From Patescibacteria group bacterium (GTDB taxonomy: Bacteria > Patescibacteriota > Minisyncoccia > Minisyncoccales > RBG-13-36-15): a stretch of DNA of 64,000 nucleotides. Numbering within the stretch: the stretch's first letter is position 1; every line of letters begins with the position of its first letter. Below, in pieces: positions 1 through 64,000 of the stretch. The DNA lies in NCBI GenBank assembly GCA_018609195.1, contig JAHCSE010000001.1, positions 9,559-73,558 on the forward strand, in the 5' to 3' direction. The position numbers and the translations under genes are program-made. The notes under the pieces were generated by a model that worked only from the letters and a program-made list of their open reading frames with translations, made no database searches and was not told where the DNA came from.

Positions 1-310
1 CTCTAAAAACTAAAGCCAATTGGCAAGAAAGTAAGACCTCTTCTAAAACTCGCTCTTTCCAGCTGTAAAATTTTCTATTTTGATAAGCAATTTTCTTTAG
101 GAAAAATCTCCCTCCTTCACCCTTTCTTAGAATAACGATAGCTACCGGGAAATTCGGTTCCTTCCCAGAAGAGGAATCGCATCCAACAATGATATCATAA
201 AATTTTTCTGGATGCTGCATCATATAACCAATTAACTCTCCCATAACTTCCTTTACACTCAGTTTTCCCTTCGTGGGATTGTAAAAATAACCTTGTTGAA
301 ATCTTTCCAT
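1..310 (-). CDS. YkuK/DUF458-like RNase H-fold protein (3' end cut by window edge)
   Basis: Own translation from ATG at 310: MERFQQGYFYNPTKGKLSVKEVMGELIGYMMQHPEKFYDIIVGCDSSSGKEPNFPVAIVILRKGEGG..., open to position 1. Family call is from memory of the DUF458 N-terminus. Confidence 0.45.
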   Translation of the reverse strand, partial: MERFQQGYFYNPTKGKLSVKEVMGELIGYMMQHPEKFYDIIVGCDSSSGKEPNFPVAIVILRKGEGGRFFLKKIAYQNRKFYSWKERVLEEVLLSCQLALVFR

Positions 311-343
311 GTTACTAAATAATAGCAAGAAGCTTTAAGGAAG

Positions 344-1105
344 TCAACTTCTACTAACTGCTTTTACTAATATAACAAATTCTCTGGGATCTAATGAGGC
401 TCCCCCAACTAATAAGCCTTGAAAATTTGCCTCAAAAATGTAGGAGGCGGCGTTCTTGCCATTCACGCTTCCTCCGTAGAGAATTTTTATGGTTTTAGCT
501 AATTTTTTGTCATAGATTTTGGAAATAACTTTTTTAATAACATCGAGAGATTTTTTAGCTTCCCTTGGTGAACAAGCTTTTCCTGTTCCTATTGCCCAAA
601 CAGGTTCATAAGCGATTGCTAATTTTGAGTTTTGAATGTTGAATGCTGAAATTTTTGATAGAGCTTTTTTTAATTGATTTTTTAATATTGTTTGTGTTTT
701 GCCCTGTCCTCTCTCTTTTCGAGTTTCACCAATACATAAAATTGGGCTTAATTTTCTCTTGAGAGTCACTTTCAATTTTTTATTTATCATTTCATCAGTT
801 TCCTTTAAATATCTTCTCCGTTCAGAATGACCAATAATAACATATTTACAACCTGAATCTTTTAGCATTTTAGGAGAAATTTCTCCTGTAAAAGCTCCCT
901 TTTCTTCCCAGAATACATCTTGTGCGCCTAAATGGGGTTTGTAGTTTGTAGTTTGCAGTTGGGATAAATAAAGAAATGGTGGACAGATAACCACTTCTAC
1001 ATTTTTAACATTTTTTATCCCTTTCTTAAGTGAATTAAAAAGCTGCTTAGCTTCAGTCAAAGATTGAGGGTTCATTTTCCAATTTGCGACAATGAGTGGT
1101 TTCAT
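344..1105 (-). CDS. tpiA: triosephosphate isomerase
   Basis: 253 aa with VANWKMN, IGHSERR and AYEPVWAIGTG motifs. Confidence 0.92.
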   Translation of the reverse strand: MKPLIVANWKMNPQSLTEAKQLFNSLKKGIKNVKNVEVVICPPFLYLSQLQTTNYKPHLGAQDVFWEEKGAFTGEISPKMLKDSGCKYVIIGHSERRRYLKETDEMINKKLKVTLKRKLSPILCIGETRKERGQGKTQTILKNQLKKALSKISAFNIQNSKLAIAYEPVWAIGTGKACSPREAKKSLDVIKKVISKIYDKKLAKTIKILYGGSVNGKNAASYIFEANFQGLLVGGASLDPREFVILVKAVSRS

Positions 1106-2208
1106 TGTTTCCTTAAATATTCAGCTGCTTTTTCCGGCTCAATAGTCGAAATTTCTATCCCTGTTCCCAGTTCAAAACCGGCCCAGACCCCAGTTTTAGG
1201 TAATACTTCAAAATGCCAGTGATAGTGATCATAATTTTTGCCATCGCAGGGAGCAGTATGTAAGAAAAAATTATAGGCAGGGTCATTTAAACCCTTAAAG
1301 ACTCTTTTGAGAGTCTGTTGAAGAGCTTCCGCCAAAGCCCATTTTTGCTCCTCATTTACTCGTTCAAAATAGGCGTGATGTTTGAGGGGGAAAATTCTGG
1401 TCTCAAAAGCCACTCTGGAAGCAAAAGGACACAATACCACAAAATCTTTATTTTTAAAGATAATCCTTCTGCCGTCTTTGAGATCCCAGTCAATCATTAC
1501 GCAATGGACGCACTTTTTATTTTCTTCAAAAAAGCGTTCAGATCCTTGAAGACTGGATTGAATATCAGGATCGGTTAAGGGCATGGCAATAATTTGAGAA
1601 TGGGGGTGGAAAACTGATGCTCCAGCTTCTGCTCCCTGATTATGGAAAATGGAAACGTAATTAACAAATTTCTCATTCATTAAATTCAAATATCTCTCTT
1701 GATAGGCATCTATTACCTCTTTAATTTGCTCTATTGAAAATTGAGCAATCTGTTTTACATGATCTCGGGTGATAACTACCTCATGAAAACCCATAGCATC
1801 CATTAACTGATAAGGACCTTCGGTTCTTTCATTTAAACTGGTATCTCTGGCAAAAGCTGGAAATTTATTAGGAATAACAATAGTTGTCCAGTTTTTAGGG
1901 ATGTCTAGGGGCCCGTCTTTAGCAGGAGGGCGGAGGGTGGGTTGGAGACCAAAGGGTACTTTTTTGCCTTCAGTGAAAATCAAAGTTGGTTTTTCTTGAG
2001 TTTCCAAATGACAAAAAGGGCAGGTCTTTTTTGGGGCGATAACAACTTTCCTTTTTTCTCTTTTAAAGGTCTCTGGCCGCTTAGCTCTGGCTGTAGCAAT
2101 AGTTATCCAGTCTTTAGAAACAAGGTCAAAACGAAGTTCGGAGGGACAAACTCCTGGGGGGCAAACCTTTAATTCTTTTTCGATCATTTTGATATGTTTT
2201 TTAGCCAT
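1102..2208 (-). CDS. galT: GalT-type hexose-1-phosphate uridylyltransferase (HIT superfamily)
   Basis: 368 aa with CPFC zinc knuckle, IPNKFPAF and FHPHSQ (HxHxQ) active site. Overlaps tpiA by 4 nt. Confidence 0.75.
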   Translation of the reverse strand: MAKKHIKMIEKELKVCPPGVCPSELRFDLVSKDWITIATARAKRPETFKREKRKVVIAPKKTCPFCHLETQEKPTLIFTEGKKVPFGLQPTLRPPAKDGPLDIPKNWTTIVIPNKFPAFARDTSLNERTEGPYQLMDAMGFHEVVITRDHVKQIAQFSIEQIKEVIDAYQERYLNLMNEKFVNYVSIFHNQGAEAGASVFHPHSQIIAMPLTDPDIQSSLQGSERFFEENKKCVHCVMIDWDLKDGRRIIFKNKDFVVLCPFASRVAFETRIFPLKHHAYFERVNEEQKWALAEALQQTLKRVFKGLNDPAYNFFLHTAPCDGKNYDHYHWHFEVLPKTGVWAGFELGTGIEISTIEPEKAAEYLRKQ

Positions 2209-2932
2209 ATTTTTTCGTGATCACATTCCATCTTATTTGGAAAACCTCAAAAAGCATCTTTATCATTCCTTTCAGTTTTACCTTGCTTTCAGGATCATTA
2301 ATCCACTTTACCGGGATCTCTTTTACTTTATAACCTAATGTCTTAGCTATTACTAAAATTTCAACATCAAAAGCCCAGCGATTAATTTTACATTTTGGTA
2401 AAATATCATCTACCGCCTTTTGTGTAAATCCTTTAAAACCACATTGAGTATCCCAAATCCCCCACAAGCCAGAAACTACCTGAACAATTAAATTAAAAAT
2501 ATCCCCCAATCTCCTTCTTATGAAAGATTGAGGAACAGCAATGACAGCTCCCTTGATATCTCTCGACCCAATAACAACTTCAAAACCCTTTTCAAGCTCT
2601 GGCCACATTTTCTCAACTTGATCAATAGAAGTAGCATTATCAGCATCAGTAAACAATCTGTACTCCCCTTTTGCCTCTAACATTCCTTGCCTTACCACAA
2701 AACCTTTCCCATTATTTTCTTTATTATCAATCAATCTCAGATTTTTTATTCGACTTTGTAAATTTTTTACAACTTCGGCAGTCTTATCTTTTGAGCCATC
2801 ATTAACCACAACTATCTCAGAATCATAATTTTGCTTTCTTAAATACTTATCAATCTCAGTCAAAGTTTTTGGCAAACGCCTTTCTTCATTATAAACAGGA
2901 ATGATAACGGATAAATAAGTTCTATTTGGCAT
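2201..2932 (-). CDS. family 2 glycosyltransferase (polyprenyl-phosphate hexosyltransferase-like)
   Basis: 243 aa with SVIIPVYNEE, VVNDGSKD and TDADN (DxD), indicating a GT-A fold. Confidence 0.8.
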   Translation of the reverse strand: MPNRTYLSVIIPVYNEERRLPKTLTEIDKYLRKQNYDSEIVVVNDGSKDKTAEVVKNLQSRIKNLRLIDNKENNGKGFVVRQGMLEAKGEYRLFTDADNATSIDQVEKMWPELEKGFEVVIGSRDIKGAVIAVPQSFIRRRLGDIFNLIVQVVSGLWGIWDTQCGFKGFTQKAVDDILPKCKINRWAFDVEILVIAKTLGYKVKEIPVKWINDPESKVKLKGMIKMLFEVFQIRWNVITKKYG

Positions 2933-2970
2933 TAGATTATTTTAGCACAAAAATTTTTAGAAACAAAAAC

Positions 2971-2995
2971 GGGGCGTTCAGCTAGCTGACACCCC
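2971..2995 (-). terminator. intrinsic terminator of small gene 3019..3246
   Basis: GGGGCGTTCAGC/GCTGACACCCC hairpin followed on the minus strand by GTTTTTGTTT. Confidence 0.6.
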
Positions 2996-3018
2996 TTTTA
3001 AGATAGGTATTTTGTGAA

Positions 3019-3246
3019 TTAGAAGGTGATGAGATAGATCTGATCCCCTCTCGGTGTTTTACAGGATTTCACTTCACGGTACTTATCGGCGAAGAATACT
3101 CGAATCCACTTTATTGCTTGGAGTGCATCATCATCAGGATTGCCTTTATTTGGCTCAGCGCTCATTGAAAGCGTTACATTGCCAGGTCTATCATGCTGGA
3201 CTACTTGAACTCGGAGCTGAACTGTCTTGTCGAACAAAACTGTCAT
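3019..3246 (-). CDS. hypothetical small protein (75 aa), cassette 1
   Basis: ORF with strong SD (AAGGAGGT 8 nt before ATG), its own TTGACA-N17-TATATT promoter and its own terminator. Locally GC-richer than the flanks. No family recognised. Confidence 0.55.
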   Translation of the reverse strand: MTVLFDKTVQLRVQVVQHDRPGNVTLSMSAEPNKGNPDDDALQAIKWIRVFFADKYREVKSCKTPRGDQIYLITF

Positions 3247-3309
3247 TCCCAGAACCTCCTTTTCTCCTCTGCCAAATGATCAGGACTTATGGAATTTTGT
3301 GCTGATTGT

Positions 3310-3338
3310 AATATAATCTATTGTTATAATTCTGTCAA
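3310..3338 (-). promoter_or_regulatory. sigma70-like promoter of cassette 1
   Basis: Minus strand TTGACA-gaattataacaatagat-TATATT. Shares AATAGATTATA and the leader AGCACAAAWTTCCA with the promoter at 3710..3738. Confidence 0.6.
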
Positions 3339-3347
3339 TAAAAAAAT

Positions 3348-3373
3348 GGGGCGCTCAGCCACTCGAGCGCCCC
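3348..3373 (-). terminator. intrinsic terminator of small gene 3422..3655
   Basis: Perfect 9-bp stem GGGGCGCTC/GAGCGCCCC followed by a T-run on the minus strand. Confidence 0.7.
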
Positions 3374-3421
3374 TTTCGGATGTGAACCCATTTTAGGCCT
3401 GGGTGAAGGATGAGAGATTTC

Positions 3422-3655
3422 TTATCTTCTTTTCCCGAACTCTAACTCTTTTGTTATAACAGCTATCGCTTCCTCCCTGTTTTTAGCAAATCTTATCGTC
3501 TGACCGGAGACCCAGGCAGTCCATGGGCGCTGGCGCCAAGAGTAATGCGTTATACCAGTAAAAAATTCCCTCGGGAAGTTTTGCATTTGTTCCTTAGTAG
3601 GGTCTTCAATGATTTTTATCGTCCTCCCAGCCACTATTATCTCTCCTGGCTGCAT
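3422..3655 (-). CDS. hypothetical small protein (77 aa), cassette 2
   Basis: ORF with purine-rich SD (GGAAAGGGAGAG), its own promoter and terminator. GC-richer than the flanks. No family recognised. Confidence 0.55.
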   Translation of the reverse strand: MQPGEIIVAGRTIKIIEDPTKEQMQNFPREFFTGITHYSWRQRPWTAWVSGQTIRFAKNREEAIAVITKELEFGKRR

Positions 3656-3709
3656 TTCTCTCCCTTTCCTATCTATAAAATGCAGGGCGTGGAAATTTGT
3701 GCTAACTTC

Positions 3710-3738
3710 CCTATAATCTATTATTCCAAATTTGTCAA
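3710..3738 (-). promoter_or_regulatory. sigma70-like promoter of cassette 2 (inside the 3' end of map)
   Basis: Minus strand TTGACA-aatttggaataatagat-TATAGG, homologous to the promoter at 3310..3338. Confidence 0.5.
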
Positions 3739-4470
3739 TACTCGGCTGCCATTTTTTGTTACCGCAATTGTTTGTTCAAAATGGGCTGAAAGAGAACCAT
3801 CTTGAGTTTCATAGCCAAACCCATCTTTTGTTTTTTTAAGTTTCCAATCCCCTATTGTTACCATAGGTTCAATGCAAATTACCATACCTTCTTTTAGCTC
3901 AATTCCTTTATGTCTTTTCCCATAGTTTAAAATTTTTGGGTCCTCATGTAATTCTTTGCCAATTCCGTGGCCACAGAGTTCTCTTACTACATTGTATCCT
4001 TGAGATTCCACATATCTTTGAATGGTATTTGAGATATCCCCTATGGTATTTCCTGGCCTTACTTTTTTAATTCCTCTTTTTAAAGCCTTTTTTGTTACTC
4101 TTATTAATCGTAATGTTTCCGGATTAACTTTTCCTACTGGTAAGGTCACCGCCATATCATTGTGAAAACCCTTATATAAAATCCCCAAATCCAAAGTTAA
4201 AACATCTCCTTCTTTCAAAACTCGATTAGAAGGAACAGAATGGACAATCTCTTCGTTGATTGAACTACAGAGACAGGTTGGAAAACCTTCATATCCTTTG
4301 AAAGAACATTTCCCCCCATATTTTAAAATCAGGCTCTCTGCGAGCCTGTTCAGTTCTTTAGTCGTTATTCCCGGTCTTACTTTCCCTATCAATTCTTTCA
4401 TTATCTTGCCAAGAATTTTTCCACCTTCTGTCATGATTTGAATTTCTTCTGAGGATTTAATCGTTATCAT
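3721..4470 (-). CDS. map: methionine aminopeptidase type I
   Basis: 249 aa with pita-bread motifs DLGILYKGFHNDMA, CGHGIG and ICIEPM. Canonical position after adk. Confidence 0.92.
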   Translation of the reverse strand: MITIKSSEEIQIMTEGGKILGKIMKELIGKVRPGITTKELNRLAESLILKYGGKCSFKGYEGFPTCLCSSINEEIVHSVPSNRVLKEGDVLTLDLGILYKGFHNDMAVTLPVGKVNPETLRLIRVTKKALKRGIKKVRPGNTIGDISNTIQRYVESQGYNVVRELCGHGIGKELHEDPKILNYGKRHKGIELKEGMVICIEPMVTIGDWKLKKTKDGFGYETQDGSLSAHFEQTIAVTKNGSRVLTNLE

Positions 4471-5159
4471 TTTAAAGCCTTTAAAATATCTTGAAAAACT
4501 GCCTCCACCGATTGTTCGCCATTAACTTCTTTTATTTGTAATCCGTGTTTTTTGAAATAATCTATCAAAGGAAGTGTTCTTTCTTGATATTCTTTTAATC
4601 TAACTTTAATCACTTCTCTGGTATCATCCTTACGAATTATTAATCTTGAACCATCTAAGGGACATTTTCTCAATTTGGCGGTTTCTTGTGTATACAAAAT
4701 CGGATGGCGCATTAACTTACAGATTCTTCTTCTTGTGCCTCTCCAGATAGATTGTTCTGGGCTTAATGTGATAAGAATTATTTTTATATTTGAGGCCTTA
4801 TATAATTTTTTTAGAAAAGGGGTAACTTCTTTCCCTTCGTATAGAGTCCGAGGAGAGCCGGCTATCGACAGTCCCTTCCCCACCTTTGCTAGTTCTTTAA
4901 TCTTATTTTTTATCCAAAAAACAATTAAAGGAGGACTCATTAGTTTTCCCCTCTCTCGCATTTTTTTTTCTTCAATTAAAAAATATTTCTTTCCTTTAAC
5001 AATAATAAAATCGTCTTTTTTAATATTTTTTAAATTAGCGTCGATAATCCTACTTGTCTCCAAGTAATACAAATTCAATTTCTCAGCTAATAACTCAGCT
5101 TGGGTCCCTTTCCCAGATCCCGGCGGCCCTAATAATATAATCACTTGTTTATTACTCAT
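4467..5159 (-). CDS. adk: adenylate kinase
   Basis: P-loop GPPGSGKGTQ and a LID segment. Canonical secY-adk-map order. Confidence 0.88.
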   Translation of the reverse strand: MSNKQVIILLGPPGSGKGTQAELLAEKLNLYYLETSRIIDANLKNIKKDDFIIVKGKKYFLIEEKKMRERGKLMSPPLIVFWIKNKIKELAKVGKGLSIAGSPRTLYEGKEVTPFLKKLYKASNIKIILITLSPEQSIWRGTRRRICKLMRHPILYTQETAKLRKCPLDGSRLIIRKDDTREVIKVRLKEYQERTLPLIDYFKKHGLQIKEVNGEQSVEAVFQDILKALK

Positions 5160-5178
5160 TACTTTCTTTTTGAGAACA

Positions 5179-6465
5179 TTAAAAAGTTTCGTATTCTCGC
5201 ATTTGAAGTTGGGCTCTGACTTGACGCATAGTCTCTAAAACCACTGAAACCACAATAAGCAAGGCTGTCCCCCCCACCAGAAACTGGAAAAGCACCACCC
5301 CAGTTATACCTTGAACAATAATGGGTAAAACGGCAATTGTCCCTAAAAATAAAGCCCCAATTAATAAGATTCGATTTAAAACATAATATAAAAAGTTGGC
5401 GGTTGAAGGTCCTGGCCTGATGCCTGGGATAAATCCTCCCATTTTTTGCAAATTAGAGGAAATGGCTTTGGGGTCAAAGGTGACAGCTGTATAAAAATAG
5501 GTAAAAAGGCCGACTAAAAGAAAATAGAGAATTCCGTAACTCCAAGGGTTTCTGGCAGGGTCCACAATACTTCCTATGGTTTGAGCTATATTTGAAATCA
5601 TACCTTCCCCACCCGCTAAAAAACTGGCAATCATTCCTGGGAAAAGTAAGATAGATAAGGCAAAAATGATTGGAATAACACCAGCTGGATTGATATTTAA
5701 GGGTAAATAGGTGGAAACACCACCGTACATTCGCATACCCCTGACTCTTTTTGCATAAGAAACCGGAATATTTCTTCTGGCCTCATTTACTAAAACCACT
5801 CCGGCAATAATAGCTAAGGCCCCAGCAAAAAAGAGCAAATAGGCGGGAATCCTTGAAGGATCATAAGTAATAATCAGTTGGCGGATATTATTTGGAAGAG
5901 CAGAAACAATCCCAGCAAAAATTAAAAGGGAAATACCATTGCCAATCCCTTTTTCTGAGATTAACTCCCCGAGCCACATTAAAAAAACAGCTCCAGCAGC
6001 GACAGTCAAAAGAGAAGTTAAAAGAGAGATTGGAGAAAGAGTCCCAATAATATTTTGACGCTGAAGTAAAATGAGAAGCCCGTACCCTTGAAGAGTAGCG
6101 AAAGGAACAGTTAAAAGGCGCCCATATTGATTAAATTTTTGGCGCCCCGTCTCCCCCTCCTCTTTATAAAGCTTCTCTAGCTGAGGAAAAATCATTGTGA
6201 GCAACTGCAAAATAATAACTGAAGTAATATAAGGCCCCAATCCCAGCATGATAATGGAAAGGTTATCAAGGGCACCGCCGGTAAAAATATTTAATAATCC
6301 CAAAAGTTGATTGGCCTCAAAAAATTCCCTCATTCTTGCGAGATCAATTCCTGGAATAGGAATATTAGCCATTATTCGAAAAATGACAAAAATTCCCAAG
6401 ATAAACAAGATTTTGTTGCGGAGATCACGGATCTTAAATATTTGGATGATTTTTTGATACCACAT
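5179..6465 (-). CDS. secY: preprotein translocase subunit SecY
   Basis: 428-aa polytopic membrane ORF directly after rplO, with typical SecY N-terminus and length. Confidence 0.95.
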   Translation of the reverse strand: MWYQKIIQIFKIRDLRNKILFILGIFVIFRIMANIPIPGIDLARMREFFEANQLLGLLNIFTGGALDNLSIIMLGLGPYITSVIILQLLTMIFPQLEKLYKEEGETGRQKFNQYGRLLTVPFATLQGYGLLILLQRQNIIGTLSPISLLTSLLTVAAGAVFLMWLGELISEKGIGNGISLLIFAGIVSALPNNIRQLIITYDPSRIPAYLLFFAGALAIIAGVVLVNEARRNIPVSYAKRVRGMRMYGGVSTYLPLNINPAGVIPIIFALSILLFPGMIASFLAGGEGMISNIAQTIGSIVDPARNPWSYGILYFLLVGLFTYFYTAVTFDPKAISSNLQKMGGFIPGIRPGPSTANFLYYVLNRILLIGALFLGTIAVLPIIVQGITGVVLFQFLVGGTALLIVVSVVLETMRQVRAQLQMREYETF

Positions 6466-6468
6466 GTT

Positions 6469-6900
6469 TTATTTTATTACGCCTCCTGCTTTCTCAATTT
6501 TCTCTTGAGCTTGCTTTGAAACCTGACATTCTTCAATTGATAACTTTTTTGTCAGTTTCCCTTTTCCTAGAATTTTAACCTGGGGCAATCTTCCTTTTAT
6601 TTTACGAAATATTCTTTTCTCATGCAAGACTTTAGGAGTAATTGTATCTCCCTCTTTAAATTTTTTTTCTAAAATTTCAACATTAATTACAGTTGGTTTT
6701 AATTGAAAACTCTTAAATCTATATCCTCTCAATTTTGGATACCTTTTTATCAATTCTCGAATAATGGGCTTTAATCTTCTGCCTGCTCTCGATTTTTGAC
6801 CTTTCATTCCCTTACCAGAATAAGTTCCGCGTTTACCCCCTCGGCCAACGCGCTTTTTTCTCTTTCTTTTATAATTTGGTTTTAGCTGATGAAGTTGCAT
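6469..6900 (-). CDS. rplO: 50S ribosomal protein L15
   Basis: KRVGRGGKRGTYSGKGMKGQKSR motif; position in the spc operon. Confidence 0.93.
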   Translation of the reverse strand: MQLHQLKPNYKRKRKKRVGRGGKRGTYSGKGMKGQKSRAGRRLKPIIRELIKRYPKLRGYRFKSFQLKPTVINVEILEKKFKEGDTITPKVLHEKRIFRKIKGRLPQVKILGKGKLTKKLSIEECQVSKQAQEKIEKAGGVIK

Positions 6901-6975
6901 AAATAATGGCTAAATGGCTCAATGGTTAAATGGTTATTTTTAACATAGCCATGTAGCCATTTAACCATGTAACCA
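6901..6975. repeat. degenerate short tandem/inverted repeat spacer (AATGGYTAAATGG units)
   Basis: aatggctaaatggctcaatggttaaatggtta ... tagccatgtagccatttaaccatgtaaccatt. Occupies the slot where rpmD (L30) normally lies. Confidence 0.7.
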
Positions 6976-7449
6976 TTATCTCGGTGCTTTTAACTGTTTT
7001 AACGCCTCGATGGTCGCTCTCGCATTATTCAACTTATTGCTTGTCCTTCCCAGAATCTTTGATGAAACATTTTTTATTCCAGCTAAAGTACAAATCACTC
7101 TTACTGTTCCTCCTGCTACCAGTCCCCTTCCTCTTCTTTGAGGTTTCAATAAAACTTTAGCTGGCCCAAATTTAGCATAAACTTCATGGGGAATAGTATC
7201 TTCAACAATGGGAATGGTAATTAAATTTTTCTTAGCTAATCTGGTAGCTTTTTCAATGGCTTGAGCAACATTAAGGCCTTTCGCCACTGCCACCCCAATT
7301 TTCCCTTCTTTATTACCAGTCACCACCACTGCCCGAAAGCTAAAACGCCGACCACCGGCTGTCACCCGAGTCACTCGAGCCAAATCTAAAAGCTTTGATT
7401 CAAATTCTTCCTTTTTTTCTTCTGCAATTATTTCTACCATATAGAACAA
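6976..7449 (-). CDS. rpsE: 30S ribosomal protein S5
   Basis: RVTRVTAGGRRFSFRAVVVTGN and GIKNVSSKILG motifs. Confidence 0.93.
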   Translation of the reverse strand: MFYMVEIIAEEKKEEFESKLLDLARVTRVTAGGRRFSFRAVVVTGNKEGKIGVAVAKGLNVAQAIEKATRLAKKNLITIPIVEDTIPHEVYAKFGPAKVLLKPQRRGRGLVAGGTVRVICTLAGIKNVSSKILGRTSNKLNNARATIEALKQLKAPR

Positions 7450-7860
7450 TTAAAATTTTAATCCTCCTTCTCTTGCTCCTTCGGCTAGCGCTTTTACTCT
7501 TCCGTGGTATTTGTAACCTCCTCTATCAAAAACTACTTTTTCAATTTTCTTTTTTAAAGCTTTTTCCGCAATTAATTTCCCGACCTTATAAGCTACGGCA
7601 ACTTTTCTCGTCAATTGCTTTTGGGTCTTTTTTATTTCAGTTTTTTGCCTGCCCCGCATCGAATTTTTGCTGGTGCGAGGTTTTTGAATCTCTTGGTCGC
7701 TGGAAGCTGCAAGAGTCTTGCCATTTTCATCATCGATTAATTGAGCATACATATGCTTTGCTGATCTAAATACACAAAGCCGAGGCCTCTGAGCGATGCC
7801 ATAGATCTTGGCTCGTACTCGTCTGTGGCGTCTAAATTTTTTTTGTTGCTTTTCTCGCAT
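7450..7860 (-). CDS. rplR: 50S ribosomal protein L18
   Basis: [16 protein letters not shown] and [26 protein letters not shown]. Start moved to MREKQQ (ATG ending at 7860) because the upstream 32 codons of the track ORF are encoded by a repeat spacer. Confidence 0.88.
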
Positions 7861-7956
7861 AAGATTTATAGCTGGTATTTTGTAGCTGGTAGTTCGGGAT
7901 ATTCGAATTTTTTCAAAATCTTCCCAAACTACAAACTGCCAACTACTAACTGCCAA

Positions 7957-8544
7957 TTAAGCTTCAGTTGCCGCCTTCTTTCCTGCCTTTCTTCGAATAA
8001 CTTCCCCAAAATATCTAATTCCTTTCCCTTTATATGGTTCAGGGGGCTTAACCTTTCTTATTTTAGCTGCAATCTGCCCCACCAACTCTTTATCAATTCC
8101 TGAAACAGAAATTACATTCTTTTCTACTGAAAATTTTATTCCCTCTGGAGCTTTTATTTTTACAGGATGAGTAAATCCAACTCGCAAAACTAAATCTTCT
8201 CCCTCAATTAAAGCTCGATAGCCCAAACCCTCTATTTCTAATTTTTTTTCGTAACCCGTAGTCAATCCCTCAATGGAGTTAGCTAAAAGACTCCTAGTTA
8301 AGCCCCAAAGAGCTTTAGTTCGCTTGGTTTCTATTCGGGGAGAAACCACTAAAATTTTTCCCGAGGGGCGAGCTTGAGGCGGGAGGGTGATCGAAGGAGT
8401 AGCGTCCTTCAATTCAATTTTAATTTCAGGCGGAAGCTCTTTCGAAAGCTCGCCCTTTGGACCTTTAATCGTCACTTTCTCCCCTTCAATTTTGACTTCA
8501 ACCCCTTGAGGTATTTCAATTGGTTTTTTGCCTACACGACTCAT
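7957..8544 (-). CDS. rplF: 50S ribosomal protein L6
   Basis: SRVGKKPIEIPQGV N-terminus, two-domain L6 length, operon position. Confidence 0.92.
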   Translation of the reverse strand: MSRVGKKPIEIPQGVEVKIEGEKVTIKGPKGELSKELPPEIKIELKDATPSITLPPQARPSGKILVVSPRIETKRTKALWGLTRSLLANSIEGLTTGYEKKLEIEGLGYRALIEGEDLVLRVGFTHPVKIKAPEGIKFSVEKNVISVSGIDKELVGQIAAKIRKVKPPEPYKGKGIRYFGEVIRRKAGKKAATEA

Positions 8545-8548
8545 AAAT

Positions 8549-8938
8549 TTACCAAATTTCGCAAATAACTTCTCCTCCTATTTTCTGCTTCCTTGCTTCT
8601 TTATTAGTCATTAACCCTTTTGAAGTTGAGATAATTGCTATTCCATAACCTCCTCTTACTAGTTTTAACTCTTTTGTACTCTTGTAAATTCTCTGACCAG
8701 GTTTTGAAATCCTTTTGAGACTAGAGATAGAGGGTACCTTTCCTTCATACTTTAAAGTAATTTCAATAATTTTATTTATATTTTTTCCTTTCTTCTCCAC
8801 TTTTTCTAAAAAACCTTGATGTTCTAAAATTTTAGCAATTTCATATTTCAAATTAGAAAAAGGCACATTTACCTTCGGATGCGAAACAGCTTTCGCATTA
8901 CGTATTCGGTTAAGAAGATCAGTTATTGGATCTGTCAT
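8549..8938 (-). CDS. rpsH: 30S ribosomal protein S8
   Basis: MTDPITDLLNRIRNA N-terminus and GGEVICEIW C-terminus. Confidence 0.93.
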   Translation of the reverse strand: MTDPITDLLNRIRNAKAVSHPKVNVPFSNLKYEIAKILEHQGFLEKVEKKGKNINKIIEITLKYEGKVPSISSLKRISKPGQRIYKSTKELKLVRGGYGIAIISTSKGLMTNKEARKQKIGGEVICEIW

Positions 8939-9005
8939 AATTCATATTAACATTTAAACGTTTAAGTATTTTAACATTTTATTTGTTTGTATGTCTAAAT
9001 AAAAG

Positions 9006-9191
9006 CTACCAGCTGCTTTTCTTAACTCCTGGTATCTCTCCTCTATTTGCCATTTCCCGAAAACAAATCCGGCACAAACCGAATTTTCTCATATATCCTC
9101 TTTTTCTCCCACATCTAAAACATCTGCGAACAATTCGAGTCGAAAACTTTGGTTTCTTTAAAGATTTTGCAATCTGTGCTTTAGTAGCCAT
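9006..9191 (-). CDS. rpsN: 30S ribosomal protein S14, zinc-ribbon (type Z)
   Basis: 61 aa with CFRCGR...CRIC (CxxC-CxxC) and KSSW C-terminus. Confidence 0.92.
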
Positions 9192-9199
9192 GTTTTGTT

Positions 9200-9757
9200 C
9201 TATGTTTTAATTGGGAATCCCAGCGACTTTAACAACTCTATTCCCTCCTCTTTGTTTTTAGCTGTCGTAACCACAGTTATTTCCAAACCGAAATTTAATT
9301 TTGTTTTTTCTGGGGATATTTCCGGAAAGGCAATATGTTCTCGAATACCTATAGTTAAATTTCCTTTTTTATCAACAGAATTTGAATTAATCCCCCGGAA
9401 ATCTCGGGATCTAGGTAGGACAATATTAATTAATCTTTCTAAAAAATCATACATTATTTTTCTTCTCAGGGTGGCTTTCGCTCCTATTGGCTGGTCTTTT
9501 CTAATTCTAAAACCAGAGATTGGCTTTTTAGCCTTACTCAAAATAGGCTTTTGTCCGCAAATTAAAGCTAAATCATTCAAAATACTGTCTGCAATTTTCT
9601 TTTGCTCCTCTGATGTTTTACCAGCTATAAATTTACCAAAGCCAGTATTGACTATCACTTTCTTAATGTTAGGAACAGCCATAGGATTTTTGTAGCCAAA
9701 CCTCTCTTTCATAGCCGGTATCACCTCTTTTTGATACTTTTCTTTTAAACTAAGCAT
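9200..9757 (-). CDS. rplE: 50S ribosomal protein L5
   Basis: 185 aa; PRSRDFRG and [11 protein letters not shown] motifs; operon position. Confidence 0.92.
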
Positions 9758-9769
9758 AAAGTAAAATTA

Positions 9770-10075
9770 TTACACTTCTTGACCACATTTTTTACAGATC
9801 CTATACTTTTTACCCTCAGTCACCTTATATCCAACTCGAGTAGCCTTCTCACACTTTGAACAAATTAGTTTAACACTGGAGACATGAATGGAAGCTGGAA
9901 ACTCTATAACTTGGCCTTTTTCTCCAGATTTGCGAGCTCTGCGATGTTTTTTTCTTACATTAATCCCCTCAACCACAATCCTTTCTTCTTTAGGAAGAGC
10001 CTTCAAAATCTTGCCCCGTCTCCCTCGGTCTTTCCCCGAAATTATTAAAGCTATGTAACCTTTTTTTATTTTCAT
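9770..10075 (-). CDS. rplX: 50S ribosomal protein L24
   Basis: KOW motif (KIKKGY..ISGKDRGRRGKI). Also carries a C-terminal CxxC...CxxC knuckle. Confidence 0.9.
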   Translation of the reverse strand: MKIKKGYIALIISGKDRGRRGKILKALPKEERIVVEGINVRKKHRRARKSGEKGQVIEFPASIHVSSVKLICSKCEKATRVGYKVTEGKKYRICKKCGQEV

Positions 10076-10076
10076 A

Positions 10077-10445
10077 TCAAACGAGTTCCTCTGCTAAAGC
10101 TGCTATTTTTTCAAATCCTTTCTCTCTTAATTCATAAGGCACAGGACCGAAAATTCTTCCTCCCTTAGGCTCTTTCTTTGTCTCTAAAATAACTGCTGCA
10201 TTATCATCAAAACGCACATAGGTCCCATCTTTTCTCCGGTAGGGTTTTCTTTGACGAATAATTACTGCTCTGACTATCTCGTGGGTTTTCACTGATCTTC
10301 TCGGTTCTGCCTTTTTAACTGTGGCCACAATCACATTTCCAATTTGAGCATATCTTCTTCTTGTTCCTCCCAACACTCGAAAACACTGAATAACTTTTGC
10401 TCCAGTATTATCGGCTACTTTTAACATTGTTCTTGGCTGAATCAT
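10077..10445 (-). CDS. rplN: 50S ribosomal protein L14
   Basis: MIQPRTMLKVADNTGAK N-terminus; 122 aa. Confidence 0.95.
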   Translation of the reverse strand: MIQPRTMLKVADNTGAKVIQCFRVLGGTRRRYAQIGNVIVATVKKAEPRRSVKTHEIVRAVIIRQRKPYRRKDGTYVRFDDNAAVILETKKEPKGGRIFGPVPYELREKGFEKIAALAEELV

Positions 10446-10541
10446 AAGCGCTTCGCTAAAATAAAATATTAAATATAAAAGGTAAAATATTTTTTTAACT
10501 TTTGATTTGTGTTTTTTATTTTTGCTTTTTTATCTTTTATT

Positions 10542-10775
10542 TTAGGCTTTGCCGATTACTCGCCATCTCTTCTCTTTACTTATTGGCCGACATTCTTCAA
10601 TAACAACTTTATCTCCCATATTATATTCTTCCTTTTCATCGTGGACTTTATATTTTTTATGGACTTTATATCGCTTTTTATATTTTGGATGTTGTATAAT
10701 CTCTTCAATTTCAACCACTATTGTTTTCTGCATTTTATTAGAAATAACTTTTCCAATTAATTGACGCTTAGGCAT
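10542..10775 (-). CDS. rpsQ: 30S ribosomal protein S17
   Basis: 77 aa; GKVISNKMQKTIVV and HDEKEEYNMGDKVVIEECRPISK motifs. Confidence 0.92.
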   Translation of the reverse strand: MPKRQLIGKVISNKMQKTIVVEIEEIIQHPKYKKRYKVHKKYKVHDEKEEYNMGDKVVIEECRPISKEKRWRVIGKA

Positions 10776-10787
10776 AAAAATTGTTGG

Positions 10788-10967
10788 CTAACTTTTTAAC
10801 ACCGTTAATATTCTCGCAATACCTTTTCTTATTTTTCTTAGCTCTCTAACATTTTTTATTTTCTTTGAAGATAGGTCAAATCGAAGTTGACGTAACTTTT
10901 CTCGGTTATTTTGGAGTAACCTTTGAAGTTCAGGTGTTGATTTTCCTTTTAACTCTTTAGCTTTCAT
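10788..10967 (-). CDS. rpmC: 50S ribosomal protein L29
   Basis: Own translation (59 aa, below the ORF-track cutoff): MKAKELKGKSTPELQRLLQNNREKLRQLRFDLSSKKIKNVRELRKIRKGIARILTVLKS. Lies between rplP and rpsQ as expected. Confidence 0.88.
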   Translation of the reverse strand: MKAKELKGKSTPELQRLLQNNREKLRQLRFDLSSKKIKNVRELRKIRKGIARILTVLKS

Positions 10968-10993
10968 ATTTTAAGTACAGCTTTCTTAATTAT

Positions 10994-11410
10994 TTATTTA
11001 CGGAAGACAAATTTTGTTTTGATTGGTAATTTATTCCCCGCTCTCCTCAAGGCTTCCTTCGCCTGTTCCATTTTTATCCCTTCTAACTCAAAAATAATCC
11101 GGCCTGGTTTTATTGGAAAGACATAATGATCAACTGATCCTTTCCCCCCACCCATTGGAACTTCTGTCCCTTTCATAGTCACTGGTTTCTGAGGAAAAAT
11201 TCTAATCCAAAGCTTCCCCCCTTTTTTCAAATATCTAATAATCGCTCTCCTCGCTGCCTCAATTTGCCTGGAACTAATCCATCTACTCTCAAGGCTTTTT
11301 AAACCAAAGCTACCGAGGACAAGCTCCGTTCCTCGGGTCTCAATCCCTTTCGATCTCCCCTTTTGCCATTTCCTATGTTTAACTTTTTTTGGGTAAAGCA
11401 TATTATTCAA
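10994..11410 (-). CDS. rplP: 50S ribosomal protein L16
   Basis: [16 protein letters not shown] and GKGSVDHYV motifs. The true start may be the ATG at 11401 (MLYPKK). Confidence 0.92.
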
Positions 11411-12047
11411 ATTTTTCTCCCTTATAAATCCAGACCTTCACCCCTATTACTCCATACGCACAAAAGGCTTCGGCAGTTGCATAATCAATATCCGCTCTTA
11501 AGGTCTGACGGGGAAGCCTTCCTTTTTTCTGCCATTCCTTTCTCGCAATCTCTCTCCCGCCCAATCTGCCCGAAACCTCTACCCTCGCCCCTTGGACTTG
11601 TTTTGAAGCCATGATTCTATCCAAGGCCTGTCTTAATACTCTTCTATAGAAGATTCTCTTTTCTATCTGCTGAGCCATCCATTGGCTAACCAATTGAGCA
11701 TGGGCCCAGGGGTCTCTAATCTCTCGAATTTCAACTTTAACCTCCCTTTTTTTATCTGCAGTTAAAATCTTTTTCGCTAAATCTTTTCTTAGTTTCTCAA
11801 TTCCTTCTCCCCCTCGACCAATAATTAAACCGGGTCGGGATGTCGTTATGATAATATTTAATTTCCCAGCAGATCTTTCAATTTCAATTTTCTCCAGGCC
11901 CATCTGGCTTAATCTTTTTTTTAAAAATTCTCTAATTCGGAAATCTTCCTCTAAAAATTTAGAGAAATCTTTTTTAGTTAGCCACCTCGAACCCCAATCG
12001 GCTGTCTCTTTTATTCTAAAAATTTTGGGATGAACTTTATGAGCCAT
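11403..12047 (-). CDS. rpsC: 30S ribosomal protein S3
   Basis: [12 protein letters not shown]-terminus, KH domain, [13 protein letters not shown]. Confidence 0.94.
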
Positions 12048-12049
12048 TT

Positions 12050-12541
12050 TTAGAAGGCTTTCCGCCTAAAGACCCGTTTAACCTCCCTTTCTACTTTCGG
12101 TCTGGGTAAGACTATCTCTGGCCTTAATTTAGGTTTCTCTTTTTTGAGAATTTTAATCTTTTCCACTTTTTCTACCTTTTTTGCTTCCTTAACTTTTTTA
12201 GGTTTTTTCGTAACCTCCTCTAATATCAAAGTGATGTGGGAAGTCTTTTTTTGAATTTCTGAAACCTGTCCCCGGGCTCGGGGCATCCATCTTTTTAGTT
12301 TTGGTCCCTCGTCAACTGTGATTTTTGAAATATAAAAATTGTCCTCAGTTAATTGGAGAGTATTTTTAGCATTGGAGATCGCTTGCTTTAAAAGCTTAAG
12401 TAAAGGAAGAGCTGCTCTTTTGGTAGTAAAATTTAAAATAGTTTGGGCTTCTAAAACTGACTTTCCCCTAACTAAATCAGTAACTAATCTCACTTTCCGG
12501 GGAGCAATTCGTAAATATCTTAACTTAGCTGTAACTGGCAT
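12050..12541 (-). CDS. rplV: 50S ribosomal protein L22 (Lys-rich C-terminal extension)
   Basis: AKLRYLRIAPRKVRLV N-terminus and KRWMPRARGQ motif, plus a tail of about 50 aa rich in K/E. Confidence 0.9.
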   Translation of the reverse strand: MPVTAKLRYLRIAPRKVRLVTDLVRGKSVLEAQTILNFTTKRAALPLLKLLKQAISNAKNTLQLTEDNFYISKITVDEGPKLKRWMPRARGQVSEIQKKTSHITLILEEVTKKPKKVKEAKKVEKVEKIKILKKEKPKLRPEIVLPRPKVEREVKRVFRRKAF

Positions 12542-12576
12542 AAAATAATAAACAAGATTGGTTATTCTTTTTCCTT

Positions 12577-12888
12577 TTATTTTAGTTTCTCTGTCTCTTT
12601 TGCTCTAGTTTTTTCCTCTAATTCTCTTTGCATCCTACCACCATGTCTAAAAAACTTCGTGGTTGGGGCAAATTCTCCCAATTTATGACCAACTATCTCT
12701 TCAGTTATAGTAACTGGAATATGTTCTTTGCCATTATGAACGCCGAAAGTAAAGCCGACCATTTCCGGAGTGATGGTACAGCTTCTTGACCAAGTCTTAA
12801 TAATTTCTTTCGTACCAGGTTTTAGATTTTTAATTTTTTTTAATAATTTTTGGTCAACAAAAGGACCTTTCTTTAATGAACGTGCCAT
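12577..12888 (-). CDS. rpsS: 30S ribosomal protein S19
   Basis: [19 protein letters not shown] and [10 protein letters not shown] motifs. Confidence 0.94.
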
Positions 12889-12889
12889 A

Positions 12890-13684
12890 TTATTTCTTTT
12901 TTCTTCTTTGAATTATGTATTTATCTGTCCATCTTTTTTTTCTGGTCCTCACCCCTCGAGCTGGTTTTCCCCAAGGAGTTTTTGGATGTTTCAAGCCAAT
13001 GGGAGCCTTCCCCTCCCCTCCCCCATGGGGATGATCAGGAGGAATCATGGCTGTTCCCCGAACAGTAGGTCTCCTTCCTTTTAATCTTGTTCTTCCTGCT
13101 TTGCTAATTATCTCGTAAATTTTTTCAGGGTGAGAGACCATTCCAATTGAAGCGAAACATCGATTGGAAATTTTTCTAATTTCTCTAGAAGGCATCTCCA
13201 AATGAGTAAATTGATCTTCTTGGGCCAAAACCCGAGCTCCGGTTCCAGCCCCCCTGACCAGTTTTCCTCCCCTGCCTGGCTCAATTTCAATATTATAGAT
13301 CATGGTGCCTAAGGGAATATTTTTTAATTTCATTCGATTTCCAGCAGATATTGGGGCTTTCTCTGAAATCTGAACCTCATCTTTAATTTTTAAGTTTTGG
13401 GGAGCTAAAATATATCTCCTCTCTCCATCCTCATATTCCAGAAGAGCTAAAAACCCAGATCTGTAAGGATCGTATTCAAGAGATATGACTTTAGCTTTCT
13501 TTCCCATTTTTTCCTGGCCAAAATCAACAATTCGATAGAGCCTTTTTACCCCTCCCCCTCGGTGCCGCACCGTAATCCTGCCACTTGATCCTCTGCCGGC
13601 CGCACTCTTTAAGTGCAGGAGTAATCTTTTTTCGGGCTCTTTTTTAGATAATATTTTAATTGATGTTGATTTATCTCTTTTCAT
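12890..13684 (-). CDS. rplB: 50S ribosomal protein L2
   Basis: [11 protein letters not shown] and [14 protein letters not shown] motifs. Confidence 0.95.
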
Positions 13685-13696
13685 AAAAATTAAGTT

Positions 13697-14113
13697 TTAT
13701 CTTGGCAACACTTCAATTTTTTGTCCCTCTTTTATTTTGACTATTGCTTTTTTATATCCTTTTCTCCAGCCAGTTATTCTCCCTAATCTTCTCCTTTTTT
13801 GAGGAATCTTTATAATTTTAACATCTACGACCTTCACTCCATAAAGACCTTCAATTACCCTTTTAATCTCAATCTTATTAGATCTGGAATAAACTTTAAA
13901 AACGTATTGATTTTTTTTAGTCAAATCGGTAGCTTTCTCTGTGATATGGAGGGATTTTAATATTCGATAGGCATGAAGGGGAATTCCCTTTCTCTCAATT
14001 CTTTTTTCTTCTGGAGGAATTTCAGGTTCTCTCACTTCCTTCACCTTCTTTTCTGGAATTTCTCTTTTCTCTTTTTTAATTTTTTTCTTTCGAAAACGGT
14101 CTAAAATTCCCAT
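13697..14113 (-). CDS. rplW: 50S ribosomal protein L23 (N-terminal K/E-rich extension)
   Basis: L23 core (YVFKV...IKRVIEGLYGVKVVDVKII) preceded by about 45 extra residues. Confidence 0.88.
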   Translation of the reverse strand: MGILDRFRKKKIKKEKREIPEKKVKEVREPEIPPEEKRIERKGIPLHAYRILKSLHITEKATDLTKKNQYVFKVYSRSNKIEIKRVIEGLYGVKVVDVKIIKIPQKRRRLGRITGWRKGYKKAIVKIKEGQKIEVLPR

Positions 14114-14132
14114 ATTGTTATTACAGAGCGAA

Positions 14133-14271
14133 GTCGCTCGCCCTCCTCCAGCCTTTGGCTGGCGGTCGCCTTCGGCGACCTTCGGGCTCGCTCTTTAGAA
14201 ACCCTCGGTTTCTAACACTCGCTTCGCTTGCTGTTTTCCTACACGGGAGAACCTATGGTTCTCCCGACCCC
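14133..14271 (-). repeat. module A element, copy A1 (4 hairpins)
   Basis: Sense strand: GGGGTCGGGAGAAC-CATAG-GTTCTCCCGTGTAGGAAAACAG..TTAGAAACC-GAG-GGTTTCTAA..GTCGCC-GAA-GGCGAC..CCAGCC-AAA-GGCTGG..AGGAGGGCGAGCGAC. Confidence 0.85.
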
Positions 14272-14923
14272 TCTCCATTTTGGGCAGCAAATTGGGTTTC
14301 AGGAATGTCTCTTTTATTATATTTATTGATTCTTTAGGTATTAATAAATATTTGAAAGAAAGTAAGTCCAAGGGATTTAAATCTTTAGTCTGGGTAGTTT
14401 CTACTTTAGGAATATTTTTTGAGGCTCTAATGACAGCTTCCTCTTTTGTAGGAAGAGCAATCAAACAAGATGCTTTTTTTATTGGTAGATTATTTAAAAT
14501 CTCAACAATCAATTTTGTCTTTGGTTTATCTAATTTTAAAGAATCCAAAAGAACTATTAAATTTTCTTTAGCTTTCGTTGATAATACCATAAACAAAGCT
14601 TTTCTTCTCATTTTTTTAGGAATTTTTTGCTTAAAAACTCTCGTTTTTCTTGGTCCAAAAGTGATTCCTCCTCCTCGCCAGATTGGAGAACGAATAGAGC
14701 CTGCCCTCGCTCTCCCTGTTCCTTTTTGCCGCCAGGGTTTTCTTCCTCCACCCCGAACCTCAGCTCTAATTTTGGTATGAGCGATAGGAATCCTTCTATT
14801 TGCCATCTGGCTCACCACTACCTGATGTACTAAATCAGGATTGATTTTCACATCAAAAATTTCTTTTGGTAATGAAGTTTTCCCAACTTCTTTTCCTTCT
14901 TGATTGTAAGTCTTAATAAACAT
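14195..14923 (-). CDS. rplD: 50S ribosomal protein L4 (C-terminus reads into repeat A1)
   Basis: L4 motifs (RGGGRKPWRQKGTGRAR). There is no stop before the repeat, so the last ~25 codons (..ERGRENHRFSRVGKQQAKRVLETEGF) are encoded by element A1. Confidence 0.9.
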   Translation of the reverse strand: MFIKTYNQEGKEVGKTSLPKEIFDVKINPDLVHQVVVSQMANRRIPIAHTKIRAEVRGGGRKPWRQKGTGRARAGSIRSPIWRGGGITFGPRKTRVFKQKIPKKMRRKALFMVLSTKAKENLIVLLDSLKLDKPKTKLIVEILNNLPIKKASCLIALPTKEEAVIRASKNIPKVETTQTKDLNPLDLLSFKYLLIPKESINIIKETFLKPNLLPKMERGRENHRFSRVGKQQAKRVLETEGF

Positions 14924-14931
14924 AAGTTAAT

Positions 14932-15080
14932 AGCGAGGGTAAGTTTTTCAAAGAGCATCTCGGAGGCATCGCTGGCATGGTGTCCGAGCGCAACGAGGAA
15001 CAGCGACGCCGAGAGTTGAACAAAATTTTCCTCGCTGGGGAAAATTATTGTGTCTCTTTGAGGAAGCTTTGCCCGAACGC
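14932..15080 (-). repeat. module B element, copy B1 (149 nt)
   Basis: About 91% identical (13 mismatches by eye) to 20288..20436. Fills the whole rplC-rplD spacer. Imperfect terminal inverted repeats GCGTTCGGGCAAAGC / GCTTACCCTCGCT. Confidence 0.85.
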
Positions 15081-15674
15081 TTATCCTCTAATTTCAAGCA
15101 GTGTTCCTTTTGCTCCTGGTACTGCTCCCTTCACTGCTAATAAATTATTTTCTGCATCAACTTTCACAACTTTTAAATTTTTCACTGTAACTCTTTCAAA
15201 GCCCATTCTGCCTGGCATTTTTTTTCCTTTAATCACTCTCTCTGGGAATGAAGAACCAACAGATCCCGGAGTTCTGGCTTCATGCTTTACTCCGTGAGAA
15301 GCTCCTCTTCCAGCAAATCCCCATCTTTTGACTACTCCGGCAAATCCTTTTCCTTTTGAGATACCAGAAATTTTCACTTTTTCTCCTTCCTCAAAAATTG
15401 AAACATCAATCTTTTGCCCTTCTTTAAAATCCTTTGCTTTATTTTTAAATTCTCTTAGAAATCTGAAAGGTTTTTTCCTCAGTGGTTTTTTAATCCGCTT
15501 TTTTTTCTCTATTTTTTTAAAACCGAGTTGAATAGCTTCGTACCTATCTTTTTCTTCGGTCTTCACTTGCGTGACAAAACAGGGGCCAGCCTCGATTACT
15601 GTTACTGACAAGACATTACCTTTTTCATCAAATATCTGGGACATTCCTAATTTTTGACCAAGAATAAACTTCAT
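15081..15674 (-). CDS. rplC: 50S ribosomal protein L3
   Basis: 197 aa; GKGFAGVVKRWGF and FKEGQKIDVS motifs. Confidence 0.93.
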   Translation of the reverse strand: MKFILGQKLGMSQIFDEKGNVLSVTVIEAGPCFVTQVKTEEKDRYEAIQLGFKKIEKKKRIKKPLRKKPFRFLREFKNKAKDFKEGQKIDVSIFEEGEKVKISGISKGKGFAGVVKRWGFAGRGASHGVKHEARTPGSVGSSFPERVIKGKKMPGRMGFERVTVKNLKVVKVDAENNLLAVKGAVPGAKGTLLEIRG

Positions 15675-15873
15675 ACTTTCCTACGAATTACTCTATCGCT
15701 AAGCGACTCCCCGGAGGGTTGATATTTGCGAATATACGAATAATAATTTTCCAACAAAATACCGGGCACTAACCCGGTACTTTATTTTGTAGGTTAGTTA
15801 ATTTTATAATTTTATAAATTTTTGAAATAATTATTTCTTATCATAATGAGATAAAAAATATATTCGTAGGTAT

Positions 15874-15900
15874 CTACATTTTTATTTCGATATCACCTCC
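15874..15900 (-). repeat. orphan duplicate of the last 8 codons + stop of rpsJ
   Basis: ctacatttttatttcgatatcacctcc versus 16010..16036 ctacatttttatttcgatgtcaactcc (25/27 identical). Lies on the far side of element A2. Confidence 0.85.
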
Positions 15901-15990
15901 GTCGCTCCGCTCCTTAGAAACCCGCGGTTTCTAACGCTCGCTTCACTCGCTGTTTTCCTACACGGGGAGACACCCAGTCTCCCCGACCCC
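15901..15990 (-). repeat. module A element, copy A2 (short form, hairpins 1-2)
   Basis: Sense: GGGGTCGGGGAGAC-TGGGT-GTCTCCCCGTGTAGGAAAACAG..TTAGAAACC-GCG-GGTTTCTAA-GGAGCGGAGCGAC. Confidence 0.85.
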
Positions 15991-16009
15991 TTCTGTGCGG
16001 AGTTGCCAT

Positions 16010-16354
16010 CTACATTTTTATTTCGATGTCAACTCCGGCTGGTAAATTTAAATTCATCAGAGAATCGATCACTTTTGAGCTAGGATTTAAAATATCAATG
16101 AGTCTTTTGTGAATTCTCGTTTCAAACTGTTCTCGGGCATCTTTGTGGATAAAAGAAGATCTATTGACGGTGTATTTGTGAATTTCAGTTGGTAAGGGGA
16201 CAGGTCCCGAGACCTCCGCCCCATATCTTAAAACAGTCTCCACAATCTGCCGAGCACTGCTATCTATAACTTTGTGGTCATAGGCTTTAAGCCTTATCCT
16301 AATCCTTGGCTTAACTTCTTCCTCAATTTCTTTTGATTTTTCCTTAACTTTCAT
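16010..16354 (-). CDS. rpsJ: 30S ribosomal protein S10
   Basis: 114 aa; [15 protein letters not shown] and [14 protein letters not shown] motifs. N-terminal K/E extension. Confidence 0.94.
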
Positions 16355-16376
16355 CTTAAAAAGGACAAAAAATTTT

Positions 16377-16447
16377 TAGGTTTTAGCGTTTAGGATCTAG
16401 GTCTATTAAGTGATATTAAATTTAAAAAAACTCGACGCTAAAACCTA
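16377..16447 (-). terminator. long hairpin between tuf and rpsJ (attenuator/terminator candidate)
   Basis: 12-bp stem TAGGTTTTAGCG/CGCTAAAACCTA followed on the minus strand by AAAATTTTTT. Confidence 0.4.
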
Positions 16448-16458
16448 GGCGCTAGACC

Positions 16459-17658
16459 CTATTTCACTATCTTCGTCACCACTCCTGCCCCCACTGTCTT
16501 TCCTCCCTCTCTGATGGCAAATCTTTGTTTTTCTTCCAAGGCGATAGGAAAAATTAATTTGATCTTCAAATTAACCGTATCCCCTGGCATAACCATTTCT
16601 GTACCTTCTAGTAAAGTTACCTCTCCTGTAACATCGGTGGTCCGGAAATAAAATTGGGGTTTATAACCAGAAAAGAAAGGAGTATGCCTTCCCCCTTCTT
16701 CTTTCGTTAGCACATAGACTTCTCCTTCAAAATCAGTATGGGGGGTAATTGAACCCGGTTTAGCTAGAACCTGACCTCTTTCCACTTCTTCTTTTTTTAA
16801 TCCCCTTACTAAGATTCCAACATTATCTCCTGCTCTTCCTTCGTCAAGTATTTTGTTAAACATTTCAATACTCACAACCACAGTTTTAATAGTAGGTCGC
16901 AAACCAACCAGTTCAACTTCTTCATTAGGGTGAACTATTCCCCGTTCGATTCTGCCCGTAGCCACCGTTCCTCTCCCTGCAATAGAGAAAACATCTTCAA
17001 TAGCCATCAAAACGGGTTTATCAATTTCTCTCACTGGTTCTGGAATAAAATCATCTAAGGCTTTAACCAAATCCAAAATTGGTTTAGCTTTTTCATCATC
17101 AGGGGAACTGGCCTCCAAGGCTTTCAAAGCCGATCCTCTAATTATTGGAGTTTTATCTCCTGGGAAACCATATTTTTTCAAAAGCTCCCTGAGTTCTGAC
17201 TCCACTAAGTTAATCATCTCTTGATCTTCTACGAGATCGCATTTATTCAAGAAAATAACAATTGAAGGCAGACCAACCTGTCTTGCTAATAAAATGTGTT
17301 CTCTAGTCTGGGGCATGGGGCCATCAGGAGCAGAAACTACTAGAATTGCTCCATCCATTTGAGCAGCTCCCGTAATCATGTTTTTGATGTAATCTGCATG
17401 GCCTGGACAATCAATATGAGCGTAGTGTCTTTTCTCGGTCTCGTATTCAACGTGAGTAATATTGATAGTCAATCCTCGAGCCCTTTCTTCGGGAGCTGAA
17501 TCAATTTCCTCCACTGTCTTTTTTGAGGTCCGCAATCCTTTTAACCCCAAGATTTTCAAAATAGCGGCAGTCAGCGTAGTCTTTCCATGATCGACATGGC
17601 CAATTGTCCCTACGTTGAGATGGGGTTTTACCCTTTCAAATTTTTCTTTCTCTGCCAT
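16459..17658 (-). CDS. tuf: elongation factor Tu
   Basis: [18 protein letters not shown] and NKCD GTPase motifs; 399 aa. Confidence 0.97.
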
Positions 17659-17748
17659 TTTGTAAGAGCTTCTAGGTTCTCGCTTCTAGGTTTTAGAAAT
17701 TTACTAATTATCTATAAGCTGAAAGCTAAAAGCTGATCTTATATTATT

Positions 17749-17776
17749 ATCTTAGTAAACCCTGAAAAATAGTCAA
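17749..17776 (-). promoter_or_regulatory. candidate sigma70-like promoter for tuf
   Basis: Minus strand TTGACT-N16-TAAGAT about 90 nt upstream of the tuf ATG. Confidence 0.4.
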
Positions 17777-17847
17777 GCTAGTTTACTAACTAATTTCCTT
17801 TGTATCAAAAATTCCTAACGGGGTCAATAGATTGGTTGTGGATTATC

Positions 17848-17925
17848 CTATTTCCTCTTTCCCTCAATGATCTCCTGAGTAATATTCTGAGGTACTTCTC
17901 CGTAATGGTCGAATTCCATCGTAAA
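17848..17925 (-). pseudogene. orphan second copy of the last 25 codons + stop of fusA
   Basis: Encodes [25 protein letters not shown] versus the fusA end [25 protein letters not shown] (22/25 aa identical, 54/78 nt identical). Confidence 0.85.
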
Positions 17926-18089
17926 GTCGCTCCGCTCCTCCAGTCTTCGGCTGGCGCTCCCCGCCAACATCTTCGAAGTTGTGGCGGGTCGCTTCGCTCC
18001 GCTCCCCAGACACCTCTCGGTTTCTGGCGGTCGTCGCTTCGCTCCTCCCTGTTTTCCTACACGGGAAAACACCCAGTTTTCCCGACCCC
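17926..18089 (-). repeat. module A element, copy A3
   Basis: Sense: GGGGTCGGGAAAAC-TGGGT-GTTTTCCCGTGTAGGAAAACAG..CCAGAAACC-GAGA-GGTGTCTGG..two further hairpins..GGAGCGGAGCGAC. Confidence 0.85.
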
Positions 18090-18120
18090 TTTCTGCTTCA
18101 CTATGGAGTTTTATCTAAAA

Positions 18121-20256
18121 TTATCTCCGTTTGCCTTCTATAATTTCTTGTGCGATGTTCCCTGGCACTTCACCGTAGTGATCAAACTCCATAGTAAACG
18201 TTCCTCGGCCTTCGGTCATCGATCGCAAAGCTGTGGCATAACCAAACATCTCAGCCAGAGGAACTTTAGCTGAAATTATTTTCAAATTTAACCTATCTTT
18301 TGTTTCTTCAATCTTCCCCCTCCTCGCTCCTAAATCCCCAATAGTATCTCCAAAAAATTCAGAAGGAATAATTACTTCTAATCTCATTATCGGTTCAAGT
18401 AAAATAGGTTTTGCTCTTTTGGCGGCCGTTTGCAAAGCAGCAGATGCAGCTATCTTGAAAGCAAATTCTGAGGAATCAACCTCATGATAGGAACCATCAT
18501 AAAGAGTCACTTCGATGTCAACCATAGGATAGCCTGCAGTTATCCCTTTTTCCATAGCTTCCTTCACTCCTTTTTTCACAGCGGGGATAAATTCTTTTGG
18601 GATGATTCCTCCTTTAATCTCGTCGATAAATTCAAATCCCTCTCCTCGTGTTTTGGGCCGAATTTTCAAGAAAACATGACCATATTGGCCTCTGCCGCCT
18701 GATTGTCTAATATATTTTCCTTCAGCTGAAGTTTCCTCTTTTATTGTTTCTTTATAGGCAACCTGAGGTCTTCCGGATGAAGCTTCCACCTTAAATTCTC
18801 TTCTCATTCGATCATTAATTATCTCTAAATGGAGCTCCCCCATTCCTGAGATAATAGTTTCTCCCGTTTCTAAATCACTTTTAATTTTAAAAGTGGGGTC
18901 TTCCTCAGCCAATCTTTTCAAAGCTAAACTCATTTTCTCTTGGTCGGCCTTCGTTTTCGGTTCAATTCGAATGGAAATGACAGGTTCTGGAAAGGTAATT
19001 TTTTCTAAGACAATGGGGTTATCAGGGTCACAAAGAGTATGACCAGTACTAGTTTTTTTTAATCCAACCGTAGCCCCAATATCTCCAGCGAAAAACTCTT
19101 GTACTTCCTCACGATCTGCCGCATGCATCCTTAAAATTCTCCCAATTCTCTCTTTCTCGCCCGTAGTTGCATTTAATACATAAGAACCTCTTTTTAAGCT
19201 ACCTGCATAAACTCGGAAATAATTTAAAGTTCCAACATAAGGATCAGCAGCAGATTTAAAAACCAAAGCGGAAAATGATTCTGAATCTAAAACTTTTCTT
19301 TCAATTTCCTGACCATTTCGAGGATCAACTCCTCTCACCGGAGGTAAATCCAAGGGGCTAGGCAAAAAATTCACAATTCCATCTAAGAGAGGCTGAATTC
19401 CTTTATTTCTCAAAGCTGATCCACAAAATACCGGGATGAGTTTGTAGGAAATTGTGGCTTTTCTCAATACTTCTCTCAATTCATTGATTGAAATTTCCTT
19501 TTTGGCTAAGTATTTCTCTAAAAGTTTCTCATCTTCAGCTGCAATTTTCTCCACTAATTTTTCTCGCCACTCTTTAGCGATCTTGCGCAAATTTTCAGGT
19601 ATCTCTTCTTCAACAACATTCTGGCCAAAGTCACCTTCAAATTTTAAGGCTCGCATTGTAAAGAGATCAATCACTCCTTCAAAATTTTCCTCGCTACCAA
19701 TTGGTAATTGAAGAACCACCGCCTGGGGAGATAATTTTTCCCAAATTGATTGCAAGCTCTTTTCAAAAGAAGCTCCTGTCCTATCCATTTTATTGATAAA
19801 GCAAATTCTGGGAACAGAAAATCTATCTGCTTGATGCCATACCGTCTCAGATTGAGGTTCTACTCCTGCTACTCCATCGAAAATCACTACCGCCCCATCC
19901 AAAACTCGCAAAGATCTTTGTACTTCCGCTGTAAAATCAATATGGCCAGGAGTATCAATAATGTTTATTCGATACTCATCTTTTTTGCTTTTTTCTTTGG
20001 ATTGACCGGGGGCGGTGTGTGGGTGATAGGTGGATGGAGTCCAAAAACAAGTAGTGGCTGCAGCTGTAATAGTAATTCCCCTTTCTTTTTCTTGAATCAT
20101 CCAATCCATTATTGCCTCCCCTTCATGAACTTCTCCAATTTTATGAGAAATTCCAGTATAGAAAAGCACCCGCTCAGTAACGGTTGTTTTCCCAGCATCG
20201 ATATGAGCAATAATACCAATATTGCGAGTTCGTTCTATTGGATACAAACGAGGCAT
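18121..20256 (-). CDS. fusA: elongation factor G
   Basis: [17 protein letters not shown] and NKMD motifs; 711 aa. Confidence 0.97.
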
Positions 20257-20287
20257 AATTTGTAGAAGCGGATTTACGCGGATCTAA

Positions 20288-20436
20288 AGCGAGGGTAAGC
20301 TTCTCAAAGAGCATCTCGGAGGCGTCGCTGGCAAGGTGTCCGAGTAAAGCGAGGAACAGCGACGCCGAGAGTTGAACAAAATTTTCCTCGCTGGGAAAAA
20401 TTATTGTGTCTCTTTGAGGGGGCTTTGCCCGAGCGA
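20288..20436 (-). repeat. module B element, copy B2 (149 nt)
   Basis: See B1. Contains a 10-bp stem GGCGTCGCTG/CAGCGACGCC and a long-range stem CTCAAAGAG/CTCTTTGAG. Confidence 0.85.
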
Positions 20437-20452
20437 ATCACCAAGCCAAATG

Positions 20453-20603
20453 GTCGCTCGCCCTCCTCCAGCGCAGAGCGCTGGCGGACGCCTTTGGCGT
20501 CCTTCGGGCTCACTCCCCAGACACCTCTCGGTTTCTGGCGCTCCTTCGCTTTCGCTCAGTCACTGTTTTCCTATACGGGGAAACACCCAGTTTCCCCGAC
20601 CCC
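20453..20603 (-). repeat. module A element, copy A4
   Basis: Sense: GGGGTCGGGGAAAC-TGGGT-GTTTCCCCGTATAGGAAAACAG..CCAGAAACC-GAGA-GGTGTCTGG..GACGCC-AAA-GGCGTC..CCAGCGC-TCT-GCGCTGG..AGGAGGGCGAGCGAC. Confidence 0.85.
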
Positions 20604-20609
20604 TTTCTG

Positions 20610-20635
20610 CCACTTTGCGTTACCACGCAAAGTGG
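20610..20635 (-). promoter_or_regulatory. 10-bp hairpin enclosing the rpsG stop codon
   Basis: CCACTTTGCG-TGGTAA-CGCAAAGTGG on the sense strand. The stop codon is in the loop, and the 3' arm abuts element A4. Confidence 0.7.
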
Positions 20636-21087
20636 GCAAAAGCTCTATTCGCCTCTGCCATCCTGTGAGTATTTTCTTTCTTTTTCACTGCCCAGCCAGT
20701 GTTATTTGCGGCTTCTATCATTTCTTCAGCCAATTTCTCTCTCATTGGTTTTCCTTTTCTTGATTTGGCAGCTTGGATAATCCAACGCATAGCTAAAGTT
20801 AGCCTTCTTTCCCCTTTCACTTCTCTCGGAACCTGATAGGTAGCACCTCCAATTCTTTTCGCTTTAACCTCAAGTAAGGGGGAGGCATTTTTCAGAGCCT
20901 GATCAAAAACTTCCAAGGGGTCTTTTTTCGTTTTTCCTTTAATTATATCAAAGGCCTGATAAACAATTCTTCTCGCCAGCATCTTTTTCCCTCGCCGCAT
21001 TACCTGATTGATAAACTTTGATACAATGATGTTATTGTAAACCGGGTCAGATGTAATTTCCCTTTTTTCTTTTTTCTTCCTCCTCAT
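20620..21087 (-). CDS. rpsG: 30S ribosomal protein S7
   Basis: 155 aa; [14 protein letters not shown] and RAFAHFAW C-terminus. Confidence 0.95.
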
Positions 21088-21090
21088 AAA

Positions 21091-21501
21091 TTATTTTTCT
21101 TTTTTTGTTCCATACCTTGATCTTCTTTGTTTTCTCTCCTCCACTCCTCCCGCATCTAAAACCCCCCTGACCACATAATATCTTACTCCTGGTAAATCCT
21201 TCACTCTTCCTCCCCGAAGTAAAACTATTGAGTGCTCTTGCAAATTATGGCCTTCCCCAGGTATGTAAGCTGTAACCTCCATACCATTGGTCAATCTTAC
21301 TCTCGCTACTTTTCTTAAGGCAGAATTTGGTTTCCTGGGAGTAACGGTAAATACTTTTAGACAAACTCCTCTTTTGAAAGGAGAAGGATAAAATTTTGGT
21401 CTATTTTTTAATACATTAAAGCTAAATTCCAAAGCTGGCCTCTTTCCAGGTTTTTTAATTCTCTTTCTCCCTTTTTTGATTAGTTGATGAATAGTTGGCA
21501 T
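21091..21501 (-). CDS. rpsL: 30S ribosomal protein S12
   Basis: [29 protein letters not shown] and [12 protein letters not shown] motifs. Confidence 0.96.
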
Positions 21502-21618
21502 AAACCCTACGAATTACGAATCAGTACGAATATACGAATAAATTTCCCCGACCCCTTCCGACGTGGGCTGCTATTTCTGTTTCGCAGACAATAGTAACAT
21601 TATCCTCTCAAAAATAAT

Positions 21619-21636
21619 TAAGCGGCTGACCGCTTA
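21619..21636 (-). terminator. terminator after the M50 protease gene
   Basis: TAAGCGG-TCAG-CCGCTTA followed by ATTATTTTT on the minus strand. Confidence 0.55.
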
Positions 21637-21671
21637 CATTTGAGATTATCAAATATTTTAATTTAAGTCAA

Positions 21672-22370
21672 TTAAATTCCAATAATAAACTTGAAAACTG
21701 CAAATATTAATGAAAATAAAGGTATTACGCCAGAGATTACCAGAAAAAGAAAAAATATCAAAATAAACATTCCATATGTTTCTAAATAAAATTTAATATG
21801 TTCTAAACGATAAGGTAAAATACTATAAAGAACTTTTGAACCATCTAAAGGTGGAATGGGAATTAAATTAAAGATAGCTAAAAGAACATTTAAAAAGACA
21901 ATGAAGCTAAAAATAAGAAAAACTGGAGCGAGGGGAGAAGCCTGAAGCAAGGAAGGTAAATCTTCTGTTCTCGCAGAAAAGAAAGCAAAAATTAAACTTG
22001 TTTTCAACTCTTGAGAAAGAGGCAAAATCCGGCTCAAAACCCCAAAAAGCATCGCTAACAAAAGGTTGGCAGCAGGTCCTGCTAGGGCAATTTTAGCTGG
22101 TCCCCATTTCTGATCTCTCAAGTTATAAGGATTGAAAGGAACAGGTTTTGCATAGCCAAAAAGGATTGGGCTTCGAAACAAAATTAAGAGTAAGGGTAAA
22201 AAAATGGAACCGAAAGGATCTAAATGCTTTATTGGATTTAAAGTAAGCCTGCCTGCGTATTTTGCCGTAGGATCACCCAAAAAATAAGCCGCTTGCCCAT
22301 GGGAAACTTCATGAATAACAACTGAAAAAAGTAAAACAATTAAAGAGAAGAGCAATAAGATAATTTCCAT
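21672..22370 (-). CDS. site-2 protease family (M50) zinc metalloprotease
   Basis: 232 aa, polytopic, with HEVSHG (HExxH) in the first TM helix. Confidence 0.8.
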   Translation of the reverse strand: MEIILLLFSLIVLLFSVVIHEVSHGQAAYFLGDPTAKYAGRLTLNPIKHLDPFGSIFLPLLLILFRSPILFGYAKPVPFNPYNLRDQKWGPAKIALAGPAANLLLAMLFGVLSRILPLSQELKTSLIFAFFSARTEDLPSLLQASPLAPVFLIFSFIVFLNVLLAIFNLIPIPPLDGSKVLYSILPYRLEHIKFYLETYGMFILIFFLFLVISGVIPLFSLIFAVFKFIIGI

Positions 22371-22434
22371 ATTATTTCATTTTAGCAAATTAAAAGTTAC
22401 TTGTAAAAACTGGAAACTCTGTTAAGTTTAATAT

Positions 22435-22623
22435 ATGTCTAAAAAATGCTCAATCTGTAGCAAGGGCTCCATGTTGGTTTGGCGAAGAGTTAAACTCCGG
22501 GGAAAATATAATCCAACTATAAAAAGAAGGCAATACCCTAATTTACAATGGGCAAAGTTGCCTTCTGGAAAAAGAGTTTTAGCTTGTACAAAATGTATTA
22601 AGGCGATGGGGAAAAGAAAATAA
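22435..22623 (+). CDS. rpmB: 50S ribosomal protein L28
   Basis: 62 aa; CSICSKG...NPTIKRRQYPNLQ...CTKC. One of few plus-strand genes. Confidence 0.85.
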   Translation: MSKKCSICSKGSMLVWRRVKLRGKYNPTIKRRQYPNLQWAKLPSGKRVLACTKCIKAMGKRK

Positions 22624-22697
22624 AAAATAATTAGCATATAAACACCCTATCTATTTTTTATCTTTTATATTTTATATTTGATTTTGAGCGAAGCGAA

Positions 22698-22770
22698 CGG
22701 GGCATAGTGTAATGGTTAACATTTGCGCATGGGGTGCGTAAGATTCTGGGTTCGAATCCCAGTGCCCCGA
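22698..22770 (+). tRNA. tRNA-Pro (anticodon GGG)
   Basis: Manual cloverleaf: acceptor CGGGGCA/TGCCCCG, D arm GTGT-AATGGTTA-ACAT, anticodon arm TGCGC-ATGGGGT-GCGTA, T arm CTGGG-TTCGAAT-CCCAG, discriminator A. CCA is not encoded. Confidence 0.88.
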
Positions 22771-22845
22771 CTAAAAGCAATTTCTCTCAATCCTAAGGAA
22801 AACATCTCTGAGAGATGAAAAAATTGAGGAACATGGTTTACAAAT

Positions 22846-23895
22846 ATGAGTAATAAATTTATTGTATCCTTAACTTTTATCATCTTTCTGGTTATTGTCG
22901 GAGGCCTTTTGTGGTTAGCCATTCAAAGTGACAATGCCGTTAGTGCCTTGCTTTCTTTTACCGCTGGGCTTTCCATGATATTTTTGCCCTGCACCTTGCC
23001 GTTAGCTTTTGTTATTATTCCTATTGCTGCCAAAGAACAAAAGCAGGGTCGAGCCCTGGGTATTGCGGTAGCTTTCGGTTTGGGGCTTTCGGTGACTCTG
23101 GCGCTTTATGGAATTGTCACAGCTTTCTTAGGTGATTACTTTGGACTTGATCAATTCACAAGAGTAATGTTTGTTGTAGCTGGAGCAATGGCTCTCATTT
23201 TTGCCTTGACCGAACTTAAGCTTTTGCAAATCCCACTTCCGATATTTACGCATCGTATTCCTAATTGGATTACGGGAGGATACGGCAAAACTTTTCTTTT
23301 AGGGATGTTTTTAGGAAATGCAGGAATTGGGTGTCCCAATCCTGCTTTTTATGTACTCTTAACCTACATCGCCTCTACAGGTTCATTGGTAACGGGAGGC
23401 TGGTTGGGCTTGGTTCACGGCCTCGGTCGAGCCACGCCTCTTATATTCCTCGTTCTTTTGACAATACTGGGAATCAAAAGTATCCAGTGGATGGGTAAAG
23501 CATCAGCAAAAATTCATATTTTAACTGGCGTAGGGTTAGTTCTTGCCGGAGCATTTATCCTTACCTATGGTCTTTTTGGTATGCACTGGTGGGAAGATTC
23601 TATATTTCATGCTTCATGGAATAGATCTGTATATAACATAGCTCCGAATCTTGCCGAACAACCCGGCCATCCTGTTGCCGAAGGAGTATGGGAGGCGCCG
23701 TCATGGGTAGGATGGTGGTCGCTAATCATATTCATGCTGATTCCTTTCATTTGGTATAAGCTCAGACACGGGGTGAAAAATAAAGTGTTTTGGATTGTGA
23801 GTGCATTCTTGATTCTTCTGGGGCTTTCTGCATCAGCTGGACTTATAGAGGTTGAGCATGGGCACGGAATTGAAGTTGAACAGGAACAACTTTAA
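22846..23895 (+). CDS. CcdA/DsbD-like thiol-disulfide transporter family membrane protein with Trp-rich C-terminal extension
   Basis: 349 aa, polytopic, with intramembrane Cys motifs LPCTLP and GCPNP. Confidence 0.6.
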   Translation: MSNKFIVSLTFIIFLVIVGGLLWLAIQSDNAVSALLSFTAGLSMIFLPCTLPLAFVIIPIAAKEQKQGRALGIAVAFGLGLSVTLALYGIVTAFLGDYFGLDQFTRVMFVVAGAMALIFALTELKLLQIPLPIFTHRIPNWITGGYGKTFLLGMFLGNAGIGCPNPAFYVLLTYIASTGSLVTGGWLGLVHGLGRATPLIFLVLLTILGIKSIQWMGKASAKIHILTGVGLVLAGAFILTYGLFGMHWWEDSIFHASWNRSVYNIAPNLAEQPGHPVAEGVWEAPSWVGWWSLIIFMLIPFIWYKLRHGVKNKVFWIVSAFLILLGLSASAGLIEVEHGHGIEVEQEQL

Positions 23896-23967
23896 TTATA
23901 GGCGTTACGATACAATAATTTTTTTTCAAAATAAGTTTGTACAAAATTTAGTAAATGCAACAAAAAA

Positions 23968-23990
23968 GCGCCACAATGTGGTGCCTTTTT
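23968..23990 (+). terminator. terminator after 22846..23895
   Basis: gcgccacaatgtggtgc hairpin followed by CTTTTT. Confidence 0.55.
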
Positions 23991-24135
23991 GAAGCCCTGC
24001 CTTCTTTCTAGAGAATCTTCCGGTAAATCATTTCTAGTGGGTGTCCGCACCCTGAGCCCACGGGCTCAAGAAATGTAGGACTCCCGAGAAAGAACTTTTG
24101 TTCCAGAATCTGGCTAGAAAAAACGAACAGGGCTA
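23991..24135. ncRNA. candidate structured small RNA of unknown class
   Basis: GC-rich ~145-nt block between convergent genes. Closing stems AGCCCTG/CAGGGCT and TTTCTAG/CTAGAAA. Inner stem CATTTCT/AGAAATG encloses hairpins GGGTG-TCCG-CACCC and GAGCC-CACG-GGCTC. Strand undetermined. Confidence 0.4.
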
Positions 24136-24251
24136 ATTTTATTGTAGCAGTTTAAGAAACTCAGTCAAGGTTTAAAATTTTACATATTTCTTCAGGATAT
24201 CCACAGTTTATTAACTATTTCCAAAAATTTTATTAGCTTTCTAAAGTATTT

Positions 24252-25325
24252 TCAGAAATGTAAAACATCTACCATTTGTTTAATTAAAGAAAGAACCACT
24301 GCCGGAGGCAATAAACTGTAAGAAGGAACTCCTTTATCATCAGGAAAAACCCAGGGTTTTTCAATTATTTCCACCTTTTTATCTTCCTCTATCCACTTAT
24401 AGTTATATTCGGGAGTAATTTCATAATCATCTACATATTCTTTTACCCTCTCTACAGGAACTGAATTTCTCAGAAGAATCCTGGGAATTCCATAAAGAGC
24501 GAAGGCTTGTTTAATCAACCGTTCATCCATTGTAAAACGCCTCTTTATTGGCTCTATTCCTCGCTCATCTCCTTCTTTTGCGACCATTTTTATTTCCTGA
24601 CAAGTGGGATTATCACAAATAAAGAAAAACTTTTTGCTCAGTTCATCGTATCTAACTTCTTTCGCTGGATGAAGCCTTAAATTTCTGGGGGTTTGACAGT
24701 TAGGACACACTACTCGAAATTTCATTCTCTCGTCAATTACTTTTCCAGGAACATCAATCAAAATAAAGACATCAGGGTCAGATCTGTAACCAATAAGGTC
24801 TCGGAAAAATAAAGAATATGAGATCTGATCCAAATCTCTCGGAAAACCATCTATAAAAAGGGCTTTTCTTTCCATTTTGTCTATCTCTCCTTTCGCTAAG
24901 GCTAAAATAAATTCAGTTGGCAAAAGAGTCTCCGTATTTCTACTCAAGAGTTTTTCAATTGCTTTCTCAATGGGAAGGAAGCCTCGATAATTTGAGGAAA
25001 GCCGGTGTATCAATTCTTCTTTGTTTTTTTGTTCTAAAATTTCTTGGTGCGATTTTCGAACGATATCTCCAATCGAAACGTGACTCACGCGTTCTTTATT
25101 AACAATCTCTGCAAATATCTTTGAGTAAGTTCCTTTGCCAGAATTCTTTTTCCCCAAGAGATAAGCAATGAAAGTATTTTTCTTGAGATACTCTCTTAAT
25201 TTCTTGATTTCCGATCCCGCCTTGAACTCAAAATATTCCTGTATCTCTTTGGGATCAGCTAAATTGAATTTCCGAGTGGGACCTTTAATTTTTGTTTTAA
25301 AAATCGGGAAGTTAATATCCCTCAT
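24252..25325 (-). CDS. long adenylate-kinase-family nucleotide kinase
   Basis: 357 aa; P-loop GKKNSGKGT and a zinc-type LID (CPNC...CDNPTC). Much longer than the canonical adk at 4467. Confidence 0.6.
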   Translation of the reverse strand: MRDINFPIFKTKIKGPTRKFNLADPKEIQEYFEFKAGSEIKKLREYLKKNTFIAYLLGKKNSGKGTYSKIFAEIVNKERVSHVSIGDIVRKSHQEILEQKNKEELIHRLSSNYRGFLPIEKAIEKLLSRNTETLLPTEFILALAKGEIDKMERKALFIDGFPRDLDQISYSLFFRDLIGYRSDPDVFILIDVPGKVIDERMKFRVVCPNCQTPRNLRLHPAKEVRYDELSKKFFFICDNPTCQEIKMVAKEGDERGIEPIKRRFTMDERLIKQAFALYGIPRILLRNSVPVERVKEYVDDYEITPEYNYKWIEEDKKVEIIEKPWVFPDDKGVPSYSLLPPAVVLSLIKQMVDVLHF

Positions 25326-25364
25326 AGTCCTACGAATTACGAATATTTACGAATATACGAACAG

Positions 25365-26219
25365 TTATTTTATTTTTAGATTTGTTCCGTCAGAAATAAT
25401 TTTAATATCTCCGTCTTCATCAGTCCTCAGCACTTTTATACCATGTTTCTTTAAAGTTTCCAAAGTTTCTTGATGGGGATGTCCGTAGCGATTATTCCTG
25501 CCGACCGGGATTACGGCGATCTCAGGAGTAACAGCTTCCAGAAACTCTTCGGCAGTTGAGGTCCTGCTGCCTTGATGAGCTACTTTTAAAATATCAGAAT
25601 CAATGAAAATGTTTTTCTCAACCAATGTTTTCTCCACTGATTTATAGATATCACCAGTCAGCAAAAAAGAATTTTCTCCAAAAACTAATCGAGCGACAAT
25701 TGAAGTATTGTTCGTATTTTTCACCGTTTTTCCTTCTAAATTTTCAGATGGATGTAAAATGTCTAAACGAGCTCTAGATGCCCCTATCCTTTGGCCAGCT
25801 TTGGCAATGAAAATCTGAGCTCCCTCTTTTTGAATTAACTTTTGCCATTCTCGAGCTTCGGACGTATCTTTCACAATTCCCGTCCATAAAATATTTTCCA
25901 CTTTATATCTTTTTAACACCTCCAAAAGCCCAGCAAGATGATCTTTATCAGGATGAGTTAAAATTATAAGATCAATCGTTCTATCGAAAAAAGGTATTTC
26001 CTTTCCCAGTTTTTCCAAAATAGTGGAATCCGGTCCCCCATCAATTAAAATTTGATGCGATTGCGGGGTTTCAATAAAAATAGCATCACCTTGGCCGACA
26101 TCAAAAAAAGTAACCTCAAGGAATCTTGGCTGGCTTAAATCGTAAACAGCAATCCAGGCTAAGATATTAAGGAAAAACAGAATACCTAAAATAATAAAAG
26201 CACTGTTATGCTTTTTCAT
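25365..26219 (-). CDS. membrane-anchored MBL-fold hydrolase (ComEC C-terminal-domain-like)
   Basis: N-terminal TM helix; DVGQGDAIFIE and ILTHPDKDHLAG metallo-beta-lactamase motifs. Confidence 0.75.
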   Translation of the reverse strand: MKKHNSAFIILGILFFLNILAWIAVYDLSQPRFLEVTFFDVGQGDAIFIETPQSHQILIDGGPDSTILEKLGKEIPFFDRTIDLIILTHPDKDHLAGLLEVLKRYKVENILWTGIVKDTSEAREWQKLIQKEGAQIFIAKAGQRIGASRARLDILHPSENLEGKTVKNTNNTSIVARLVFGENSFLLTGDIYKSVEKTLVEKNIFIDSDILKVAHQGSRTSTAEEFLEAVTPEIAVIPVGRNNRYGHPHQETLETLKKHGIKVLRTDEDGDIKIISDGTNLKIK

Positions 26220-26298
26220 TGATTTTATTATAACGAACTATGTTCGATATATCACGCTGCGCGTGCTATAGGTTAGTTTATTGTGATTGAAAACAAAA

Positions 26299-26317
26299 AA
26301 CCGCCTTCTTGGCGATT
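26299..26317 (-). terminator. family terminator AATCGCCAAGAAGGCGGTT(T)n, copy a
   Basis: 7-bp stem AATCGCC/GGCGGTT, loop AAGAA, then a T-run. Downstream of 26339..26704. Confidence 0.6.
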
Positions 26318-26338
26318 AGAATGGTATTTTAGTAACTT

Positions 26339-26704
26339 TTATTTTTTATACCTTCGTTCATTAGTTTTATAACCAGTATCTGATGACCAAATAAGAAACA
26401 GCCTCTTTTTAAACCCTCCCTTAATCTTTGTACCCTCTTTCTGGGCATTTTTTATTTGCTGATTTGTAATTCCCTTAAATCTCTTTATTTCCTGAACAAC
26501 ATCTAAAACATCGGCTAACTCTGAAATCAATTTCTTTTTAGTTTTTGCGGCAAGTAAACCGTCTGCTTCTTCCCCTACTTTTTTTATGAGTTCTTTTTCA
26601 AAATCTTTTGCGTTTAATTTTCTTATTTTAAAATCGCCCCCGCTCTTTTTAATCTTTTCTGGTATTTTGTCACGAATTAGCTTATTGTAGCATATCTTTT
26701 TCAT
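26339..26704 (-). CDS. MazG-like nucleoside triphosphate pyrophosphohydrolase
   Basis: 121 aa; YNKLIRDKIPEKI N-terminus and EEADGL...ELADVLDV helices. Confidence 0.65.
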   Translation of the reverse strand: MKKICYNKLIRDKIPEKIKKSGGDFKIRKLNAKDFEKELIKKVGEEADGLLAAKTKKKLISELADVLDVVQEIKRFKGITNQQIKNAQKEGTKIKGGFKKRLFLIWSSDTGYKTNERRYKK

Positions 26705-26722
26705 TATTTCATTCTATCAAAA

Positions 26723-26741
26723 AACCGCCTTCTTGGCGATT
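26723..26741 (-). terminator. family terminator, copy b
   Basis: Identical 19-mer aaccgccttcttggcgatt. Downstream of 26823..27479. Confidence 0.6.
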
Positions 26742-26822
26742 TTTTTGTGGCTTCATCTATGAAAAGAAAAAGGCGACACGATAACCTCGGGTCGCCACTA
26801 AAAAAGAACAATTATAGTTTTG

Positions 26823-27479
26823 TTATTCAAGCCTATAATCCATAATATCCAAGAACCAATAACCTTCCATTTTAACTGGCCTGCTTTTCAGTATCCTTAT
26901 TTTCTTCTTAAATAGCGGGCCATCTACTACAAGGGTATGGTATTCGCCGTTCTCACCGCAAGGGTCAATATGTTTATATGCTCTCAAGTCTTTAAGAAAT
27001 TCCATATCCAGTCTTCTTCCAATCCACTCTTCACCAAGAAGACTTGCTTGGGTGCTTACTATTATTGCCTCAAATCCCGAATCTATGAATTCTAAAAGAA
27101 TTTCTTCTGGATTGCGACCCCAGAGAGGTTCAACCAACCGAAGACCGAGTTCTCCGCAAATCTTCTCTGCCCACTCTAAACAGTGCTGGAGGTGAATATC
27201 ACCAAAGACCATTCCCGATACTCCTCCTGGAAGCAATCTCCGCACGGCTTCCTTAAATTCTTGTTCGTATCCATCGGGCGTAGTCTCTACTTGCAAAATG
27301 GGAATACCCATTACTTGGGCTTGTGTTTGGATAAGCCCGGCTTCTATGCCGTGGAATCGGACACGCTTGAATTCTCTGGAAATAGTGTTGAAGAGATACG
27401 AAATATCATATCCTTCACGCTTTGCCTTATAGACGGCAAGGCAACTATCTTTGCCGCCGCTCCAAGAGGAAATATACAT
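26823..27479 (-). CDS. Dph6/MJ0570-type PP-loop ATP pyrophosphatase
   Basis: 218 aa with SWSGGKDS PP-loop. Paralog of 34119..34805. Confidence 0.7.
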   Translation of the reverse strand: MYISSWSGGKDSCLAVYKAKREGYDISYLFNTISREFKRVRFHGIEAGLIQTQAQVMGIPILQVETTPDGYEQEFKEAVRRLLPGGVSGMVFGDIHLQHCLEWAEKICGELGLRLVEPLWGRNPEEILLEFIDSGFEAIIVSTQASLLGEEWIGRRLDMEFLKDLRAYKHIDPCGENGEYHTLVVDGPLFKKKIRILKSRPVKMEGYWFLDIMDYRLE

Positions 27480-27728
27480 TTTTCTCTTCCCTCCTTAACT
27501 GCAGATGTATTTTAAGTTAATTTAGATATTTGTAAAGAGTTAGGTTATATAGATTTTCACAAAAACAATCATTCAATAAAGAGTGGCGTTTTATTTTTTT
27601 AGGCTCCCAGACGGCGACTCAAACCCTTAAACCCTCACCTCCAACTCAAATTTAAGCCAATTATTGGACCATTGTCTATGGTCTCTCAGATTACGAACGG
27701 TGGTCTACTAATGGTTATTAAGGATAAA

Positions 27729-27747
27729 AACCGCCTTCTTGGCGATT
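27729..27747 (-). terminator. family terminator, copy c
   Basis: Identical 19-mer. Downstream of 27842..28087. Confidence 0.55.
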
Positions 27748-27841
27748 AAGTTGGCTCCCCAGTCTAAATCTTATTATAATTTTGGAGGATTGGGAATATG
27801 TGCAACATCTAAGAAATCGGGTAAGTGGTCTGACTCCCAAC

Positions 27842-28087
27842 TCATACCTGTAGAAAAACCCCAAAGAACTGAAGGCCAAATCCAATAGTAAAAAGGATAA
27901 AGCCAACTTTTCCCAACTTCCTACCTTTTAGGTGTCTCTTTTGCTTGTAATTACCTTTGTGATCCATATCTACGATAAGATCATCATCGACATTCTCATG
28001 TGCTCGCAAATAAGGATATAGCATCACTAACGATGCCGCTGTATTAAATAAGAGTCCTACCAAAATTAAAATGATAGAAAGGTCCAC
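27842..28087 (-). CDS. small two-TM membrane protein
   Basis: 81 aa; two hydrophobic helices flank a charged loop (ENVDDDLIVDMDHKGNYKQKRHLKGRK). Lies 5 nt after the 28093 gene. Confidence 0.5.
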   Translation of the reverse strand: MDLSIILILVGLLFNTAASLVMLYPYLRAHENVDDDLIVDMDHKGNYKQKRHLKGRKLGKVGFILFTIGFGLQFFGVFLQV

Positions 28088-28092
28088 AAATT

Positions 28093-28917
28093 TTATTCTT
28101 TAACCCGTGGAATTAAATCTTTTAACGACTGCTCATCCATTGGCCCAGCAAACTCAACAAGAATGTTATCTACTTCCTTATAACTCTCCGGGTCTTTTAA
28201 CTCCATGTAAGTCATTTTCAAAGCAATTAAAGTGGTCACCATAGCATTTTTTAGAGCCTCCATATTTCTCAAGGTATAATGTGCACCGCCATACCTATTC
28301 CAATCAAAATCTTCATTGAAAACATCTACACTATCCAAAAGTGCGGCGTAAGAACAATGTGTATACTTAGAAAAACCTCTATATACATCTGTGGCCATGC
28401 TGTAAGGTGACAAACCATGCTCTTCCACAGATTTAATGGATCCCTTCTTAATAAATTCATCTGACAACCGGCGAGCTACTCTATTCGTAATTATTTCACC
28501 CTCAAACCATTTTTTAAGATGCGTCTGTTCTTTGTCTAAATGAAATGTGTGAATTAGATCTAAATTTTCGTTGATTGATCGAGTCAACTCCATTATCTCA
28601 AAGTTATATCCTCTCCTAGCTAAAAGAAAAATTGCCTCCCATGTCTGAAGTACCTTCCCATATATTAAGTAAACAGCGCACAGAGTGGTTTGTTCTGATA
28701 TCTCCGGTATTAGACTTTTTAATTTTCTAACTTTCTCCTCTATCTGAAAGTGAATAGACTCCAATCCTTTTAACTTTTCTTGAATGTCCTGCAAATCTTT
28801 TCCTTGTTGTTGTTGAGGATAAGATGGATTCTGCTCAAAATATTTCCTCCCTCTGTGCGCCCTCATCTTAGCAACACGATCTTGAATAAGCTGCTTTATT
28901 TTTTCATCGAGACTCAT
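28093..28917 (-). CDS. hypothetical protein (274 aa)
   Basis: ORF trimmed to MSLDEKIKQL (ATG ending at 28917), because the track's TTG-start extension runs across the family terminator at 28938. No family recognised. Confidence 0.5.
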   Translation of the reverse strand: MSLDEKIKQLIQDRVAKMRAHRGRKYFEQNPSYPQQQQGKDLQDIQEKLKGLESIHFQIEEKVRKLKSLIPEISEQTTLCAVYLIYGKVLQTWEAIFLLARRGYNFEIMELTRSINENLDLIHTFHLDKEQTHLKKWFEGEIITNRVARRLSDEFIKKGSIKSVEEHGLSPYSMATDVYRGFSKYTHCSYAALLDSVDVFNEDFDWNRYGGAHYTLRNMEALKNAMVTTLIALKMTYMELKDPESYKEVDNILVEFAGPMDEQSLKDLIPRVKE

Positions 28918-28937
28918 ATATATAATTCTAACAAAAA

Positions 28938-28956
28938 AACCGCCTTTTTGGCAATT
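28938..28956 (-). terminator. family terminator, copy d (variant)
   Basis: aaccgcctttttggcaatt. Downstream of the 29072..29224 gene. Confidence 0.5.
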
Positions 28957-29071
28957 TGTGCAGCTGAAAACATCAGACCAAAATTTGATGCCCTTGAGCT
29001 GTTTCAATAAAAATAGAAAACCCAAAACCCTTTTAAGGCCTTGGGCTAAATAGTTTATAGTCTAAGGTTAT

Positions 29072-29224
29072 TTACTTTCCCAAAATTCTATACATTTTGG
29101 TGCCACATTTCGGGCAGGTTCCAGTCAAAGCTCTTCTCGTTGTTCCTCCCTTTCCCTTCATAGATACTTCTTTCTCATCTTGTATTTCTCTTTTGGCTTT
29201 ACATTTTACGCAATAAGCTTCCAT
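29072..29224 (-). CDS. DUF5679-like zinc-ribbon micro-protein (50 aa)
   Basis: Own translation: MEAYCVKCKAKREIQDEKEVSMKGKGGTTRRALTGTCPKCGTKMYRILGK. CxxC...CxxC pattern; below the track cutoff. Confidence 0.65.
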   Translation of the reverse strand: MEAYCVKCKAKREIQDEKEVSMKGKGGTTRRALTGTCPKCGTKMYRILGK

Positions 29225-29391
29225 AATTTTTTTATAGGTTGTAGTTTTAAGTTTTTAGATTTGATCGACCTTTTCCCTTTTTGTTCGTGGATTCCTTTGC
29301 CCCGTATCATCCGCCCAGGGCGGATTGGTGTGGGGTACTTATCCACAGGTTTATTTTAGCTTAATTTAAGCTAAAGATATAGTCAAGCCCC

Positions 29392-30594
29392 TTAAACTAT
29401 CTGAACAGAGGAATTTTTTACTGCCTCTTTAACTAATTTTTCAATATTTAGTTTTTTTTCTGTTTTTAAAATATCCTCTACTCTAGATTTCGTTTCAGGA
29501 TGTTTTGGTAAGAATCGAGAACAGCAATCTTGATGAGGCAAAATGGAAACATCAAAAGTGCCAATTTCTTTGGCTTTTTGTATTATCTCTTCTTTATCTT
29601 GGGAAATTAAAGGCCTGAAAACCGGGAGTTCAATTGTCTCTTCAATTACTTTTATATTCTCCAAAGTCTGGGAAGCAACTTGTCCAATACTTTCTCCGGT
29701 GAAAATTCCCAAAGCCTTTTCTCTTTTTGCTATCTCCTCCGCTATCTTTAACATAAATCTCCGATAGAGAATTACTCTTAATTTTGCTTGAGTTTTCATT
29801 AAAATCTCCTTTTGAATGTCAGCAAAAGGAATTAAATAGAGTTTTGATTTTCCCTGATAATCGCTTAAAATTCTGACTATTTTTATTGCCTTTTCAATAG
29901 AGGCTTTAGAGGCGAAAGGGTAGGCATGGAAATGTAAAAAAATAACTTTTACTCCTCTTTTCATTGCCAAAAAAGAAGCTACTGGTGAATCAATTCCACC
30001 TGAGAGCAGAGAAACTGCCTTTCCACTGGCACTAATTGGTAATCCTCCCTGGCCTCTGATTTTCTCCAAATATAAAAAAGCATAGTTTTCAACGATTTCA
30101 ATAAAGCAAGTTACATCTGGATTTTCCAAATCAACTTTAATTTTCGCTTGCGAGCCTAAGCCTTGGCGAAGGCGGGGTTTTTGAGTCTTTAATTTTTTTA
30201 AAACGTACGCCCCTACCCGCTCGTTGATCTGTGGGGAAGTTAACGAGAATTCTTTTTTTGATCTTTTGGTTGCAATTTTAAAAGTTTTAAATTTTTTATC
30301 CCTTAAAAGCTCAAGGGCCTTCTCTTGTATATTTTTTATTTTTTGAGGACAGCTAACAGCTAAAGCAGAATAGGCGATACCAAAAACCTTCTTGATATTT
30401 TCCTTAATCTCTTTTTCGTTTTCCTTTCCTTTTTTAGTTAATTTCACAATTATTCTCCCAGAAATTCTTTTAACAAATTCAAAAGAAGCGGATCCTAGGC
30501 TCCGCTTAATATTCTCCACTAATTTTTTTTCAAAAAATCTTCTATTCTTTCCTTTCAATCCAATCTCATGATAATGGCAGATAACAAAATCCAT
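29392..30594 (-). CDS. thiI: tRNA 4-thiouridine synthase ThiI
   Basis: SGGIDSPVA PP-loop and THUMP-like N-terminal half. Start set at MDFVICHYHEIGLKGKNR; the track ORF begins at an upstream TTG. Confidence 0.85.
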   Translation of the reverse strand: MDFVICHYHEIGLKGKNRRFFEKKLVENIKRSLGSASFEFVKRISGRIIVKLTKKGKENEKEIKENIKKVFGIAYSALAVSCPQKIKNIQEKALELLRDKKFKTFKIATKRSKKEFSLTSPQINERVGAYVLKKLKTQKPRLRQGLGSQAKIKVDLENPDVTCFIEIVENYAFLYLEKIRGQGGLPISASGKAVSLLSGGIDSPVASFLAMKRGVKVIFLHFHAYPFASKASIEKAIKIVRILSDYQGKSKLYLIPFADIQKEILMKTQAKLRVILYRRFMLKIAEEIAKREKALGIFTGESIGQVASQTLENIKVIEETIELPVFRPLISQDKEEIIQKAKEIGTFDVSILPHQDCCSRFLPKHPETKSRVEDILKTEKKLNIEKLVKEAVKNSSVQIV

Positions 30595-30657
30595 CTTGTT
30601 TAGGATAACAAAAAAAATCTCTTGAGCCAAGAGTTATTTCGTTCTTTTTAATTTAAA

Positions 30658-30679
30658 CTGCCCTTTTATAAAAGGGCAG
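30658..30679 (-). terminator. terminator after cobO
   Basis: CTGCCCTTTTATAAAAGGGCAG palindrome. Confidence 0.55.
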
Positions 30680-30731
30680 TCTTTGTTACATTTATTGGTA
30701 AGCTCTCGATGGTTTTACTTTTTCGTACCAT

Positions 30732-31253
30732 TTAGTATTCAACCCCTATTTTTGCTAAAACCCCTTTTTTAAAAGGGTGTTTTATTTCTTTACATTCAGT
30801 TGCCAAATCAGCAATCTTAATTAACTCTTTGGGGGCACCTCTCCCAGTAAGAATTAAATCTACTTCAGAAGGAGCTTTTTTTAGAATTTCCAAGACTTCT
30901 CTTAATTTAATGAGATTTAAAGAGATGGCAACATTTACTTCATCTAAAATTATCAAGTCAAATTCTCCAGAATGAATCGCATTTTTGGCAATTTTTAAGG
31001 TCTCTCGGGCTGCAAGTTCGTGAACTTCTCGGGGAAGCTTGTCCCCCATTATCCCAACAAAACCTTCTCCGCCTTTTATCAATTGAAATTTTGGTTCTAG
31101 GCTTTGGATGGTCTTTTCCTCGCCAGTTGGCCATTTTTTACTTTTAATGAACTGAATCATCAAAACTCGCTTTCCCTGGCCAACTGCCCGAATTCCCTGG
31201 CCAATGGCAGCTGTCGTTTTCCCTTTTCCATTCCCAGTAAAAACAAAAATCAT
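30732..31253 (-). CDS. cobO: ATP:cob(I)alamin adenosyltransferase (CobA/CobO/BtuR type)
   Basis: 173 aa; P-loop GNGKGKTTAA and ILDE motif. Overlaps nrdJ by 4 nt. Confidence 0.85.
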   Translation of the reverse strand: MIFVFTGNGKGKTTAAIGQGIRAVGQGKRVLMIQFIKSKKWPTGEEKTIQSLEPKFQLIKGGEGFVGIMGDKLPREVHELAARETLKIAKNAIHSGEFDLIILDEVNVAISLNLIKLREVLEILKKAPSEVDLILTGRGAPKELIKIADLATECKEIKHPFKKGVLAKIGVEY

Positions 31254-33553
31254 GTTTGAGGTATTTGAGCAGGTACACTCCCTTCTTCAGAGTCAAACTC
31301 ACACACACCTCCTACACAGGCTAACTCTTTGAAACCTGTGGTTTCATCTTCTTTCTCATAAACGATAATCTGGGCAAAGTCAACTTTTGGTAGTTTCTCT
31401 ACCAGTTCTTGATATTTTTCCTCATCGATTTCCTCGTAGGGAGCAAGTCGATAGACATGTTCTGCGCGTGGAATAAAAGAGAGCCCTCCTAAAATATTCC
31501 AGTTATCATAAAGCCAGTATGTAGCTTGAATCCACTCGTTCTCACCTACAGAAACGGTAACTGAGGGATTATGCTCGGTGAAATTTTCCTTCACCATCTT
31601 CCAGTGTCTAAGTTGATCGAGTGCTGTTAAATCATTTCGGAAAACAGCTCTCTCGGGAGATTTTACTGGAAACTCAAGCACAAAGGTCGTGGCCGAGTCC
31701 TCGAGCTGTCCAACTTCAGGATGATATGGAAATTTTTGTTCTTTCAACATTTGGAAAAGAGGGTCATTTGCCGATATACGAACTCGTCTAATATAAAAGG
31801 GAGAGTGTCGAGGGTGCATACCAGAGGCAGCATCCACAAGTTGAGATAATGTACCTGAAGGTTTGACACAGGTGATGCAGGTTGATTCCGAAATCCCAAA
31901 TTTCTTGGCATATTCACGATTGATTTCGAGCGATCTTTCCCGAAGTTTCCTGAGGGTTTCGGCTGATCTAGCTGCAGGACAATCCCACTGACCGGTTATC
32001 GAAATTCCTAAAAGCCTTTCCTCCTCGCAGTTTTGCTTCCATTCTTTTGAAAGATAAGAAAAATTGGTGAGAGTAGATTGATAGGTACCGAGCAAGGTGG
32101 CGATTTCGATCTTTTTCAGAAGAGATTCTTCAGTATCCTCGGGTCTGGCCACTACCTCGGTTAAATTGCAAAATTGTTTGGATCTTAATATAATTTCTCC
32201 GCATGGATTTGTGCCGGCAGTGGCCCAATATTTTTTAAATGTCTTCCAGCGCCTCTCTGGTAATTGATGTTTTAATCCTCCTCTATTAAAAATGCCTCTC
32301 TCGCCAGTTCCACTTTTAGCGAGCGCTAACCATTCTTCAAGAAACTGGATTGCGCTGGGTTTCTCATTATAAACCGCGGAGTTGTTGGCCATCGATCTCT
32401 GAGGATCAGTAACATAAAACTGGCCAGCTTTAGCTCCCCTCATATCTTCATCGTCGAGATCAGAAAGGGATATTAAAGCAGATCTTCGCACTCCACCCAT
32501 CACTACAATTTCCCCAATTTTGCAGATAATGTCATGAACATCAAGATTGGAGAGGCGTTTTCCTTGACGACTCAAAACTTTAGAGCGAACAAAATCTAAA
32601 AGTGATTTAAGTGCCCCAGGGCCTGAACTTCGACCTCCCATGGTCTTTAACTTTGATCCTGCTGGCCGAATCTTGGAGTAATCAAATATAATATCTTTAC
32701 CATTATACCAGGCTTTAAGTCCGATAGTTAACGCATCTCCCCATCCCTCTTTGCTGTCTAAAATTACATGGGCAGGTAATACTTGACCGGTCTGGCGTTT
32801 CACAATTGGTAGCTGCTGGACCGTTTGACTCTCCACTGAGAAGCCAACTCCTGTACCGCACATTAAAAGATATATAATTTCAGCAAAATCACGAAACTCG
32901 CTTGGTGCAATAAAAGAACAGTTATACACTGAGACATTGGAAGCCCTCGCTGCTTTCCCGGCAGCCCATAAAAGTCTCATCGATGGCATCACTTGATGAT
33001 TTAGGATTGCCTCTTTTATTTCCTGGTATTCGTTATCTCTTAACTTCTTGCCAAGATTCTCTCTCATGAAATCCACATAGCGATTGACCGTCTCAATCCA
33101 GGTTTCTCTCCTTCCCTCCTCTTCAATCCAGCGAGAATAAGTACGATAATAAATAAACTCAGCCAGCTCATTCCTGAAATATTTCCTACTCTTTCGCACA
33201 AGACCCTGCACCCGCTCGGGAATTAACTTCTTTTTTTCCCGAACTTCAGCTCTTGCTTGCCGATAGAGAATGTAAGCTTTTGCTGTCTTTGGAAAATCTC
33301 TCAGAATCAGAGTTTCTTCTACTAAGTCTTGAGTCCCCTCCACTTGAGGAATGTGAGGAGGAGGATAACGCTTCTCGAGTTTTTTCACTACCCTGTCTGA
33401 AATTCGAAGAGGATCTCGCGAAAGATTCCCTTCCCCAGCAGCTTGCATTGCTTTGGAGATTGCATTGGTAATTCGATTTTGGTCAAACGGAACAATATTG
33501 CCTTCTCTTTTTCGAATTTCTTTAATTTTATTTTTCAATTTTGGAAGCTGCAT
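31250..33553 (-). CDS. nrdJ: class II (adenosylcobalamin-dependent) ribonucleotide reductase with N-terminal ATP-cone
   Basis: 767 aa; ATP-cone (VRKREGNIVPFDQNRITNAI), TNPCGEI active-site loop, C-terminal Cys pair. Confidence 0.88.
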   Translation of the reverse strand: MQLPKLKNKIKEIRKREGNIVPFDQNRITNAISKAMQAAGEGNLSRDPLRISDRVVKKLEKRYPPPHIPQVEGTQDLVEETLILRDFPKTAKAYILYRQARAEVREKKKLIPERVQGLVRKSRKYFRNELAEFIYYRTYSRWIEEEGRRETWIETVNRYVDFMRENLGKKLRDNEYQEIKEAILNHQVMPSMRLLWAAGKAARASNVSVYNCSFIAPSEFRDFAEIIYLLMCGTGVGFSVESQTVQQLPIVKRQTGQVLPAHVILDSKEGWGDALTIGLKAWYNGKDIIFDYSKIRPAGSKLKTMGGRSSGPGALKSLLDFVRSKVLSRQGKRLSNLDVHDIICKIGEIVVMGGVRRSALISLSDLDDEDMRGAKAGQFYVTDPQRSMANNSAVYNEKPSAIQFLEEWLALAKSGTGERGIFNRGGLKHQLPERRWKTFKKYWATAGTNPCGEIILRSKQFCNLTEVVARPEDTEESLLKKIEIATLLGTYQSTLTNFSYLSKEWKQNCEEERLLGISITGQWDCPAARSAETLRKLRERSLEINREYAKKFGISESTCITCVKPSGTLSQLVDAASGMHPRHSPFYIRRVRISANDPLFQMLKEQKFPYHPEVGQLEDSATTFVLEFPVKSPERAVFRNDLTALDQLRHWKMVKENFTEHNPSVTVSVGENEWIQATYWLYDNWNILGGLSFIPRAEHVYRLAPYEEIDEEKYQELVEKLPKVDFAQIIVYEKEDETTGFKELACVGGVCEFDSEEGSVPAQIPQT

Positions 33554-34122
33554 TATTTTATTGTACCAAATTTTGTTTTGGGCAACAAAATGGCTCTCTT
33601 TAATAGATAGTATATGAGTCTTTTATTCAAAACGAACTCGTAAACTCCGAAAAACAAGGTGACATAGAAAAGATTTCCTAAAATTGTATTTTTAAAAAAT
33701 AGTAAAGCCATGTAATAAGAAAGAAGCAATCCAGAAAGATCCTCTGGATACCAAGGGGTAAAAGCCCAGACAGCAAAATTAGTGATGAGATAAAACAATA
33801 GCGCTGCAAATAAAGAACTACTCAATATCATTCCCGGGCCTTTGTGTTTCCTCAACCAAAGGCCTATTAGACCGATTATACCAAAGCTCCCATATACTGC
33901 AATCATTAATTTTAAGCTATAAAACCCGATAAAATAATCACTTATCAACATGGCGAGAAGAGGCGCAACCAAGAAATACTTTTTTCTAAGATAAACACCG
34001 CCAAACAAAGAAATAGCTGCAATGGGAGCAAAATTAGGGGGGTGGGGCAAAAGCCTTAGACTCACTCCGATGATAATTAAGACCAATACACCTAAAATTT
34101 CTAAAATTTTTTCTTTTTTCAT
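33553..34122 (-). CDS. ECF-S-component-like membrane protein (DUF6580-type); putative corrinoid transporter by context
   Basis: 189 aa, about 6 TM helices, LLPHPPNFAPI motif. Translationally coupled to nrdJ. The function is an inference. Confidence 0.5.
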   Translation of the reverse strand: MKKEKILEILGVLVLIIIGVSLRLLPHPPNFAPIAAISLFGGVYLRKKYFLVAPLLAMLISDYFIGFYSLKLMIAVYGSFGIIGLIGLWLRKHKGPGMILSSSLFAALLFYLITNFAVWAFTPWYPEDLSGLLLSYYMALLFFKNTILGNLFYVTLFFGVYEFVLNKRLIYYLLKRAILLPKTKFGTIK

Positions 34123-34805
34123 TTATTTTTTAGGGATACTTTTTGTATATTCATATACATTAGCGAATCTTTTGCATGCTTCGAATAAACATTTATATGA
34201 ATGCTTTTCTTAAATGGTGGCCCATCTACAACCATGGTATGATACTCCCCTTGTTCCCCACAAATATCAAGCCCCGTTTCGGCATTTATTGCCCGCAACC
34301 GCTCTAAAGAATCCTTCTTAAGTTCCATTCCAAGCAAATTATCATCCGTAAACCAAGGTTTCTTTATACAAGTAAAAATTAATTTAAATCTGTATGAAAG
34401 AAGTCGATTAAGAAGTTCTAATCTATCACGTCCCCACAGTGGAGTTAGGACACCAATACCTGAATATTTACTGCATTCTCTTACCCAATTAGGGTGGCCA
34501 TCAACTTCTGCAATATCGCCAGTTATTAATGTAGCTATTCCGTGTTTTTCTTTTAAAGAATGAATAGCTTTTTCATAGCTTTCTTTGAATGGCTCATTAA
34601 CCTCCAATGCATAATGTGGAATACCCAAAGCTTCTGCTTGATATTTCATAAAACTAAGAGGATGAGCAAGAAATTCTGGTTCACTGGGAATGAACGTAAC
34701 TAGACTTATAACTCTATATCCCAACAACTTTGCTTCATAAAGAGCCAAAGAAGAATCTTTCCCACCAGTCCACGATACGGCTGCGTTCCTCATCACTTTA
34801 TTCAT
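34119..34805 (-). CDS. Dph6/MJ0570-type PP-loop ATP pyrophosphatase
   Basis: 228 aa with SWTGGKDS PP-loop. Paralog of 26823..27479. Confidence 0.7.
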   Translation of the reverse strand: MNKVMRNAAVSWTGGKDSSLALYEAKLLGYRVISLVTFIPSEPEFLAHPLSFMKYQAEALGIPHYALEVNEPFKESYEKAIHSLKEKHGIATLITGDIAEVDGHPNWVRECSKYSGIGVLTPLWGRDRLELLNRLLSYRFKLIFTCIKKPWFTDDNLLGMELKKDSLERLRAINAETGLDICGEQGEYHTMVVDGPPFKKSIHINVYSKHAKDSLMYMNIQKVSLKNK

Positions 34806-34829
34806 AATTTAATAATTCCCAATTTTATA

Positions 34830-35297
34830 TCATTCAAATTGAGATTGAAAAAATTTCCATTCTACGATATCTCCATCTTCTAACTGAAACTGGCTTGCTC
34901 CAACTTGCGCGTATTCATTGTTGACCCAATACTGCCAGTATTTATTATCTTTACCATTTTCTTTATCACCAATTTGTTTAATAAAGGAGCCAAATTCTGG
35001 GTGCAAATCATAATCTAACGCAAAAGGATTTTCTGTATCACTTGAGCAAATCTCTAATAAATCAAGTACAGTTCTTTTTTCTTTTAGTTTCTGATTATTG
35101 CAAGTGATAATTTTCCCATCTGAAAAATCAAGCATCAAAGAAACACTAATTTCTTCTTTTGGTTGAACAGATTTCTCAAAATCTTGAACTGGAGGAGGCG
35201 CAATCTCTCCTTGAAAAATAAAAGAGCCTGCTGTTAAACCTAAAGCAAAACCAGCTCCGAAAATGATGATAGTTTTCATTCCATTAAACATCTTCAT
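34830..35297 (-). CDS. membrane-anchored DUF4430 (transcobalamin-beta-domain-like) protein, putative B12-binding
   Basis: 155 aa; N-terminal TM helix; YWQYWVNNEYAQVGASQFQLEDGDIVEWKF C-terminus typical of DUF4430. Confidence 0.65.
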   Translation of the reverse strand: MKMFNGMKTIIIFGAGFALGLTAGSFIFQGEIAPPPVQDFEKSVQPKEEISVSLMLDFSDGKIITCNNQKLKEKRTVLDLLEICSSDTENPFALDYDLHPEFGSFIKQIGDKENGKDNKYWQYWVNNEYAQVGASQFQLEDGDIVEWKFFQSQFE

Positions 35298-35308
35298 AGA
35301 AATAAAAA

Positions 35309-35605
35309 TTAAAATCGAGGAATTAAACTCATAATTCCTTTCGAACCAACTAAAACGGCAGCAATCAGGAAAAGGAAGTTAGGAAGAACTACCCAAAAAC
35401 TTAAGAGAAGCAATCCTCCTCCCGTAATATCCATCAGGCCTCCGATATCTAAGGGAAAAAGAAAACCTTTTATCAATAAATAGCCCCCGAAAATAATTAA
35501 AATGAGTAGAGAAACATCCACTTGAAAGGCTCTTGATAATAATAAGCCTGCACTCGCGATGTCCATTAATCCCAAGGAGAACATAAAAGAAATTAAAAAT
35601 CCCAC
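35309..35605 (-). CDS. small polytopic membrane protein (98 aa)
   Basis: First ORF after the cobalamin riboswitch. GTG start (an alternative ATG lies 7 codons in). About 3 TM helices. Confidence 0.5.
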   Translation of the reverse strand: MGFLISFMFSLGLMDIASAGLLLSRAFQVDVSLLILIIFGGYLLIKGFLFPLDIGGLMDITGGGLLLLSFWVVLPNFLFLIAAVLVGSKGIMSLIPRF

Positions 35606-35679
35606 CTCGAGTGGGATGGAAACTCCCCAAGCTTAGTCGCTTGGGTTGGCCTTTCCCTTTGCTCGAAGGTAGAGGTTAA

Positions 35680-35826
35680 AAAAATGTGTCCTCCTCCGTT
35701 AAAACTTTGGAGGACATGGATGGCATTCTGACTTTCACAGTTACGGCATAGTCCCGGATTTCCTGCCCGCATCGCTATACGAAGTATTGCAGGCGGGTCA
35801 CCGGAGTTCCCCATCCGTTTTCAAAG
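35680..35826 (-). promoter_or_regulatory. cobalamin riboswitch with terminator expression platform
   Basis: Sense strand: GGATGGGGAACTCCGGTGA...GGAAATCCGGGACTATGCCGTAACTGTGAAAGTCAGAATGCCATCC (B12-box-like AGTCAGAATGCC; P1 stem GGATGG/CCATCC). This is followed by the hairpin TGTCCTCC...GGAGGACA and T7. Confidence 0.78.
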
Positions 35827-35837
35827 TCCGTTAATAA

Positions 35838-35867
35838 ATAATATCAGCTTGCACGAAGTAGTGTCAA
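35838..35867 (-). promoter_or_regulatory. sigma70-like promoter of the riboswitch operon
   Basis: Minus strand TTGACA-N18-TATTAT just upstream of the aptamer. Confidence 0.6.
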
Positions 35868-35915
35868 GAGAAAATCTGGGGATAACTGATTTAATTTGGA
35901 GAGATTTCTTAAAAT

Positions 35916-36494
35916 CTAAATTTTACCTACTAATTTTAATCCGGGTTTTAAGGTTCTCTTTCCAGGTTCCCAACTGGCTGGGCAAACCAATCCTTTGTGT
36001 TCTCTGACAAATTTAGCTGCCTGCAATTTTCGTAAGATTTCTTTGACCGATCTGCCAATGCTATTGTTGTGCATTTCAAAAGCTTTAAGCTGACCATCAG
36101 GATCAATAATGAAAGTTCCTCGTAAAGAAAGACCTTCTTTTTCAATGTAGGTACCAAATTCTTGGCAAAGCTTTCCCGTTGGATCAGCTACCATCGGGAA
36201 TTTAATCTTTTTAATCGAAGGAGAATTATCATGCCAGGCCTTATGTACAAAAGCCGTATCGGTGCTCACACTTAAGATCTCTGCTCCCAATTTCTTAAAT
36301 TCAGAATAATATTTCGCAGCTTCTTCTAATTCTGTTGGGCAAACAAACGTAAAATCAGCAGGATAAAATAGCAATATAATCCATTTTCCCTTGTAATCAG
36401 AAAGTTTAATTTTTTTTATTTTTCCACTATGAAAAGCTTCCAACTCAACATCAGGTACTTTTTGATCAATTTTAACCATAGTTTTGTTAAACAA
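35916..36494 (-). CDS. 2-Cys peroxiredoxin (AhpC/Prx1 type)
   Basis: 192 aa; FTFVCPTEL peroxidatic Cys motif and a resolving Cys (GLVCPASW). Confidence 0.9.
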   Translation of the reverse strand: MFNKTMVKIDQKVPDVELEAFHSGKIKKIKLSDYKGKWIILLFYPADFTFVCPTELEEAAKYYSEFKKLGAEILSVSTDTAFVHKAWHDNSPSIKKIKFPMVADPTGKLCQEFGTYIEKEGLSLRGTFIIDPDGQLKAFEMHNNSIGRSVKEILRKLQAAKFVREHKGLVCPASWEPGKRTLKPGLKLVGKI

Positions 36495-36588
36495 TTTTAA
36501 TTTTTATTGCGACCTTTTACCCCGTTAGAAATTTGTTCTTTCTACACTTTCTCCATTGTATTTGGTATTTCTAACGGGGTTTACTTTA

Positions 36589-36957
36589 TTAAATAAATAT
36601 TATTTTCCCTAAAACTAAATTTTTATTCACTTGACCAAAATTTTTACTCGATTCTGACCAGGAAACAGTGCCTTCTACAAAATAAAAATTATTTTTTATT
36701 TCTTTCACTTTTTTCACAAATATTTCTTTTCGGTTTTTTGGGTTTTGAAAAACAATAAAATCAGAAACTTTGGGTTTCAACAAATTAGTGGCCAAATACC
36801 TTTTCTCCGGAACTAAATTTGGCCAAGCTGATTCCCCTTCAACTTTTACCAGAAAAATCAATCCCAAAATTTTAGTAAAGTTTATCAGTGATTTCTTTAT
36901 AGGATTTAAATCTCTCTGGGACATTTTTAACCTCATAGAAGATTTTCGCAATTTCAT
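36589..36957 (-). CDS. sodX: S26-family peptidase, Ni-SOD maturation protease SodX-like
   Basis: GESAWP (catalytic Ser) and FVKKVKEI (Lys) motifs. Immediately downstream of sodN. Start uncertain because the ORF overlaps the sodN 3' end. Confidence 0.6.
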   Translation of the reverse strand: MKLRKSSMRLKMSQRDLNPIKKSLINFTKILGLIFLVKVEGESAWPNLVPEKRYLATNLLKPKVSDFIVFQNPKNRKEIFVKKVKEIKNNFYFVEGTVSWSESSKNFGQVNKNLVLGKIIFI

Positions 36958-37345
36958 CTACTGCATCTAATAATTTCTTGGCAGCTGTTTCATTTACTTC
37001 CTGTTTATTTTGAGAGCAAAGTTTTACTGCCTTCCAGAAAAGTTCATGAAGATTAGGAAACTTCTCGAGATGTTCTTCTTTGAAGAAATCAGACCACAAA
37101 ATCTCAAGTTCCTTTTTGCAAAGCTCTGCATGGTCTTCCTTATTTTTGATTCTTCTTGCCACGCTATTGAAATACTGCAAAAGAGAGTCTTTGTCCATAA
37201 TATCTCTTGGTAATTCCAATTCCTTCAATTGTTGAATCATCCTGGCAACGGTTTTCGCAGCAATTTTGGCAGGAGTAGGTTCATAAATTGCACAAGGAAT
37301 ATCACAATGCGCTTGAGCTATAATTTTTGGAAAAAAATTCATCAT
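36872..37345 (-). CDS. sodN: nickel superoxide dismutase precursor
   Basis: MMNFFPKIIAQA pro-peptide followed by the HCDIPCAIYEP Ni-hook. Start trimmed from the track ORF, whose extension crosses an upstream hairpin. Confidence 0.82.
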   Translation of the reverse strand: MMNFFPKIIAQAHCDIPCAIYEPTPAKIAAKTVARMIQQLKELELPRDIMDKDSLLQYFNSVARRIKNKEDHAELCKKELEILWSDFFKEEHLEKFPNLHELFWKAVKLCSQNKQEVNETAAKKLLDAVDEIAKIFYEVKNVPERFKSYKEITDKLY

Positions 37346-37498
37346 AATCTTCGATCTATTTAAAGGAAAACTGACCTCGACCTTTCCCCCCACCACTTCT
37401 GCACTCGCTTTATGATACTTGTGCCAAAGGCACAAGTAGAAAAGTGGTGGGGGGTTTATCTAAGATTTTTATCATTTTGAATAAAAAAATCAAGTTTT

Positions 37499-38530
37499 TC
37501 AAAAAATCTCTGCGAAAAGTTTATTTGAAAAATAAATAACTTGCCAGAAATCTTTAGAAAATAAATCTTTTAAAGATGGTCTTTCTGGAGAAACGTGGCC
37601 GTACTTTTCAGATATTACTACCGTCTTTTTGCCAGAGTAAATTTCAGAAAGAAAAAGAGAATGAGGAAAAGGAATTAATTGATCCTTTTTTCCATGGAGA
37701 ATAAAGAGAGAGGCTTTAACTTCTGGAACCACGGTTTTTGGCGAGAGCGATTCGAGAATTTCATTGGTATAAGGTGGCAAGTCTCGAAAAAGTTTTTCTA
37801 ACTCTTCTCTCTGTTTGCTTTCCATAATTTTTTCAATAATTATTTTTCCTTCCAGAGTTTTTTCTTCTTCAAAAAATCTTTGAAGATTTTTTTCCACTAC
37901 CTCTTTAATTCTCAATGAAGGATCCCAAGAATTTACCTTTTCTTGATAAACAAAACTTTCAGAAAGCACCTCTTGAATAAGTTGCTTTGCATCAAAGTAT
38001 CCACCACTCCATAAAATGTATTTAACTTTCTCTTGAATCTCAGGATCTGCAGCTGCCAAGAAAGCAAGAGAGGAACCTACGGAAAGACCAAAAAAACCAA
38101 TTGTGCTAGAATCAATATAAGGTTTCTTTTCAAGGAATTGAAAGGCCTCTACAAGATTTTTTATTTCTTTTTTATCAATCAAGGAATCTTTTAAAGCTGA
38201 CGAGTCAACAGTGATAACCACTACTCCATTTTGTACCAATCCTTGAAAAAGTTTTTGTAAATTTTTCTCCTCAGCTCCTTGAGGATGAATACCAAGAGAA
38301 ATAACAACCCCCGGGTGCCTATTGTCATCAGCTGGACGGAAAATATAAAAGGTGGAGTCTTTATCTTTGGGGTAAATTTCTTGAATTACATCTTCTGAAA
38401 GTTCGGTTGCCTCTATTGGTAAAATAGAGAAGAGGAAGCTCAATGTTTTGAATGTCATTCCCAAGGGAGTAGCAACGAAAAGAAAGGTAATTACTGCCAA
38501 AAAAATAAATATTACAATAAAGAGCCTCAT
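37499..38530 (-). CDS. alpha/beta hydrolase (membrane-anchored)
   Basis: 343 aa; GLSVGSS nucleophile elbow; C-terminal GHV; N-terminal TM helix. Confidence 0.6.
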   Translation of the reverse strand: MRLFIVIFIFLAVITFLFVATPLGMTFKTLSFLFSILPIEATELSEDVIQEIYPKDKDSTFYIFRPADDNRHPGVVISLGIHPQGAEEKNLQKLFQGLVQNGVVVITVDSSALKDSLIDKKEIKNLVEAFQFLEKKPYIDSSTIGFFGLSVGSSLAFLAAADPEIQEKVKYILWSGGYFDAKQLIQEVLSESFVYQEKVNSWDPSLRIKEVVEKNLQRFFEEEKTLEGKIIIEKIMESKQREELEKLFRDLPPYTNEILESLSPKTVVPEVKASLFILHGKKDQLIPFPHSLFLSEIYSGKKTVVISEKYGHVSPERPSLKDLFSKDFWQVIYFSNKLFAEIF

Positions 38531-38555
38531 TGATTATTCTTAAGTAAATACAAAT

Positions 38556-39476
38556 ATGCCTTGGCTTATTTTTGCAATTTTAGCTTATTTCTTTTTTGCT
38601 ATCAGCGTTTTTATTGATCGATTTTTAATGAAAGGTCCCCTGAAAAGTCCTTTCGCCTACGCCTTTTACGCAGGAGTGTTGACGAGTAGCGCAGTCTTTT
38701 TGCTTTTTTTGGATCTCGTATTTGATTTTTTTGAACCAGTATCTGTCACAACAATCACTCTTGGGCTTCTGGCTGGTTTTTTCGCAGTATGGACCTTATT
38801 GGTCTGGTTTACTTTGGTGTTAAAAGAAGAGGTATCGAGAGCAAGCCCAACGGTAGGGGCAATTCAGCCTATTTTTATAGTTGGAATTTCTTTATTATTC
38901 TTTCTCAAACAGGCCCTCCCTTCTCTTAATGAACTTTCTGCCTTTGTATTATTTTTGATAGGAAGTGTGATAATAATGCAAAAACCTGGAGAATTTCCTT
39001 TATTAAAAAATCACACAGCTCTTTTTATCTTGAGTGCTTTTTATTTTGCCTTTAGCTGGGTGATGCTAAAAACTATTTTTTTGTTAACTAATTTTTGGAC
39101 TGCTCTCTTTCTTTTGGGCGCGGGGGCTGTAATTGGAACAGCAGCCTTGCTTGTATTTCCAGAAACTCGCTCAGATTTAGCTAAAAAAGGTTTGCCAATT
39201 CAAAAAAGGGTTTTTCTCCCTTTTCTGATTGGTAGGGTCACCGGGGCATTGGGAGCAATTTTCCAATTGGTTGCTATCCGTTTTGCAACAATCACCCAGC
39301 TCCCTCTCATTGGAGCATTAACAGGAATTCAGTTTCTCTTTCTTTATGTAATTCTTTTCTTTTTTATCGGTCGATTCCCTCAAATGGAAGAACAAATGAC
39401 AGGTAAAGCCTTTTTCCAAAAACTCGGAGGAGTGGCAATTATTGGCCTTGGATTCTTAGCTTTAACTTTTGGATAA
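38556..39476 (+). CDS. DMT/EamA-like 10-TM transporter
   Basis: 306 aa with two-fold repeated hydrophobic architecture. Plus strand. Confidence 0.5.
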   Translation: MPWLIFAILAYFFFAISVFIDRFLMKGPLKSPFAYAFYAGVLTSSAVFLLFLDLVFDFFEPVSVTTITLGLLAGFFAVWTLLVWFTLVLKEEVSRASPTVGAIQPIFIVGISLLFFLKQALPSLNELSAFVLFLIGSVIIMQKPGEFPLLKNHTALFILSAFYFAFSWVMLKTIFLLTNFWTALFLLGAGAVIGTAALLVFPETRSDLAKKGLPIQKRVFLPFLIGRVTGALGAIFQLVAIRFATITQLPLIGALTGIQFLFLYVILFFFIGRFPQMEEQMTGKAFFQKLGGVAIIGLGFLALTFG

Positions 39477-39499
39477 TTATTTATGGTGAGCTTGTCGAA

Positions 39500-40279
39500 C
39501 TACTGAACGGTTAATTCTCCTTTCATGCCGTTTGCCCGGTGGCCAGGAACTGAGCAGAAAAAGGTATAAGTTCCGGAGGCTGAAGCAGTAAATTCAATCG
39601 TATCTGTCTTGCCAGAACCAATAGTTTTTGTTCCTACTCCTAATTCAGTAATTTTAAAATTGTGGATAATACTGCCATCGTTCCTGAAAGTTATTTTCAG
39701 TTGATCCCCAGCTGAAACAGTGATGGAAGCTGGGCTAAGACTAAATTCAGTACCACTGACGGTAATCTCTCTCACTATCGATGCTGGAGCAATACTCTTT
39801 GTAACCGTCATTGACTTTACCACAATCTTATCATCAACTTTCACTGGTACATCATCTCCTGGAAACTCATAGATGTCATCTCCATCATCAATATGGATCA
39901 TGGCAAAAAGGAAATTCTCTCCTTCTTGAAGCTCACTTACCACAACAGAAATGTTATTGTAGGTTCCAGATTCAACGAAATCAGAATTCCCAAGAACTTT
40001 CCCTGGTTTTCCATCTTCTGAAAGGTGAATCACAACATAGCCTGGGTCTTTAAAGCTTACCTCTTGGATAGTCACTTGATCTTCTGTAACCTGCTGATCC
40101 TGAACAGTAATCGCAGCCTGGGTTACTGGTGGTAGGAGTACTGTAGGTAGTGCTTCTGGTGGCTGATATCCTCCTTTCAATAGAAAATAGCCACCAATAA
40201 TAACCACCAAAATAATCACTATCACCCCTATCCACTTACACCCGCACATCTTCTCTGATTTACAAATTAGACATTTCAT
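39500..40279 (-). CDS. membrane-anchored type-1 copper (cupredoxin/plastocyanin-like) protein
   Basis: C-terminal domain with Cu ligands H (IHNF), C-x2-PGH-x4-M (FFCSVPGHRANGM). Cys-rich N-terminus plus a TM helix. Confidence 0.75.
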   Translation of the reverse strand: MKCLICKSEKMCGCKWIGVIVIILVVIIGGYFLLKGGYQPPEALPTVLLPPVTQAAITVQDQQVTEDQVTIQEVSFKDPGYVVIHLSEDGKPGKVLGNSDFVESGTYNNISVVVSELQEGENFLFAMIHIDDGDDIYEFPGDDVPVKVDDKIVVKSMTVTKSIAPASIVREITVSGTEFSLSPASITVSAGDQLKITFRNDGSIIHNFKITELGVGTKTIGSGKTDTIEFTASASGTYTFFCSVPGHRANGMKGELTVQ

Positions 40280-40377
40280 AATTTTTTATCTTTAATTTTT
40301 TATTTTAAAGCTCGACCTTTTACATCCTAATTATATTCTAACAAAAATTAAATAATTTCAAATATCCCTGGCCTTTT

Positions 40378-40842
40378 TTATTTTTCCTCAATTCTTTTTA
40401 TTTTTTTAATTCGCCTTTTATGGCGAGGTAATTGGCTAAATTTTGTTTTTAAAAATTTCTTCACAATCTCTCTTGCTTTTTTCTCTCTGATTTCCCAACC
40501 ATCAAGGCATAAAATATTAATGTCATCTTCCTCTCTTAGTTTTTTTGCCTGTAAAGGGGTAAAAGCTTGAGCTGCCCTAATACCTTTGATTTTGTTTGCT
40601 ACAATACATACTCCAGCTCCAGAACCACAAATTAAAATTCCTTTATCTTTTGTTTTAGCCACTTTTTTGGCAACGGGAATTGCAAAGTCTGGGTAGTCAT
40701 CTTTTGGATCAAATTTTGTGTTTCCCAAATCTCTATAATCAATACCTAATTTTTTGAGGTATTTTTTTATTACCTTTTTTAGCTTAAAACCATTATGGTC
40801 AGCTCCCAGAAGAATTTTCATCTCGTTAAAAATTTCTTTCAT
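40378..40842 (-). CDS. rpiB: ribose-5-phosphate isomerase B
   Basis: LGADHNGFKLK and ILICGSGAGVCIVANK motifs. Confidence 0.88.
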   Translation of the reverse strand: MKEIFNEMKILLGADHNGFKLKKVIKKYLKKLGIDYRDLGNTKFDPKDDYPDFAIPVAKKVAKTKDKGILICGSGAGVCIVANKIKGIRAAQAFTPLQAKKLREEDDINILCLDGWEIREKKAREIVKKFLKTKFSQLPRHKRRIKKIKRIEEK

Positions 40843-40858
40843 GTTTTTATTGAACCAA

Positions 40859-41692
40859 TTAACCTATGCACAGCTCTCTCGCTTCCTTCTGAAGTTTTTT
40901 GACAGCCCTTGGCTGAAGGCCAATTATTTGAACTAAATCGTATAATGAATATTTTAATATATCTTTAGCTAACATCAGTTTCTTTTCAGCTAATCTCTGT
41001 CTGGCGTATTTCGTAAGCGAAGGTAAAATCGTAATCGGGTAAAGTCCCTTCTTCTCAATTAAATACTCCAAGCTTTCATCTCTCGGATAGTGCCAACCAA
41101 TGATTTTCAAACCGACACAGCGAGCATAGCCAATTGCCTCACTCGTGCATCTGGTATTCGTTACCAACCAAGCTTGATGAAAATGCTGCCCTTTTTCTCT
41201 GATTTTTTCCCAAGCCTTTTTTATATCTAAAAATCTGGCAAAAGTATACAAAGCTACTTTTATATCAGAACGGCTCCCCCGGCTATTGTGATATTTGCAC
41301 TCAACCATAAAATGCTTTTTTCCTTTCTGGGCAATGACATCAATTTCATGACGAACACAATATCCCCTCACTATTCTTCCTATTTTTGTATTATAACCAT
41401 ATCCTCTTAAAATTTCTGAAACGTATTTTTCAAAAAGAAAACCAGCTGGCCCCAATTTCATAATCGCTCTTTTTAGATTATATCGAGCAGCTAATATGGG
41501 ATTTTCTCTTCTCAGGCATTGCGTAACTTGACTCAAAATCTTTCCCGAACTATCGCCGGGGACAATAGTTCTGGCCACCTCCTGACAAACTTCTTGAGCC
41601 AGTTTTGGCTGAACGCCAACCCGTTTGAGGGAGCTATAGATTTTCTCTTTGCTGAATTTTTCTTTCTCACCTGAAGCTTTGATTATATCCAT
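40859..41692 (-). CDS. ATP-cone domain fused to Mrr/PD-(D/E)xK restriction-endonuclease-like domain
   Basis: N-terminal ATP-cone (IIKASGEKEKFSKEKIYSSLKRVGV), core HEIDVIA...FMVECKYH, and a C-terminal HhH-like tail. Confidence 0.65.
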   Translation of the reverse strand: MDIIKASGEKEKFSKEKIYSSLKRVGVQPKLAQEVCQEVARTIVPGDSSGKILSQVTQCLRRENPILAARYNLKRAIMKLGPAGFLFEKYVSEILRGYGYNTKIGRIVRGYCVRHEIDVIAQKGKKHFMVECKYHNSRGSRSDIKVALYTFARFLDIKKAWEKIREKGQHFHQAWLVTNTRCTSEAIGYARCVGLKIIGWHYPRDESLEYLIEKKGLYPITILPSLTKYARQRLAEKKLMLAKDILKYSLYDLVQIIGLQPRAVKKLQKEARELCIG

Positions 41693-42405
41693 TATTTATT
41701 TCGGATAGGTGTCTTTTTAATAATAGCAAAAGCCTCTTCTGCTGAATCAACAAGATGAAAAATTTGCAGATCCTTTCTCCTCACTGCTTTTTGTTTTTTG
41801 AAAACCTCGTTTTCAATCCAATGAAATAATGGCTGCCAATACTCTTTGCCAACAGCAACAACAGAAACTTGCTGAGGTAATTTTCTCGTTTGGATTAAAG
41901 TCACCATTTCAAAAAATTCATCCAAAGTACCAAAACCACCAGGAAAAAAGACATAGCCGCAACAAGCAGAAGAAAGCATTACTTTCCGAGTAAAAAAATA
42001 GTGAAAACCAATTGGGCTTTTGACATATTCGTTCATGCTCTGGCCTTCGGGAAGTTGGATGTTAATGCCAACCGATTCTCCCCCGACTTCAAAGGCTCCC
42101 CGATTGGCAGCTTCCATGATTCCGGGCCCCCCGCCAGTCATTACCGCATAACCTGCTTTAGCCAATAATTGAGCTAATTTTCTGGCTTCTTGATAATAAG
42201 GATTTTTGGGAGAAAAGCGAGTTGAGCCAAAAATAGCTACTGATTTTTTAAAATCTGCGATAAACTGAAAACCCTCCACAAATTCAGCCATTATTCTAAA
42301 AATTCTCCACTGGAAGGTCTTTCTAAAATCCTCTTTTACTGGAGGGAGTTCACTTTCTGGCAGACAAATTATTTTTTTTAATTTTGGAACTTTTGATTTT
42401 TTCAT
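41692..42405 (-). CDS. LOG family (TIGR00730) nucleotide phosphoribohydrolase
   Basis: GGGPGIMEAANRGA and PGGFGTLDE motifs. Confidence 0.85.
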   Translation of the reverse strand: MKKSKVPKLKKIICLPESELPPVKEDFRKTFQWRIFRIMAEFVEGFQFIADFKKSVAIFGSTRFSPKNPYYQEARKLAQLLAKAGYAVMTGGGPGIMEAANRGAFEVGGESVGINIQLPEGQSMNEYVKSPIGFHYFFTRKVMLSSACCGYVFFPGGFGTLDEFFEMVTLIQTRKLPQQVSVVAVGKEYWQPLFHWIENEVFKKQKAVRRKDLQIFHLVDSAEEAFAIIKKTPIRNK

Positions 42406-42416
42406 TATTCGTAGGA

Positions 42417-43328
42417 TTATCTCTTCACTTTATGGTGGCCGAATTGTTCTCTGAGAGCGGAAAGGATTTTTCCAGTATAGTTTGGTTTCTTCTGGCTTGA
42501 GACGCGGAATTGAAAAGAATCTTCAATCACTTTCACTTTAATTTTCCATTTTTTAGCTACTTTCACCGTCCACTCCCCTTCCCCGGTATGAGAAACCTTA
42601 CCTGAAACATCTTGAAGATTCTCACCATGTTTTTCAAAGGCTTTTTTTAACCAATCCATTAAGCGAGATTGAATGACGCTGCCGTAATTATAAACATCAG
42701 CCACTCTTTTTAAATCAAGTTTAAAAGGAGCGCTTCGTATCAAATTAAAACCTTCTGCAATTGATTGCATCATTCCATACTCAATCCCGTTGTGAACCAT
42801 TTTCACAAAGTGGCCAGCTCCCACTCCCTCAAAAAATTGAAAACCATTTTTCGTTGCCAAATCTCTAAAAAGGGGTTTTAACTTTTCAAAGTTTCTTTTC
42901 TTCCCTCCAATCATTAAGCAAGCGCCTTTCCGAGCTCCCTCTGGACCTCCTGATACCCCCACATCGAAAAACTCAATTCCTTTCTTAGCAAGTTTTTTTG
43001 ATCTTTTTATTGAATCTAAATAAAAAGAATTGCCTCCATCAATCACTATATCTCCTTTTTTTAAAAAATATATTAAGCCGCCCTTCCTAAATAAAACCTC
43101 ATCTACTGGTTTTCCAGCGGGTATCATTAACCAAATCAATCTTGGAGGAGAAAGTCTTTTTATTAAATCTTCTGGAGAATCAACAGAAATTGCTCTTTTC
43201 TTTGACAATTCTTTTTTCGGTCTAGGATTTTTATCGTAAACAATAACTTTCCAATTTCTTCCCAGTAATCTCAAAGCCATATTTTTCCCCATTTTCCCTA
43301 AACCGATAAGACCTATTTCTTTTTTCAT
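42417..43328 (-). CDS. gnd: 6-phosphogluconate dehydrogenase, short (decarboxylating) type
   Basis: IGLIGLGKMGKNMA Rossmann motif and GAGHFVKMVHNGIEYG. Confidence 0.82.
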   Translation of the reverse strand: MKKEIGLIGLGKMGKNMALRLLGRNWKVIVYDKNPRPKKELSKKRAISVDSPEDLIKRLSPPRLIWLMIPAGKPVDEVLFRKGGLIYFLKKGDIVIDGGNSFYLDSIKRSKKLAKKGIEFFDVGVSGGPEGARKGACLMIGGKKRNFEKLKPLFRDLATKNGFQFFEGVGAGHFVKMVHNGIEYGMMQSIAEGFNLIRSAPFKLDLKRVADVYNYGSVIQSRLMDWLKKAFEKHGENLQDVSGKVSHTGEGEWTVKVAKKWKIKVKVIEDSFQFRVSSQKKPNYTGKILSALREQFGHHKVKR

Positions 43329-43348
43329 ATTTTTTTAATTCTCAAATT

Positions 43349-44602
43349 TTATTTTCGTAAAATTTTCCTGGTCTCTTTTTTATACAATTCAACTCCTGGT
43401 TGGTCAAAGGCATTCACGCGCATCAACTTTGCCAAAAAGATAATTTCTATCATTTTCATTTGAAAGAGCGCTCCCAGACTTCTTTCATCCAATTCTGGCA
43501 AAATTGTCTCGGTAAAAGGGAGTTTTTTCTTGATATAGGCCTTTTTCACTCCCTCAAAAATTGCCAAAGTGAGTTCCCAGATTTTCTTTCCTTCGCTCCC
43601 CGGAAAAAGGAAATCAAGATCTCTATTTGGAGGAATCTGAAAGTCATGATTTAAATTTTTAACAAAAACAAAATTGATTAATTTATCCCTTGGCCCATCA
43701 AAATAAAGTTGAGCTAAAGAGTGAAAGTCAGTAGTGCCAACCGTAACAGTTGGAGTAATACCCTTTTTATCTTTGCCTAAACTTTCTGCCATTAATTGAC
43801 AATACCATCTCCCAAAGAATTCCAAATCCGGGGGAAAGACAAAATTACTATAAATGTTTTTCCCTTCCTTGTAGTGATAAAAAATGATTAAAGCTGAAGC
43901 TAAGGCTGGGTTTTTTAAAGGATTTGCTATCAAACAAATTTTATTTACCTCCTTAGCTCCCGCAAGCAACTCTTTTGGGTCAACCCCTGCCAAGGCTAAG
44001 GGAAAAATGCCAACATTACTCAAAACAGAATATCTCCCAGAAACCTCTTTCGGAATGGAAAGTATGGAGTAATTTCTTTTTTTCGCAAAATCCCAAAGAA
44101 TTGATCCTTCATTAGTGATGACAAAGATTTTAGGTTGATATCTTTTCAGAACTCTCAAAAGAACAAAAAAATTGGCAATGGTCTCAAAAGTCTTGCCTGT
44201 TTTACTCACCAGACAAACTGCAATCTCATCTCTTTTAAGAGGAGCTAATTTCAATTTTGAAATAAGTTCAGAAAAAGAAAGAGGGTTAAGAGTGTCAAGG
44301 AAAAAAATTTCAACTAAATCTGCTTTCTTTCTTTTCAGTGCTTTATAGACTGCCTCCGTCCCCAAACTCGATCCTCCAATTCCTACTACAATAATCAACT
44401 TGAGATTTTTTGGAATTTTTTTTAAAAAAATTGGCTTTTCAGTAGGTAACAATAAAAAACTTTCTGGAAATTTATAATTCTTTTCTTTTAAAATATTTTT
44501 AATCTTTTTCAGATAATTACTAATTTCTCCTTTTTTGTGAAAAAAAGTCAAAGGTACTTGGCTAATTTTTTGGAAGTTAAATTGGAACATGGGTCTCATC
44601 AT
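43349..44602 (-). CDS. pgi: glucose-6-phosphate isomerase
   Basis: 417 aa; VGIGGSSLG and SKTGKTFET motifs. Confidence 0.85.
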   Translation of the reverse strand: MMRPMFQFNFQKISQVPLTFFHKKGEISNYLKKIKNILKEKNYKFPESFLLLPTEKPIFLKKIPKNLKLIIVVGIGGSSLGTEAVYKALKRKKADLVEIFFLDTLNPLSFSELISKLKLAPLKRDEIAVCLVSKTGKTFETIANFFVLLRVLKRYQPKIFVITNEGSILWDFAKKRNYSILSIPKEVSGRYSVLSNVGIFPLALAGVDPKELLAGAKEVNKICLIANPLKNPALASALIIFYHYKEGKNIYSNFVFPPDLEFFGRWYCQLMAESLGKDKKGITPTVTVGTTDFHSLAQLYFDGPRDKLINFVFVKNLNHDFQIPPNRDLDFLFPGSEGKKIWELTLAIFEGVKKAYIKKKLPFTETILPELDERSLGALFQMKMIEIIFLAKLMRVNAFDQPGVELYKKETRKILRK

Positions 44603-46030
44603 TTAAAATTTGCTTTTCGGCCCCTCAGATCCTGGTTTATACATTTTCAAAGGGGAAAGATTTTTTTGCCAACCTTTTAAAATTTGATCAATAAATCGCC
44701 AGCTATTCAGAGTCTCTCCGGTACTGACAAACAAAGTCTGATCACCCAAAAAAGAATCAATTAAAAGTTTTTCATAGGCTTCTAAAAGTTTTGCTTTGGG
44801 ATAGGCTTCTTGATAAATAAAGTGGAAAGTTTTTTTCTCAATTTCCATTTTTGGTCCTGGCTTTTTGACATTAAAACAATAGGATATGCCTTCTTTAGGT
44901 TGAATTTGAAAACATAAAGTATTTTTATAATGTTCTAACTCAGCTGGTGGACAAAAAAGACAAGGAGTGGTTTGTCTAAAAGTGATTAAAATCTCAGCTA
45001 CGTCCTGGTTTAATTTTTTACCACTTTCTAAATAAATAGGGACTCCCTCCCACCTTGGATGATGTAAAAAAGTCTTGATTTTAAAATAAGTCTCTCTCCG
45101 GGAATGGGGTTTAACTCCTGGGATTTCCAAATAGCCCTGGTATTGCCCTCTTACCGTATTCATTTTAATATCTTTTTTCGTCATTTTGGGGAGATATTTC
45201 AAAATCTCCGCTTTTTTTTCTCTAATCTCTTGGGGAGCTAAGTTAGGAGGAGCATCCATTGTGATTAAAGCCAGCATTTGTAAAAGGTGGTTTTGGCCAA
45301 CATCTCGTAAAGCCCCGAGGGGATCATAGAATAATCCTCTCTTTTCCACACCTTCTTTCTCCAAAAGCCTTATTTCAATTTTTTCAATAAAATCTTTGTT
45401 CCAGAGATTCTCAAAAACTGAGTTGGCAAAACGGAAAACTAATAAATTGGAAATCGTCTCTTTGGCTAAATAATGGTCAATTCGGAAAACCTGAATTTCT
45501 TTAAATAATTTGCCTAAAAGTTGATCCAACTTCTGAGCTCTCTCTAAATCTTGGCCAAAAGGCTTTTCCACCAAAACTCGAGTCCACCCTTCCTCAGGAC
45601 TACAAGGTTGCGTCAAACCGGATTTAGCTAAATTTTTAAAAATTATTTCATAATAATTTGGCGGGACAGCCAAATAAAATAATTTATTGGCACAAGTTCG
45701 AAATTTTCCATCAATGTGGCCTAATTTTTTACCTAGTGCAAAATAGCTTTCCATATTTTCAAAAAGCCCTGGTTGGTAGGAGAATTTTTTCAAAAGATCC
45801 TCAACCTTTGGGCTTTTTTTTAATAAATTTTTTCTTAACCAACCTTGATATTCTTTTTCTGTAAAATTTTCTTTTGCAAAACCAATAACTTGAAACATCT
45901 TTGGCAGAAAACCAGTTTGAGACAAATGCAAAATGCTTGGGAGTAATTTCCTTTCCATCAAATCTCCAGTGGCTCCAAAAATTATTAAAATCGTTGGGAA
46001 ATTTTCTAATTTCCTTTCAAGATTTTTCAT
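44603..46030 (-). CDS. zwf: glucose-6-phosphate 1-dehydrogenase
   Basis: FGATGDLMERKL, RIDHYLAKE and EKPFG motifs. Confidence 0.92.
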   Translation of the reverse strand: MKNLERKLENFPTILIIFGATGDLMERKLLPSILHLSQTGFLPKMFQVIGFAKENFTEKEYQGWLRKNLLKKSPKVEDLLKKFSYQPGLFENMESYFALGKKLGHIDGKFRTCANKLFYLAVPPNYYEIIFKNLAKSGLTQPCSPEEGWTRVLVEKPFGQDLERAQKLDQLLGKLFKEIQVFRIDHYLAKETISNLLVFRFANSVFENLWNKDFIEKIEIRLLEKEGVEKRGLFYDPLGALRDVGQNHLLQMLALITMDAPPNLAPQEIREKKAEILKYLPKMTKKDIKMNTVRGQYQGYLEIPGVKPHSRRETYFKIKTFLHHPRWEGVPIYLESGKKLNQDVAEILITFRQTTPCLFCPPAELEHYKNTLCFQIQPKEGISYCFNVKKPGPKMEIEKKTFHFIYQEAYPKAKLLEAYEKLLIDSFLGDQTLFVSTGETLNSWRFIDQILKGWQKNLSPLKMYKPGSEGPKSKF

Positions 46031-46287
46031 AGATACTTAAGTTCTTTTACGTATGTGAGCCAGGGTTTTATCTCCACTGTCACCTGCTTTCCAGCGAATT
46101 CGTTTCGCTTCATATCTTCTAAAATCTCAGTATTTATCTCGCATTCTTTGCATTCACTCTTTATTGTAATGCCGAATTTACTTCCTGCCCAGCACCAGAG
46201 CGAAGCTCGGTGCTGGGCTAGTCCCGCACCGAAACAAAGTTTCTGGTGCGGGGCCCAGAGATACATTGTAATTTTTACTGATTTCAT
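46027..46287 (-). CDS. small protein (86 aa) carrying an in-frame palindromic GC-rich insertion
   Basis: ATGA overlap with zwf. Residues ~13-35 (APHQKLCFGAGLAQHRASLWCWAG) are encoded by two GC hairpins. Confidence 0.45.
   Translation of the reverse strand: MKSVKITMYLWAPHQKLCFGAGLAQHRASLWCWAGSKFGITIKSECKECEINTEILEDMKRNEFAGKQVTVEIKPWLTYVKELKYL
46186..46258. repeat. double-hairpin GC-rich palindromic element inside a CDS
   Basis: CCCAGCACC-AGAGCGAAGCTC-GGTGCTGGG and CCCGCACC-GAAACAAAGTTTCT-GGTGCGGG. Shares the GCGAAGC motif with module A. Confidence 0.75.
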
Positions 46288-46304
46288 ATTCTAATCCGGA
46301 GTTT

Positions 46305-47420
46305 TTACCCAAAAGTAAATGTAAAGACCTGAAGTCCTGGTGAGTGAATTATTATTTCTAACGTGTGCCATCCGTACTCCTTCCCCGTATCTACAAGATT
46401 ATAGAGTTTTGATTCTTTGACCTTCGCGAATGACTTCCCCTCTTTAAAAAACGAGTCAGCCCCTTTGTTTTGCTCGGTAAGATATTCTCCATCGAGCTTT
46501 ACTTCAAGCGTAATCTCTGAATTTTCTCGATTTTCGAGCACTACATTTACCTTATTGGCCTTGTAGCGAAGGATGAGTTTTCCTTTCTCATCCACAAATT
46601 CTGCAAATTCAGGGTTAATACTCCAAGTGCCCACAAAATAAAAGCGGTTTCGCGCGATGCGCTCAGGTTCTACAAATGTATGTGGTTCATTCGGGCGAAC
46701 ATTTTTATCTTTATTACCAAGATTATTTATGCGCAAATACCCGAGATATATTTCCGGAGTCCCAATTTTTCGGAACTCAACACCAAGAGGTGCTTCTTTG
46801 ATTTCTGAAATTTTGTCAATCGAGAGAAATCCAGCTTCCAAAAGAAGCTGTTGAATTGCTCGTTCGGTTTCTGCATAACGGCCCTCTCCGAAATGATGGT
46901 AACGAATATTTCCATTAACGTCTATCAAATATTCAGCCGGCCAGTATTGGTTTTGAAAGGCATTCCAGGTTTTGTGATCGTTGTCCAAGGCAACGGGATA
47001 TTCCAGATTATATTTGCGAACTTCTTGTAAAACATTTTCCTTCTTTTTTTCAAAATCAAATTCCGGAGAATGAACGCTTAAAAGAACAAAGCCGCTATCT
47101 TTATATTTTCGATGCCACTCCGAAAGATGCGGAAAGGTACGGATGCAGTTAATGCAGGTGTAGGTCCAAAAATCGACCAAAACTACTTTGCCTCTTAGTT
47201 CCTCGAGGGTCAATGGCTCGGAATTAATCCAATCTTCAATACCTACCAACTCAGGTGCCTTTCTTTCAATGGGCAATTTTTGTAATTGCGGAATGGGCAT
47301 GATTCCTTTGAAAGTAATAAGACCTTTTTTATTTAGATATGAAATAGTACCCGCGATCAAAAGAAGCGCTAAAAGAAATAAAAAAATATACCTCATTGAA
47401 GTAATTTGCTTTGCAAACAA
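46305..47420 (-). CDS. membrane-anchored thioredoxin-fold protein with C-terminal beta-sandwich (DipZ C-terminal-like)
   Basis: VVLVDFWTYTCINCIRTFPHL (CxxC) redoxin domain plus about 170 aa of C-terminal domain. Confidence 0.7.
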   Translation of the reverse strand: MFAKQITSMRYIFLFLLALLLIAGTISYLNKKGLITFKGIMPIPQLQKLPIERKAPELVGIEDWINSEPLTLEELRGKVVLVDFWTYTCINCIRTFPHLSEWHRKYKDSGFVLLSVHSPEFDFEKKKENVLQEVRKYNLEYPVALDNDHKTWNAFQNQYWPAEYLIDVNGNIRYHHFGEGRYAETERAIQQLLLEAGFLSIDKISEIKEAPLGVEFRKIGTPEIYLGYLRINNLGNKDKNVRPNEPHTFVEPERIARNRFYFVGTWSINPEFAEFVDEKGKLILRYKANKVNVVLENRENSEITLEVKLDGEYLTEQNKGADSFFKEGKSFAKVKESKLYNLVDTGKEYGWHTLEIIIHSPGLQVFTFTFG

Positions 47421-47429
47421 ATGTGCTTT

Positions 47430-48185
47430 TTAGTTTTCTTGAACCCAATTAAGTTTTGCTATATGCGGAATCCACCCCTCTTTATCGACAGGCATATAGA
47501 TAGCTTCATACGTTTGCCCTGGCTTCAATCTCGGTTTTGGCTTAGGTTCATGATAATAGTAGGGCACCTCCACATCTATATCCGGAAAGCGCCACTTCTG
47601 TAAAAGTGAATAAATACCAGTTACCATTTTCTTGCCATCATTAATCAATAAAAATGATATCCAATAGGGATGCCCCTGCTCTTTTGGCCACGAAAATTCT
47701 GGTTCTTTTTGTTTTGAAATTGAGAGAACATCATTCTTTTGAATTGACGGTAGGGTATCAATTTTACCAAGAACAGTATTAGAGGCGATAATTTTCCTCC
47801 CTTTTCGAGCTCTTATTATGTAATGTGCACGGTCCTTATAATTATCGGTTACAAAGGCATAAAGGGAACCCTCAAACATTGGGAGTAATTTCGCATTAAT
47901 CTTCTTAAACGAATTGTAATTCTTGCAATCTTGATCCTTGCTTAACCTGCATTCCCATAACTCAAAATCTCTCGCTTTCACTGCTGGCCGAAATAGAATA
48001 GTGGTTGGTTCTGATTCACCCTTTTTTAACAAATCTACCTTCCCGCCGTATACACAGGCAAGAATAAATTTTGAACCAAAAAGAATCTTCGCCCGATGCG
48101 CCAAAACAGATTTATACGAAATCCATGCCGCTAACTTAATAAAAGTGCGACCTAAGATATTTTTTGTATCAAAAAGGAAAAACAT
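47430..48185 (-). CDS. hypothetical protein (251 aa)
   Basis: Intact ORF packed between the Trx-fold gene and ccdA. No family recognised. Confidence 0.5.
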   Translation of the reverse strand: MFFLFDTKNILGRTFIKLAAWISYKSVLAHRAKILFGSKFILACVYGGKVDLLKKGESEPTTILFRPAVKARDFELWECRLSKDQDCKNYNSFKKINAKLLPMFEGSLYAFVTDNYKDRAHYIIRARKGRKIIASNTVLGKIDTLPSIQKNDVLSISKQKEPEFSWPKEQGHPYWISFLLINDGKKMVTGIYSLLQKWRFPDIDVEVPYYYHEPKPKPRLKPGQTYEAIYMPVDKEGWIPHIAKLNWVQEN

Positions 48186-48202
48186 TAATACGGATCCTTC
48201 TA

Positions 48203-48979
48203 TTACAAATAATCAAGTATCCGCTCGTAGTCTATAAATTGCAAAGCTCTAAACCCCCAGGAAATTAAGAGCACCATCTTATTAGTAAGAAGCAGGATAC
48301 CAAGGAGGATAAGGAATGCGCCTCCGATAATTTCTACCCAGTGTAAATATCGAGTTATTTTTGTAATCGCAGAGGATACTGCTCCAATACCAGCGGCAAT
48401 AAGTAAAAAAGGGATAGCTAACCCCATAGAGAAAACGAAAAGGAGAAAGCCGCCCTGAAAGGCGGTAGAAGAAGTCGAAGCAAGAAAGAGAATTGCACCA
48501 AGAATTGGTCCCACACATGGTGTCCAGCCAGTGGCAAAAGCTGAACCAAGTAGAGCTGAACTCAATGGATTTCCGCGTCTGACTTGAAAAGGGAGTCTTA
48601 CCTTTCGTTCTTTGCTGAGGAATGAGGTAAGAAAAGGAATCCTGAAAATTCCTAACATAGAGAGACCGAAAAGTATGACAAATACGCCGGCAATACGCGT
48701 GAGCCAAATGCGATAAGCGCCAAAGGCTTGCCCTGCAAGACCTGCTAACGTTCCGAAGAGAACAAAAATAACCGTGACTCCCGCCATAAAAAATAGGCCG
48801 TTCAAAAAAATCTTCCTGCGGGCACTTCTTGCTTTTGTAGGATCTCTGAGTTCTTCAGCAGAGGTTCCACTGATAAAACCTAAATAAGCCGGTATAAGAG
48901 GAAGAGTGCAAGGGGCTAAGAACGTAATAATGCCGGCAATAAAAGCCGGGATAATGAGGGCAATTACTTCAGGGGTCAT
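48203..48979 (-). CDS. ccdA: cytochrome c-type biogenesis/thiol-disulfide transporter CcdA
   Basis: Canonical motifs LAPCTLPLIPAYLGF and WTPCVGPILGA; 258 aa. Confidence 0.85.
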   Translation of the reverse strand: MTPEVIALIIPAFIAGIITFLAPCTLPLIPAYLGFISGTSAEELRDPTKARSARRKIFLNGLFFMAGVTVIFVLFGTLAGLAGQAFGAYRIWLTRIAGVFVILFGLSMLGIFRIPFLTSFLSKERKVRLPFQVRRGNPLSSALLGSAFATGWTPCVGPILGAILFLASTSSTAFQGGFLLFVFSMGLAIPFLLIAAGIGAVSSAITKITRYLHWVEIIGGAFLILLGILLLTNKMVLLISWGFRALQFIDYERILDYL

Positions 48980-49506
48980 AATGCAAAAAGTTGTTGTACC
49001 TTAGATTTCATCTCATCAAAGGTCATGGGGCCCCGCTTATGGAAGAGGATATTTCCTTCTCCATCAACAAAAATTGTCTCTGGCATAGAAAATCCTCCGA
49101 TTGAGCGATAAAAAGAATCTTTGGGATCGAGGAGGAAAATAAGGGTATCTGTCACACCGAGATCATCTGTATAGCTCTTGGTTAGCTCAAGAGATTCAGC
49201 TCGGTCAATTGGAATAATGGTGATTTTATCTCCAAATTCCTGTTGGAGTTTTGCAAAATCCCCCAGTTCCTTAACGCAGAATGGACACCACACTGCCCAG
49301 GAATTTACAATAATGGATTTGCCTTGGAAATCGGAAAGAGCCACTGTGTTGCCACTATAGTCTTTCAAACTGAAATTGGGCGCTGGCTCAGGTTTTGGGG
49401 GCGTAAGAGTTTGAGTATCCTGTTTCTGACCCCCGCCCGAAACTATAAAAAAGATGATAATGGAGGCAAGAATAATAATTCCCACCACTACAAAGATTTT
49501 ATTCAT
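48976..49506 (-). CDS. TlpA/ResA-like membrane-anchored thioredoxin
   Basis: VNSWAVWCPFCVKE CxxC motif and N-terminal TM helix. Overlaps ccdA by 4 nt. Confidence 0.82.
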   Translation of the reverse strand: MNKIFVVVGIIILASIIIFFIVSGGGQKQDTQTLTPPKPEPAPNFSLKDYSGNTVALSDFQGKSIIVNSWAVWCPFCVKELGDFAKLQQEFGDKITIIPIDRAESLELTKSYTDDLGVTDTLIFLLDPKDSFYRSIGGFSMPETIFVDGEGNILFHKRGPMTFDEMKSKVQQLFAL

Positions 49507-49562
49507 AATAAATGCTAAAGCGAACCCACGGATGTATCACATTGCCGTGGGTTTGCTAAGAA

Positions 49563-49721
49563 TTATGCACATCCACCGCAGCCCCCTTTTTCTTTATGAG
49601 TATGTCCGCACTTCGAACATTTTTCCTGACGCTCCGCTCCACAGCAGGTCCCAGGGCTTTCAGTAGACTCTGAACCACAGCCGGGACAAATATGTGTTTT
49701 TTCGGTTGTTTCTTCTGCCAT
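49563..49721 (-). CDS. 8-Cys micro-protein 1 (52 aa), unannotated
   Basis: Own translation: MAEETTEKTHICPGCGSESTESPGTCCGAERQEKCSKCGHTHKEKGGCGGCA. Paralog of 51189..51338. Confidence 0.6.
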   Translation of the reverse strand: MAEETTEKTHICPGCGSESTESPGTCCGAERQEKCSKCGHTHKEKGGCGGCA

Positions 49722-49778
49722 ATTTTATATTTTTTGAAAATTTAATTTTACAATTTTTTCGACCTTTTCTTGGTTGTA

Positions 49779-50834
49779 TTATTTATACAATTCGGTATCT
49801 GGATAAGCTGCCACCCACGAAAACCAAAAAGCAGAAAAGGGATTGATGCGCTCCTCGCTGCCATCTGGCAATATCTTAAACATCCTGATCACATCAAGTT
49901 CTTTATCAGGCCGCAAGATAATAGTGGTATCTTGAAAAACATCCTCTACAGTGCCTTTTTCTTTTACTGCATCAATGTGGTATGCCTTAGCTTCTCCATT
50001 GATAACAATCCCGAATACAAAAGCATCATTAGGAAGTCGGGTATCAGTAGGTTTGGCAAGGGATAATGCCAAGTTTGTAGTTGAAAAATAATCGCCATAA
50101 GGCTTTGAGCCATAAAAGCGAAGAGCTCCCGTATCTTTGGAAAGAATTTCGCCATCAGGATGTAATTTTTTCCAGTTGCCGTAGCGCATCTGGTCTGAGG
50201 GCAATACTTTGAGTTTTGTTCCTGTCATTTCTCCTACAGCGGCTTCTCCCAAAATTTGCGGCCACAGGCTATCTGTCTTCCTATCATACATCACCAAGTT
50301 TGCCTTCCAGAGTTTTCCTGAGGTTCCAAACTCAACTCTCTCCCCTTTTACCAGAGGATCAAATATATACCCAGTGAGACAGAGAGGACAATAAGTAACA
50401 AGAACGCGTTCTCCCTCCACAATATCATTGACGATTTCATGCCAGACAGTAATCTGATAGGGATAAAAACGGTGAGTGTTTCCTCTCGAAAAAGCAATAC
50501 CTGGCTCTTCATCACTTAACCACTGATTTGCCTCTGTAATAGAAATAAACTTTGGATTATCAATAGAGGGAATGCCGTCTTTGGGCGGACCTCCACTAAT
50601 AATTTCTTCCAAAGGTATACTATGTTTAACTCCATCCGTCACCATAATTTCTTTTTCGGTTACCACAATTTCTTTTTCTCCTTCTTTGGTGATAATTTCC
50701 TCTTCTATGAGAACTTTTTCCTCTCGTGTTTCTCCTTTCGGCAGTTCAAACCTTTCTTTTCCAAATCTTTGGAAAATTAAAAAACCTACTCCTAAAAGAA
50801 TTAAAACTAAAATAGCAATATTAATAATCTTCAT
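49779..50834 (-). CDS. DUF3179 domain protein (membrane-anchored)
   Basis: GGPPKDGIPSIDNPKF motif, WHE...VTYCPLC, and an N-terminal TM helix. Confidence 0.7.
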   Translation of the reverse strand: MKIINIAILVLILLGVGFLIFQRFGKERFELPKGETREEKVLIEEEIITKEGEKEIVVTEKEIMVTDGVKHSIPLEEIISGGPPKDGIPSIDNPKFISITEANQWLSDEEPGIAFSRGNTHRFYPYQITVWHEIVNDIVEGERVLVTYCPLCLTGYIFDPLVKGERVEFGTSGKLWKANLVMYDRKTDSLWPQILGEAAVGEMTGTKLKVLPSDQMRYGNWKKLHPDGEILSKDTGALRFYGSKPYGDYFSTTNLALSLAKPTDTRLPNDAFVFGIVINGEAKAYHIDAVKEKGTVEDVFQDTTIILRPDKELDVIRMFKILPDGSEERINPFSAFWFSWVAAYPDTELYK

Positions 50835-50844
50835 TGGAATCTTT

Positions 50845-51099
50845 TTACTTTTTAGCCCACTGTTTTACCCTTTCGTAATCAACTTCGCCACAAATGAAAT
50901 CTTCGTTTGCAGTGTTGAAGAAAAATGGTACTCCCATACACCTCCCCTCCGCATATTCTCTCATTTTTTGAGCACTGTCTTTATTATGCCACACTTCGTA
51001 TTTTTCAACTTTTACCCCTTCTTCTTTCTCTAATCTCTCTATCAAAGGGTGCATATTCATACAATGAGGGCATTCTTCCCCGTAAAATTCCAAAAGCAT
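50845..51099 (-). CDS. small thioredoxin/glutaredoxin-like protein
   Basis: 84 aa; FYGEECPHC CxxC; GVPFF cis-Pro region. Confidence 0.75.
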   Translation of the reverse strand: MLLEFYGEECPHCMNMHPLIERLEKEEGVKVEKYEVWHNKDSAQKMREYAEGRCMGVPFFFNTANEDFICGEVDYERVKQWAKK

Positions 51100-51188
51100 G
51101 AGGTTAAAAAATCTGAAAGGCGCCTTAAAAACGAACCAGTCGCTCAGCTCCTTGTAATGCTTCGTATTAAAAGGCGTCTCAGGCTATT

Positions 51189-51338
51189 TTAAGCTGCGCA
51201 ACACTCTTTGGCGTACTTACCCGAACCACATCCACAAACCTTTTCTCTTGATGCACCACAACACGTTCCTCCTTCTTCACCCTCGGGAGGTGTACTGCCA
51301 CAGCTTTGGCATTTGTACTGGTCTTTTTCTTCAGCCAT
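51189..51338 (-). CDS. 8-Cys micro-protein 2 (49 aa), unannotated
   Basis: Own translation: MAEEKDQYKCQSCGSTPPEGEEGGTCCGASREKVCGCGSGKYAKECCAA. Confidence 0.6.
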   Translation of the reverse strand: MAEEKDQYKCQSCGSTPPEGEEGGTCCGASREKVCGCGSGKYAKECCAA

Positions 51339-51465
51339 AAATTGCTAAAAATTTAACGGTATTTTTGTTTTTTCGACCTTTCCCCGTAGAGAAATTTTGA
51401 CATCCGCCTTTGGCGGAAATAGTGTTTTGTTTAACAAAACACCAGTCAAAATTCTTCTACGGGGT

Positions 51466-51780
51466 TTATTTTAATAATCCTTTAATTTTTTCAGCAAGGG
51501 AGTAGCAAGCCATTCTCCCAATCTTCACCCTTCTTACCAAACCTGCTCTCTCAAGTAAACTCAATTGATGGGAAACAGCGCTTATACTAATATGTAAAAT
51601 TTGTGAAAAGTCAGTAGGACACAATTTTTTATAGTGTTTGAGCAAAAAAATAATTTTAAGGCGGGTGGGGTCAGAACAAAGATAATAAAAACTGCTTTTT
51701 TCTTTAATTTTTTGAGAAAGTTTTGCTAATTCTCTCTGGGAATTTTTGATTTCTCTTCCCTTAAGAAGCATTAATTGCAT
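51466..51780 (-). CDS. ArsR/SmtB-family transcriptional regulator
   Basis: 104 aa; winged HTH (DPTRLKIIFLL...ISISAVSHQLSLLERAGLV). Confidence 0.8.
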   Translation of the reverse strand: MQLMLLKGREIKNSQRELAKLSQKIKEKSSFYYLCSDPTRLKIIFLLKHYKKLCPTDFSQILHISISAVSHQLSLLERAGLVRRVKIGRMACYSLAEKIKGLLK

Positions 51781-51798
51781 ATTTGCTCAACTATTTAA

Positions 51799-51826
51799 AT
51801 ATTATCTGGATAAAAAAACTTGTCAA
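51799..51826 (-). promoter_or_regulatory. promoter of ArsR-1 with TTATC-N2-GATAA inverted repeat in the spacer
   Basis: Minus strand TTGACA-agtttttttatccaga-TAATAT. Confidence 0.5.
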
Positions 51827-51941
51827 GTGGTAGGTTGTGGAAAACTCAACCTTAAGAAATAAAAAGCCACTTTAAAACTTGGGGGTTTAAACTTTTGAAT
51901 CAACATGTTTTTGTCTTATTACTCTTTTTCCTTAAGATTAA

Positions 51942-52799
51942 CTACGGCAGAATTTGAAGTAGCCGTTCGCTTAACGTGATTACAATATTAAAGGCACCCA
52001 TAAGGATGAGGAAAAAGCCTCCTAATAACCTGATAGGTTTCATTTGCCTAACCAATGTTTGTGTCAAGGATTCTCTCGCAAATCCAGCTATAACTGAAAG
52101 TGATATCATGAGCAAAGCCATAACAGTACTTGCAAGTATAAAGACAGTTAAAGCAGAGGATAACCCGCCGCCACTCAAGGCAAAAAGAGAAAGTCCACCA
52201 ACTAAGGGAGCTACACAACCTATCCCAGCTAAAGTATATCCAAATCCAAACATAAAAAATTTACCAAACATTCCGCGGCCTCTTTTCGATATTTCAGTGC
52301 CAAGATGTTCCACTTTTCCTAAACTGACGAATACTTTATTGGTTACCAATGCCAACCCAAGTCCTATCAACAAAACACCAATGATTCGTCTAAACCATAG
52401 CAGTGCCGTTGTTCCTGGTTTAATAAAATTAATAAATGTTTCTCCCAAAAGTCCGATGACAATTCCGAAAAGAATCATAAACGCTAAAAGACCTAATGCA
52501 GCATAGAATCCATTACGAATCAGTTTTCCTCGAGAAAGTACTCGCCCTCCCCCACTCACCACCTCTGTTTGATAAACCAAATAAGATGGGAGGATCGGTA
52601 AAACACACGGATTAAAGAAAGCCGCTATCCCGACACCTAAGCCAGCGACAATAAGCGTAACCAAGGATATATCCGATGGTTTCATAAAACTTTTTGTAGC
52701 CGAAAAGAGGTAAAATCCGATAACTGCTATAACAATAAAAAACACTGCTAAGCCGATGTAAAGTAGAACAGGATGAGTTTTTGTCTGAGTATTATTCAT
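51942..52799 (-). CDS. CcdA/DsbD-like thiol-disulfide transporter paralog
   Basis: 285 aa; FFNPCVLPILPSYLVY and GIGCVAPLVGG motifs. Confidence 0.72.
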   Translation of the reverse strand: MNNTQTKTHPVLLYIGLAVFFIVIAVIGFYLFSATKSFMKPSDISLVTLIVAGLGVGIAAFFNPCVLPILPSYLVYQTEVVSGGGRVLSRGKLIRNGFYAALGLLAFMILFGIVIGLLGETFINFIKPGTTALLWFRRIIGVLLIGLGLALVTNKVFVSLGKVEHLGTEISKRGRGMFGKFFMFGFGYTLAGIGCVAPLVGGLSLFALSGGGLSSALTVFILASTVMALLMISLSVIAGFARESLTQTLVRQMKPIRLLGGFFLILMGAFNIVITLSERLLQILP

Positions 52800-52896
52800 A
52801 GGTACTATTTGAAGTTATAAGCTATTAGTTAATCATTTTAGAACTCGACCTTTGATTTCTTTTTCTTTAACTAATGCCCTCGTGGTTATAATAGGT

Positions 52897-53064
52897 TTAT
52901 TGATGCCTGTCCTGTAGGACGTGCTTATTAATTTCGAGATTGCAGCTTTTGTGTTCTCTGCACCAAGCCTCACATTTCTCTGCCCACTCTTCATCTTCAT
53001 ACTTATATCCACATTCCTCGCATTGATATAATTCTTTGTTTTCTTGTTCTATTTTCTTAACCAT
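52897..53064 (-). CDS. Cys-rich zinc-ribbon protein (55 aa), unannotated paralog of 57515..57700
   Basis: Own translation: MVKKIEQENKELYQCEECGYKYEDEEWAEKCEAWCREHKSCNLEINKHVLQDRHQ. Overlaps the upstream gene by 8 nt. Confidence 0.65.
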   Translation of the reverse strand: MVKKIEQENKELYQCEECGYKYEDEEWAEKCEAWCREHKSCNLEINKHVLQDRHQ

Positions 53065-53332
53065 TTTGGGGAGATAATTCTTTTAATTTTTCTACTAACT
53101 TATTTTTATCAAGCCCTCCAACTGCAAAAAGCTCTCCATTAACGACAATACCAGGCGAAACCATAATACCGTATTCCTGAACCATTTTCTGGCCTTGTTC
53201 AGAAAACATATCAATGTATTCAATTTCCGCATCTGGAAATTGGGGTTTAATTTCTTCTTCTAAAGTTTTCTTTGCCGTGGCACAGTGACTACACCCTGGT
53301 GTTGAAAGTTCTTGAATTTTTATCTTATTCAT
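53057..53332 (-). CDS. small thioredoxin-fold protein (redox-active disulfide protein 2-like)
   Basis: 91 aa; TPGCSHCATAKK CxxC; SPGIVVNGE. Confidence 0.75.
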   Translation of the reverse strand: MNKIKIQELSTPGCSHCATAKKTLEEEIKPQFPDAEIEYIDMFSEQGQKMVQEYGIMVSPGIVVNGELFAVGGLDKNKLVEKLKELSPQNG

Positions 53333-53882
53333 ATTCTCTTAAGGCTTGGAAAGAATTATCTAATATATTATTGACCTTATCCCAATATCCTTGACTGATA
53401 GCATCATTCAACTCCTCTTCAATAAATACTTCGAGAGAGACTCCTCGTTCTGCAAGTCCTTGAGCGAGTATGCTTAATTTGAATTCAATTTCTTGAGGAA
53501 TTTCTGTTACTTGCCCCCGAGAAGTAGTGCCGGTATATGCCTGGTCAGCAAGGATACGAGCAGAATATGCTTGAAAAATTGAAGCATCTATAATTTGTTC
53601 TTTCGTAATGCTCGTAGAATCATATATTACCCAACCAGAATCAGTTCTCGGGTCAGCATCTGCTTGCACAACTCCTGGTATGCCCAATAAGGAATTTACC
53701 ACACTTGAACGACATCCCAGACAAAACATATTGTTAATCTCCAAATCCACCTTCCGAAGGTTTGCTTGGACAACATCTCCTCCAAGAGAAGTATCCTTAC
53801 TGCTGCCACCGAATAGAAACACTCCTCCGATAATTGCCCCCACAATAATTATTGACAATGGTATGAGAAGACTCTTATTCAT
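53325..53882 (-). CDS. membrane-anchored heavy-metal-associated (HMA) domain protein
   Basis: N-terminal TM helix; NNMFCLGCRSSVVNSLLGIPGVVQADAD is an MxCxxC ferredoxin-like metal-binding domain. Confidence 0.65.
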   Translation of the reverse strand: MNKSLLIPLSIIIVGAIIGGVFLFGGSSKDTSLGGDVVQANLRKVDLEINNMFCLGCRSSVVNSLLGIPGVVQADADPRTDSGWVIYDSTSITKEQIIDASIFQAYSARILADQAYTGTTSRGQVTEIPQEIEFKLSILAQGLAERGVSLEVFIEEELNDAISQGYWDKVNNILDNSFQALREYE

Positions 53883-53905
53883 AGAGGTTTAATAATAGTG
53901 TAAGT

Positions 53906-54075
53906 CTACTACATCCCCCAAATAAAAAATATAGTAAACATCCACATGCTTGTTAAAACTAATATTCCGCCTGCAACCTTTTTCATTGTTTCTGTTTTTC
54001 CAATCATTGTTTTGAAAAAAGTGTGCTTACCCTGTCCGATAAATACGGTAACTGCAATAAGAAATAGGGCTTGAA
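53906..54075 (-). pseudogene. orphan 3'-terminal fragment of a CcdA-like gene
   Basis: About 93% identical (about 12 mismatches in ~170 nt by eye) to 55384..55553, the 3' end of 55387..56214. No upstream coding part remains. Confidence 0.8.
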
Positions 54076-54077
54076 AT

Positions 54078-54200
54078 TTAAAAACCCGCAGCTCGTTCCA
54101 TGACTTCAGCCACTTGTTCTTTTGTAATGTTTTTTGCTATTTTGATTACACTTTCGCAGCAGGTGCAATCTTTTATATGGATTATAGTTAGCGTTGTCAT
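54078..54200 (-). CDS. 40-aa ORF resembling a truncated HMA domain
   Basis: Own translation: MTTLTIIHIKDCTCCESVIKIAKNITKEQVAEVMERAAGF. May be a gene fragment. Confidence 0.3.
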   Translation of the reverse strand: MTTLTIIHIKDCTCCESVIKIAKNITKEQVAEVMERAAGF

Positions 54201-54235
54201 AATATGTGTTTAATTAGTTATTATTTTTCTATACA

Positions 54236-55357
54236 TTACCTTACTGAAGTATATTCTCCGAGCAGACCTTTTTTCGATAATACTATCTGCCATTGCTGGG
54301 CTTTTCGAGCCCGGAAGGATCCTGCAGCCGAGAGAAGATAGTATTTCCACATTCGATAAAATCTATCCCCATATTTAGTGCGCAATTCATTCCAGTGCGA
54401 ATTAAAGTTGTCCCACCAGTGCATAAGAGTCGTATCGTAGTGAGTACCAAAGCTATGCCAGTCCTCAAGAACAAACAGCCCTTCCGCTGCCTTTGCGATC
54501 TGTTTGTATGACGGAAGCATTGTATTCGGAAAAATATATTTCAAATACCACGGATCCAATCCAATTGAGGACGTACTAACACCTCCTGCGTCTAAGAGAA
54601 AAAGTCCATCATCGCTAAGCATGGAGTGAACCTTTTCCATGTAGAGTCGGTAATTTTTGTATCCGACATGCTCAAACATCCCTAACGAAACAATATGGTC
54701 AAACGTTCCATCAATATCACGATAATCCTGTAGACGAGTTTCTGTCGGCAAATCACCGCGCTGTGCGTTCGCATAGTCCGCCTGCTCTTTCGACACCGTA
54801 ATCCCTACACATTGAGCCCCGTAGCGCTCAGCAGCAAAGTTGATAAAGCTGCCCCACCCTGAGCCAATATCGAGAATTCGATCGCCTTTTTGTATTCCAA
54901 GTTTCCTGCACGTAAGGTCGAGTTTTAATTCCTGTGCCTCGTCAAGTGTTTGCGCATTCTTCCAGTACCCACATGTGTAGGTCAGTCGTTTGTCGAGCAT
55001 TGCCTTAAATAAGTCATTGCCAATGTCATAGTGATCTTCTCCAACCTGAAACGCGCGCAAACGCGGCATGTTGATGAGCTTTGCCTTGAGATAATTCCAT
55101 ACCAATACTGGATTTATGCGTGCCTGTTTTTCAAGTCTCGAGCGAAGAACTTTGTTAAAAAATTCATCAAGCTCTTTCACGTCCCACCAGCCGTCCATAT
55201 ACGACTCACCAAGCCCGAGAGAGCCCTGGCTTAGGACACGACCGTAGAATTTCTCGTTGTGCACTTGAATATCCCATGGTCGATCGCCATTGATTGTAAT
55301 ACCTGCCTCCGAAGCTAATTGTTCAATAACTACTTTAGGTGTAAACGGCATATTCAA
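54236..55357 (-). CDS. cfa: cyclopropane-fatty-acyl-phospholipid synthase
   Basis: 373 aa, colinear with classic Cfa (GSLGLGESYMDGWWD, VLDIGSGWG, GMFEHVG, YDTTLMHW). Visibly GC-richer than its neighbours. Confidence 0.88.
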   Translation of the reverse strand: MNMPFTPKVVIEQLASEAGITINGDRPWDIQVHNEKFYGRVLSQGSLGLGESYMDGWWDVKELDEFFNKVLRSRLEKQARINPVLVWNYLKAKLINMPRLRAFQVGEDHYDIGNDLFKAMLDKRLTYTCGYWKNAQTLDEAQELKLDLTCRKLGIQKGDRILDIGSGWGSFINFAAERYGAQCVGITVSKEQADYANAQRGDLPTETRLQDYRDIDGTFDHIVSLGMFEHVGYKNYRLYMEKVHSMLSDDGLFLLDAGGVSTSSIGLDPWYLKYIFPNTMLPSYKQIAKAAEGLFVLEDWHSFGTHYDTTLMHWWDNFNSHWNELRTKYGDRFYRMWKYYLLSAAGSFRARKAQQWQIVLSKKGLLGEYTSVR

Positions 55358-55386
55358 TTATTTTTCTACAAACGTTAGAAAGATTA

Positions 55387-56214
55387 CTACATTCCCCATA
55401 TAAAGAATATAGCAAACATCCACATACTTGTTAAGACTAATATTCCGCCTGCGACCTTTTTCATTGTTTCTGTTTTTCCAATCATTGTTTTGAAAAACGT
55501 GTGCTTTCCCTGCCCGATAAATACGGTAACTGCAATAAGAAATAATGCTTGAGCAAGACTAAAAATCAGAAAGCTTGAAATACTGACTAAAAATTCTCCA
55601 CCCACAAGAGGGAAGAATACCAATGGTAAAAAGATGGGCAAGAAACACATCAATCCTCCAGCCCCATATACAATGCCAAAGCCAAAAAGATTAACGCTTT
55701 GTGAACGCCCACGACTCATTTTATTAACTTTATCTCTGAAGGAAGAAAGAAAATTAATATTGATAGATTTGCCACGCAAAAAAGCAATGCCGATAAACAA
55801 AATGAGAATTGCAACGGCAAATTTCAATTGGCTAGCATAGGAAGCCAGAAATGTCCCGATAGTCGCAAAAAGTAAACCAAGGACAATAAAGAAGCTGAAT
55901 ACACCGAGTGAGGCAATAATGCCAAGCTTGATACTTCTTTTAATTGGCGAGTGTTTTTCTTCTCCCTCGTCCATTCCAAGATAAAAAGACATATAAGCCG
56001 GAAGCACTCCTAAGGAACAGGGTCCAAAATTCACAATAAGCCCGGCAATGAAAGCAAAGCCCAAAATACCAAGCGTGCTAAAGGCAGCAAGATTGCTTGT
56101 CTGGGGAATAATAATCCCATACAGAACTTTCCAGCCAAAGATACTGGCAACCACAAAAATAGTAAGTGCTGCCAATATCCAAATGCTATAAGTTACTATT
56201 TTTGACTTAATCAT
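55387..56214 (-). CDS. CcdA/DsbD-like thiol-disulfide transporter paralog
   Basis: NFGPCSLGVLPAYMSFY motif. Start set at MIKSKIV (4 nt after the stop of the upstream gene) rather than the track's 56286. Confidence 0.68.
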   Translation of the reverse strand: MIKSKIVTYSIWILAALTIFVVASIFGWKVLYGIIIPQTSNLAAFSTLGILGFAFIAGLIVNFGPCSLGVLPAYMSFYLGMDEGEEKHSPIKRSIKLGIIASLGVFSFFIVLGLLFATIGTFLASYASQLKFAVAILILFIGIAFLRGKSININFLSSFRDKVNKMSRGRSQSVNLFGFGIVYGAGGLMCFLPIFLPLVFFPLVGGEFLVSISSFLIFSLAQALFLIAVTVFIGQGKHTFFKTMIGKTETMKKVAGGILVLTSMWMFAIFFIWGM

Positions 56215-56218
56215 AAAA

Positions 56219-57076
56219 TTAAGGAAAAAGAATTTTTGTAAATGGAGTGATGAAAACAGAAGAAAGAATAAGGAAAATTCCGACAATAAGAAGTAGAACG
56301 CCGCTTACTCTTTTGATAGCAACGGTTGATTGGCGAAGACTTTGGAGTAAAGTTTCTTTGGAAAAAGCAATGAGCAGTGATACAACAATCATCAGAAGTG
56401 CCATTACTAATGAATAAACCACAAAAGCCAGAAACGCATCTGAGAAGCCACCTTGAGATAGTGCAAATACAATGAGCCCACCCATGATTGGGCCTCCACA
56501 ACCGATACCAAGTAGTGGATAGCCAAAACCATAGCCATAGAGTTTTCCAAATCCCGCTTGTTTTTCTTCCGGCAATGATTTCGGATGCCATAAATGCCCT
56601 AATCTCCCAAAAGGATTCCCTCTCCCTGTGGCGTGGCTAAAACCAAGATACAGAAGAAACACTCCTACAATGCCACGCAGCCATCTTACTGGTATGCTTG
56701 GGTTTTCTCCTGCAAGCCCTAATGATTTCCCAAAACCAGCTCCTAAAATACCAATGCCAATACCGAGTAAAAGATTAAAGGTGATAAGACCTAATGCTGC
56801 TGCTAATCCAGAGAGGAGTAGTTTCGTTGCTGACTTTTTACTTTCACCTTCTTTTGTTGTGTAGTATTGAGCAAAGTAGGCAGGAAGCAATGGAAAAGCA
56901 CAAGGGTTAAAGAAACTTGCCACTCCTGCAACTACCGCAACAAATAGTAACCCAAAAGCAGCACCTCCCTTCATTATGTTGATAACAAACCAGATAAATA
57001 ACCCATACCCGCCTGCTACCAAAACAAAAATAATAAAAAAAAGAAAAATGAGCTTGCTCCAATCTTTTAACGACAT
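56219..57076 (-). CDS. CcdA/DsbD-like thiol-disulfide transporter paralog
   Basis: 285 aa; FFNPCAFPLLPAYFAQY and GIGCGGPIMGG. Overlaps ArsR-2. Confidence 0.72.
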   Translation of the reverse strand: MSLKDWSKLIFLFFIIFVLVAGGYGLFIWFVINIMKGGAAFGLLFVAVVAGVASFFNPCAFPLLPAYFAQYYTTKEGESKKSATKLLLSGLAAALGLITFNLLLGIGIGILGAGFGKSLGLAGENPSIPVRWLRGIVGVFLLYLGFSHATGRGNPFGRLGHLWHPKSLPEEKQAGFGKLYGYGFGYPLLGIGCGGPIMGGLIVFALSQGGFSDAFLAFVVYSLVMALLMIVVSLLIAFSKETLLQSLRQSTVAIKRVSGVLLLIVGIFLILSSVFITPFTKILFP

Positions 57077-57369
57077 AGCTTTTTGCAGAATTTGTTAATA
57101 TGCTTATCCATTAACCCAAGAAGCGGCTTTGTTGTTTCTTTGTTTAGAGTATAAATGCGTTCTTTTCCATTTCTTTCCATGCTTACAAAACCACATTTTT
57201 GAAGCCGTCCTAAGTGATGCGAGACAAGACTTTGCTCATAGCCAAGTTTCTTGGCAATAGCAGTTACATTTAGCTTTCCTTTTCGAAGCAAATGGATAAT
57301 ATCCCACCTTGTTTTATTCCCCAGGGTTTCAAAAAAGATTTTATATGGTTCGCGAATAATTCTCTTCAT
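57067..57369 (-). CDS. ArsR/SmtB-family transcriptional regulator
   Basis: 100 aa; LGNKTRWDIIHLL...QSLVSHHLGRLQKCGFV winged HTH. Confidence 0.82.
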   Translation of the reverse strand: MKRIIREPYKIFFETLGNKTRWDIIHLLRKGKLNVTAIAKKLGYEQSLVSHHLGRLQKCGFVSMERNGKERIYTLNKETTKPLLGLMDKHINKFCKKLCR

Positions 57370-57376
57370 AGTATGA

Positions 57377-57404
57377 ATTATATTTCATATGAAACTTATG
57401 TCAA
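57377..57404 (-). promoter_or_regulatory. consensus promoter of ArsR-2 with palindromic operator; transcript probably leaderless
   Basis: Minus strand TTGACA-taagTTTCATATGAAA-TATAAT. The 12-bp perfect palindrome fills the spacer, and the -10 box ends only 7 nt before the ATG. Confidence 0.65.
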
Positions 57405-57457
57405 GTGTATTTTTCCACAAGAGTTCTCATTGTTTTGTTTTGTATAGAGATATAAAA

Positions 57458-57476
57458 AACCGCCTTCTCGACGATT
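57458..57476 (-). terminator. family terminator, copy e (variant)
   Basis: aaccgccttctcgacgatt. Downstream of 57515..57700. Confidence 0.5.
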
Positions 57477-57514
57477 GATTAAGATTTCAGCCTACCCTGT
57501 TGCTCCCTATTTCT

Positions 57515-57700
57515 TTAGCTCTCTGACTTCTCAAGGAAAGCAGGTTCTTTCACAGCGTGCTCGGTAATCTCAAGGTTACAGCTTTTGTGTTCCAAGCACC
57601 AAGCCTCGCATTTCTCTGCCCACTCTTTTTCTCTATAAGTAAAACCGCACTCTCTGCACTGGTAATACGTTTTATTGTTTTGAGTAATAACTTTTGGCAT
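57515..57700 (-). CDS. Cys-rich zinc-ribbon protein (61 aa)
   Basis: YYQCRECGFTYREKEWAEKCEAWCLEHKSCNLEI. Paralog of 52897..53064. Confidence 0.65.
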   Translation of the reverse strand: MPKVITQNNKTYYQCRECGFTYREKEWAEKCEAWCLEHKSCNLEITEHAVKEPAFLEKSES

Positions 57701-57729
57701 AAATCACTTATATAAAAAGCAAAAGTAAA

Positions 57730-58107
57730 TTATTCATTACTTCTTCTCCAAAATCTAAAATTTTCTGGCCAGGCACTAATCGCTAAAGCCAAGGCTGCAG
57801 TAAATAATCCAATATCGCGAACTGTAATTGTATTAATACCAGAGACTGTAAGAACGGTGACTAAGTGCAAAGCTCCAAGAAGTGCTGCTAACCAAGTGAA
57901 GTAATCTATTAAAAGCAAAGCACCAATAATAATATCAAAAAGGGCTGTTCCAATCATTACTCCTTTTAAGGAGATTGGTAAAAGATTAGCTGCCCAGGGT
58001 TGCACGTAGCCTCCCCACCCTACTGGGTCCCGTAAAATGAGAATGCCAATCCACAAGAAAGTAATGGCCATTCCCACTCGTAATATGTGAAATGCACTTG
58101 ATTTCAT
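57730..58107 (-). CDS. DoxX-like 4-TM membrane protein
   Basis: 125 aa; ILRVGMAITFLWIGILIL N-terminus and four hydrophobic helices. Confidence 0.5.
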   Translation of the reverse strand: MKSSAFHILRVGMAITFLWIGILILRDPVGWGGYVQPWAANLLPISLKGVMIGTALFDIIIGALLLIDYFTWLAALLGALHLVTVLTVSGINTITVRDIGLFTAALALAISAWPENFRFWRRSNE

Positions 58108-58175
58108 AAATAATACTAGATTTTAAAGAATATGAACTTTATCTTCGATAAAGACCGTATAATTTTCGTTTCGCT

Positions 58176-58589
58176 TCAAATTATAAGCTCGCTAATTAAT
58201 ACAATAAGTCCCATAGCAAAAACGGTAAAGGCAGACAGTACACACCAAAAACACCAAGCTTTGATAACCCGCCATTGAAGATAGGTCAAAATGATTGATA
58301 TAACTACTCCAGCTCCAATAAGAATCTTTACCAACATATCCCAAAAGATCAGTGGTTCAACCCCAATTATCAAAAAAGCAGTGAAAAGGGAAATTAAAAC
58401 ATAAAATGTAAATCCCAAAACTTCATTATGAATACCAATAATTTTATTGTACTTACTTCCCAAGACTTCATAGCACTCCTCGCCGAAAATACAGACAGGT
58501 TCCTCTTTTGCTATTCTTTTACGAATTAAATAAACTGTCTCTGAAATACCTATGGCGGCGAGTGTGAAAAGAAGGGCATGTGGAGTCAT
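58176..58589 (-). CDS. vitamin K epoxide reductase (VKOR) family protein
   Basis: 137 aa; loop Cys pair (PVCIFGEEC) and a TM CxxC (AWCFWCV). Confidence 0.68.
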   Translation of the reverse strand: MTPHALLFTLAAIGISETVYLIRKRIAKEEPVCIFGEECYEVLGSKYNKIIGIHNEVLGFTFYVLISLFTAFLIIGVEPLIFWDMLVKILIGAGVVISIILTYLQWRVIKAWCFWCVLSAFTVFAMGLIVLISELII

Positions 58590-58594
58590 GGTTG

Positions 58595-58810
58595 TTATTT
58601 TCGCTCTTGATCACGGTGGATGAGCGTCCCTACACCAAAGGCAATGGAAACAAGTAATAATGTTATTGCGTCATTGTAAAAATCTCCTTGAGACAATCCA
58701 AGAAAAGTGCCATACGTTCTCACAATCCAAGCGCCAAAGAGCGATAATATGCCTAAAATTCCAGAAATCATGGCAACGTGGTGTAAAATTGGTGACCATT
58801 TCATATTCAT
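58595..58810 (-). CDS. small two-TM membrane protein (71 aa)
   Basis: ORF between the SPFH and VKOR genes with two hydrophobic helices. Confidence 0.45.
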   Translation of the reverse strand: MNMKWSPILHHVAMISGILGILSLFGAWIVRTYGTFLGLSQGDFYNDAITLLLVSIAFGVGTLIHRDQERK

Positions 58811-58837
58811 AGAATGTATCTAATAAATTTACGTTTA

Positions 58838-58895
58838 GGCCTGCCTGCCCCGTAGGGAAGCGAAGCTTCTCCTTCGGGGCTTAATCTTACAGGCC
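58838..58895 (-). terminator. nested GC hairpin after the SPFH gene
   Basis: GGCCTG..CCCCG..GGAAGC-GAA-GCTTCTCC..CGGGG..CAGGCC. Contains the GCGAAGC mini-hairpin motif. Confidence 0.5.
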
Positions 58896-58917
58896 ATTTA
58901 TTGTTCAATAGGGTCTC

Positions 58918-59703
58918 CTATTTTTCATTTCCCTCGTTCTTGTTCTCTTCTGGTAATTTTTTGCCAAATCTTTCAAAGGCTCTAAGAATTTCCAAAGGCA
59001 CAGCAAAAATAATCGTATTTGATTTATCAGAGCTTATATCATTGATTGATTGAAGAGTTCTTAAATGAAGGGCTCCCTTAGCCTCAGATAGAGTCCGGGC
59101 AGCTTTTGCCAGATTACCGGAGGCAATTACTTCTCCTGCGGCCTTAATAATTATTGCTCTTTTTTCCCTTTCTGCTTCAGCTTGCTTTCCAATTACCCTC
59201 TTCATTCCTTCTGGTAAAGTTATATCTTTTAATTCCACATTGAGAACTTTAATTCCCCAAGGATCGGTAGCCTTATCTATAATGCTTCTTATGTTTTCTG
59301 AAACCCTGTCTCTTTGAGAAAGGAGGCCATCTAAATCTACTTGACCTACGGCATTTCGCATTGTTGTTTGGGCTAACTGAGAAATGGCAAAGAAAAAATC
59401 CTCTACTTCCAAAACTGCCTTATCAGCTTCTTGGACTTTATAATAGATAACAGCATTAACCCTAACTGAGATATTATCCTTGGTAATTGCCTCCTGATCT
59501 GGTACATCTACCGCCTTTACTCTTAAATCTATTTTTCGATAAAACTGAACAATAGGCAAAACTATTCTCCAGCCAGGTTCCATCAAACCGATATACTTAC
59601 CCAGCATAAACTTAACTCCCTTTTGATACTGATTAATCTGCTTAATGGAGGTTAAAATAATCAAGACAATTATTGCTAAAATTACCCAACCTATATTTGG
59701 CAT
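58918..59703 (-). CDS. SPFH/band-7 (stomatin/slipin-like) protein
   Basis: 261 aa; N-terminal TM helix, KDNISVRVNAVIYYKV, and an EAEREKRAII coiled region. Confidence 0.85.
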   Translation of the reverse strand: MPNIGWVILAIIVLIILTSIKQINQYQKGVKFMLGKYIGLMEPGWRIVLPIVQFYRKIDLRVKAVDVPDQEAITKDNISVRVNAVIYYKVQEADKAVLEVEDFFFAISQLAQTTMRNAVGQVDLDGLLSQRDRVSENIRSIIDKATDPWGIKVLNVELKDITLPEGMKRVIGKQAEAEREKRAIIIKAAGEVIASGNLAKAARTLSEAKGALHLRTLQSINDISSDKSNTIIFAVPLEILRAFERFGKKLPEENKNEGNEK

Positions 59704-59723
59704 ATTTTTTTGAAGTTAATTAA

Positions 59724-60359
59724 TTATTCGACCTTTAAGGAACCCAGCATTCCATTGGCGCGGTGACCAGGGATAGCACAATAATACTCAAAGGTACCTA
59801 GCTTATCGGGTATGAAAGAGACAGTTTTCGATCCAGTACCATAGTAACCACCAGATAGTGAGTAGTTAACTCCTAGTTCATCGATAGTAAAAGTATGGGT
59901 GCCAGAGATGGAAAAGTTAATCTTAAGTTCTTGTCCTTTTTGAACCGTTGCTGAATTTGGAATAAACGCAAAGTTGCGTGCCGTCATTGAAATCTCTTTA
60001 GTTGGAAGTGGCTCAGGAGTAGGTTCAGGTTCAGGGGTTGGCTCAGGCTCTGGAGTAGGTTCTTGCATAGGTTCAGGTTCAGACTCTGGTTCTGGGGTTG
60101 GTTCGGGTGTAATCATCTGTTCTTCTGTCAGTGCTGGAGCGATTGCCTCTTCTTCATCTGGGAGAGACACCTCCTCGGGTGGACTAGGAATTTGTTCTCC
60201 TGGGGCGACTTTTTCTGGTGCTAGAGGCCCGGTTGGAGTTGGAGTTGGGGCTTGATAACCTCCTTTTAAAATAAAATATCCACCCACAATGACTGCAAAC
60301 GCCACCGCTGCAATAATAATACCCCACGTTACTTTATCCATATATTCCCTACCTTTCAA
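59724..60359 (-). CDS. membrane-anchored cupredoxin with Pro/Glu/Thr-rich linker
   Basis: C-terminal domain with GTHTF...YYCAIPGHRANGM type-1 Cu ligands. The true start may be MDKVTW (ATG ending at 60341). Confidence 0.75.
   Translation of the reverse strand: MKGREYMDKVTWGIIIAAVAFAVIVGGYFILKGGYQAPTPTPTGPLAPEKVAPGEQIPSPPEEVSLPDEEEAIAPALTEEQMITPEPTPEPESEPEPMQEPTPEPEPTPEPEPTPEPLPTKEISMTARNFAFIPNSATVQKGQELKINFSISGTHTFTIDELGVNYSLSGGYYGTGSKTVSFIPDKLGTFEYYCAIPGHRANGMLGSLKVE
60007..60108 (-). repeat. coding tandem repeat (PEPTPEPEP linker)
   Basis: ggttcaggt/ggctcaggc-type 6- to 9-nt periodicity encoding (T/E)PEP repeats. Confidence 0.7.
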
Positions 60360-60891
60360 TAAATTCTTTTATTTTATCTTCATCAAAACCATCTAAAATT
60401 TCTCTTTTGTTAAGCTTGGTTAAGATAATTTTCCCATCATAATTATTGGGAGCTAAATAAACATTGTCTGGGTATTGTTTTACTAAAGCTGTGATCTTTT
60501 CTATTAAACCTAATTTACACTTAAACTTATCACAGTTGTATTGAATGATAACTCCTGGTTTGCCTCTGCCATCGGCATGCTCTAACATGTGTTTTTGGAT
60601 GACTTCTGGTATAGGTTGCGAAAGAATGTGAGCTGGGGGTATTGCTTCTGAATGATTAAGGAGTGTCGTTGGAGGTAAATCAGGACTGCTGGTTAAAAAC
60701 CATCCTAAACCAAAAATTCCTCCTCCTATCACCAAGACAATTAAGCTTAAATTTAGTGTCTTTTTAAATCGCAGTCTCCGTCTTCCCCCCTCTTGTTCTT
60801 TTTGTCTAAGTTTTCTTTTGAGAAGTCGACGCTCTTTTTTTGTCAGTTGTTGATCCTCAACGAGAACCTTGTTTTTCTCTAATTCCTCCAT
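60349..60891 (-). CDS. membrane-anchored DUF3105-like protein
   Basis: 180 aa; basic N-terminus plus a TM helix; HMLEHADGRGKPGVIIQYNCDKFKC core. Family assignment is tentative. Confidence 0.4.
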   Translation of the reverse strand: MEELEKNKVLVEDQQLTKKERRLLKRKLRQKEQEGGRRRLRFKKTLNLSLIVLVIGGGIFGLGWFLTSSPDLPPTTLLNHSEAIPPAHILSQPIPEVIQKHMLEHADGRGKPGVIIQYNCDKFKCKLGLIEKITALVKQYPDNVYLAPNNYDGKIILTKLNKREILDGFDEDKIKEFIER

Positions 60892-60917
60892 TTTCCTTTA
60901 AGTAAAACCGGATCCTT

Positions 60918-61613
60918 TTATTTCAGATCAGCCAATGCCTGATCTACTGCGGCCTTGAAGGTTGAGTAAGGAACTGCTCCAGGAATGGATCGCCCATTTA
61001 CAAAACTTCCCGGAGTCCCTCTTACTCCTGTCTTTATCCCCTCTTGATAATCAGCGGCTACCTTATCTTTGTATTTTCTGGAAGAAAAACAACTATTAAA
61101 CTGATCTATATTAAGCCCGAGATTTCCTGCTAATTCTTGATAAAGTGCTTTTCCCAATCTGGATTGATTTTCAAATGCGCCATCTACAAACTGCCAAAAT
61201 CCATCATTTCCCGTTTGTTCCCAGACGCACTCGGATGCTTCAGCTGCAGGGGTTGCCTGAGGATGAATTTGGTCTAAAGGAAAGTGCTTGTACACCCAAC
61301 GGACTTGACCGGAATACTCTGCCAAAATCTGCTTCAGAGTGGGATGAAGTCTATCGCAAAATGGACACTCAAGATCAGAATATTCAACAATAGTTACGGG
61401 GGCCTCAAAATCTCCTCGGATATGATCTTTCTCGGAAATAGTAAGCGTTCCTCCTGGACTTCCTTTTTGAGACTCTGTTTGAGAAATATCAGCCTGCGAT
61501 TTTTGAGTTAATCCAGTGGATTGTTGAGGGCTTTTTGTATAAATCAAAGCTCCAACAATCAGTAAAGCACCTACAATTATTGAGACTGGTAAATATAATT
61601 TTTCTCCTCTCAT
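60918..61613 (-). CDS. DsbA-family thiol:disulfide oxidoreductase
   Basis: YSDLECPFCDRLHP CxxC, GTPGSFVNG cis-Pro loop, N-terminal TM helix. Confidence 0.82.
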   Translation of the reverse strand: MRGEKLYLPVSIIVGALLIVGALIYTKSPQQSTGLTQKSQADISQTESQKGSPGGTLTISEKDHIRGDFEAPVTIVEYSDLECPFCDRLHPTLKQILAEYSGQVRWVYKHFPLDQIHPQATPAAEASECVWEQTGNDGFWQFVDGAFENQSRLGKALYQELAGNLGLNIDQFNSCFSSRKYKDKVAADYQEGIKTGVRGTPGSFVNGRSIPGAVPYSTFKAAVDQALADLK

Positions 61614-61730
61614 AGATTTATTTGAATAAAGTATAATCCGACCTTTTCCCCCACCACTTTTTGATTCGCTTCGCGAATGAGTCCATGAATATATCCAAAA
61701 GTGGTGGGGGATTTTTATCTCATATCAACT

Positions 61731-62225
61731 TTACCAAGTATTTTTAATCTTGGCAAGCCCGCCTAAGTTTTTTTTCAAAAAATTTGGGTGGGCAAGGATT
61801 TTTGAAATAGCCTCCCTTGGTCTAATTTTATCTGTATTTATAGAAAGATCAGGTTTTAAAGGTTTTTCCATTTCTCGGTTTAAAATGTGAATAACTTTAT
61901 CTGGAAGGCTTGGCTTCCTTTCTTTATTTCTTTTGAGACAAGTTTCTAAAGAGCAATAAAGATAAATAGTTAAAGCTTTCTTTGAATTTACTAATTTGTA
62001 CACCATATTTTGCCACTTTCTTTTATAAAAAGTGGCATCAATTAAAAGAAAATCTACCTTGTTTTTATTCTCCTTAACAATTTTCCCAATTTTTTCGTAG
62101 ATTCTGCCTGAAATTTTATCAGAGGAGAAAAGCTTTACAGTCCCGAGCTTTTGGAGTTTTCTGGCCAAAAGCCGAGCAATAGTCGATTTTCCCACGCCGG
62201 GAATTCCAGAAAAAATTATAATCAT
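61731..62225 (-). CDS. P-loop kinase-like ATPase
   Basis: 164 aa; IIIFSGIPGVGKST Walker A motif. Confidence 0.5.
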   Translation of the reverse strand: MIIIFSGIPGVGKSTIARLLARKLQKLGTVKLFSSDKISGRIYEKIGKIVKENKNKVDFLLIDATFYKRKWQNMVYKLVNSKKALTIYLYCSLETCLKRNKERKPSLPDKVIHILNREMEKPLKPDLSINTDKIRPREAISKILAHPNFLKKNLGGLAKIKNTW

Positions 62226-62337
62226 AATATTTTAAATCTGCCAAAATCATTCATATCTTAGGGCATCGGCTGGTTTAAATCTGGCTGCTCGGATTTATTT
62301 ATACAAAGTCTGCTCCTCTACGATGCGAAACTAGAGG

Positions 62338-62664
62338 CTATTTTAATTCTCCTTTTATCCAATTGATATAATCTTTGTTCATGCCTTTAATTTCAATAAA
62401 CCCAATAAAGGGAAGCTTGTCTGAATGAAGTCTTTTTACTTCCTTTGCCACCAAATTATATTTCTCTTTGAAGGTTTCAATAATTAAAGTGGCCCCTTTC
62501 GCTTTCTCAATCTTTCCACTTTTTGGGGGCCAATAGTAAACAGCCAAGTGCCGGGGAATGATATCAAAACAAACTGAGGACCTCTTTTTTAATATTTTCT
62601 CCCCTATGAATTTTGCTTCTTTTATACTATTGCAATTGACTAAAATCCAAATTACTTGAGTCAT
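62338..62664 (-). CDS. cutA: CutA-like divalent-cation tolerance protein
   Basis: Core VIWILVNCNS...VCFDIIP...YYWPPKSGKIEKAKGATLIIET. Start trimmed to MTQVIW, since the track ORF overlaps nth by more than 100 nt. Confidence 0.55.
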   Translation of the reverse strand: MTQVIWILVNCNSIKEAKFIGEKILKKRSSVCFDIIPRHLAVYYWPPKSGKIEKAKGATLIIETFKEKYNLVAKEVKRLHSDKLPFIGFIEIKGMNKDYINWIKGELK

Positions 62665-62668
62665 AAAA

Positions 62669-63346
62669 TTAACGTGATGTAAACCAACGATTGGCAGCAG
62701 GAGGATAGATTTTTGTGAGAGGGTGAGATTTACAATCGTGCGATCTCGCAGGACAAATTTTTCTTCCATAGTCAATCATCCGATAGGTAAAATCGGACCA
62801 TTCTTTTTTTGGTAAAATTCTCATGAGATCTTTTTCGATCTTATCTGGATTTTTTGAGTCGGTTAAATCAAATTTTAAGGAAAGGCGCCTTACATGTGTA
62901 TCAACAGCTATCCCCTCTACTATTCCGTAAACATTACCTAAGACAATGTTTGCAGTCTTTCTGCCAATTCCAGGAAGCTGAGTTAATTCCTCCATACTTT
63001 TTGGAATCTTTCCTTTGTACTTTTCTTTAATAATTTTGGCAGTTGAAAGTATATTTTTTGCTTTCGTTTTATAAAGTCCTATTTCTCTGATATCTGCTTC
63101 AAATTCTTTCAAATTAGCTTTTGCATAATTATCAAGAGTTTTGTATTTTTGAAAAAGACTTTTCGTAACCTCATTAACTTTTTTATCAGTCGTTTGGGCA
63201 GACAAAACTACAGTTACCAGCAGCGCCCAATTGTTTTTATAATGTAAAGCAATTTTTGTTTTAGGAAATAATCTTTTTAACTCTTTCACAATTTTTAAAA
63301 TTCTTTCTTTTCTCTCTTGAAATTTTTTATCCTCTTTAGCGTTCAT
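62669..63346 (-). CDS. nth: endonuclease III
   Basis: HhH-GPD (LTQLPGIGRKTANIVL), catalytic K/D region, C-terminal Cys cluster. Confidence 0.85.
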   Translation of the reverse strand: MNAKEDKKFQERKERILKIVKELKRLFPKTKIALHYKNNWALLVTVVLSAQTTDKKVNEVTKSLFQKYKTLDNYAKANLKEFEADIREIGLYKTKAKNILSTAKIIKEKYKGKIPKSMEELTQLPGIGRKTANIVLGNVYGIVEGIAVDTHVRRLSLKFDLTDSKNPDKIEKDLMRILPKKEWSDFTYRMIDYGRKICPARSHDCKSHPLTKIYPPAANRWFTSR

Positions 63347-63390
63347 TCTCTTTTATTGTATTGGAATTTTAATTCCGATACAACACAGGA

Positions 63391-63512
63391 GGGGTCGGGA
63401 GGATTGGGTATCCTCCCGTATAGGAAAACAGGCTTTCAGGTGAGCGAAGCGAAGACTGAAAACGTTAGAAACCGTGGGTGTCTAAAGAACATGGTGCCGA
63501 GCGTTAGCGAGG
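63391..63512 (+). repeat. module A element, copy A6 (opposite orientation)
   Basis: Plus strand: GGGGTCGGGAGGAT-TGGGT-ATCCTCCCGTATAGGAAAACAG..GAGCGAAGCGAAG..TTAGAAACC-GTG-GGTGTCTAA.. Confidence 0.8.
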
Positions 63513-63550
63513 TCTATGTTCTTATACCGCATTTTATTCACAAACAAAAA

Positions 63551-63567
63551 AGACCCGAAACGGGTCT
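63551..63567 (-). terminator. terminator after thyX
   Basis: GACCCGTTTCGGGTC followed by TTTTTT on the minus strand. Confidence 0.65.
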
Positions 63568-63583
63568 TTGAAATACTGGCCAA

Positions 63584-64000
63584 TTACTTGTAGAGAGAAT
63601 CAATTGCATCACTTTCCCCTGTCCAATACTCTTTATACCAAGTTTGGAATAAAATTGGGAATTGCTCGGCAAAAATTTCGGCGATTTTCATAGCATACCG
63701 GCGGTGTTCCTCTTGGGCATGCCAATCACAGCGCAGGTTGAGAAAGTTAAAGAGCTCTATTCCATCGCTGTTGCGCAAAACTTGAACATAAAAACAGTAA
63801 GGAAGGAATCGTTCAGCGTACTTTGGAGGTATCCCCTTTAGTAAAAATTCTCCATAGCGGTTTCTCCGCTCTTCCACATATTCGTTAAAAGCTTGGGTTA
63901 ACGCGGTGTTCTCTCTCTGATTAAATTGTTCGAAGACATATCTCGATCCTTTGGTCTGTGCTCTCCATTGTTGGGGAATATAAAAGTGGTCAGTAATTTC
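63584..64000 (-). CDS. thyX: FAD-dependent thymidylate synthase ThyX (5' end outside window)
   Basis: The frame is open to the window edge upstream of the track's GTG start. C-terminal FLNLRCDWHAQEEHRRYA matches the ThyX NLR..LR....AQ.EIR.YA signature. Confidence 0.6.
   Translation of the reverse strand, partial: EITDHFYIPQQWRAQTKGSRYVFEQFNQRENTALTQAFNEYVEERRNRYGEFLLKGIPPKYAERFLPYCFYVQVLRNSDGIELFNFLNLRCDWHAQEEHRRYAMKIAEIFAEQFPILFQTWYKEYWTGESDAIDSLYK

Follow-up and report, generated by a model that had tools for sequence, protein, structure and literature searches.

How did a pair of perfect GC-rich hairpins come to lie inside a small protein-coding frame of an AT-rich genome, and does that frame still belong to a working gene? 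The question is raised by an 86-amino-acid open reading frame (ORF; 46027..46287, minus strand) in the 64-kb stretch of Patescibacteria DNA analysed here (hereafter the window), where the stop codon of the ORF overlaps the start codon of zwf, the gene for glucose-6-phosphate dehydrogenase (44603..46030, minus strand; Pfam G6PD_N and G6PD_C). The reading that we favour, with a probability of roughly 0.8, is that a dispersed repeat of 66 bp, carried in frame and read through, has one of its copies in the double hairpin, and that this copy resides in what is likely a non-functional remnant of a thioredoxin-fold gene.

A double hairpin inside a small reading frame

Read on the plus strand, the segment at 46186-46258 is TGCCCAGCACCAGAGCGAAGCTCGGTGCTGGGCTAGTCCCGCACCGAAACAAAGTTTCTGGTGCGGGGCCCAG. 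Its coordinates and fold bear out the two perfect GC stems that a preliminary description, made from the letters of the window, had placed within the ORF: stem 1 pairs 46187-46196 with 46209-46218 (10 bp), stem 2 pairs 46223-46230 with 46245-46252 (8 bp), and both extend inward into hairpins of approximately 13 bp, each closed by a triloop. For the transcribed strand, the folding energy is -50.3 kcal/mol (z = -5.6; equalled by none of 200 shuffles), each stem pattern has a single match in the window and is absent from all of 100 window shuffles, and the GC content of the element region reaches 62–63% (60-nt windows) as against 33–42% in 2-kb windows. Because the outer arms of the two hairpins are complementary to each other, the whole segment is dyad-symmetric, with 13-nt terminal inverted repeats of the MITE kind (46187-46199 and 46242-46254, 92% complementary); it can equally be described as a REP-dimer-like unit, with two stem-loops of about 30 nt each and a spacing of 5 nt.

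The element proper spans 66 nt (46188..46253), with the plus strand as its consensus orientation and the host gene on the minus strand. Hairpin A (46188..46217) has an outer stem (46188-46196/46209-46217), a bulged A at 46197, an inner stem (46198-46201/46205-46208) and the triloop GAA (46202-46204), and gains an extra pair (46187/46218) in the window copy. The linker CTAGT (46218..46222) departs from the consensus CCAGT by a C-to-T change at 46219, which creates TAG in two of the six frames, neither of them the one used by the ORF. Hairpin B (46223..46252; outer stem 46223-46230/46245-46252, inner stem 46231-46235/46239-46243, triloop AAA, bulged T at 46244) is near-invariant across all ten aligned copies. 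The motif GCGAAGC, reported earlier in the first loop, does occur there (46200-46206) and is not conserved among the other copies, the triloop at this place being GAA, AAA or GGA. Compared with the consensus of copies in other genes, the window copy is 98.5% identical, and it scores 99.4 bits under a covariance model of the 66-nt element.

Directly after the element, CCCAG (46254..46258) repeats its first five nucleotides (46188-46192), so that the flanks read cctg/CCCAG...GGGG/cccag; the empty site would have held a single CCCAG, and the repeat represents either microhomology or something akin to a target-site duplication (TSD). These end repeats and the dyad symmetry are possible traces of a palindrome that arose on the spot, by template switching or hairpin-primed duplication, and that is unique to this locus, as could also be argued from the finding that neither blastn-short nor the covariance model located a second copy within the 64-kb window. 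We give such a local origin a negligible probability: it is refuted by the recurrence of the same 66 nt across numerous unrelated genes and genomes, a second gene of the window genome among them. As a member of this family, the window copy is atypical in its reverse orientation, its Cys/Trp-rich peptide and its CCCAG on both sides.

Insertion into a truncated thioredoxin-like gene

The earlier claim of an in-frame insertion holds up against orthologs of the 86-aa protein, from which the segment is missing (P0002-P0005, 102-104 aa): all four, two of which are labelled Patescibacteria, read ITMYxWAGSKFG where the window protein reads ITMYL-WAPHQKLCFGAGLAQHRASLWC-WAGSKFG, so that exactly 22 codons, or 66 nt (46188-46253), are absent from the orthologs at this point. 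The insert amounts to 22 residues, approximately 12-33 (codon 12 to codon 34), rather than to residues 13-35 as first given. DNA alignment with two loci that lack the element, L001 and L004, shows a gain of 66 nt with the CCCAG repeat on either side. Some orthologs bear the label Candidatus Nealsonbacteria, and the exact 86-aa sequence is found on contigs of several samples, one of them 750 kb in length.

Gene order in L001 is as in the window (redoxin, DsbD, Thioredoxin_10 protein, small gene, zwf), with the 4-nt overlap kept; L004 has the order redoxin, DsbD, small gene, zwf in common with the window, and an overlap of 14 nt. The ATGA overlap of the ORF with zwf, which had been pointed out before, is present as the reverse complement of 46027-46030 and is ancestral by comparison with these relatives.

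Pfam returned no match for the 86-aa ORF, the family of which is recognizable only through its orthologs. In a profile search, 144 cluster representatives match a domain of ~100 aa, mostly over almost its full span; the window protein covers just positions 1-64 of 102. Pfam Thioredoxin_3 is matched by 24 of 43 family members, and an AlphaFold (AF2) model of ortholog P0005 (pLDDT 94.8) matches thioredoxins at a TM of ~0.65 with a probability of 1.00. Measured against this family, the window ORF comprises 57 native N-terminal residues, the 22 inserted residues, which lie in the loop after strand 1 of the thioredoxin fold, and the tail VKELKYL. It has suffered a second in-frame loss of ~114 nt (~38 codons, near 46048-46051; roughly ortholog positions 57-95), through which KPWLTY is followed directly by VKELKYL, a tail similar to the final residues of the orthologs, and it stops at the ancestral ATGA. 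Near-invariant family residues are Y9, G13, C24, C27, W54, G65, P70 and Q81; the CxxC motif, formed by C24 and C27, is kept as CKEC, and G65, P70 and Q81 are deleted. In terms of the P0005 model, H58-63, E71-74, E77-81 and most of H87-101 are missing, and the ORF does not make up a complete thioredoxin fold with its Pro loop and C-terminal strand-strand-helix unit.

What is retained of the host is 74–81% identical to the orthologs and diverges no faster than its neighbours (zwf, the Thioredoxin_10 gene and DsbD are 76–80% identical to those of L001), with every conserved residue of that part still present, which points either to recent damage or to an ORF that continues under constraint. Judged by its sequence, the ORF would not clearly count as degenerated in the manner of a pseudogene. 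Most likely, the host gene is a non-functional remnant, and the small ORF is better reread as a truncated thioredoxin-like remnant ahead of zwf than as an intact insert-bearing gene. The copy in the window is of the rare reverse-frame type and lies in a small thioredoxin-fold gene from which the C-terminal half of the fold was lost separately.

The loss of half of the fold, together with hairpins that are very stable on the transcribed strand, could also suggest that the ORF is not translated at all and forms a leader of zwf in which the hairpins act, say, as an RNA stabilizer or processing site. We consider this unlikely, given that both indels are in frame with the ORF still ending on the ancestral ATGA, that the retained part keeps all its conserved residues, that a terminator-like match is weak (5 pairs) and uses neither perfect stem, and that Rfam at E ≤ 10 yielded zero matches on the element. 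The frame of the remnant may have been maintained through translational coupling to zwf, translation of which starts at its stop codon, an idea put forward alongside the two in-frame indels and the observation that no obvious Shine-Dalgarno sequence is seen upstream of zwf.

Since the host has lost about half of its fold, its open frame says little on tolerance in a functional protein. The wider suggestion that GC-rich palindromes can be tolerated inside coding sequence is sound for the element family, on account of its copies in the genes for L21 and peptidyl-tRNA hydrolase, whereas the window ORF from which it was drawn is a weak example.

A dispersed family in unrelated coding genes

A six-frame peptide search of a protein database recovered 33 element-carrying proteins, with approximately 17 distinct, unrelated sites in at least 14 protein families. 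Hosts include L21 (rplU; 5 clusters), peptidyl-tRNA hydrolase (Pth; 5 clusters, one with two copies), YbeY (3 clusters), TsaE (2 clusters, one with two oppositely oriented copies) and a SAM-methyltransferase (8 clusters). Single matches were obtained for dUTPase, a UvrC-like protein, Sua5/YrdC, LigA, DegV, LigD-N and DUF5678, and the element is found as well in a membrane protein and in a protein starting MxxSYNWL, which resembles PheT by eye and which we take to be a putative PheT. At the DNA level, a scan of metagenome contigs for the two-hairpin pattern produced a one-mismatch copy in frame inside pth (L131/L132), a variant copy outside all listed ORFs (L130) and, as a third kind of match, a related stem in a pilin leader (L127/L128). 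All recovered DNA copies are exactly 66 nt long and 94–100% identical to the consensus. The family consists of a GC-rich, dyad-symmetric repeat of 66 bp, composed of two stem-loops of ~30 nt and dispersed in a clade of AT-rich Patescibacteria.

Solved structures locate the insert within two of these proteins: residues 126-144 of the Pth query are inserted between residues 135 and 136 of chain 5zx8, and residues 55-75 of L21 are extra, as a clean insertion. Element sites may serve as natural insertion-tolerant positions in conserved proteins.

The window genome contains at least two copies, which differ at 3 of 66 positions: that of the window ORF and that of a methyltransferase (P0013) on the same 750,154-bp contig. 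The number of copies appears to be low: the 750 kb contain at least two, the 64 kb of the window contain one, and a search of 227 kb of loci with the covariance model added none; these counts carry a bias against intergenic and diverged copies, as copies were detected mainly via proteins. A degenerate stem pattern run on genome contigs matched GC-rich hairpins of high-GC genomes, such as those of Streptomyces, and its single match in Patescibacteria (L052) was rejected as unlike the element. Scanning viral contigs for hairpin B gave 0 matches.

Two further loci deserve mention. At 788-826 of L128 (and in L127), the leader of a type IV pilin-like protein (…GAGLPSTVKNGAGFTLIELLVV) has the stem CCCAGCACC/GGTGCTGGG beside an arm GGTGCGGG; it may represent a partial or decayed copy, or else the likeness may be due to chance, through codons for Gly-Ala-Gly and Pro-Ser-Thr. 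In protein P0030, on a contig of 1975 bp, an N-terminal part of LigA continues through the element into the C-terminal tail of a methyltransferase, and this tail matches that of P0027 exactly. The join probably reflects chimeric assembly, or else recombination, at the repeat, and it implies that LigA of that organism carries a copy of the element. An apparently chimeric contig of this sort calls for caution on the part of annotators and assemblers.

Filled, empty and mosaic alleles

At TsaE, the filled allele L137 shares 92% identity with the empty allele L143, from which it is set apart by an indel of precisely 66 nt and no TSD. They coexist in metagenome sample 3300032020, which makes the internal copy a strain-level presence/absence polymorphism, and both carry a further, reverse-orientation copy at the N terminus. 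A flanking repeat is absent from 7 of 8 copies, the window copy alone having CCCAG at both ends; in the same proportion (7/8), the left flank ends in an A-rich run (for example, AAA), with the window copy again as the exception. As we picture it, the element would enter coding genes as exactly 22 codons and leave no TSD.

The methyltransferase site offers a broader view of gain and loss. Among the best 120 orthologs, 99 are empty and 12 have the full 22-residue element; another four have only inserts of the PSTRAKLGAG type (10 aa), which correspond to hairpin A, two have 12-residue inserts, one of which (PAPYRNEVSGSG) is hairpin B-like, and three have variants of 14, 17 or 19 aa. All of these inserts are located at the same site, between EK and EF. 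We suggest that copies may decay over time by way of in-frame partial deletions.

P0013, the methyltransferase encoded on the contig of the window ORF, is a mosaic. Over the first 135 residues, it shares 96% identity with the empty allele P0182, while the flanks of its element are 65% and 44% identical to P0182 and 87% and 80–94% identical to filled alleles (N-termini of the latter, 62–82%). The mosaic indicates that the element came with flanking sequence by homologous recombination, and copies may pass between lineages with host sequence in this manner; if so, the element could be used as a marker of recombination between uncultured lineages.

At the DNA level, the breakpoint of this mosaic lies ~65 nt upstream of the element, where identity to the close relative L146 falls, to remain low across ~700 nt of a variable pilin/GIY-YIG region. 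We considered homing driven by the element itself and leave it as unproven, the recombined tract of L134 extending ~700 nt past the element through this region. Stand-alone ORFs of a GIY-YIG nuclease domain (86-93 aa; L134, 11009-11269; L145, 10151-10432) lie 0.4–3.3 kb from two element-bearing genes, that of L134 within the segment non-homologous to L146; to link them to the mobility of the element would be pure speculation. The Pfam-annotated genes of the fetched loci include no Y1/HUH transposase, and no transposase or nuclease for the element was identified in these loci.

Frame, orientation and conservation

The consensus is stop-free in all six frames, a property of only 2.5% of composition-matched shuffles. 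A copy of this kind would be read through and translated as an extra loop of its host protein. At 15 of 17 sites, the element is found in one orientation and one frame and encodes the Gly/Pro/Lys-rich peptide (K)PSTRAKLGAGPVPHRNKVSGAG; all 15 independent '+' sites are in phase 0, and the orientation ratio of 15:2 has a binomial p = 0.002. If insertion were directed to AAA, 39% of sites would be expected at a codon boundary, and 0.39^15 is ~7e-7. The reverse frame, PHQKLCFGAGLxQHRAxLWCW, is represented at two sites only, the N-terminal tail of TsaE and the window. The peptide of the '+1' frame is as hydrophilic as the favoured one, hence hydropathy alone does not account for the frame bias. Copies would, in our model, persist mostly in the one orientation and frame that give PSTRAKLGAGPVPHRNKVSGAG.

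These properties bear on whether the insert reaches the protein at all. It might be skipped, through a translational bypass like that of mitochondrial 'byps' or through excision from the mRNA, and, with its GC-rich hairpins amid AT-rich DNA, it does recall the yeast mitochondrial GC clusters (PMC8811140). We regard skipping as very improbable: byps are passed over by the ribosome, whereas copies of the element keep the frame open, being 66 nt and hence a multiple of three, stop-free in the frame of the host and strongly frame-biased, all of which would be needless in a skipped insert.

Ten aligned copies display four one-sided changes that are G-U-compatible and one that is disruptive; a covariation test detected no compensatory pairs among these ten, the variation being too little. 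The hairpins are conserved, and selection for pairing is unproven. At orthologous sites, the element is 95.5–97% identical in nucleotides and the host genes 68–74%, a contrast that is in part an ascertainment effect, as the copies were found by similarity to the query. We toned down a description of the element as 'hyper-conserved', because methyltransferase orthologs show truncated and diverged derivatives at the same site.

Could selection maintain the 22-residue peptide as a functional module, such as a flexible, basic loop in contact with RNA or with a partner? The strong dominance of a single frame and orientation would suit such a role, as would a net charge of ~+4, the many hosts that act on RNA or the ribosome (L21, Pth, YbeY, TsaE, Sua5) and inserts that are 95–97% nucleotide-identical where the host gene is 68–74%. 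We judge it quite unlikely on four counts. Synonymous positions and opposite-frame copies are conserved as well, which places the conservation in the DNA and not in the peptide; the insert is missing from 99 of the best 120 methyltransferase orthologs and truncated or diverged in others; presence and absence vary between close relatives; and the conservation figure is inflated by the search itself.

The preferred reading, a dispersed repeat carried in frame and read through, allows a possible extension that we offer tentatively: the element may be specialized for life inside the coding sequences of ultra-small genomes with scant intergenic space. What leads to this idea is the fixed length of 22 codons, the lack of stops in any frame and the occurrence in essentially one orientation and frame. 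Spread between lineages would then proceed via DNA uptake and homologous recombination of the flanking gene, not classical transposition. Such a homing-like route, if true, would explain why diverged orthologs are occupied at identical sites and why copies are 95–97% identical when their host genes share only ~70% identity. Another possibility is that translation-related proteins have co-opted the basic 22-residue loop as a functional add-on.

Comparison with known palindromic elements

In-frame 'protein-coding palindromes' were reportedly first described as a peculiarity of Rickettsia and later recognized, as intragenic REPs, in a few other bacteria. A very compact and unrelated family in rplU (L21), pth, ybeY and tsaE of Patescibacteria would extend selfish DNA within proteins to reduced genomes beyond the Rickettsiales. 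Full-text searches, with incomplete coverage of journals, turned up no description of such palindromic elements or MITEs in Patescibacteria, the Candidate Phyla Radiation or Parcubacteria.

Like MITEs, the element is short, of a non-autonomous type and provided with inverted termini; unlike classic MITEs, it has no TSD, as seen in the exact 66 nt that separate the TsaE alleles. Palindrome-associated elements derived from IS200/IS605 generate no TSD and insert beside a short target motif. The hairpin at each end, the missing TSD and the A-rich left flanks (7/8) are reminiscent of this type, in which, however, guide sequences sit outside the hairpins; the element is too compact to accommodate them. 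The fetched loci yielded neither a parent IS nor a TnpA for the element.

By analogy, the closest known systems appear to be Rickettsia palindromic elements (RPEs) and intragenic REP dimers. RPEs (Ogata et al. 2000, 2002, as related in PMC10969869) are palindromic repeats in frame in unrelated housekeeping genes, where they add a conserved peptide and keep the ORF, and they are regarded as selfish DNA tolerated by the fold (PMC10969869). The 66-bp element resembles them in lying in frame in ORFs of unrelated function and in adding a conserved peptide. By description, it differs in several respects: RPEs are ~100–150 bp long and occur in Rickettsia at tens of copies per genome, whereas the element is 66 bp long, belongs to Patescibacteria, is represented at least twice in the single 750-kb genome assessed and is GC-rich in an AT-rich genome. 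It is also without the CGTC tag found at the end of the RPEs examined in PMC3733652.

Intragenic REP dimers are stem-loops of 20–40 nt, often paired, that encode 20–30 amino acids (PMC3733652), and some of them are found in repair or replication genes at conserved positions (PMC3733652). The element is likewise an intragenic pair of stem-loops, with 22 residues encoded. Unlike REPs, its consensus and window copy have none of GTAG, CTAC, CGTC and GACG; its detected copies lie mostly within genes rather than outside them, with detection biased towards coding copies; its copy number is not high (one per 64-kb window, none extra in 227 kb); and no RAYT is seen in the fetched loci, unlike in REP systems.

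The GC clusters of yeast mitochondria, among which are in-frame insertions in var1 and the bypassed 'byps' (PMC8811140), have in common with the element GC-rich palindromes in an AT-rich genome and an in-frame size polymorphism of a coding gene (PMC8811140). As a further likeness, they propagate through gene conversion and give rise to new variants by merging or shuffling (PMC8811140). Unlike the element, they belong to a eukaryotic organelle, lie for the most part between genes and usually carry AG/TAG repeats at their ends, which are read as TSD (PMC8811140).

Other GC-rich hairpins of the window

The preliminary description had taken the tail of ribosomal protein L4 and the ORF insert as common evidence for one class of GC-rich palindromes. 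The two part company: the L4 hairpin belongs to a different family, and we rejected the L4 tail as a copy of the 66-nt element because the covariance model matches none of the L4-type hairpins. In L4 itself (14195..14923, minus strand), homology to uL4 ends near residue 206 of 242, where solved homologs end, and a C-terminal extension of ~35 aa runs into the hairpin at 14244-14266. Its family, with the stem CGGGRRRAC...GTYTCCCCG, recurs in perfect hairpins at 15963-15985 and 20576-20598, both in intergenic spacers of ribosomal-protein genes, and at 63396-63418.

The sole match of the element model to another hairpin of the window is a weak one (27.9 bits, E 0.004), to an intergenic single GC hairpin at 58836-58879 with a GAA triloop and GCGAAGC; it may be a distant single-hairpin relative, or unrelated.

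GC-rich multi-hairpin clusters (65–78% GC) occupy spacers of the ribosomal-protein/EF operon at 14123-14201, 17920-18066 and 20427-20546. They have modules such as CTCCCCAGACACCTCTCGGTTTCTGGCG and CGCTCGCCCTCCTCCAGC in common with one another, and only the 9-mer GAGCGAAGC (GCTTCGCTC on the other strand) in common with the 66-nt element. Downstream of fusA (18121..20256, minus strand), a 74-aa ORF (17848-18072, minus strand) has an end that nearly duplicates the fusA C terminus, and the cluster at 17920-18066 lies between this near-duplicate and the fusA C terminus itself.

Follow-up and report, generated by a model that had tools for sequence, protein, structure and literature searches.

What do several CcdA-like membrane proteins serve in a bacterial locus that shows no cytochrome for them to supply? 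The question was raised by a 15-kb island in the window analysed here, which is the whole 64,000-nucleotide stretch of a contig from a Patescibacteria (CPR) bacterium with a tiny genome (Table 1; genes are named by their lower coordinate). The island ORFs listed in an earlier sequence-only reading were all present, and all were on the minus strand, but that list lacked a CMAS methyltransferase (54236-55357), the orphan 47430 and the 71-aa membrane ORF 58595. As had been observed, no cytochrome client was visible, and the window contained neither cytochrome c nor ResB; it also contained no MerA and no P1B-ATPase. On balance, we lean slightly towards a composite locus of envelope thiol homeostasis and soft-metal defence, with a metal-sensed transmembrane thiol relay, rather than towards cytochrome maturation.

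Table 1. Features of the island and of the related gene at 22846, with the evidence for each
Feature	Position	Strand	Evidence
DipZ C-terminal homologue, anchored	46305..47420	-	PDB 2HYX/5CYY (DipZ), E 5e-54
Orphan between CcdA and DipZ-C, 251 aa	47430..48185	-	ORF
Canonical CcdA electron transporter	48203..48979	-	Pfam DsbD_TM 77 bits
TlpA/ResA-like reductase, anchored, CPFC	48976..49506	-	Pfam Redoxin 66 bits, AhpC-TSA 62 bits
52-aa protein, 8 Cys, paralogue-like partner of 51189	49563..49721	-	sequence
DUF3179 protein, anchored, CPLC	49779..50834	-	Pfam 271 bits
Trx84, cytoplasmic thioredoxin/glutaredoxin-like, 84 aa, CPHC	50845..51099	-	Pfam Thioredoxin 25 bits
49-aa protein, 8 Cys	51189..51338	-	sequence
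ArsR', second ArsR-family regulator	51466..51780	-	Pfam HTH_5 48 bits
CcdL1', paralogue of 56219	51942..52799	-	blastp, 36% identity
DUF7128 Zn-ribbon, copy 2	52897..53064	-	Pfam 23.8 bits
Trx3, cytoplasmic Thioredoxin_3, CSHC	53057..53332	-	Pfam Thioredoxin_3 39 bits
HMA protein, signal-anchored, extracytoplasmic, CLGC	53325..53882	-	Pfam HMA 30 bits
Duplicated 3' end of CcdL2, insertion scar	53902..54074	-	173-nt direct repeat
Inserted cassette, CMAS gene and 40-aa ORF	54075..55379	-	Pfam, GC3, synteny
CcdL2, second divergent CcdA-like clade	55387..56214	-	Pfam DsbD_TM 25.4 bits, sub-threshold
CcdL1, divergent 7-TM CcdA-like putative thiol relay	56219..57076	-	homology, conserved cysteines
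ArsR/SmtB regulator	57067..57369	-	Pfam HTH_5 47 bits, NCBIfam HTH_metalloreg 75 bits
Promoter and predicted ArsR operator of ArsR-CcdL operon	57372..57404	-	promoter score, conserved palindrome
DUF7128 Zn-ribbon, cytoplasmic, Cys-rich, copy 1	57515..57700	-	Pfam 20.7 bits
DoxX/MauE-like membrane protein	57730..58107	-	Pfam DoxX 22.2 bits (cut-off 23.6)
VKOR, DsbB-type re-oxidant of DsbA	58176..58589	-	Pfam VKOR 77 bits
Membrane protein, 71 aa, two TM helices	58595..58810	-	sequence
SPFH/Band 7 membrane-scaffold protein	58918..59703	-	Pfam Band_7 121 bits
Cupredoxin, anchored	59724..60359	-	Pfam Cupredoxin_1 28.8 bits, Copper-bind 23.7 bits
DUF3105-like protein, anchored	60349..60891	-	Pfam 15.6 (cut-off 25)
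DsbA-like oxidase, membrane-anchored, CPFC	60918..61613	-	Pfam Thioredoxin_4 105 bits, DSBA 72 bits
CcdL3, "fifth gene", third divergent clade, C-terminal extension	22846..23895	+	homology to L017, L018 genes

The count of four CcdA/DsbD-superfamily genes, which lay within 9 kb, with a fifth at 22846 and one fragment, was correct, but only 48203 was a canonical CcdA. Together these genes fell into four different clades, separated in an NJ tree where 48203 grouped with Thermus and actinobacterial CcdA. The other three island proteins were below the Pfam threshold (cut-off 27.1; 55387 scored 25.4 and 56219 scored 18.4) or, in the case of 51942, had no match, and NCBIfam returned nothing for any of them. 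Homology of all three to 48203 was shown by phmmer (E 3e-12 to 2e-8) and by blastp, and the divergent proteins kept the invariant Pro-Cys motif in TM1 and Cys-x-x-Pro in TM4. CcdL1 (56219) shared 85% identity with the CcdL encoded in a Patescibacteria mer operon (L010), its only PDB sequence match was CcdA 5VKV, and C65, C195, P64, P198, Y188 and M227 were invariant across 59 sequences. In L002, a homologue 89% identical to its paralogue 51942 (AF2 model, pLDDT 72) had a P1B-ATPase on one side and a CopZ-like HMA protein on the other. CcdL2 likely starts at the ATG at 56214, although its ORF extends to 56286 (TTG); it grouped with Nanoarchaeota genes (L017, L020) that adjoin HMA and Trx3. Additionally, CcdL3 was 47% identical to L018:11193-12158 and 52% identical to L017:12418-13416, which lies in a Nanoarchaeota operon with the order ArsR-ZnR-CcdL1-CcdL2-HMA-CcdL3-Trx3. 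It scored 46 bits for the NCBIfam DsbD subfamily, far under the cut-off of 330. These archaeal relatives placed CcdL3 with the ArsR-CcdL genes, module 2 below.

The fragment reported at 53906 did exist as sequence, but it was a duplication scar of the 3' end of 55387: positions 53902-54074 and 55380-55552 formed a 173-nt direct repeat with 92% identity, and the translation of the first copy matched the C-terminus of 55387. The two copies flanked the inserted CMAS gene, a cyclopropane-fatty-acyl-phospholipid synthase (Pfam CMAS, 270 bits) with a GC3 of 0.457 versus 0.29-0.37 in the adjoining genes. The cassette, whose 40-aa ORF was at 54078-54200, was not found in the syntenic contig L081. It was a compositionally foreign insertion outside the system.

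The proposal of a self-contained system was replaced by at least three separately conserved and separately promoted modules that were juxtaposed, plus the CMAS insertion. Their clustering was not due to chance, given the recurrence of the modules in other genomes and the paralogy of the two Zn-ribbon/CcdL1 units, visible in the DNA as repeats D2 (a 127-nt stretch, 73% identical, between the DUF7128 copies 52897 and 57515) and D4. Parts of the island were co-conserved, as a neighbourhood comparison was to check, in two CPR genomes: a Saccharibacteria MAG (L011) with the order DsbA-ArsR'-Trx84-DUF3179-CcdL1-TlpA-CcdA, and a Microgenomates MAG (L012) with DsbA, MerA, ArsR', Glrx-like genes, ArsR-CcdL1, DUF3179-TlpA-CcdA and CopA in a 20-kb island.

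The first module was oxidising. DsbA, which had an N-terminal TM helix in its sequence, lay alongside the module in each of L011, L012 and L032, and VKOR had two loop cysteines, spaced C-x5-C, as well as a CFWC motif. VKOR had been counted among six thioredoxin-fold proteins; lacking that fold, it left five, and thioredoxin-fold partners were encoded for both sides of the membrane. The DoxX assignment of 57730 was sub-threshold in Pfam, and its homologue adjoined VKOR in L002, where a Trx3-VKOR-DoxX-like trio was conserved; in L018, a MauE/YHS protein adjoined ArsR. The DUF3105-like label of 60349 held by transitivity alone, through homologues in L031:4874-5392 and L035:126-659 (phmmer about 1e-27) that scored 25.8 and 36.7 and adjoined CcdL2/TlpA genes. 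The cupredoxin had a Pro/Thr/Glu-rich linker, a C-x5-H-x4-M copper site and a paralogue at 39500-40279. Pfam matches were obtained for it and for the SPFH, HMA, DUF3179 and two ArsR proteins, as previously named, and the membrane ORF 58595 matched no Pfam or NCBIfam family.

The third module was a reducing one. The genes 48976 and 48203 overlapped by 4 nt, and 46305 combined a TlpA-like thioredoxin domain (CINC; Pfam AhpC-TSA) with a Thioredoxin_10 domain (107 bits). By sequence, 48203 and 46305 together form a split DipZ. Between them was the orphan 47430, a singleton cluster with no Pfam or NCBIfam match; in L032, which had no such gene, CcdA was directly followed by DipZ-C. DUF3179 was near TlpA-CcdA in L011 and L012, near MerA-CcdL1 in L077, and paired with Trx84 in L011; selenoprotein forms of this family with a UxxC/T motif exist (PMC9312934, PMC13188914). 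The two 8-Cys micro-proteins described earlier were confirmed, had no Pfam or NCBIfam match, and 51189, restricted to close relatives, is possibly a metallothionein-like cytoplasmic sink. ArsR' had its own promoter-like site (51799-51826), and its subtype was found ahead of Trx84-DUF3179 in L011, directly ahead of MerA in L010 and of MerA/TM4b in L012.

The second module began at a perfect TTGACA-16-TATAAT promoter (score 12/12), overlapped by the palindrome TATGAA-N6-TTCATA and preceded upstream by a terminator-like hairpin (57458-57476). With zero mismatches the palindrome occurred once in the window, and it was also conserved in front of the ArsR orthologues of L045, L049, L050, L059 and L083. 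The ArsR site consisted of three Cys and one His (LxxCGF ... DKHxxxxCKKxC). When 21 regulators adjacent to CcdL1 were aligned (the two ArsR genes of the window together with 19 from further loci), the Cys were present in 20/21, 20/21 and 19/21, and the His in 20/21. Such a site could sense oxidation instead of a metal; a soft-metal sensor is the reading we retain below. The two Zn-ribbon proteins were recognised as DUF7128, a family of 116 members in CPR and Woesearchaeota that adjoined CcdL1 in L014, L015, L017, L018, L059 and L096; copy 1 had five conserved Cys and one His. Orthologues of the HMA protein followed CcdL2 in L017, L020 and L081. Its C-terminal domain matched no known family, and NCBIfam gave weak matches to UxxU metal-binding protein, MerTP and CopZ. 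Trx3, likely an electron donor or thiol partner, was conserved in L002, L017, L020 and L081, and the order in L020 and L081 was CcdL2-HMA-Trx3-CcdL1.

The link to metals came from relatives, because the window had no MerA or P1B-ATPase of its own. We took 75 CcdL1 loci from CPR bacteria, archaea (DPANN included) and further uncultured lineages; their neighbours included ArsR (27/75), MerA (13/75), Cu-type P1B-ATPase CopA (7/75) and HMA (7/75), and cytochrome machinery was essentially absent next to CcdL1. When the count was limited to the 19 loci with 3 kb or more of flank on each side, ArsR occurred in 10, MerA in 5 and CopA in 4, and 13 had one metal marker or another. The MerA neighbours scored above the TIGR02053 cut-off and had the C-terminal Cys pair, while the ATPases carried the Cu(I) signature CPC/YN/MxxSS. 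The substrate, previously called not obvious, was less obscure: in relatives these genes adjoined Cys-rich ArsR sensors and HMA proteins as well as MerA and Cu(I)-type P1B-ATPases. Since the island genes adjoined mercury- and copper-resistance genes in related bacteria and archaea, it was most likely that the cluster shields surface proteins from thiol-attacking metals and is unrelated to cytochromes. What the data show directly is which genes these are, how the clades are structured, that the cysteines and the operator are conserved, that the modules are syntenic and that metal-resistance genes are associated with them.

CcdL may also act directly in Hg/Cu transport, handing off metal instead of transferring electrons. 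Three features pointed that way: one mer operon had an HMA::CcdL fusion as its sole membrane protein, CcdL1 was also fused to a MerC-like domain (MerC-like::CcdL1), and an MxxxM motif was specific to CcdL1 and invariant there but for M231, present in 57/59 sequences. On the other hand, TlpA/redoxin::CcdL fusions (P0229, P0236, P0238, P0239, P0255) supported the redox relay. A point against the thiol-relay reading is that it gives no reason why a single system should need three or four different CcdA-like proteins. We know of no description of an HMA domain as a CcdA client.

From these data we infer which way the relay runs, whether it carries electrons or metal, which metal is involved, how the proteins pair up and that ArsR regulates the operon. 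In the thiol-relay model, DsbA and VKOR, with the DoxX/MauE-like, cupredoxin, DUF3105 and SPFH proteins, would make disulfides outside the cell. Module 2 would be an autoregulated operon (ArsR - CcdL1 - CcdL2 - foreign CMAS - HMA - Trx3 - Zn-ribbon - CcdL1') whose consensus promoter is presumably covered by the conserved operator. The ArsR Cys3His site would bind a thiophilic metal, for instance Hg(II), Cu(I) or Cd(II), and this binding would lift repression. The CcdA-like proteins, with their two relay cysteines, would link cytoplasmic Trx3/Zn-ribbon with the CxxC of the anchored extracytoplasmic HMA protein, and reducing equivalents sent outward would keep exposed metal-binding and structural cysteines reduced and metal-free. 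Module 3, headed by ArsR' (Cys8 - Trx84 - DUF3179 - Cys8 - TlpA - CcdA - orphan - DipZ-C), would provide a split-DipZ reducing pathway of the canonical type, together with additional CxxC clients and Cys-rich cytoplasmic proteins that may serve as metal sinks. An extracytoplasmic thiol-redox and metal-handling locus with oxidising (DsbA/VKOR) and reducing (CcdA/TlpA) branches, as first proposed, was supported.

The expectation of cytochromes as CcdA clients was too narrow with respect to known systems. The DsbD family has been reported to act in resistance to mercury and copper (PMC4608589), the thiol oxidoreductases ScsB/ScsC bind Cu(I) and are induced by Cu (PMC10907172), and ScsB-type transporters have non-cytochrome clients, as in the reduction of an envelope peroxiredoxin (PMC3322552). 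Moreover, an actinobacterial plasmid carried ArsR, P-type ATPase, CcdA, TlpA and VKOR genes together. In function, we liken the island to Scs and to the actinobacterial mer-linked CcdA/TlpA.

Profile scans of the island between 46305 and 61613 confirmed, with corrections, the one-strand gene list put forward by the sequence-only reading. All of these genes were on the minus strand and were transcribed from high to low coordinates, which is the order of the table. The host belongs to the Patescibacteria (CPR). The flanks were housekeeping in character: on one side they held G6PD and PGI-like ORFs, on the other kinase, CutA1 and Nth genes, and further genes around the island were ribosomal and EF genes, ThiI, RNR and others.

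Genes of the island in order of transcription, followed by recurrent upstream elements and by members of the TM4 family in related loci
Feature	Position	Strand	Evidence and properties
DsbA	60918	-	Pfam 72 and 105 bits, above thresholds; CPFC; N-terminal anchor
DUF3105-like	60349	-	PF11303 15.6 bits, cut-off 25
Anchored cupredoxin	59724	-	profile scan
SPFH	58918	-	profile scan
71-aa membrane ORF	58595	-	
VKOR	58176	-	Pfam 77 bits; C-x5-C loop pair and CFWC, the expected four cysteines
DoxX/MauE-like	57730	-	sub-threshold DoxX match
DUF7128 Zn-ribbon	57515	-	5 Cys; no signal sequence
ArsR	57067	-	NCBIfam HTH_metalloreg
CcdA-like (CcdL1)	56219	-	Pfam DsbD_TM 18.4 bits, sub-threshold
CcdA-like (CcdL2)	55387	-	Pfam DsbD_TM 25.4 bits, sub-threshold
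CMAS methyltransferase	54236	-	Pfam 270 bits
40-aa ORF	between CMAS and CcdA fragment	-	
CcdA fragment	53906	-	copy of 55387 3' end
Anchored HMA	53325	-	CLGC; N-terminal anchor
Thioredoxin_3 (Trx3)	53057	-	CSHC; no signal sequence
Zn-ribbon (DUF7128)	52897	-	5 Cys; no signal sequence
CcdA-like (CcdL1')	51942	-	no Pfam match
ArsR (ArsR')	51466	-	NCBIfam HTH_metalloreg
8-Cys protein	51189	-	no signal sequence
Small thioredoxin (Trx84)	50845	-	CPHC; no signal sequence
DUF3179	49779	-	CPLC; N-terminal anchor
8-Cys protein	49563	-	no signal sequence
TlpA-like	48976	-	CPFC; N-terminal anchor
CcdA	48203	-	Pfam DsbD_TM 77 bits, cut-off 27.1
Orphan	47430	-	
Thioredoxin + Thioredoxin_10 (DipZ-C)	46305	-	CINC; N-terminal anchor
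AAAGGTCG copies	29266, 36510, 37378, 40313, 49760, 51374, 52846, 55452, 59729, 61639	-	
AAAGGTCG copy	31682	+	
TGTGGATAA element	L045, L049, L059, L060, L083, L010		upstream of ArsR genes
TM4 family members	L010:8763-9284, L010:10938-11210; L014:9412-9840; L009:15-961; L006:9361-9933		

By Pfam and sequence, the features of the DsbA-VKOR pathway were present, namely a VKOR with its loop Cys pair and CxxC and an exported DsbA with CxxC, and no quinone biosynthesis genes were visible in the window. The DUF3105-like protein itself was below the cut-off of its family, and its homologues (phmmer ~1e-27) scored 25.8 and 36.7. Selenocysteine forms of DUF3179 exist at the position of its CxxC motif, and we therefore took the CPLC of 49779 to be a site of redox chemistry or metal binding (PMC9312934). 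The two 8-Cys proteins had no Pfam or NCBIfam match; membership in the bacterial metallothioneins found no profile support, the likeness being one of size and 16% Cys content. A paralogue of the anchored cupredoxin (Cupredoxin_1, 57.6 bits) was fused to DUF7282 at 39500-40279 (-). Additionally, an 86-aa ORF with CKEC and no family match (46027-46287, -) reached into the start of the G6PD gene with a 4-nt overlap; an extra small redox protein is possible, as is a non-coding stretch.

The four CcdA-like genes that had been proposed for the island were all real but heterogeneous, and only 48203 passed Pfam. NCBIfam returned nothing for 55387, 56219 and 51942, and all three matched 48203 by phmmer (E 3e-12 to 2e-8). 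The sole PDB match of a profile built for the 56219 type was CcdA 5VKV (E 0.069, over the full length). The relay cysteines, Pro-Cys in TM1 and Cys-x-x-Pro in TM4, were invariant in 21 mixed sequences and in 59/59 proteins of the 56219 type. A neighbour-joining tree resolved four groups: canonical CcdA, in which 48203 stood with Thermus and actinobacterial CcdA; CcdL1, containing 56219 and 51942; CcdL2, containing 55387; and CcdL3, the type of gene 22846. CcdL1 was a small family, since 1.84 billion representatives yielded 97 clusters at E<=1e-30, with specific conserved residues that included M227 (59/59) and M231 (57/59), which form a trans-membrane MxxxM, and Y188 (59/59). The Met pair was missing from canonical CcdA, and the CcdL proteins had an extra N-terminal TM helix. 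Judged by their sequences, CcdL1-3 are three clades of the DsbD/CcdA superfamily that have so far not been characterised and that escape the present models of Pfam and NCBIfam. One relative of 51942 (P0009, 464 aa, 62% identity) possessed a 190-residue N-terminal membrane domain without a family match, in which His motifs were repeated (HDIEHF, EWNHY, GYHVLEH).

The "CcdA fragment" at 53906 was indeed CcdA-derived and proved to be one copy of a repeat associated with an insertion. A 173-nt direct repeat with 92% identity (53902-54074 and 55380-55552, the latter being the 3' end of 55387) flanked a 1.3-kb cassette (54075-55379) that held a bona fide CMAS (cyclopropane-fatty-acid synthase) gene. 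The GC3 of this gene was 0.457, compared with 0.29-0.37 in the neighbouring genes. On a syntenic metagenome contig (L081), CcdL2 was followed by a 17-nt gap and then by HMA-Trx3-CcdL1, and the cassette was absent. Since the repeats bracket the cassette, its GC3 deviates and the syntenic contig lacks it, we considered the cassette a later insertion into the operon that stands outside the system.

Could the CcdA copies serve System II cytochrome c maturation (CcdA-ResA-ResB/CcsB-ResC/CcsA), with the cytochromes encoded elsewhere in the genome? The family name suggests it, and one distant CcdL2-type locus (L031) had TlpA together with a ResB homologue. However, homology, CXXCH and ResB searches of the window found no ResB homologue and no cytochrome, and the single CXXCH was in a GalT/HIT protein; the earlier statement that no cytochrome c is visible in the window was thereby upheld. 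ResB was present in 1/91 related loci, multi-CXXCH ORFs were found nowhere in 838 kb of them, and the neighbours were metal and thiol genes. For the window this explanation was rejected, and we regard it as very improbable overall. CPR genomes usually lack respiratory chains.

The related loci came from a scan of one genome per species and of JGI metagenomes with the CcdL1 profile, which yielded 91 non-redundant CcdL loci, 75 of them with CcdL1; their ORFs were searched with the island proteins. The hosts were Patescibacteria, DPANN archaea (Aenigm-, Woese-, Nano- and Micrarchaeota), Thermoplasmata, Hadesarchaea, Bipolaricaulota and others. In many loci an ArsR of the 57067 type was immediately 5' of CcdL1, and the DUF7128 Zn-ribbon, CcdL2, anchored HMA and Thioredoxin_3 recurred with this pair. 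A Nanoarchaeota genome (L017) had the order ArsR-ZnR-CcdL1-CcdL2-HMA-X-Trx3. Trx84-DUF3179 and TlpA-CcdA co-occurred in a Saccharibacteria MAG (L011), ordered DsbA-ArsR'-Trx84-DUF3179-CcdL1-TlpA-CcdA, and in a Microgenomates MAG (L012). The latter possessed a comparable 20-kb island that comprised DsbA, MerA and ArsR', a pair of Glrx-like genes, a further flavoprotein disulfide reductase, ArsR-CcdL1 with fragments of MerA, a Crp regulator, and DUF3179-TlpA-CcdA-CopA. CcdA was directly followed by a 46305-type gene in a Micrarchaeota MAG (L032). In L002 Trx3-VKOR-DoxX-like genes were located beside a P1B-ATPase gene, a gene whose product was 89% identical to 51942, and the gene of a CopZ-like HMA protein. 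Thus, the neighbourhoods were co-conserved in L011, L012, L017, L032 and L002, and their lack of co-conservation, named beforehand as the outcome that would speak against the island, was not observed. Two adjoining ORFs of the Microgenomates island (L012:11394-12058), 0.7 kb downstream of ArsR-CcdL1, corresponded to an N-terminal and a C-terminal part of a second, apparently disrupted MerA; an intact MerA was also present in that genome.

The fifth CcdA-like gene noticed at 22846 was CcdL3, and its counterpart was the gene X inside the archaeal operon of L017, with 52% identity, which suggests that CcdL3 may have been acquired by transfer. A second Nanoarchaeota locus (L018) had a counterpart with 47% identity. 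Because every gene of the L017 operon had a counterpart in the window, 22846 was taken to belong functionally with the island. On the contig, CcdL3 (22846-23895) was the sole sizeable plus-strand gene of its neighbourhood, and it directly followed the only tRNA of the window (tRNA-Pro, 22698-22771), at a point where the GC skew changed sign.

CcdL1 gave a closer match still. Protein 56219 was 85% identical to the CcdL encoded at L010:9851-10708 on a Patescibacteria contig (JACZRI010000004), within an operon ArsR'-MerA-TM4-TlpA-CcdL-TM4. Nothing else in this 20-kb locus resembled the window, and such identity in otherwise dissimilar surroundings argued for horizontal transfer of the 56219 gene. 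MerA proteins of many CPR classes were 75-80% identical, and these values indicate a probable horizontal spread of CcdL1 and MerA among CPR bacteria. Together, 47-52% identity between CPR and Nanoarchaeota and 85% between otherwise unrelated CPR genomes point to a horizontal traffic of resistance modules among ultra-small organisms.

The two ArsR proteins of the window scored 74.9 and 62.5 bits against the HTH_metalloreg cut-off of 55. Directly upstream of ArsR 57067, and preceded by a terminator-like hairpin, was a perfect TTGACA-16-TATAAT promoter (57404-57377), whose -10 box was overlapped by a palindrome TATGAA-N6-TTCATA (57372-57389) ending 3 nt before the ATG. The sequence of this putative operator site was TATGAATTATATTTCATA, and a search of the rest of the window found no other zero-mismatch copy. 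Orthologous ArsR genes in five loci (L045, L049, L050, L059 and L083) had the identical palindrome at the equal position. The archaeal loci differed in having a TTTAAATA box and then TCATATGA-type palindromes. We aligned 21 CcdL1-adjacent regulators (19 from other loci and both from the window), and an internal Cys with a C-terminal His-x4-Cys-x3-Cys, which together make a Cys3His site, was common to 19-20 of them. A three-thiolate site is what thiophilic-metal sensors of the ArsR family use. From this we infer that the operon of ArsR 57067 is probably autoregulated and derepressed by metal. The ArsR' gene at 51466 had its own promoter-like site, and its subtype preceded MerA in L010 and L012 and Trx84-DUF3179 in L011; the cysteines of 51466 were not conserved with the MerA-linked relatives.

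Several other upstream elements were seen. The ArsR-CcdL1 promoters of several loci had a second conserved element, TGTGGATAA, which preceded the -35 box by some 10-25 nt and whose window counterpart at the same place was TGTGGAAAA. The motif AAAGGTCG, often with GGGG before it, occurred 11 times in the window against 2.0 expected. Ten copies were on the coding strand, mostly 16-47 nt before start codons and after hairpins, and it preceded the genes for DsbA, SPFH, CcdL1', both 8-Cys proteins and the second cupredoxin; it may be a common 5' leader or promoter element. Long G/C-anchored inverted repeats were located in the intergenic stretches 61614-61730, 51339-51465, 58811-58917 and 49507-49562, including CCCCCACCACTTTT...AAAAGTGGTGGGGG upstream of the DsbA gene and a nested palindrome with ~20-nt arms between ArsR' and the 8-Cys gene. 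These repeats may be terminators or structured leaders.

In a census of neighbours within 5 kb of CcdL1 (75 loci, many of them just 1-4 kb long), ArsR was present in 27, MerA in 13, TM4 in 11, P1B-ATPase in 7 and HMA in 7. When the count was limited to the 19 loci flanked by 3 kb or more on each side, ArsR was found in 10, MerA in 5, CopA in 4 and any metal marker in 13. The MerA proteins of L010, L012 and L014 scored 492-515 bits against the TIGR02053 equivalog cut-off of 454 and possessed the GGTCVNVGCVPSK (CxxxxC) active site and the C-terminal Cys-Cys, and the P1B-ATPases near CcdL1 had the Cu(I)-type signature (CPC, YN, MxxSS). Homology search found no MerA and no P1B-ATPase in the window, and none of the best 120 of 5,856 MerA relatives was on the 750,154-bp contig, on which proteins of the window occur. 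[quoted passage not shown] A tblastn search of 72,556 plasmids with 56219 and with P0026, an HMA::CcdL fusion, gave no match, so that there was no sequence link to annotated plasmid mer genes. The Mycobacteroides mer plasmid pMAB23 was discarded as a comparison: it carries MerT and MerH without a CcdA-type gene, and these two proteins matched neither the window nor the TM4 proteins. CPR genomes were already known to hold MerA (PMC8261052), and a word search of that text found neither "transporter" nor "cytochrome c biogenesis".

The TM4 proteins, found beside CcdL1 in CPR/DPANN mer operons, had a CxxC inside a TM helix, a C-terminal CxxC and no Pfam or NCBIfam match. The family was absent from the window; it is a candidate MerT/MerF-like transporter. 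The DUF7128 Zn-ribbon was fused to DUF2933, a small membrane domain, in ~10 clusters (including P0403, L103:211-531), and in one Patescibacteria genome such a fusion gene and an HMA-P1B-ATPase gene were 2 kb apart.

A locus for arsenic or organoarsenical resistance would combine an ArsG-like permease with regulators of the ArsR family and a methyltransferase, and the window did have two ArsR-family genes, a SAM-dependent methyltransferase and, in 48203, a match to NCBIfam ArsG. However, that match (51 bits) was far under the cut-off of 200 and concerned the canonical CcdA alone, the methyltransferase was a clear CMAS on a foreign insertion, and no ArsB/Acr3, ArsC or ArsM family match was found among the island ORFs scanned. 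The sub-cut-off score and the foreign CMAS effectively refuted this reading, whose probability we consider negligible.

The main rival to the reading that we favour is that the cargo of the divergent CcdL proteins is the thiophilic metal rather than electrons. The pair of membrane cysteines, with the CcdL1 Met pair, would bind Hg(II) or Cu(I) as a dithiolate. The ion would be received from HMA or TlpA as the outer CxxC protein and handed to the cytoplasmic Zn-ribbon, Trx3 and HMA, and then to MerA in loci that have one; here, where MerA is missing from the window, it would end on the small Cys-rich proteins. For ArsR-type mer operons, which are without the classical transporters, CcdL would then be the functional counterpart of MerT/MerP/MerC. 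Such a role would fit the invariant M227 and the nearly invariant M231, the presence of MerA beside CcdL1 and the close identity of 56219 to a gene of a mer operon. It would also fit the fusions: P0026, with a cytoplasmic HMA, was the sole membrane protein of a merA / HMA-ArsR-HMA::CcdL operon (its MerA ended in KLSCCAE), and CcdL1 was fused to a MerC-like protein (P0195) and to a Zn-ribbon (P0201). Moreover, ArsR-type mer operons have been reported to anticorrelate with merT/P/C (PMC3466566), and CcdA-domain and TrxA-domain proteins of actinomycete mer loci have been annotated as mercury transporters (PMC12195606). On the other hand, the MerC match was weak (21 bits), mer-linked loci often also held TM4 proteins, which look better as MerT/MerF analogues, association with a Cu(I) exporter makes no sense for an importer, and Hg import without a local MerA would be harmful. 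In addition, TlpA-like reductase domains were fused to several CcdL relatives, which supported a redox role of CcdL. We therefore hold metal carriage to be a serious but distinctly less probable alternative. With the same reserve, CcdL1-3 might be previously unrecognised CcdA-fold movers of Hg(II)/Cu(I) by Cys/Met ligand exchange. They would then supply the transport function that seems to be lacking in the ArsR-type mer operons of CPR bacteria, DPANN and other archaea, and would have been exchanged between domains as an operon with sensor, operator and Zn-ribbon/HMA/Trx partners.

A general system for oxidative folding, disulfide isomerisation or oxidative stress without a specific metal role was also considered, in which the ArsR proteins would be thiol-based redox sensors and the HMA, cupredoxin and Cys-rich proteins clients or bystanders. 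DsbA/VKOR with CcdA/TlpA/DipZ-C do make a complete oxidise-and-reduce set, the window was without metal-resistance enzymes, and CcdL2-only loci were mostly paired with TlpA or DipZ-C. ArsR-family redox or persulfide sensors exist as well, and a weak BigR match (31 bits) was obtained. Nevertheless, MerA, Cu-type P1B-ATPase and HMA were strongly enriched beside CcdL1 in relatives, the three conserved Cys and the His of ArsR are typical of thiophilic metal sites, and HMA was an operon member in bacteria as well as in archaea. This explanation appeared unlikely.

The reading that we favour, with somewhat better than even confidence, is an Scs-like thiol relay for soft-metal stress. The gene context put Trx3 and Trx84 inside, TlpA and DipZ-C outside, and CcdA and the CcdL proteins in the membrane. 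Reducing equivalents would flow from the cytoplasmic thioredoxins through dedicated CcdA-type relays to the exported CxxC proteins, and this outward relay would maintain the structural and metal-binding thiols in reduced form, alongside the oxidation of nascent proteins by DsbA/VKOR; soft metals would switch on the ArsR-controlled branch. The earlier idea of a self-contained redox and metal-handling system held insofar as its parts were co-conserved and no cytochrome client was found in the window, and had to be amended insofar as the island consisted of at least three separately conserved modules, the CMAS gene and the fragment were outside the system and the relays belonged to four clades. 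The locus would be one of DsbD-family thiol relays tied to copper or mercury stress, itself a known kind. New here are three clades without annotation and a set of partners whose conservation extends over CPR bacteria and DPANN archaea, the fixed partners of CcdL being the Cys3His ArsR with its conserved operator, the DUF7128 Zn-ribbon, the anchored HMA and Thioredoxin_3. Thiol and soft-metal defence, not cytochromes, would explain why a presumably non-respiring reduced genome kept five CcdA-family genes. ArsR-type mer operons were found in surveys to be without known Hg transporters (PMC3466566), and for them CcdL is a testable candidate, either for transport or for accompanying thiol repair.

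With the classical MerP (HMA)/MerT/MerC set, the island and its relatives shared an outer HMA CxxC, a membrane protein with paired cysteines, cytoplasmic Cys acceptors and, in the relatives, a MerA adjoining the CcdL genes. However, there was no sequence membership, the membrane part was of the CcdA fold family and not of MerT/MerC/MerF, and the window lacked MerA. The DsbD family has been credited with mercury- and copper-resistance roles (PMC4608589). Also similar were the actinobacterial ArsR-regulated mer/metal clusters, where an ArsR-type regulator accompanies MerA or a P-type ATPase (PMC12195606; PMC3466566), and where a membrane protein resembling CcdA, an exported thioredoxin of the TlpA kind and, in some cases, VKOR are present as well. 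This arrangement fitted L010 and L014, and a Paenarthrobacter plasmid cluster had the order ArsR - P-type ATPase - LspA - CcdA - TlpA - VKOR. The window differed in lacking MerA and ATPase, and the actinobacterial plasmid CcdA grouped with canonical CcdA in the neighbour-joining tree, whereas CcdL1/2/3 formed separate clades; the actinobacterial "mercury transport" proteins were named by annotation, not by experiment.

Protein 46305 matched the solved C-terminal part of M. tuberculosis DipZ (Rv2874; PDB 2HYX), the thioredoxin-plus-jelly-roll region, at E 5e-54 and was encoded near canonical CcdA, and we therefore regarded 48203 and 46305 as a split DipZ. Unlike in DipZ, the membrane fusion was absent: CcdA 48203 was a separate gene, with the orphan 47430 between it and 46305, and a separate TlpA was in the same unit. 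In the mau gene order, a MauE-type protein stands beside DsbD-family and thioredoxin-like genes for the maturation of methylamine dehydrogenase. The DoxX/MauE-like protein of the island was similarly beside DsbD-family and thioredoxin-like genes, but its DoxX match was sub-threshold and there was no mau cluster. A methylamine-utilisation role is listed for the DsbD family (PMC4608589). The DsbA-VKOR pathway of Actinobacteria and Cyanobacteria was matched by a DsbA and a VKOR that were both above Pfam thresholds.

Finally, the Scs system (ScsB with ScsC/ScsD) is a DsbD-family membrane relay induced by metal stress that acts with extracytoplasmic CxxC partners, which bind Cu(I) and do thiol-disulfide chemistry, and it coexists with a canonical oxidising Dsb pathway and has non-cytochrome clients (PMC10907172, PMC3322552). 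The island was alike in these respects, its induction and the roles of its partners being presumed from gene content. The resemblance was only functional (PMC10907172), and the NCBIfam matches listed for CcdL included no Scs family. In place of the periplasmic N-terminal domains of ScsB, the CcdL proteins had their additional N-terminal helix. Scs is under CueR/CpxR, whereas the island regulator was of the ArsR type, its partners were HMA, Thioredoxin_3 and the DUF7128 Zn-ribbon, and there were up to four relay paralogues. The envelope in which these relays would work is, presumably, Gram-positive-like, unlike that of the Scs hosts.

Follow-up and report, generated by a model that had tools for sequence, protein, structure and literature searches.

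The CcdA-TlpA/ResA and DsbD/ScsB-ScsC reductant-export pathways include a role in copper tolerance, and the Paracoccus soxR(ArsR)-soxS-soxV(CcdA)-soxW cluster, which serves sulfur oxidation, places an ArsR-family repressor beside a CcdA homolog and thioredoxins. Mercury-resistance (mer) loci of the actinobacterial type (Streptomyces lividans, Rhodococcus) encode an ArsR-family "MerR", a CcdA/DsbD-family "MerT" and a TlpA/thioredoxin-like "MerP/ORF3" as accessory proteins. Mer regulators of the ArsR type have been described (PMC3466566), and actinomycete "mercury transporters" bear CcdA and TrxA domains (PMC12195606). The same families in the same combination were found in the window (the whole 64-kb stretch of Patescibacteria, or candidate phyla radiation (CPR), DNA that was analyzed). 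Other loci are designated by L numbers. All ten ORFs of the original prediction are present at their coordinates on the minus strand. The features are as follows:

51466..51780, minus strand: ArsR1, ArsR/SmtB repressor, 104 aa (HTH_5 1.2e-12; NF033788 62.5 bits, cut-off 55)
51781..51826, minus strand: ArsR1 promoter TTGACA-N16-TAATAT (10/12 promoter match), then a degenerate class-1 operator, ATTTGAA-N6-TTCAAAT
51942..52799, minus strand: CcdL1, divergent CcdA/DsbD_TM-type protein, 285 aa, FFNPC and GIGC motifs (phmmer to CcdL2 5e-40)
52897..53064, minus strand: Znr1, DUF7128-type Cys-rich finger, 55 aa; start overlaps the Trx3 end by 8 nt
53057..53332, minus strand: Trx3, small thioredoxin-like protein, CSHC (Thioredoxin_3 6.4e-10, 39.4 bits, above the Pfam cut-off)
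53325..53882, minus strand: HMA-domain protein (MFCLGC), 185 aa, N-terminal membrane anchor (HMA 30.2 bits, cut-off 24.8)
53902..54074, minus strand: duplicated ccdL3 3' end, the cfa insertion scar (92% identical to 55380-55552; translation matches the CcdL3 C-terminus)
55387..56217, minus strand: CcdL3, third and most divergent CcdA-like protein; start 1 nt past the CcdL2 stop codon
56219..57076, minus strand: CcdL2, CcdA-like protein, 285 aa (182 homologs); start overlaps the arsR2 end by 10 nt
57067..57369, minus strand: ArsR2, ArsR/SmtB repressor, 100 aa, Cys59 and C-terminal CKKLC (NF033788 74.9 bits)
57373..57404, minus strand: ArsR2 promoter (-35 at 57404-57399; -10 at 57382-57377)
57476-57458: terminator-like hairpin between Znr2 and ArsR2
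57515..57700, minus strand: Znr2, DUF7128-type finger, 61 aa, last gene of a TM71-VKOR-DoxX-Znr2 unit, as judged from spacing
57730..58810, minus strand: genes for a DoxX-like protein (22.2 bits, slightly under the cut-off), VKOR (77 bits) and a 71-aa membrane protein

The genes, motifs and promoter of the original prediction are real; the twofold-repeat layout that it drew from them is not. ArsR1 and ArsR2 are 35% identical, CcdL1 and CcdL2 36%, and the gene orders are unlike. Znr2, formerly assigned to the second module, sits 29 nt downstream of the DoxX-like gene, is probably co-transcribed with it and with the VKOR and 71-aa membrane protein genes, and is cut off from ArsR2 by the hairpin and promoter. 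VKOR-Znr adjacency was seen again in L071, L038 and L056. The 173-nt direct repeat formed by the scar and its counterpart flanks cfa (product CMAS, above the Pfam cut-off) and indicates that cfa was inserted into one once-contiguous cluster. The locus is a single ancestral cluster, ArsR2-CcdL2-CcdL3-HMA-Trx3-Znr1-CcdL1 with ArsR1 downstream, later split by cfa; the order CcdL3-HMA-Trx3-(Znr pseudogene)-CcdL is retained in L128.

Judged by sequence, the CcdL proteins are divergent DsbD_TM members. A Pfam search with CcdL1 returned zero matches, and CcdL3 scored 25.4 bits against DsbD_TM (cut-off 27.1). Canonical CcdA, which is encoded in a ccdA-tlpA pair (48203-49506) that holds the sole TlpA of the window, was matched by phmmer at 1e-11 to 1e-13 (about 1e-12 for CcdL1), and both Cys residues are invariant when CcdL1-3 and this protein are aligned. 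The FNPC/GIGC motifs, originally attributed to all three CcdL proteins, deviate in CcdL3 (FGPC/LMCxxP), which has only 21% identity to CcdL1. A search of the PDB with the CcdL2 profile gave 5VKV (CcdA) as the sole match (E 0.0056); the same entry was the top Foldseek match, not significant, for the low-confidence CcdL2 model (pLDDT 63). Likeness to the CcdA-TlpA/ResA and DsbD/ScsB-ScsC pathways would comprise a pair of reactive Cys set in broken helices of pseudo-symmetric arrangement and, putatively, a thioredoxin that donates from inside to a thiol protein outside. Unlike the proteins of those pathways, CcdL falls under the DsbD_TM Pfam threshold, has an additional N-terminal helix in the model, is ArsR-controlled, and has as its presumed acceptor an HMA protein and not an apocytochrome or a DsbC-like protein.

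Both repressors scored above the HTH_5 and NF033788 cut-offs, and Cys59 and the C-terminal Cys cluster of ArsR2 are kept in 16 homologs. The ArsR2 promoter, predicted as TTGACA-N16-TATAAT (57404-57377), is the sole 12/12 match in 7.7 kb. The ATG lies 7 nt past the -10 box, which points to a leaderless transcript, as had been anticipated, and this design recurs in related loci. The palindrome TTTCATATGAAA (57394-57383) does fill the spacer, but it is not the conserved operator; the element conserved across loci is a predicted ATGAA-N6-TTCAT operator (57388-57373) that spans the -10 box, and TTTCATATGAAA arises from an additional half-site upstream of it. The promoter-operator design was also found upstream of ArsR2-like genes in L093, L097-L099, L103, L107 and L114, and in a variant form in L082, L102, L108, L116, L121 and L138. 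The best match of ArsR1 was ArsR_L086 (2.3e-10), and ArsR1 is of the same class as the regulator heading the L086 MerA operon. In L086, L082 and L072, an intact class-1 operator precedes the ArsR_L086-like gene; the ArsR1 copy has 3 mismatches and is therefore regarded as putative.

Control of a CcdA-like relay by ArsR is a conserved association that holds outside this genome: of the 54 other non-redundant CcdL loci, 16 have an ArsR gene no farther than 120 nt from CcdL, and the count rises to 21 if up to 3 kb is allowed. MerA-like genes are near CcdL in 7 of these loci, and TlpA-like redoxins in 12. The closest ortholog of CcdL2 (85% identity) is in the CPR operon of L086, ArsR-MerA-U171-Redoxin-CcdL, in which U171 is a Cys-TM protein, the redoxin is of the TlpA type, and MerA is a true one (515 bits, equivalog cut-off 454; CVNVGC active site and C-terminal CC pair). 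The system had been considered impossible to name, but the same gene set is the mer locus of a Rhodococcus ruber plasmid, where genes for ArsR, a small CC-TM protein, TlpA and a CcdA-like protein are divergent from merA-merB. Within the window, that CcdA-like protein matched CcdL3 (6e-16), CcdL2 (3e-10) and canonical CcdA (6e-7), and the Rhodococcus regulator matched ArsR2 (3.6e-9) and ArsR1 (1.9e-5); its overall best match was the ArsR2-class ArsR_L084 (4e-11). The Cys set of this regulator (LTDCGYV, C-terminal CC) is equivalent to that of ArsR2, so Cys59 and the C-terminal cluster are common to both systems. In contrast to the actinobacterial loci, the two modules are without merA, merB, a TlpA partner or the small CC-TM protein, and they feature an HMA protein, a cytoplasmic Trx, DUF7128 proteins, three CcdL paralogs and two regulators. 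The modules contain no P1B ATPase. A search of the whole window for MerA, a P1B ATPase, U171 or another obvious metal sink was negative.

We read the locus, with a probability of about 0.45, as a thiol-relay island that answers soft metals, with Cu(I) and/or Hg(II) as the likeliest inducers. Metal would be sensed by the two ArsR/SmtB repressors via Cys clusters (in ArsR2, Cys59 and the C-terminal CxxxC). On binding metal, ArsR2 would leave the operator overlapping the -10 box, and the leaderless operon would be switched on. The induced CcdL, whose two broken helices each carry a single reactive Cys, would relay reducing equivalents from Trx3 to extracellular thiol proteins. Trx3 (matches to TIGR00411/00412 under the cut-off) carries no signal peptide and is for that reason read as cytoplasmic. 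In this locus, the membrane-anchored HMA protein would be the main one to accept them; it showed weak matches to MerTP, CopZ and MerP and has a predicted outward-facing topology like that of MerP or CopZ. Once reduced, it would keep binding metal, and metal-catalyzed disulfide damage would be reversed.

It is unlikely, in our estimate, that CcdL moves metal and not electrons, such that Hg(II) or Cu(I) would pass by ligand exchange from the HMA protein (as MerP) to the CcdL Cys pair (as MerT), then to Znr or Trx3 in the cytoplasm (as NmerA), and finally to MerA or an exporter elsewhere in the genome. To our knowledge, every characterized DsbD_TM member (DsbD, CcdA, ScsB) is an electron mover. 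CcdL is found in MerA operons and its actinomycete homologs bear the annotation "mercury transporter", but the small Cys-TM protein that those operons encode separately (U171 or MerT-like) is the better fit for a transporter, and their TlpA-like redoxin suits the usual role of a CcdA partner. HMA genes adjoin CcdL in the window, L084/85, L128 and L137, which accords with metal transfer, as does the cytoplasmic tail with two CC pairs of the Rhodococcus homolog; CcdL is without this CC-rich tail, for which Znr could substitute in trans. However, import of Hg with no MerA in the locus would harm the cell.

The redox content of the region bears on another reading, in which metals are irrelevant: the ArsR proteins would use thiols to sense oxidants or reactive sulfur species, in the manner of BigR or SqrR, and CcdL, Trx and VKOR would carry out envelope thiol-redox housekeeping, to the benefit of a cell-wall-dependent episymbiont. 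Genes for Trx, TlpA, CcdA, VKOR, DoxX and DsbA crowd the surrounding 13 kb. Homologs 66% identical to CcdL2 occur in TusA-DsrE sulfur-trafficking contexts without metal genes; these loci may be nearer to the theme of Paracoccus sox, the sox genes being absent here. Modules of a regulator, two CcdA, DsbA and DsrE are carried on Arthrobacter plasmids (PMC6305408). We nevertheless judge this reading improbable. ArsR2 and ArsR_L086 do match BigR and SdpR weakly, but the BigR matches are far under the cut-off (31 vs 155 bits), the links to HMA, MerA and P1B-ATPase are soft-metal specific, and the mer-locus regulator has the Cys signature of ArsR2.

Znr1 and Znr2 (63% identity, E 4e-25) are of the DUF7128 type, a family that numbers some 2,418 clusters and keeps 5 Cys invariant (C-x2-C-x12-C-x3-C-x5-C). 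Znr1 scored 23.8 bits against DUF7128 (cut-off 25.7) and 1.5e-28 against the family profile. Their 33-residue core, described before as near-identical with 6 Cys, is identical at 26 of 33 positions and has 5 Cys. That the ORFs might lack homologs had been a concern; thousands were found, and the genes are real. The Znr model is a confident beta-beta-alpha fold (pLDDT 85.8). The four-Cys site, C-x2-C-x12-C-x3-C, may bind zinc for structural purposes only. A literature search found zero experiments on any CcdL or DUF7128 family member.

Neighbors were tabulated for 79 genomic Znr loci: P1B copper ATPases were within 3 kb in 15 (plus one fusion), a ~490-aa Cys-rich membrane protein of unassigned function was present in 25, and DsbD_TM proteins in 14. 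Of the 54 CcdL loci, only 4 had Znr nearby, and its membership in the ArsR-regulated unit is by adjacency only. The original interpretation therefore survives as a metal-ArsR and CcdL association, and not in making the finger a dedicated CcdA partner, as DUF7128 is tied at least as often to P1B ATPases and the membrane protein. The ATPase gene is immediately downstream of Znr in 6 loci and no more than 1.3 kb away in 15; in most of these the enzyme either bears CPH and an N-terminus rich in His or pairs CPC with an HMA domain. Fusions join Znr to a CPH-type ATPase also bearing an HMBD domain, and to DUF2933.

This position, upstream of or fused to the N-terminus of a P1B copper ATPase, is the usual one of copZ or an HMA domain, and Znr resembles the CopZ-CopA and NmerA/MerP chaperones in being small, cytoplasmic and Cys-rich. 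It differs from them in its predicted beta-beta-alpha fold and Cys spacing, as opposed to the ferredoxin-like fold of HMA. The TRASH domain of Sulfolobus MerH, another Cys-rich finger, also belongs to a mer operon under ArsR control and has a different spacing (C-x19-22-C-x3-C). In the soft-metal reading, Znr1 and Znr2 would be cytoplasmic metal binders acting like CopZ or NmerA; they would pick up metal entering the cell interior and deliver it to Cys-lined membrane transporters or reductases.

The ligand spacing of Znr is also identical to that of a classical C2H2 finger (C-x2-C-x12-X-x3-X), which suggests a possible nucleic-acid role, and the model is a hairpin plus helix whose closest structural matches are the DNA-binding C2H2 fingers of Kaiso, not significant at E 0.33. 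Znr could then be a mere neighbor in a redox island, functionally unconnected to CcdL and ArsR and perhaps a structural zinc finger; its many contexts and the separate transcription units of Znr2 and ArsR2 would agree. We hold this to be quite unlikely. Unlike in C2H2 fingers, the ligands are all Cys, a fifth invariant Cys-Asn is present, and the context is membrane transporters, not DNA; fusion partners are membrane transporters, never DNA- or RNA-binding proteins. The overlapping Trx3-Znr pair is conserved in L011, and a decayed Znr holds the identical slot in L128. Znr-CcdL (L132), U171-Znr (beside CcdL in L098, L103 and L118) and tlpA-Znr-ccdA (5 loci) arrangements recur across independent lineages. 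From its sequence and contexts, Znr resembles a chaperone for copper or mercury and is a candidate new metallochaperone.

This Patescibacteria stretch brings together putative metal-sensor repressors, divergent CcdA-type thiol-relay membrane proteins and small Cys-rich proteins that would bind metal. The best reading makes it kin to the accessory genes, so far little studied, of mercury-resistance operons in Gram-positive bacteria, with the addition of an uncharacterized Cys-rich finger protein.

The genes named in the original prediction were all found, on the minus strand. Its parts list was largely correct; the layout into which it had placed them was wrong. Searches of Pfam and NCBIfam confirmed two ArsR/SmtB regulators, HMA, Thioredoxin_3, cyclopropane-fatty-acid synthase and VKOR. 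The remaining genes of interest encode three divergent CcdA-like proteins (CcdL1, CcdL2 and CcdL3) and two Cys-rich finger proteins (Znr1 and Znr2).

Genes and elements of the cluster, in order of transcription
57515-57700 (Znr2), minus strand: 71-aa membrane protein, VKOR, DoxX-like protein and Znr2, first in transcription order
between Znr2 and arsR2, minus strand: terminator-like hairpin and promoter
57067-57369, minus strand: ArsR2
56219-57076, minus strand: CcdL2
55387-56217, minus strand: CcdL3
54236-55357, minus strand: cfa, cyclopropane-fatty-acid synthase (Pfam/NCBIfam)
54078-54200, minus strand: 40-aa ORF with a CTCC motif, between CcdL3 and HMA, beside cfa
53325-53882, minus strand: HMA protein (Pfam/NCBIfam HMA)
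53057-53332, minus strand: Trx3, a small thioredoxin-like protein (Pfam Thioredoxin_3)
52897-53064, minus strand: Znr1
51942-52799, minus strand: CcdL1
51466-51780 (ArsR1), minus strand: promoter, then ArsR1, last in transcription order

The genes had been described as a twice-repeated module; a single cluster that was later split is indicated instead. Pairwise identities were 36% (CcdL1 and CcdL2), 21% (CcdL3 and CcdL1), 35% (ArsR1 and ArsR2) and 63% (Znr1 and Znr2). A 173-nt direct repeat (53902-54074 and 55380-55552, 92% identical), which is a copy of the ca. 55 last codons at the 3' end of ccdL3, brackets cfa and the 40-aa ORF (54075-55379). In a metagenomic contig (L128), CcdL3, HMA, Trx3 and CcdL follow one another uninterrupted, with a decayed Znr in the expected slot between Trx3 and CcdL (1510-1640; EWAEKC has become E*AEKF, the Trp codon having changed to a stop). 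Because the repeat flanks cfa and the order in L128 is contiguous, the ancestral order is ArsR2-CcdL2-CcdL3-HMA-Trx3-Znr1-CcdL1, into which cfa was later inserted; this insertion into a metal/redox cluster looks recent. Znr2 lies 29 nt downstream of the DoxX-like gene and is separated from arsR2 by the hairpin and a 12/12 promoter, and it was therefore assigned to the VKOR/DoxX unit. The overlaps of arsR2 with ccdL2 (10 nt) and of trx3 with znr1 (8 nt) suggest translational coupling.

The cluster is enclosed by an envelope thiol-redox island (46305-51099 and 57730-61613) that contains a Trx-like 371-aa protein, a canonical CcdA-TlpA pair, DUF3179, a small Trx, VKOR, a DoxX-like protein, SPFH, a cupredoxin-domain protein (59724-60359) and a DsbA-like protein (60918-61613). 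Metallothionein-like peptides, 49 and 52 aa long with ca. 10 Cys each, are encoded on the minus strand at 51189-51338 and 49563-49721 (for example, MAEEKDQYKCQSCGS...CCGASREKVCGCGSGKYAKECCAA); they matched no Pfam or NCBIfam family. At another locus (L025), a homolog of these peptides stands beside DUF3179, TlpA, Znr and CcdA.

Both regulators scored above the cut-offs for HTH_5 (PF01022, 22 bits; ArsR1 47.9, ArsR2 47.3) and NF033788 (55 bits; ArsR1 62.5, ArsR2 74.9). The ArsR2 class retains Cys59 and a C-terminal C-x3-C(-x2-C) motif; the Cys positions of ArsR1 are not conserved in its counterpart from L086, a locus with a mercuric reductase (MerA) gene. The ArsR2 promoter was as originally described: TTGACA-N16-TATAAT (57404-57377), whose spacer contains TTTCATATGAAA, and an ATG 7 nt past the -10 box. 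A comparison of upstream sequence covered 16 ArsR2-like genes from other loci. The conserved element is an inverted repeat, ATGAA-N6-TTCAT, centered on the -10 box and followed by TCATAC(T)ATG (L093, L097-L099, L103, L107 and L114); in related versions the repeat is ATATGA-N-TCATAT and extends over the start codon (L082, L102, L108, L116, L121 and L138). The leaderless design is therefore conserved. The spacer palindrome of the window arises because the left operator half-site pairs also with an extra upstream half-site. In L128, an ATGAA-N6-TTCAT operator follows the Znr pseudogene, ahead of ccdL. No other copy of the ArsR2 operator was found near the cluster in the window, and there is thus no evidence of ArsR2 control over Znr2 or over the genes from HMA to ArsR1. 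In ArsR1-class genes (L086, ca. 5150-5210; L082, ca. 1390-1440; L072, ca. 5640-5690), the -10 box is closely followed by another kind of operator, ATTTGAA-N6-TTCAAAT, and the regulators concerned include those heading MerA operons. The window copy, upstream of arsR1 (51781-51800), has three mismatches. A TGAA-N6-TTCA core is common to both operator types.

The CcdL proteins fell below the gathering threshold of DsbD_TM (PF02683, 27.1 bits): CcdL1 had no match, CcdL2 scored 18.4 and CcdL3 25.4. CcdL1 matched no family in Pfam or NCBIfam, and many CcdL2 homologs carry a precomputed PF02683 match. The two proline-motif cysteines characteristic of DsbD_TM were found in helices 1 and 4 of the pseudo-symmetric six-helix core. 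They are C59 (FFNPC..P) and C193 (GIGCGGP), which were invariant in 27 sequences and align with those of canonical CcdA. Using phmmer, the CcdL proteins matched the canonical CcdA of the window at about 1e-11 to 1e-13 (4e-11 to 9e-13). A profile of the CcdL2 family, for which 182 homologs were detectable (mainly in Patescibacteria), had the CcdA structure 5VKV as its sole match in the PDB (E = 0.0056). The AlphaFold model of CcdL2 had a low pLDDT of 63; it featured seven helices, one of them an extra N-terminal helix and two broken at Cys. Foldseek placed 5VKV on top for this model (E = 0.35, not significant), and the model was considered too uncertain to support anything beyond CcdA being the top match.

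Neighbors of CcdL were counted in 54 non-redundant loci. An ArsR gene stood within 120 nt in 16/54 and within 3 kb in 21. A TlpA-like redoxin was nearby in 12 loci, a 171-aa Cys-containing transmembrane protein (U171) in eight, a MerA-like gene in seven, TusA in seven, DsrE in four, Znr in four and HMA in three. The redoxins provide a context for the predicted transfer of electrons from thioredoxin to extracytoplasmic proteins. In actinomycetes, proteins with CcdA and TrxA domains are entered as "mercury transporters" in a review table (PMC12195606), together with an ArsR-type MerR. That CcdL carries the metal itself, in the manner of MerT, we consider unlikely.

Close homologs of CcdL2 (65-69% identical) reside in operons of DsrE, TusA, CcdL and a 98-aa protein (L081, L088, L090-L092, L095 and L106), one of which (L081) adjoins genes for cysteine desulfurase and NifU. 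These sulfur-trafficking loci contained no metal genes. Such contexts fit sensors that answer oxidants or reactive sulfur and not metals, an explanation that we judge improbable. In two further loci (L084, 7381-9569; L085, 1945-4133), genes for a TrsS-like radical SAM protein (350 bits, below the cut-off) and a DVU_1556/ArsM-like methyltransferase come after ArsR-CcdL-HMA; they hint at metalloid methylation chemistry in some lineages.

An ortholog of CcdL2 (85% identical) is part of an ArsR-MerA-U171-Redoxin-CcdL operon in L086. The MerA of this operon scored 515 bits against an NCBIfam equivalog cut-off of 454, and both the CVNVGC active site and the Cys pair at the C-terminus are present. 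Christakis et al. (PMC8261052) have already reported MerA from CPR bacteria; a term search of that article returned no mention of ArsR or of cytochrome c biogenesis genes, so the accessory mer genes are apparently not discussed there. Regulation of mer by ArsR is on record for Streptomyces lividans and Sulfolobus (PMC3466566). A tblastn search of plasmids with CcdL2 gave no match even at E = 10, and pMM23, a Rhodococcus erythropolis plasmid and a Streptomyces plasmid had CcdA or mer genes, never both together. An actinobacterial mer locus was found via MerB on a plasmid of Rhodococcus ruber: ArsR, a 108-aa CC-containing transmembrane protein, TlpA, a CcdA-like protein and an FAD oxidoreductase are divergent from merA-merR-merB. 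The CcdA-like protein matched CcdL3 (6e-16) and CcdL2 (3e-10) better than it did the canonical CcdA of the window (6e-7), and it has in common with CcdL an FG(I/F)GY motif ahead of the second Cys. The R. ruber ArsR matched ArsR2 (3.6e-9) and fits its class. It has an equivalent set of cysteines: LTDCGYV aligns with L-x-x-C-G-F-V, the motif of the class, and CC stands at the C-terminus where the class has C-x3-C.

From the matching families and the sequence similarity, the L086 operon is a gene-for-gene counterpart of the Rhodococcus mer type. The original prediction had been unable to name the system; the gene set shared by L086 and R. ruber supplies the name, and the system belongs with mer-type and Scs/DsbD-type thiol modules. 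The window has the ArsR regulator and the homologous CcdA-like protein of the Rhodococcus type, but the cluster lacks MerA, TlpA and the small Cys-containing transmembrane protein. Neither a MerA-like ORF nor a U171 homolog was found in the 64 kb, and Trx3 has no signal sequence, unlike the exported TlpA/thioredoxin-like protein of mer loci. In L086, the U171 gene (6919-7434) separates merA from the gene for the redoxin. The protein has two C-x2-C motifs, one transmembrane and one C-terminal, a layout that resembles those of the small mer transporters MerT and MerH. It matched no Pfam or NCBIfam family and was rejected as a homolog of M. marinum MerH for want of sequence similarity, the Cys layout being merely analogous. 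U171 also occurs in L094, L100, L103, L113, L118, L131 and L048, where Znr often follows.

Znr1 (23.8 bits) and Znr2 (20.7 bits) scored just below the gathering threshold of DUF7128 (PF23447, 25.7 bits). As ca. 40% of their closest homologs carry a precomputed PF23447 match, they were placed at the edge of that family. Homologs are plentiful: they form 2,418 clusters when grouped at 90% identity, and 841 representatives remain at 50%. In species-representative genomes, the family was found at 524 places, mainly in Patescibacteria, with DPANN archaea, Chloroflexi and a few others. The core has five Cys, not the six first counted, and the invariant residues are C15, C18, Y22, W27, A28, C31, W34, C35, C41, N42 and I45. 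The spacing (C-x2-C-x12-C-x3-C) equals that of the classical C2H2 finger, but the ligands are Cys4 instead of Cys2-His2. A confident model (pLDDT 85.8) has a beta-beta-alpha fold, for which Foldseek found no significant match in the PDB. The M-x-C-x-x-C motif of an HMA metallochaperone is present (as MFCLGC) in the 185-aa anchored HMA protein (PF00403, 30.2 bits; cut-off 24.8), not in Znr.

The context of Znr was examined in 79 genomic loci. A P1B ATPase occurred within 3 kb in 15/79 and no more than 220 nt downstream on the same strand in six; in one more arrangement (1/79), Znr and a CPH-type ATPase with an additional HMBD domain form a single fusion protein. The adjacent ATPases are CopB-like (CPH and a His-rich N-terminus) or CopA-like (CPC and HMA). 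A DsbD_TM protein was within 3 kb in 14/79, including five tlpA-Znr-ccdA operons. Znr was fused to a ca. 490-aa membrane protein (ASACPVCGS; RPCCNNSTFFQDCNHG) in 16/79 loci and lay beside it, unfused, in nine; a 204-aa Cys-rich family was upstream in 17. Fusions with DUF2933 were also common, and Trx3-Znr is a conserved overlapping pair that in L011 stands alone amid housekeeping genes. As far as gene context can tell, this is the signature of a cytoplasmic soft-metal-binding protein.

In the ca. 490-aa protein, CPVC is transmembrane, RPCCNNSTFFQDCNHG is part of an extracytoplasmic domain and GCG(V/T) is at the C-terminus. It is fused behind Znr in 16 genomes (L001-L008, L013, L016, L018, L019, L028, L039, L053 and L060; ca. 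position 6001), with the 204-aa family usually just upstream. Neither of these, nor a family designated c4, matched Pfam or NCBIfam. In two tlpA-Znr-ccdA operons (L012, 6191-6667; L014, 6164-6637), a dual-specificity-phosphatase-like gene (HCKNGHGRAPT) lies between Znr and ccdA, and one Znr homolog (P0414) has a low-molecular-weight phosphatase/ArsC-type domain (PF01451); a link to arsenate reductase is possible.

The original interpretation, a metal-sensing repressor controlling a transmembrane electron shuttle with a soluble Cys-rich partner, thus stands in part. The association of ArsR with CcdL extends beyond this genome. That of Znr with CcdL is rare, and the contexts of Znr point away from a dedicated CcdA partner. 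The genes might be mere neighbors, with Znr a structural finger in another role; we regard this account as quite unlikely.

The favored reading (rough probability 0.45) is that soft metals induce a thiol relay. Leaderless operons would be derepressed by ArsR proteins, which have Cys clusters; the CcdA-like proteins so induced would draw reducing power from Trx3 and deliver it to exported proteins with thiols, above all the anchored HMA protein; and, in the cytoplasm, the DUF7128 proteins would bind Cu(I) or Hg(II) and hand it on. Counted as weaknesses of the thiol relay are the 4/54 linkage of Znr to CcdL and the absence from the window of MerA and of any P1B ATPase. The newest element is the DUF7128 protein as a candidate chaperone. 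It may represent a hitherto overlooked class of metallochaperone or metal-binding domain for soft metals (Cu(I)/Hg(II)), a beta-beta-alpha finger with Cys4+Cys that takes the place of CopZ/HMA in Patescibacteria and DPANN archaea and docks onto proteins with intramembrane Cys (CopB- and CopA-type ATPases, CcdA-like proteins, U171 and the ca. 490-aa proteins), the mer-type CcdA-like proteins serving as its partners in the membrane for a thiol-based relay of metal; we put this forward tentatively, with the odds somewhat against it.

Since the 1990s, "mercury transporters" has been the label for the CcdA-like and TlpA-like genes in mer operons of Gram-positive bacteria, and to our knowledge no mechanism has been tested for their products. 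Our literature searches on DUF7128, on CcdA in mer operons and on mercury reductase in Patescibacteria brought up no study of the proteins described here, and no experimental study of any CcdL or DUF7128 member. The presence of the same gene set in Patescibacteria provides a compact comparative system in which to ask whether CcdA-like proteins move electrons or metal, and it brings a defined operator, a leaderless promoter and the extra partners HMA, Trx and DUF7128. DUF7128 is itself a large uncharacterized family (ca. 2,400 clusters) whose gene context mimics copZ-copA. If its members bind Cu(I) or Hg(II), they would add a metal-binding module to metagenome annotation and would explain how toxic soft metals are trafficked in ultra-small, host-dependent bacteria and archaea.
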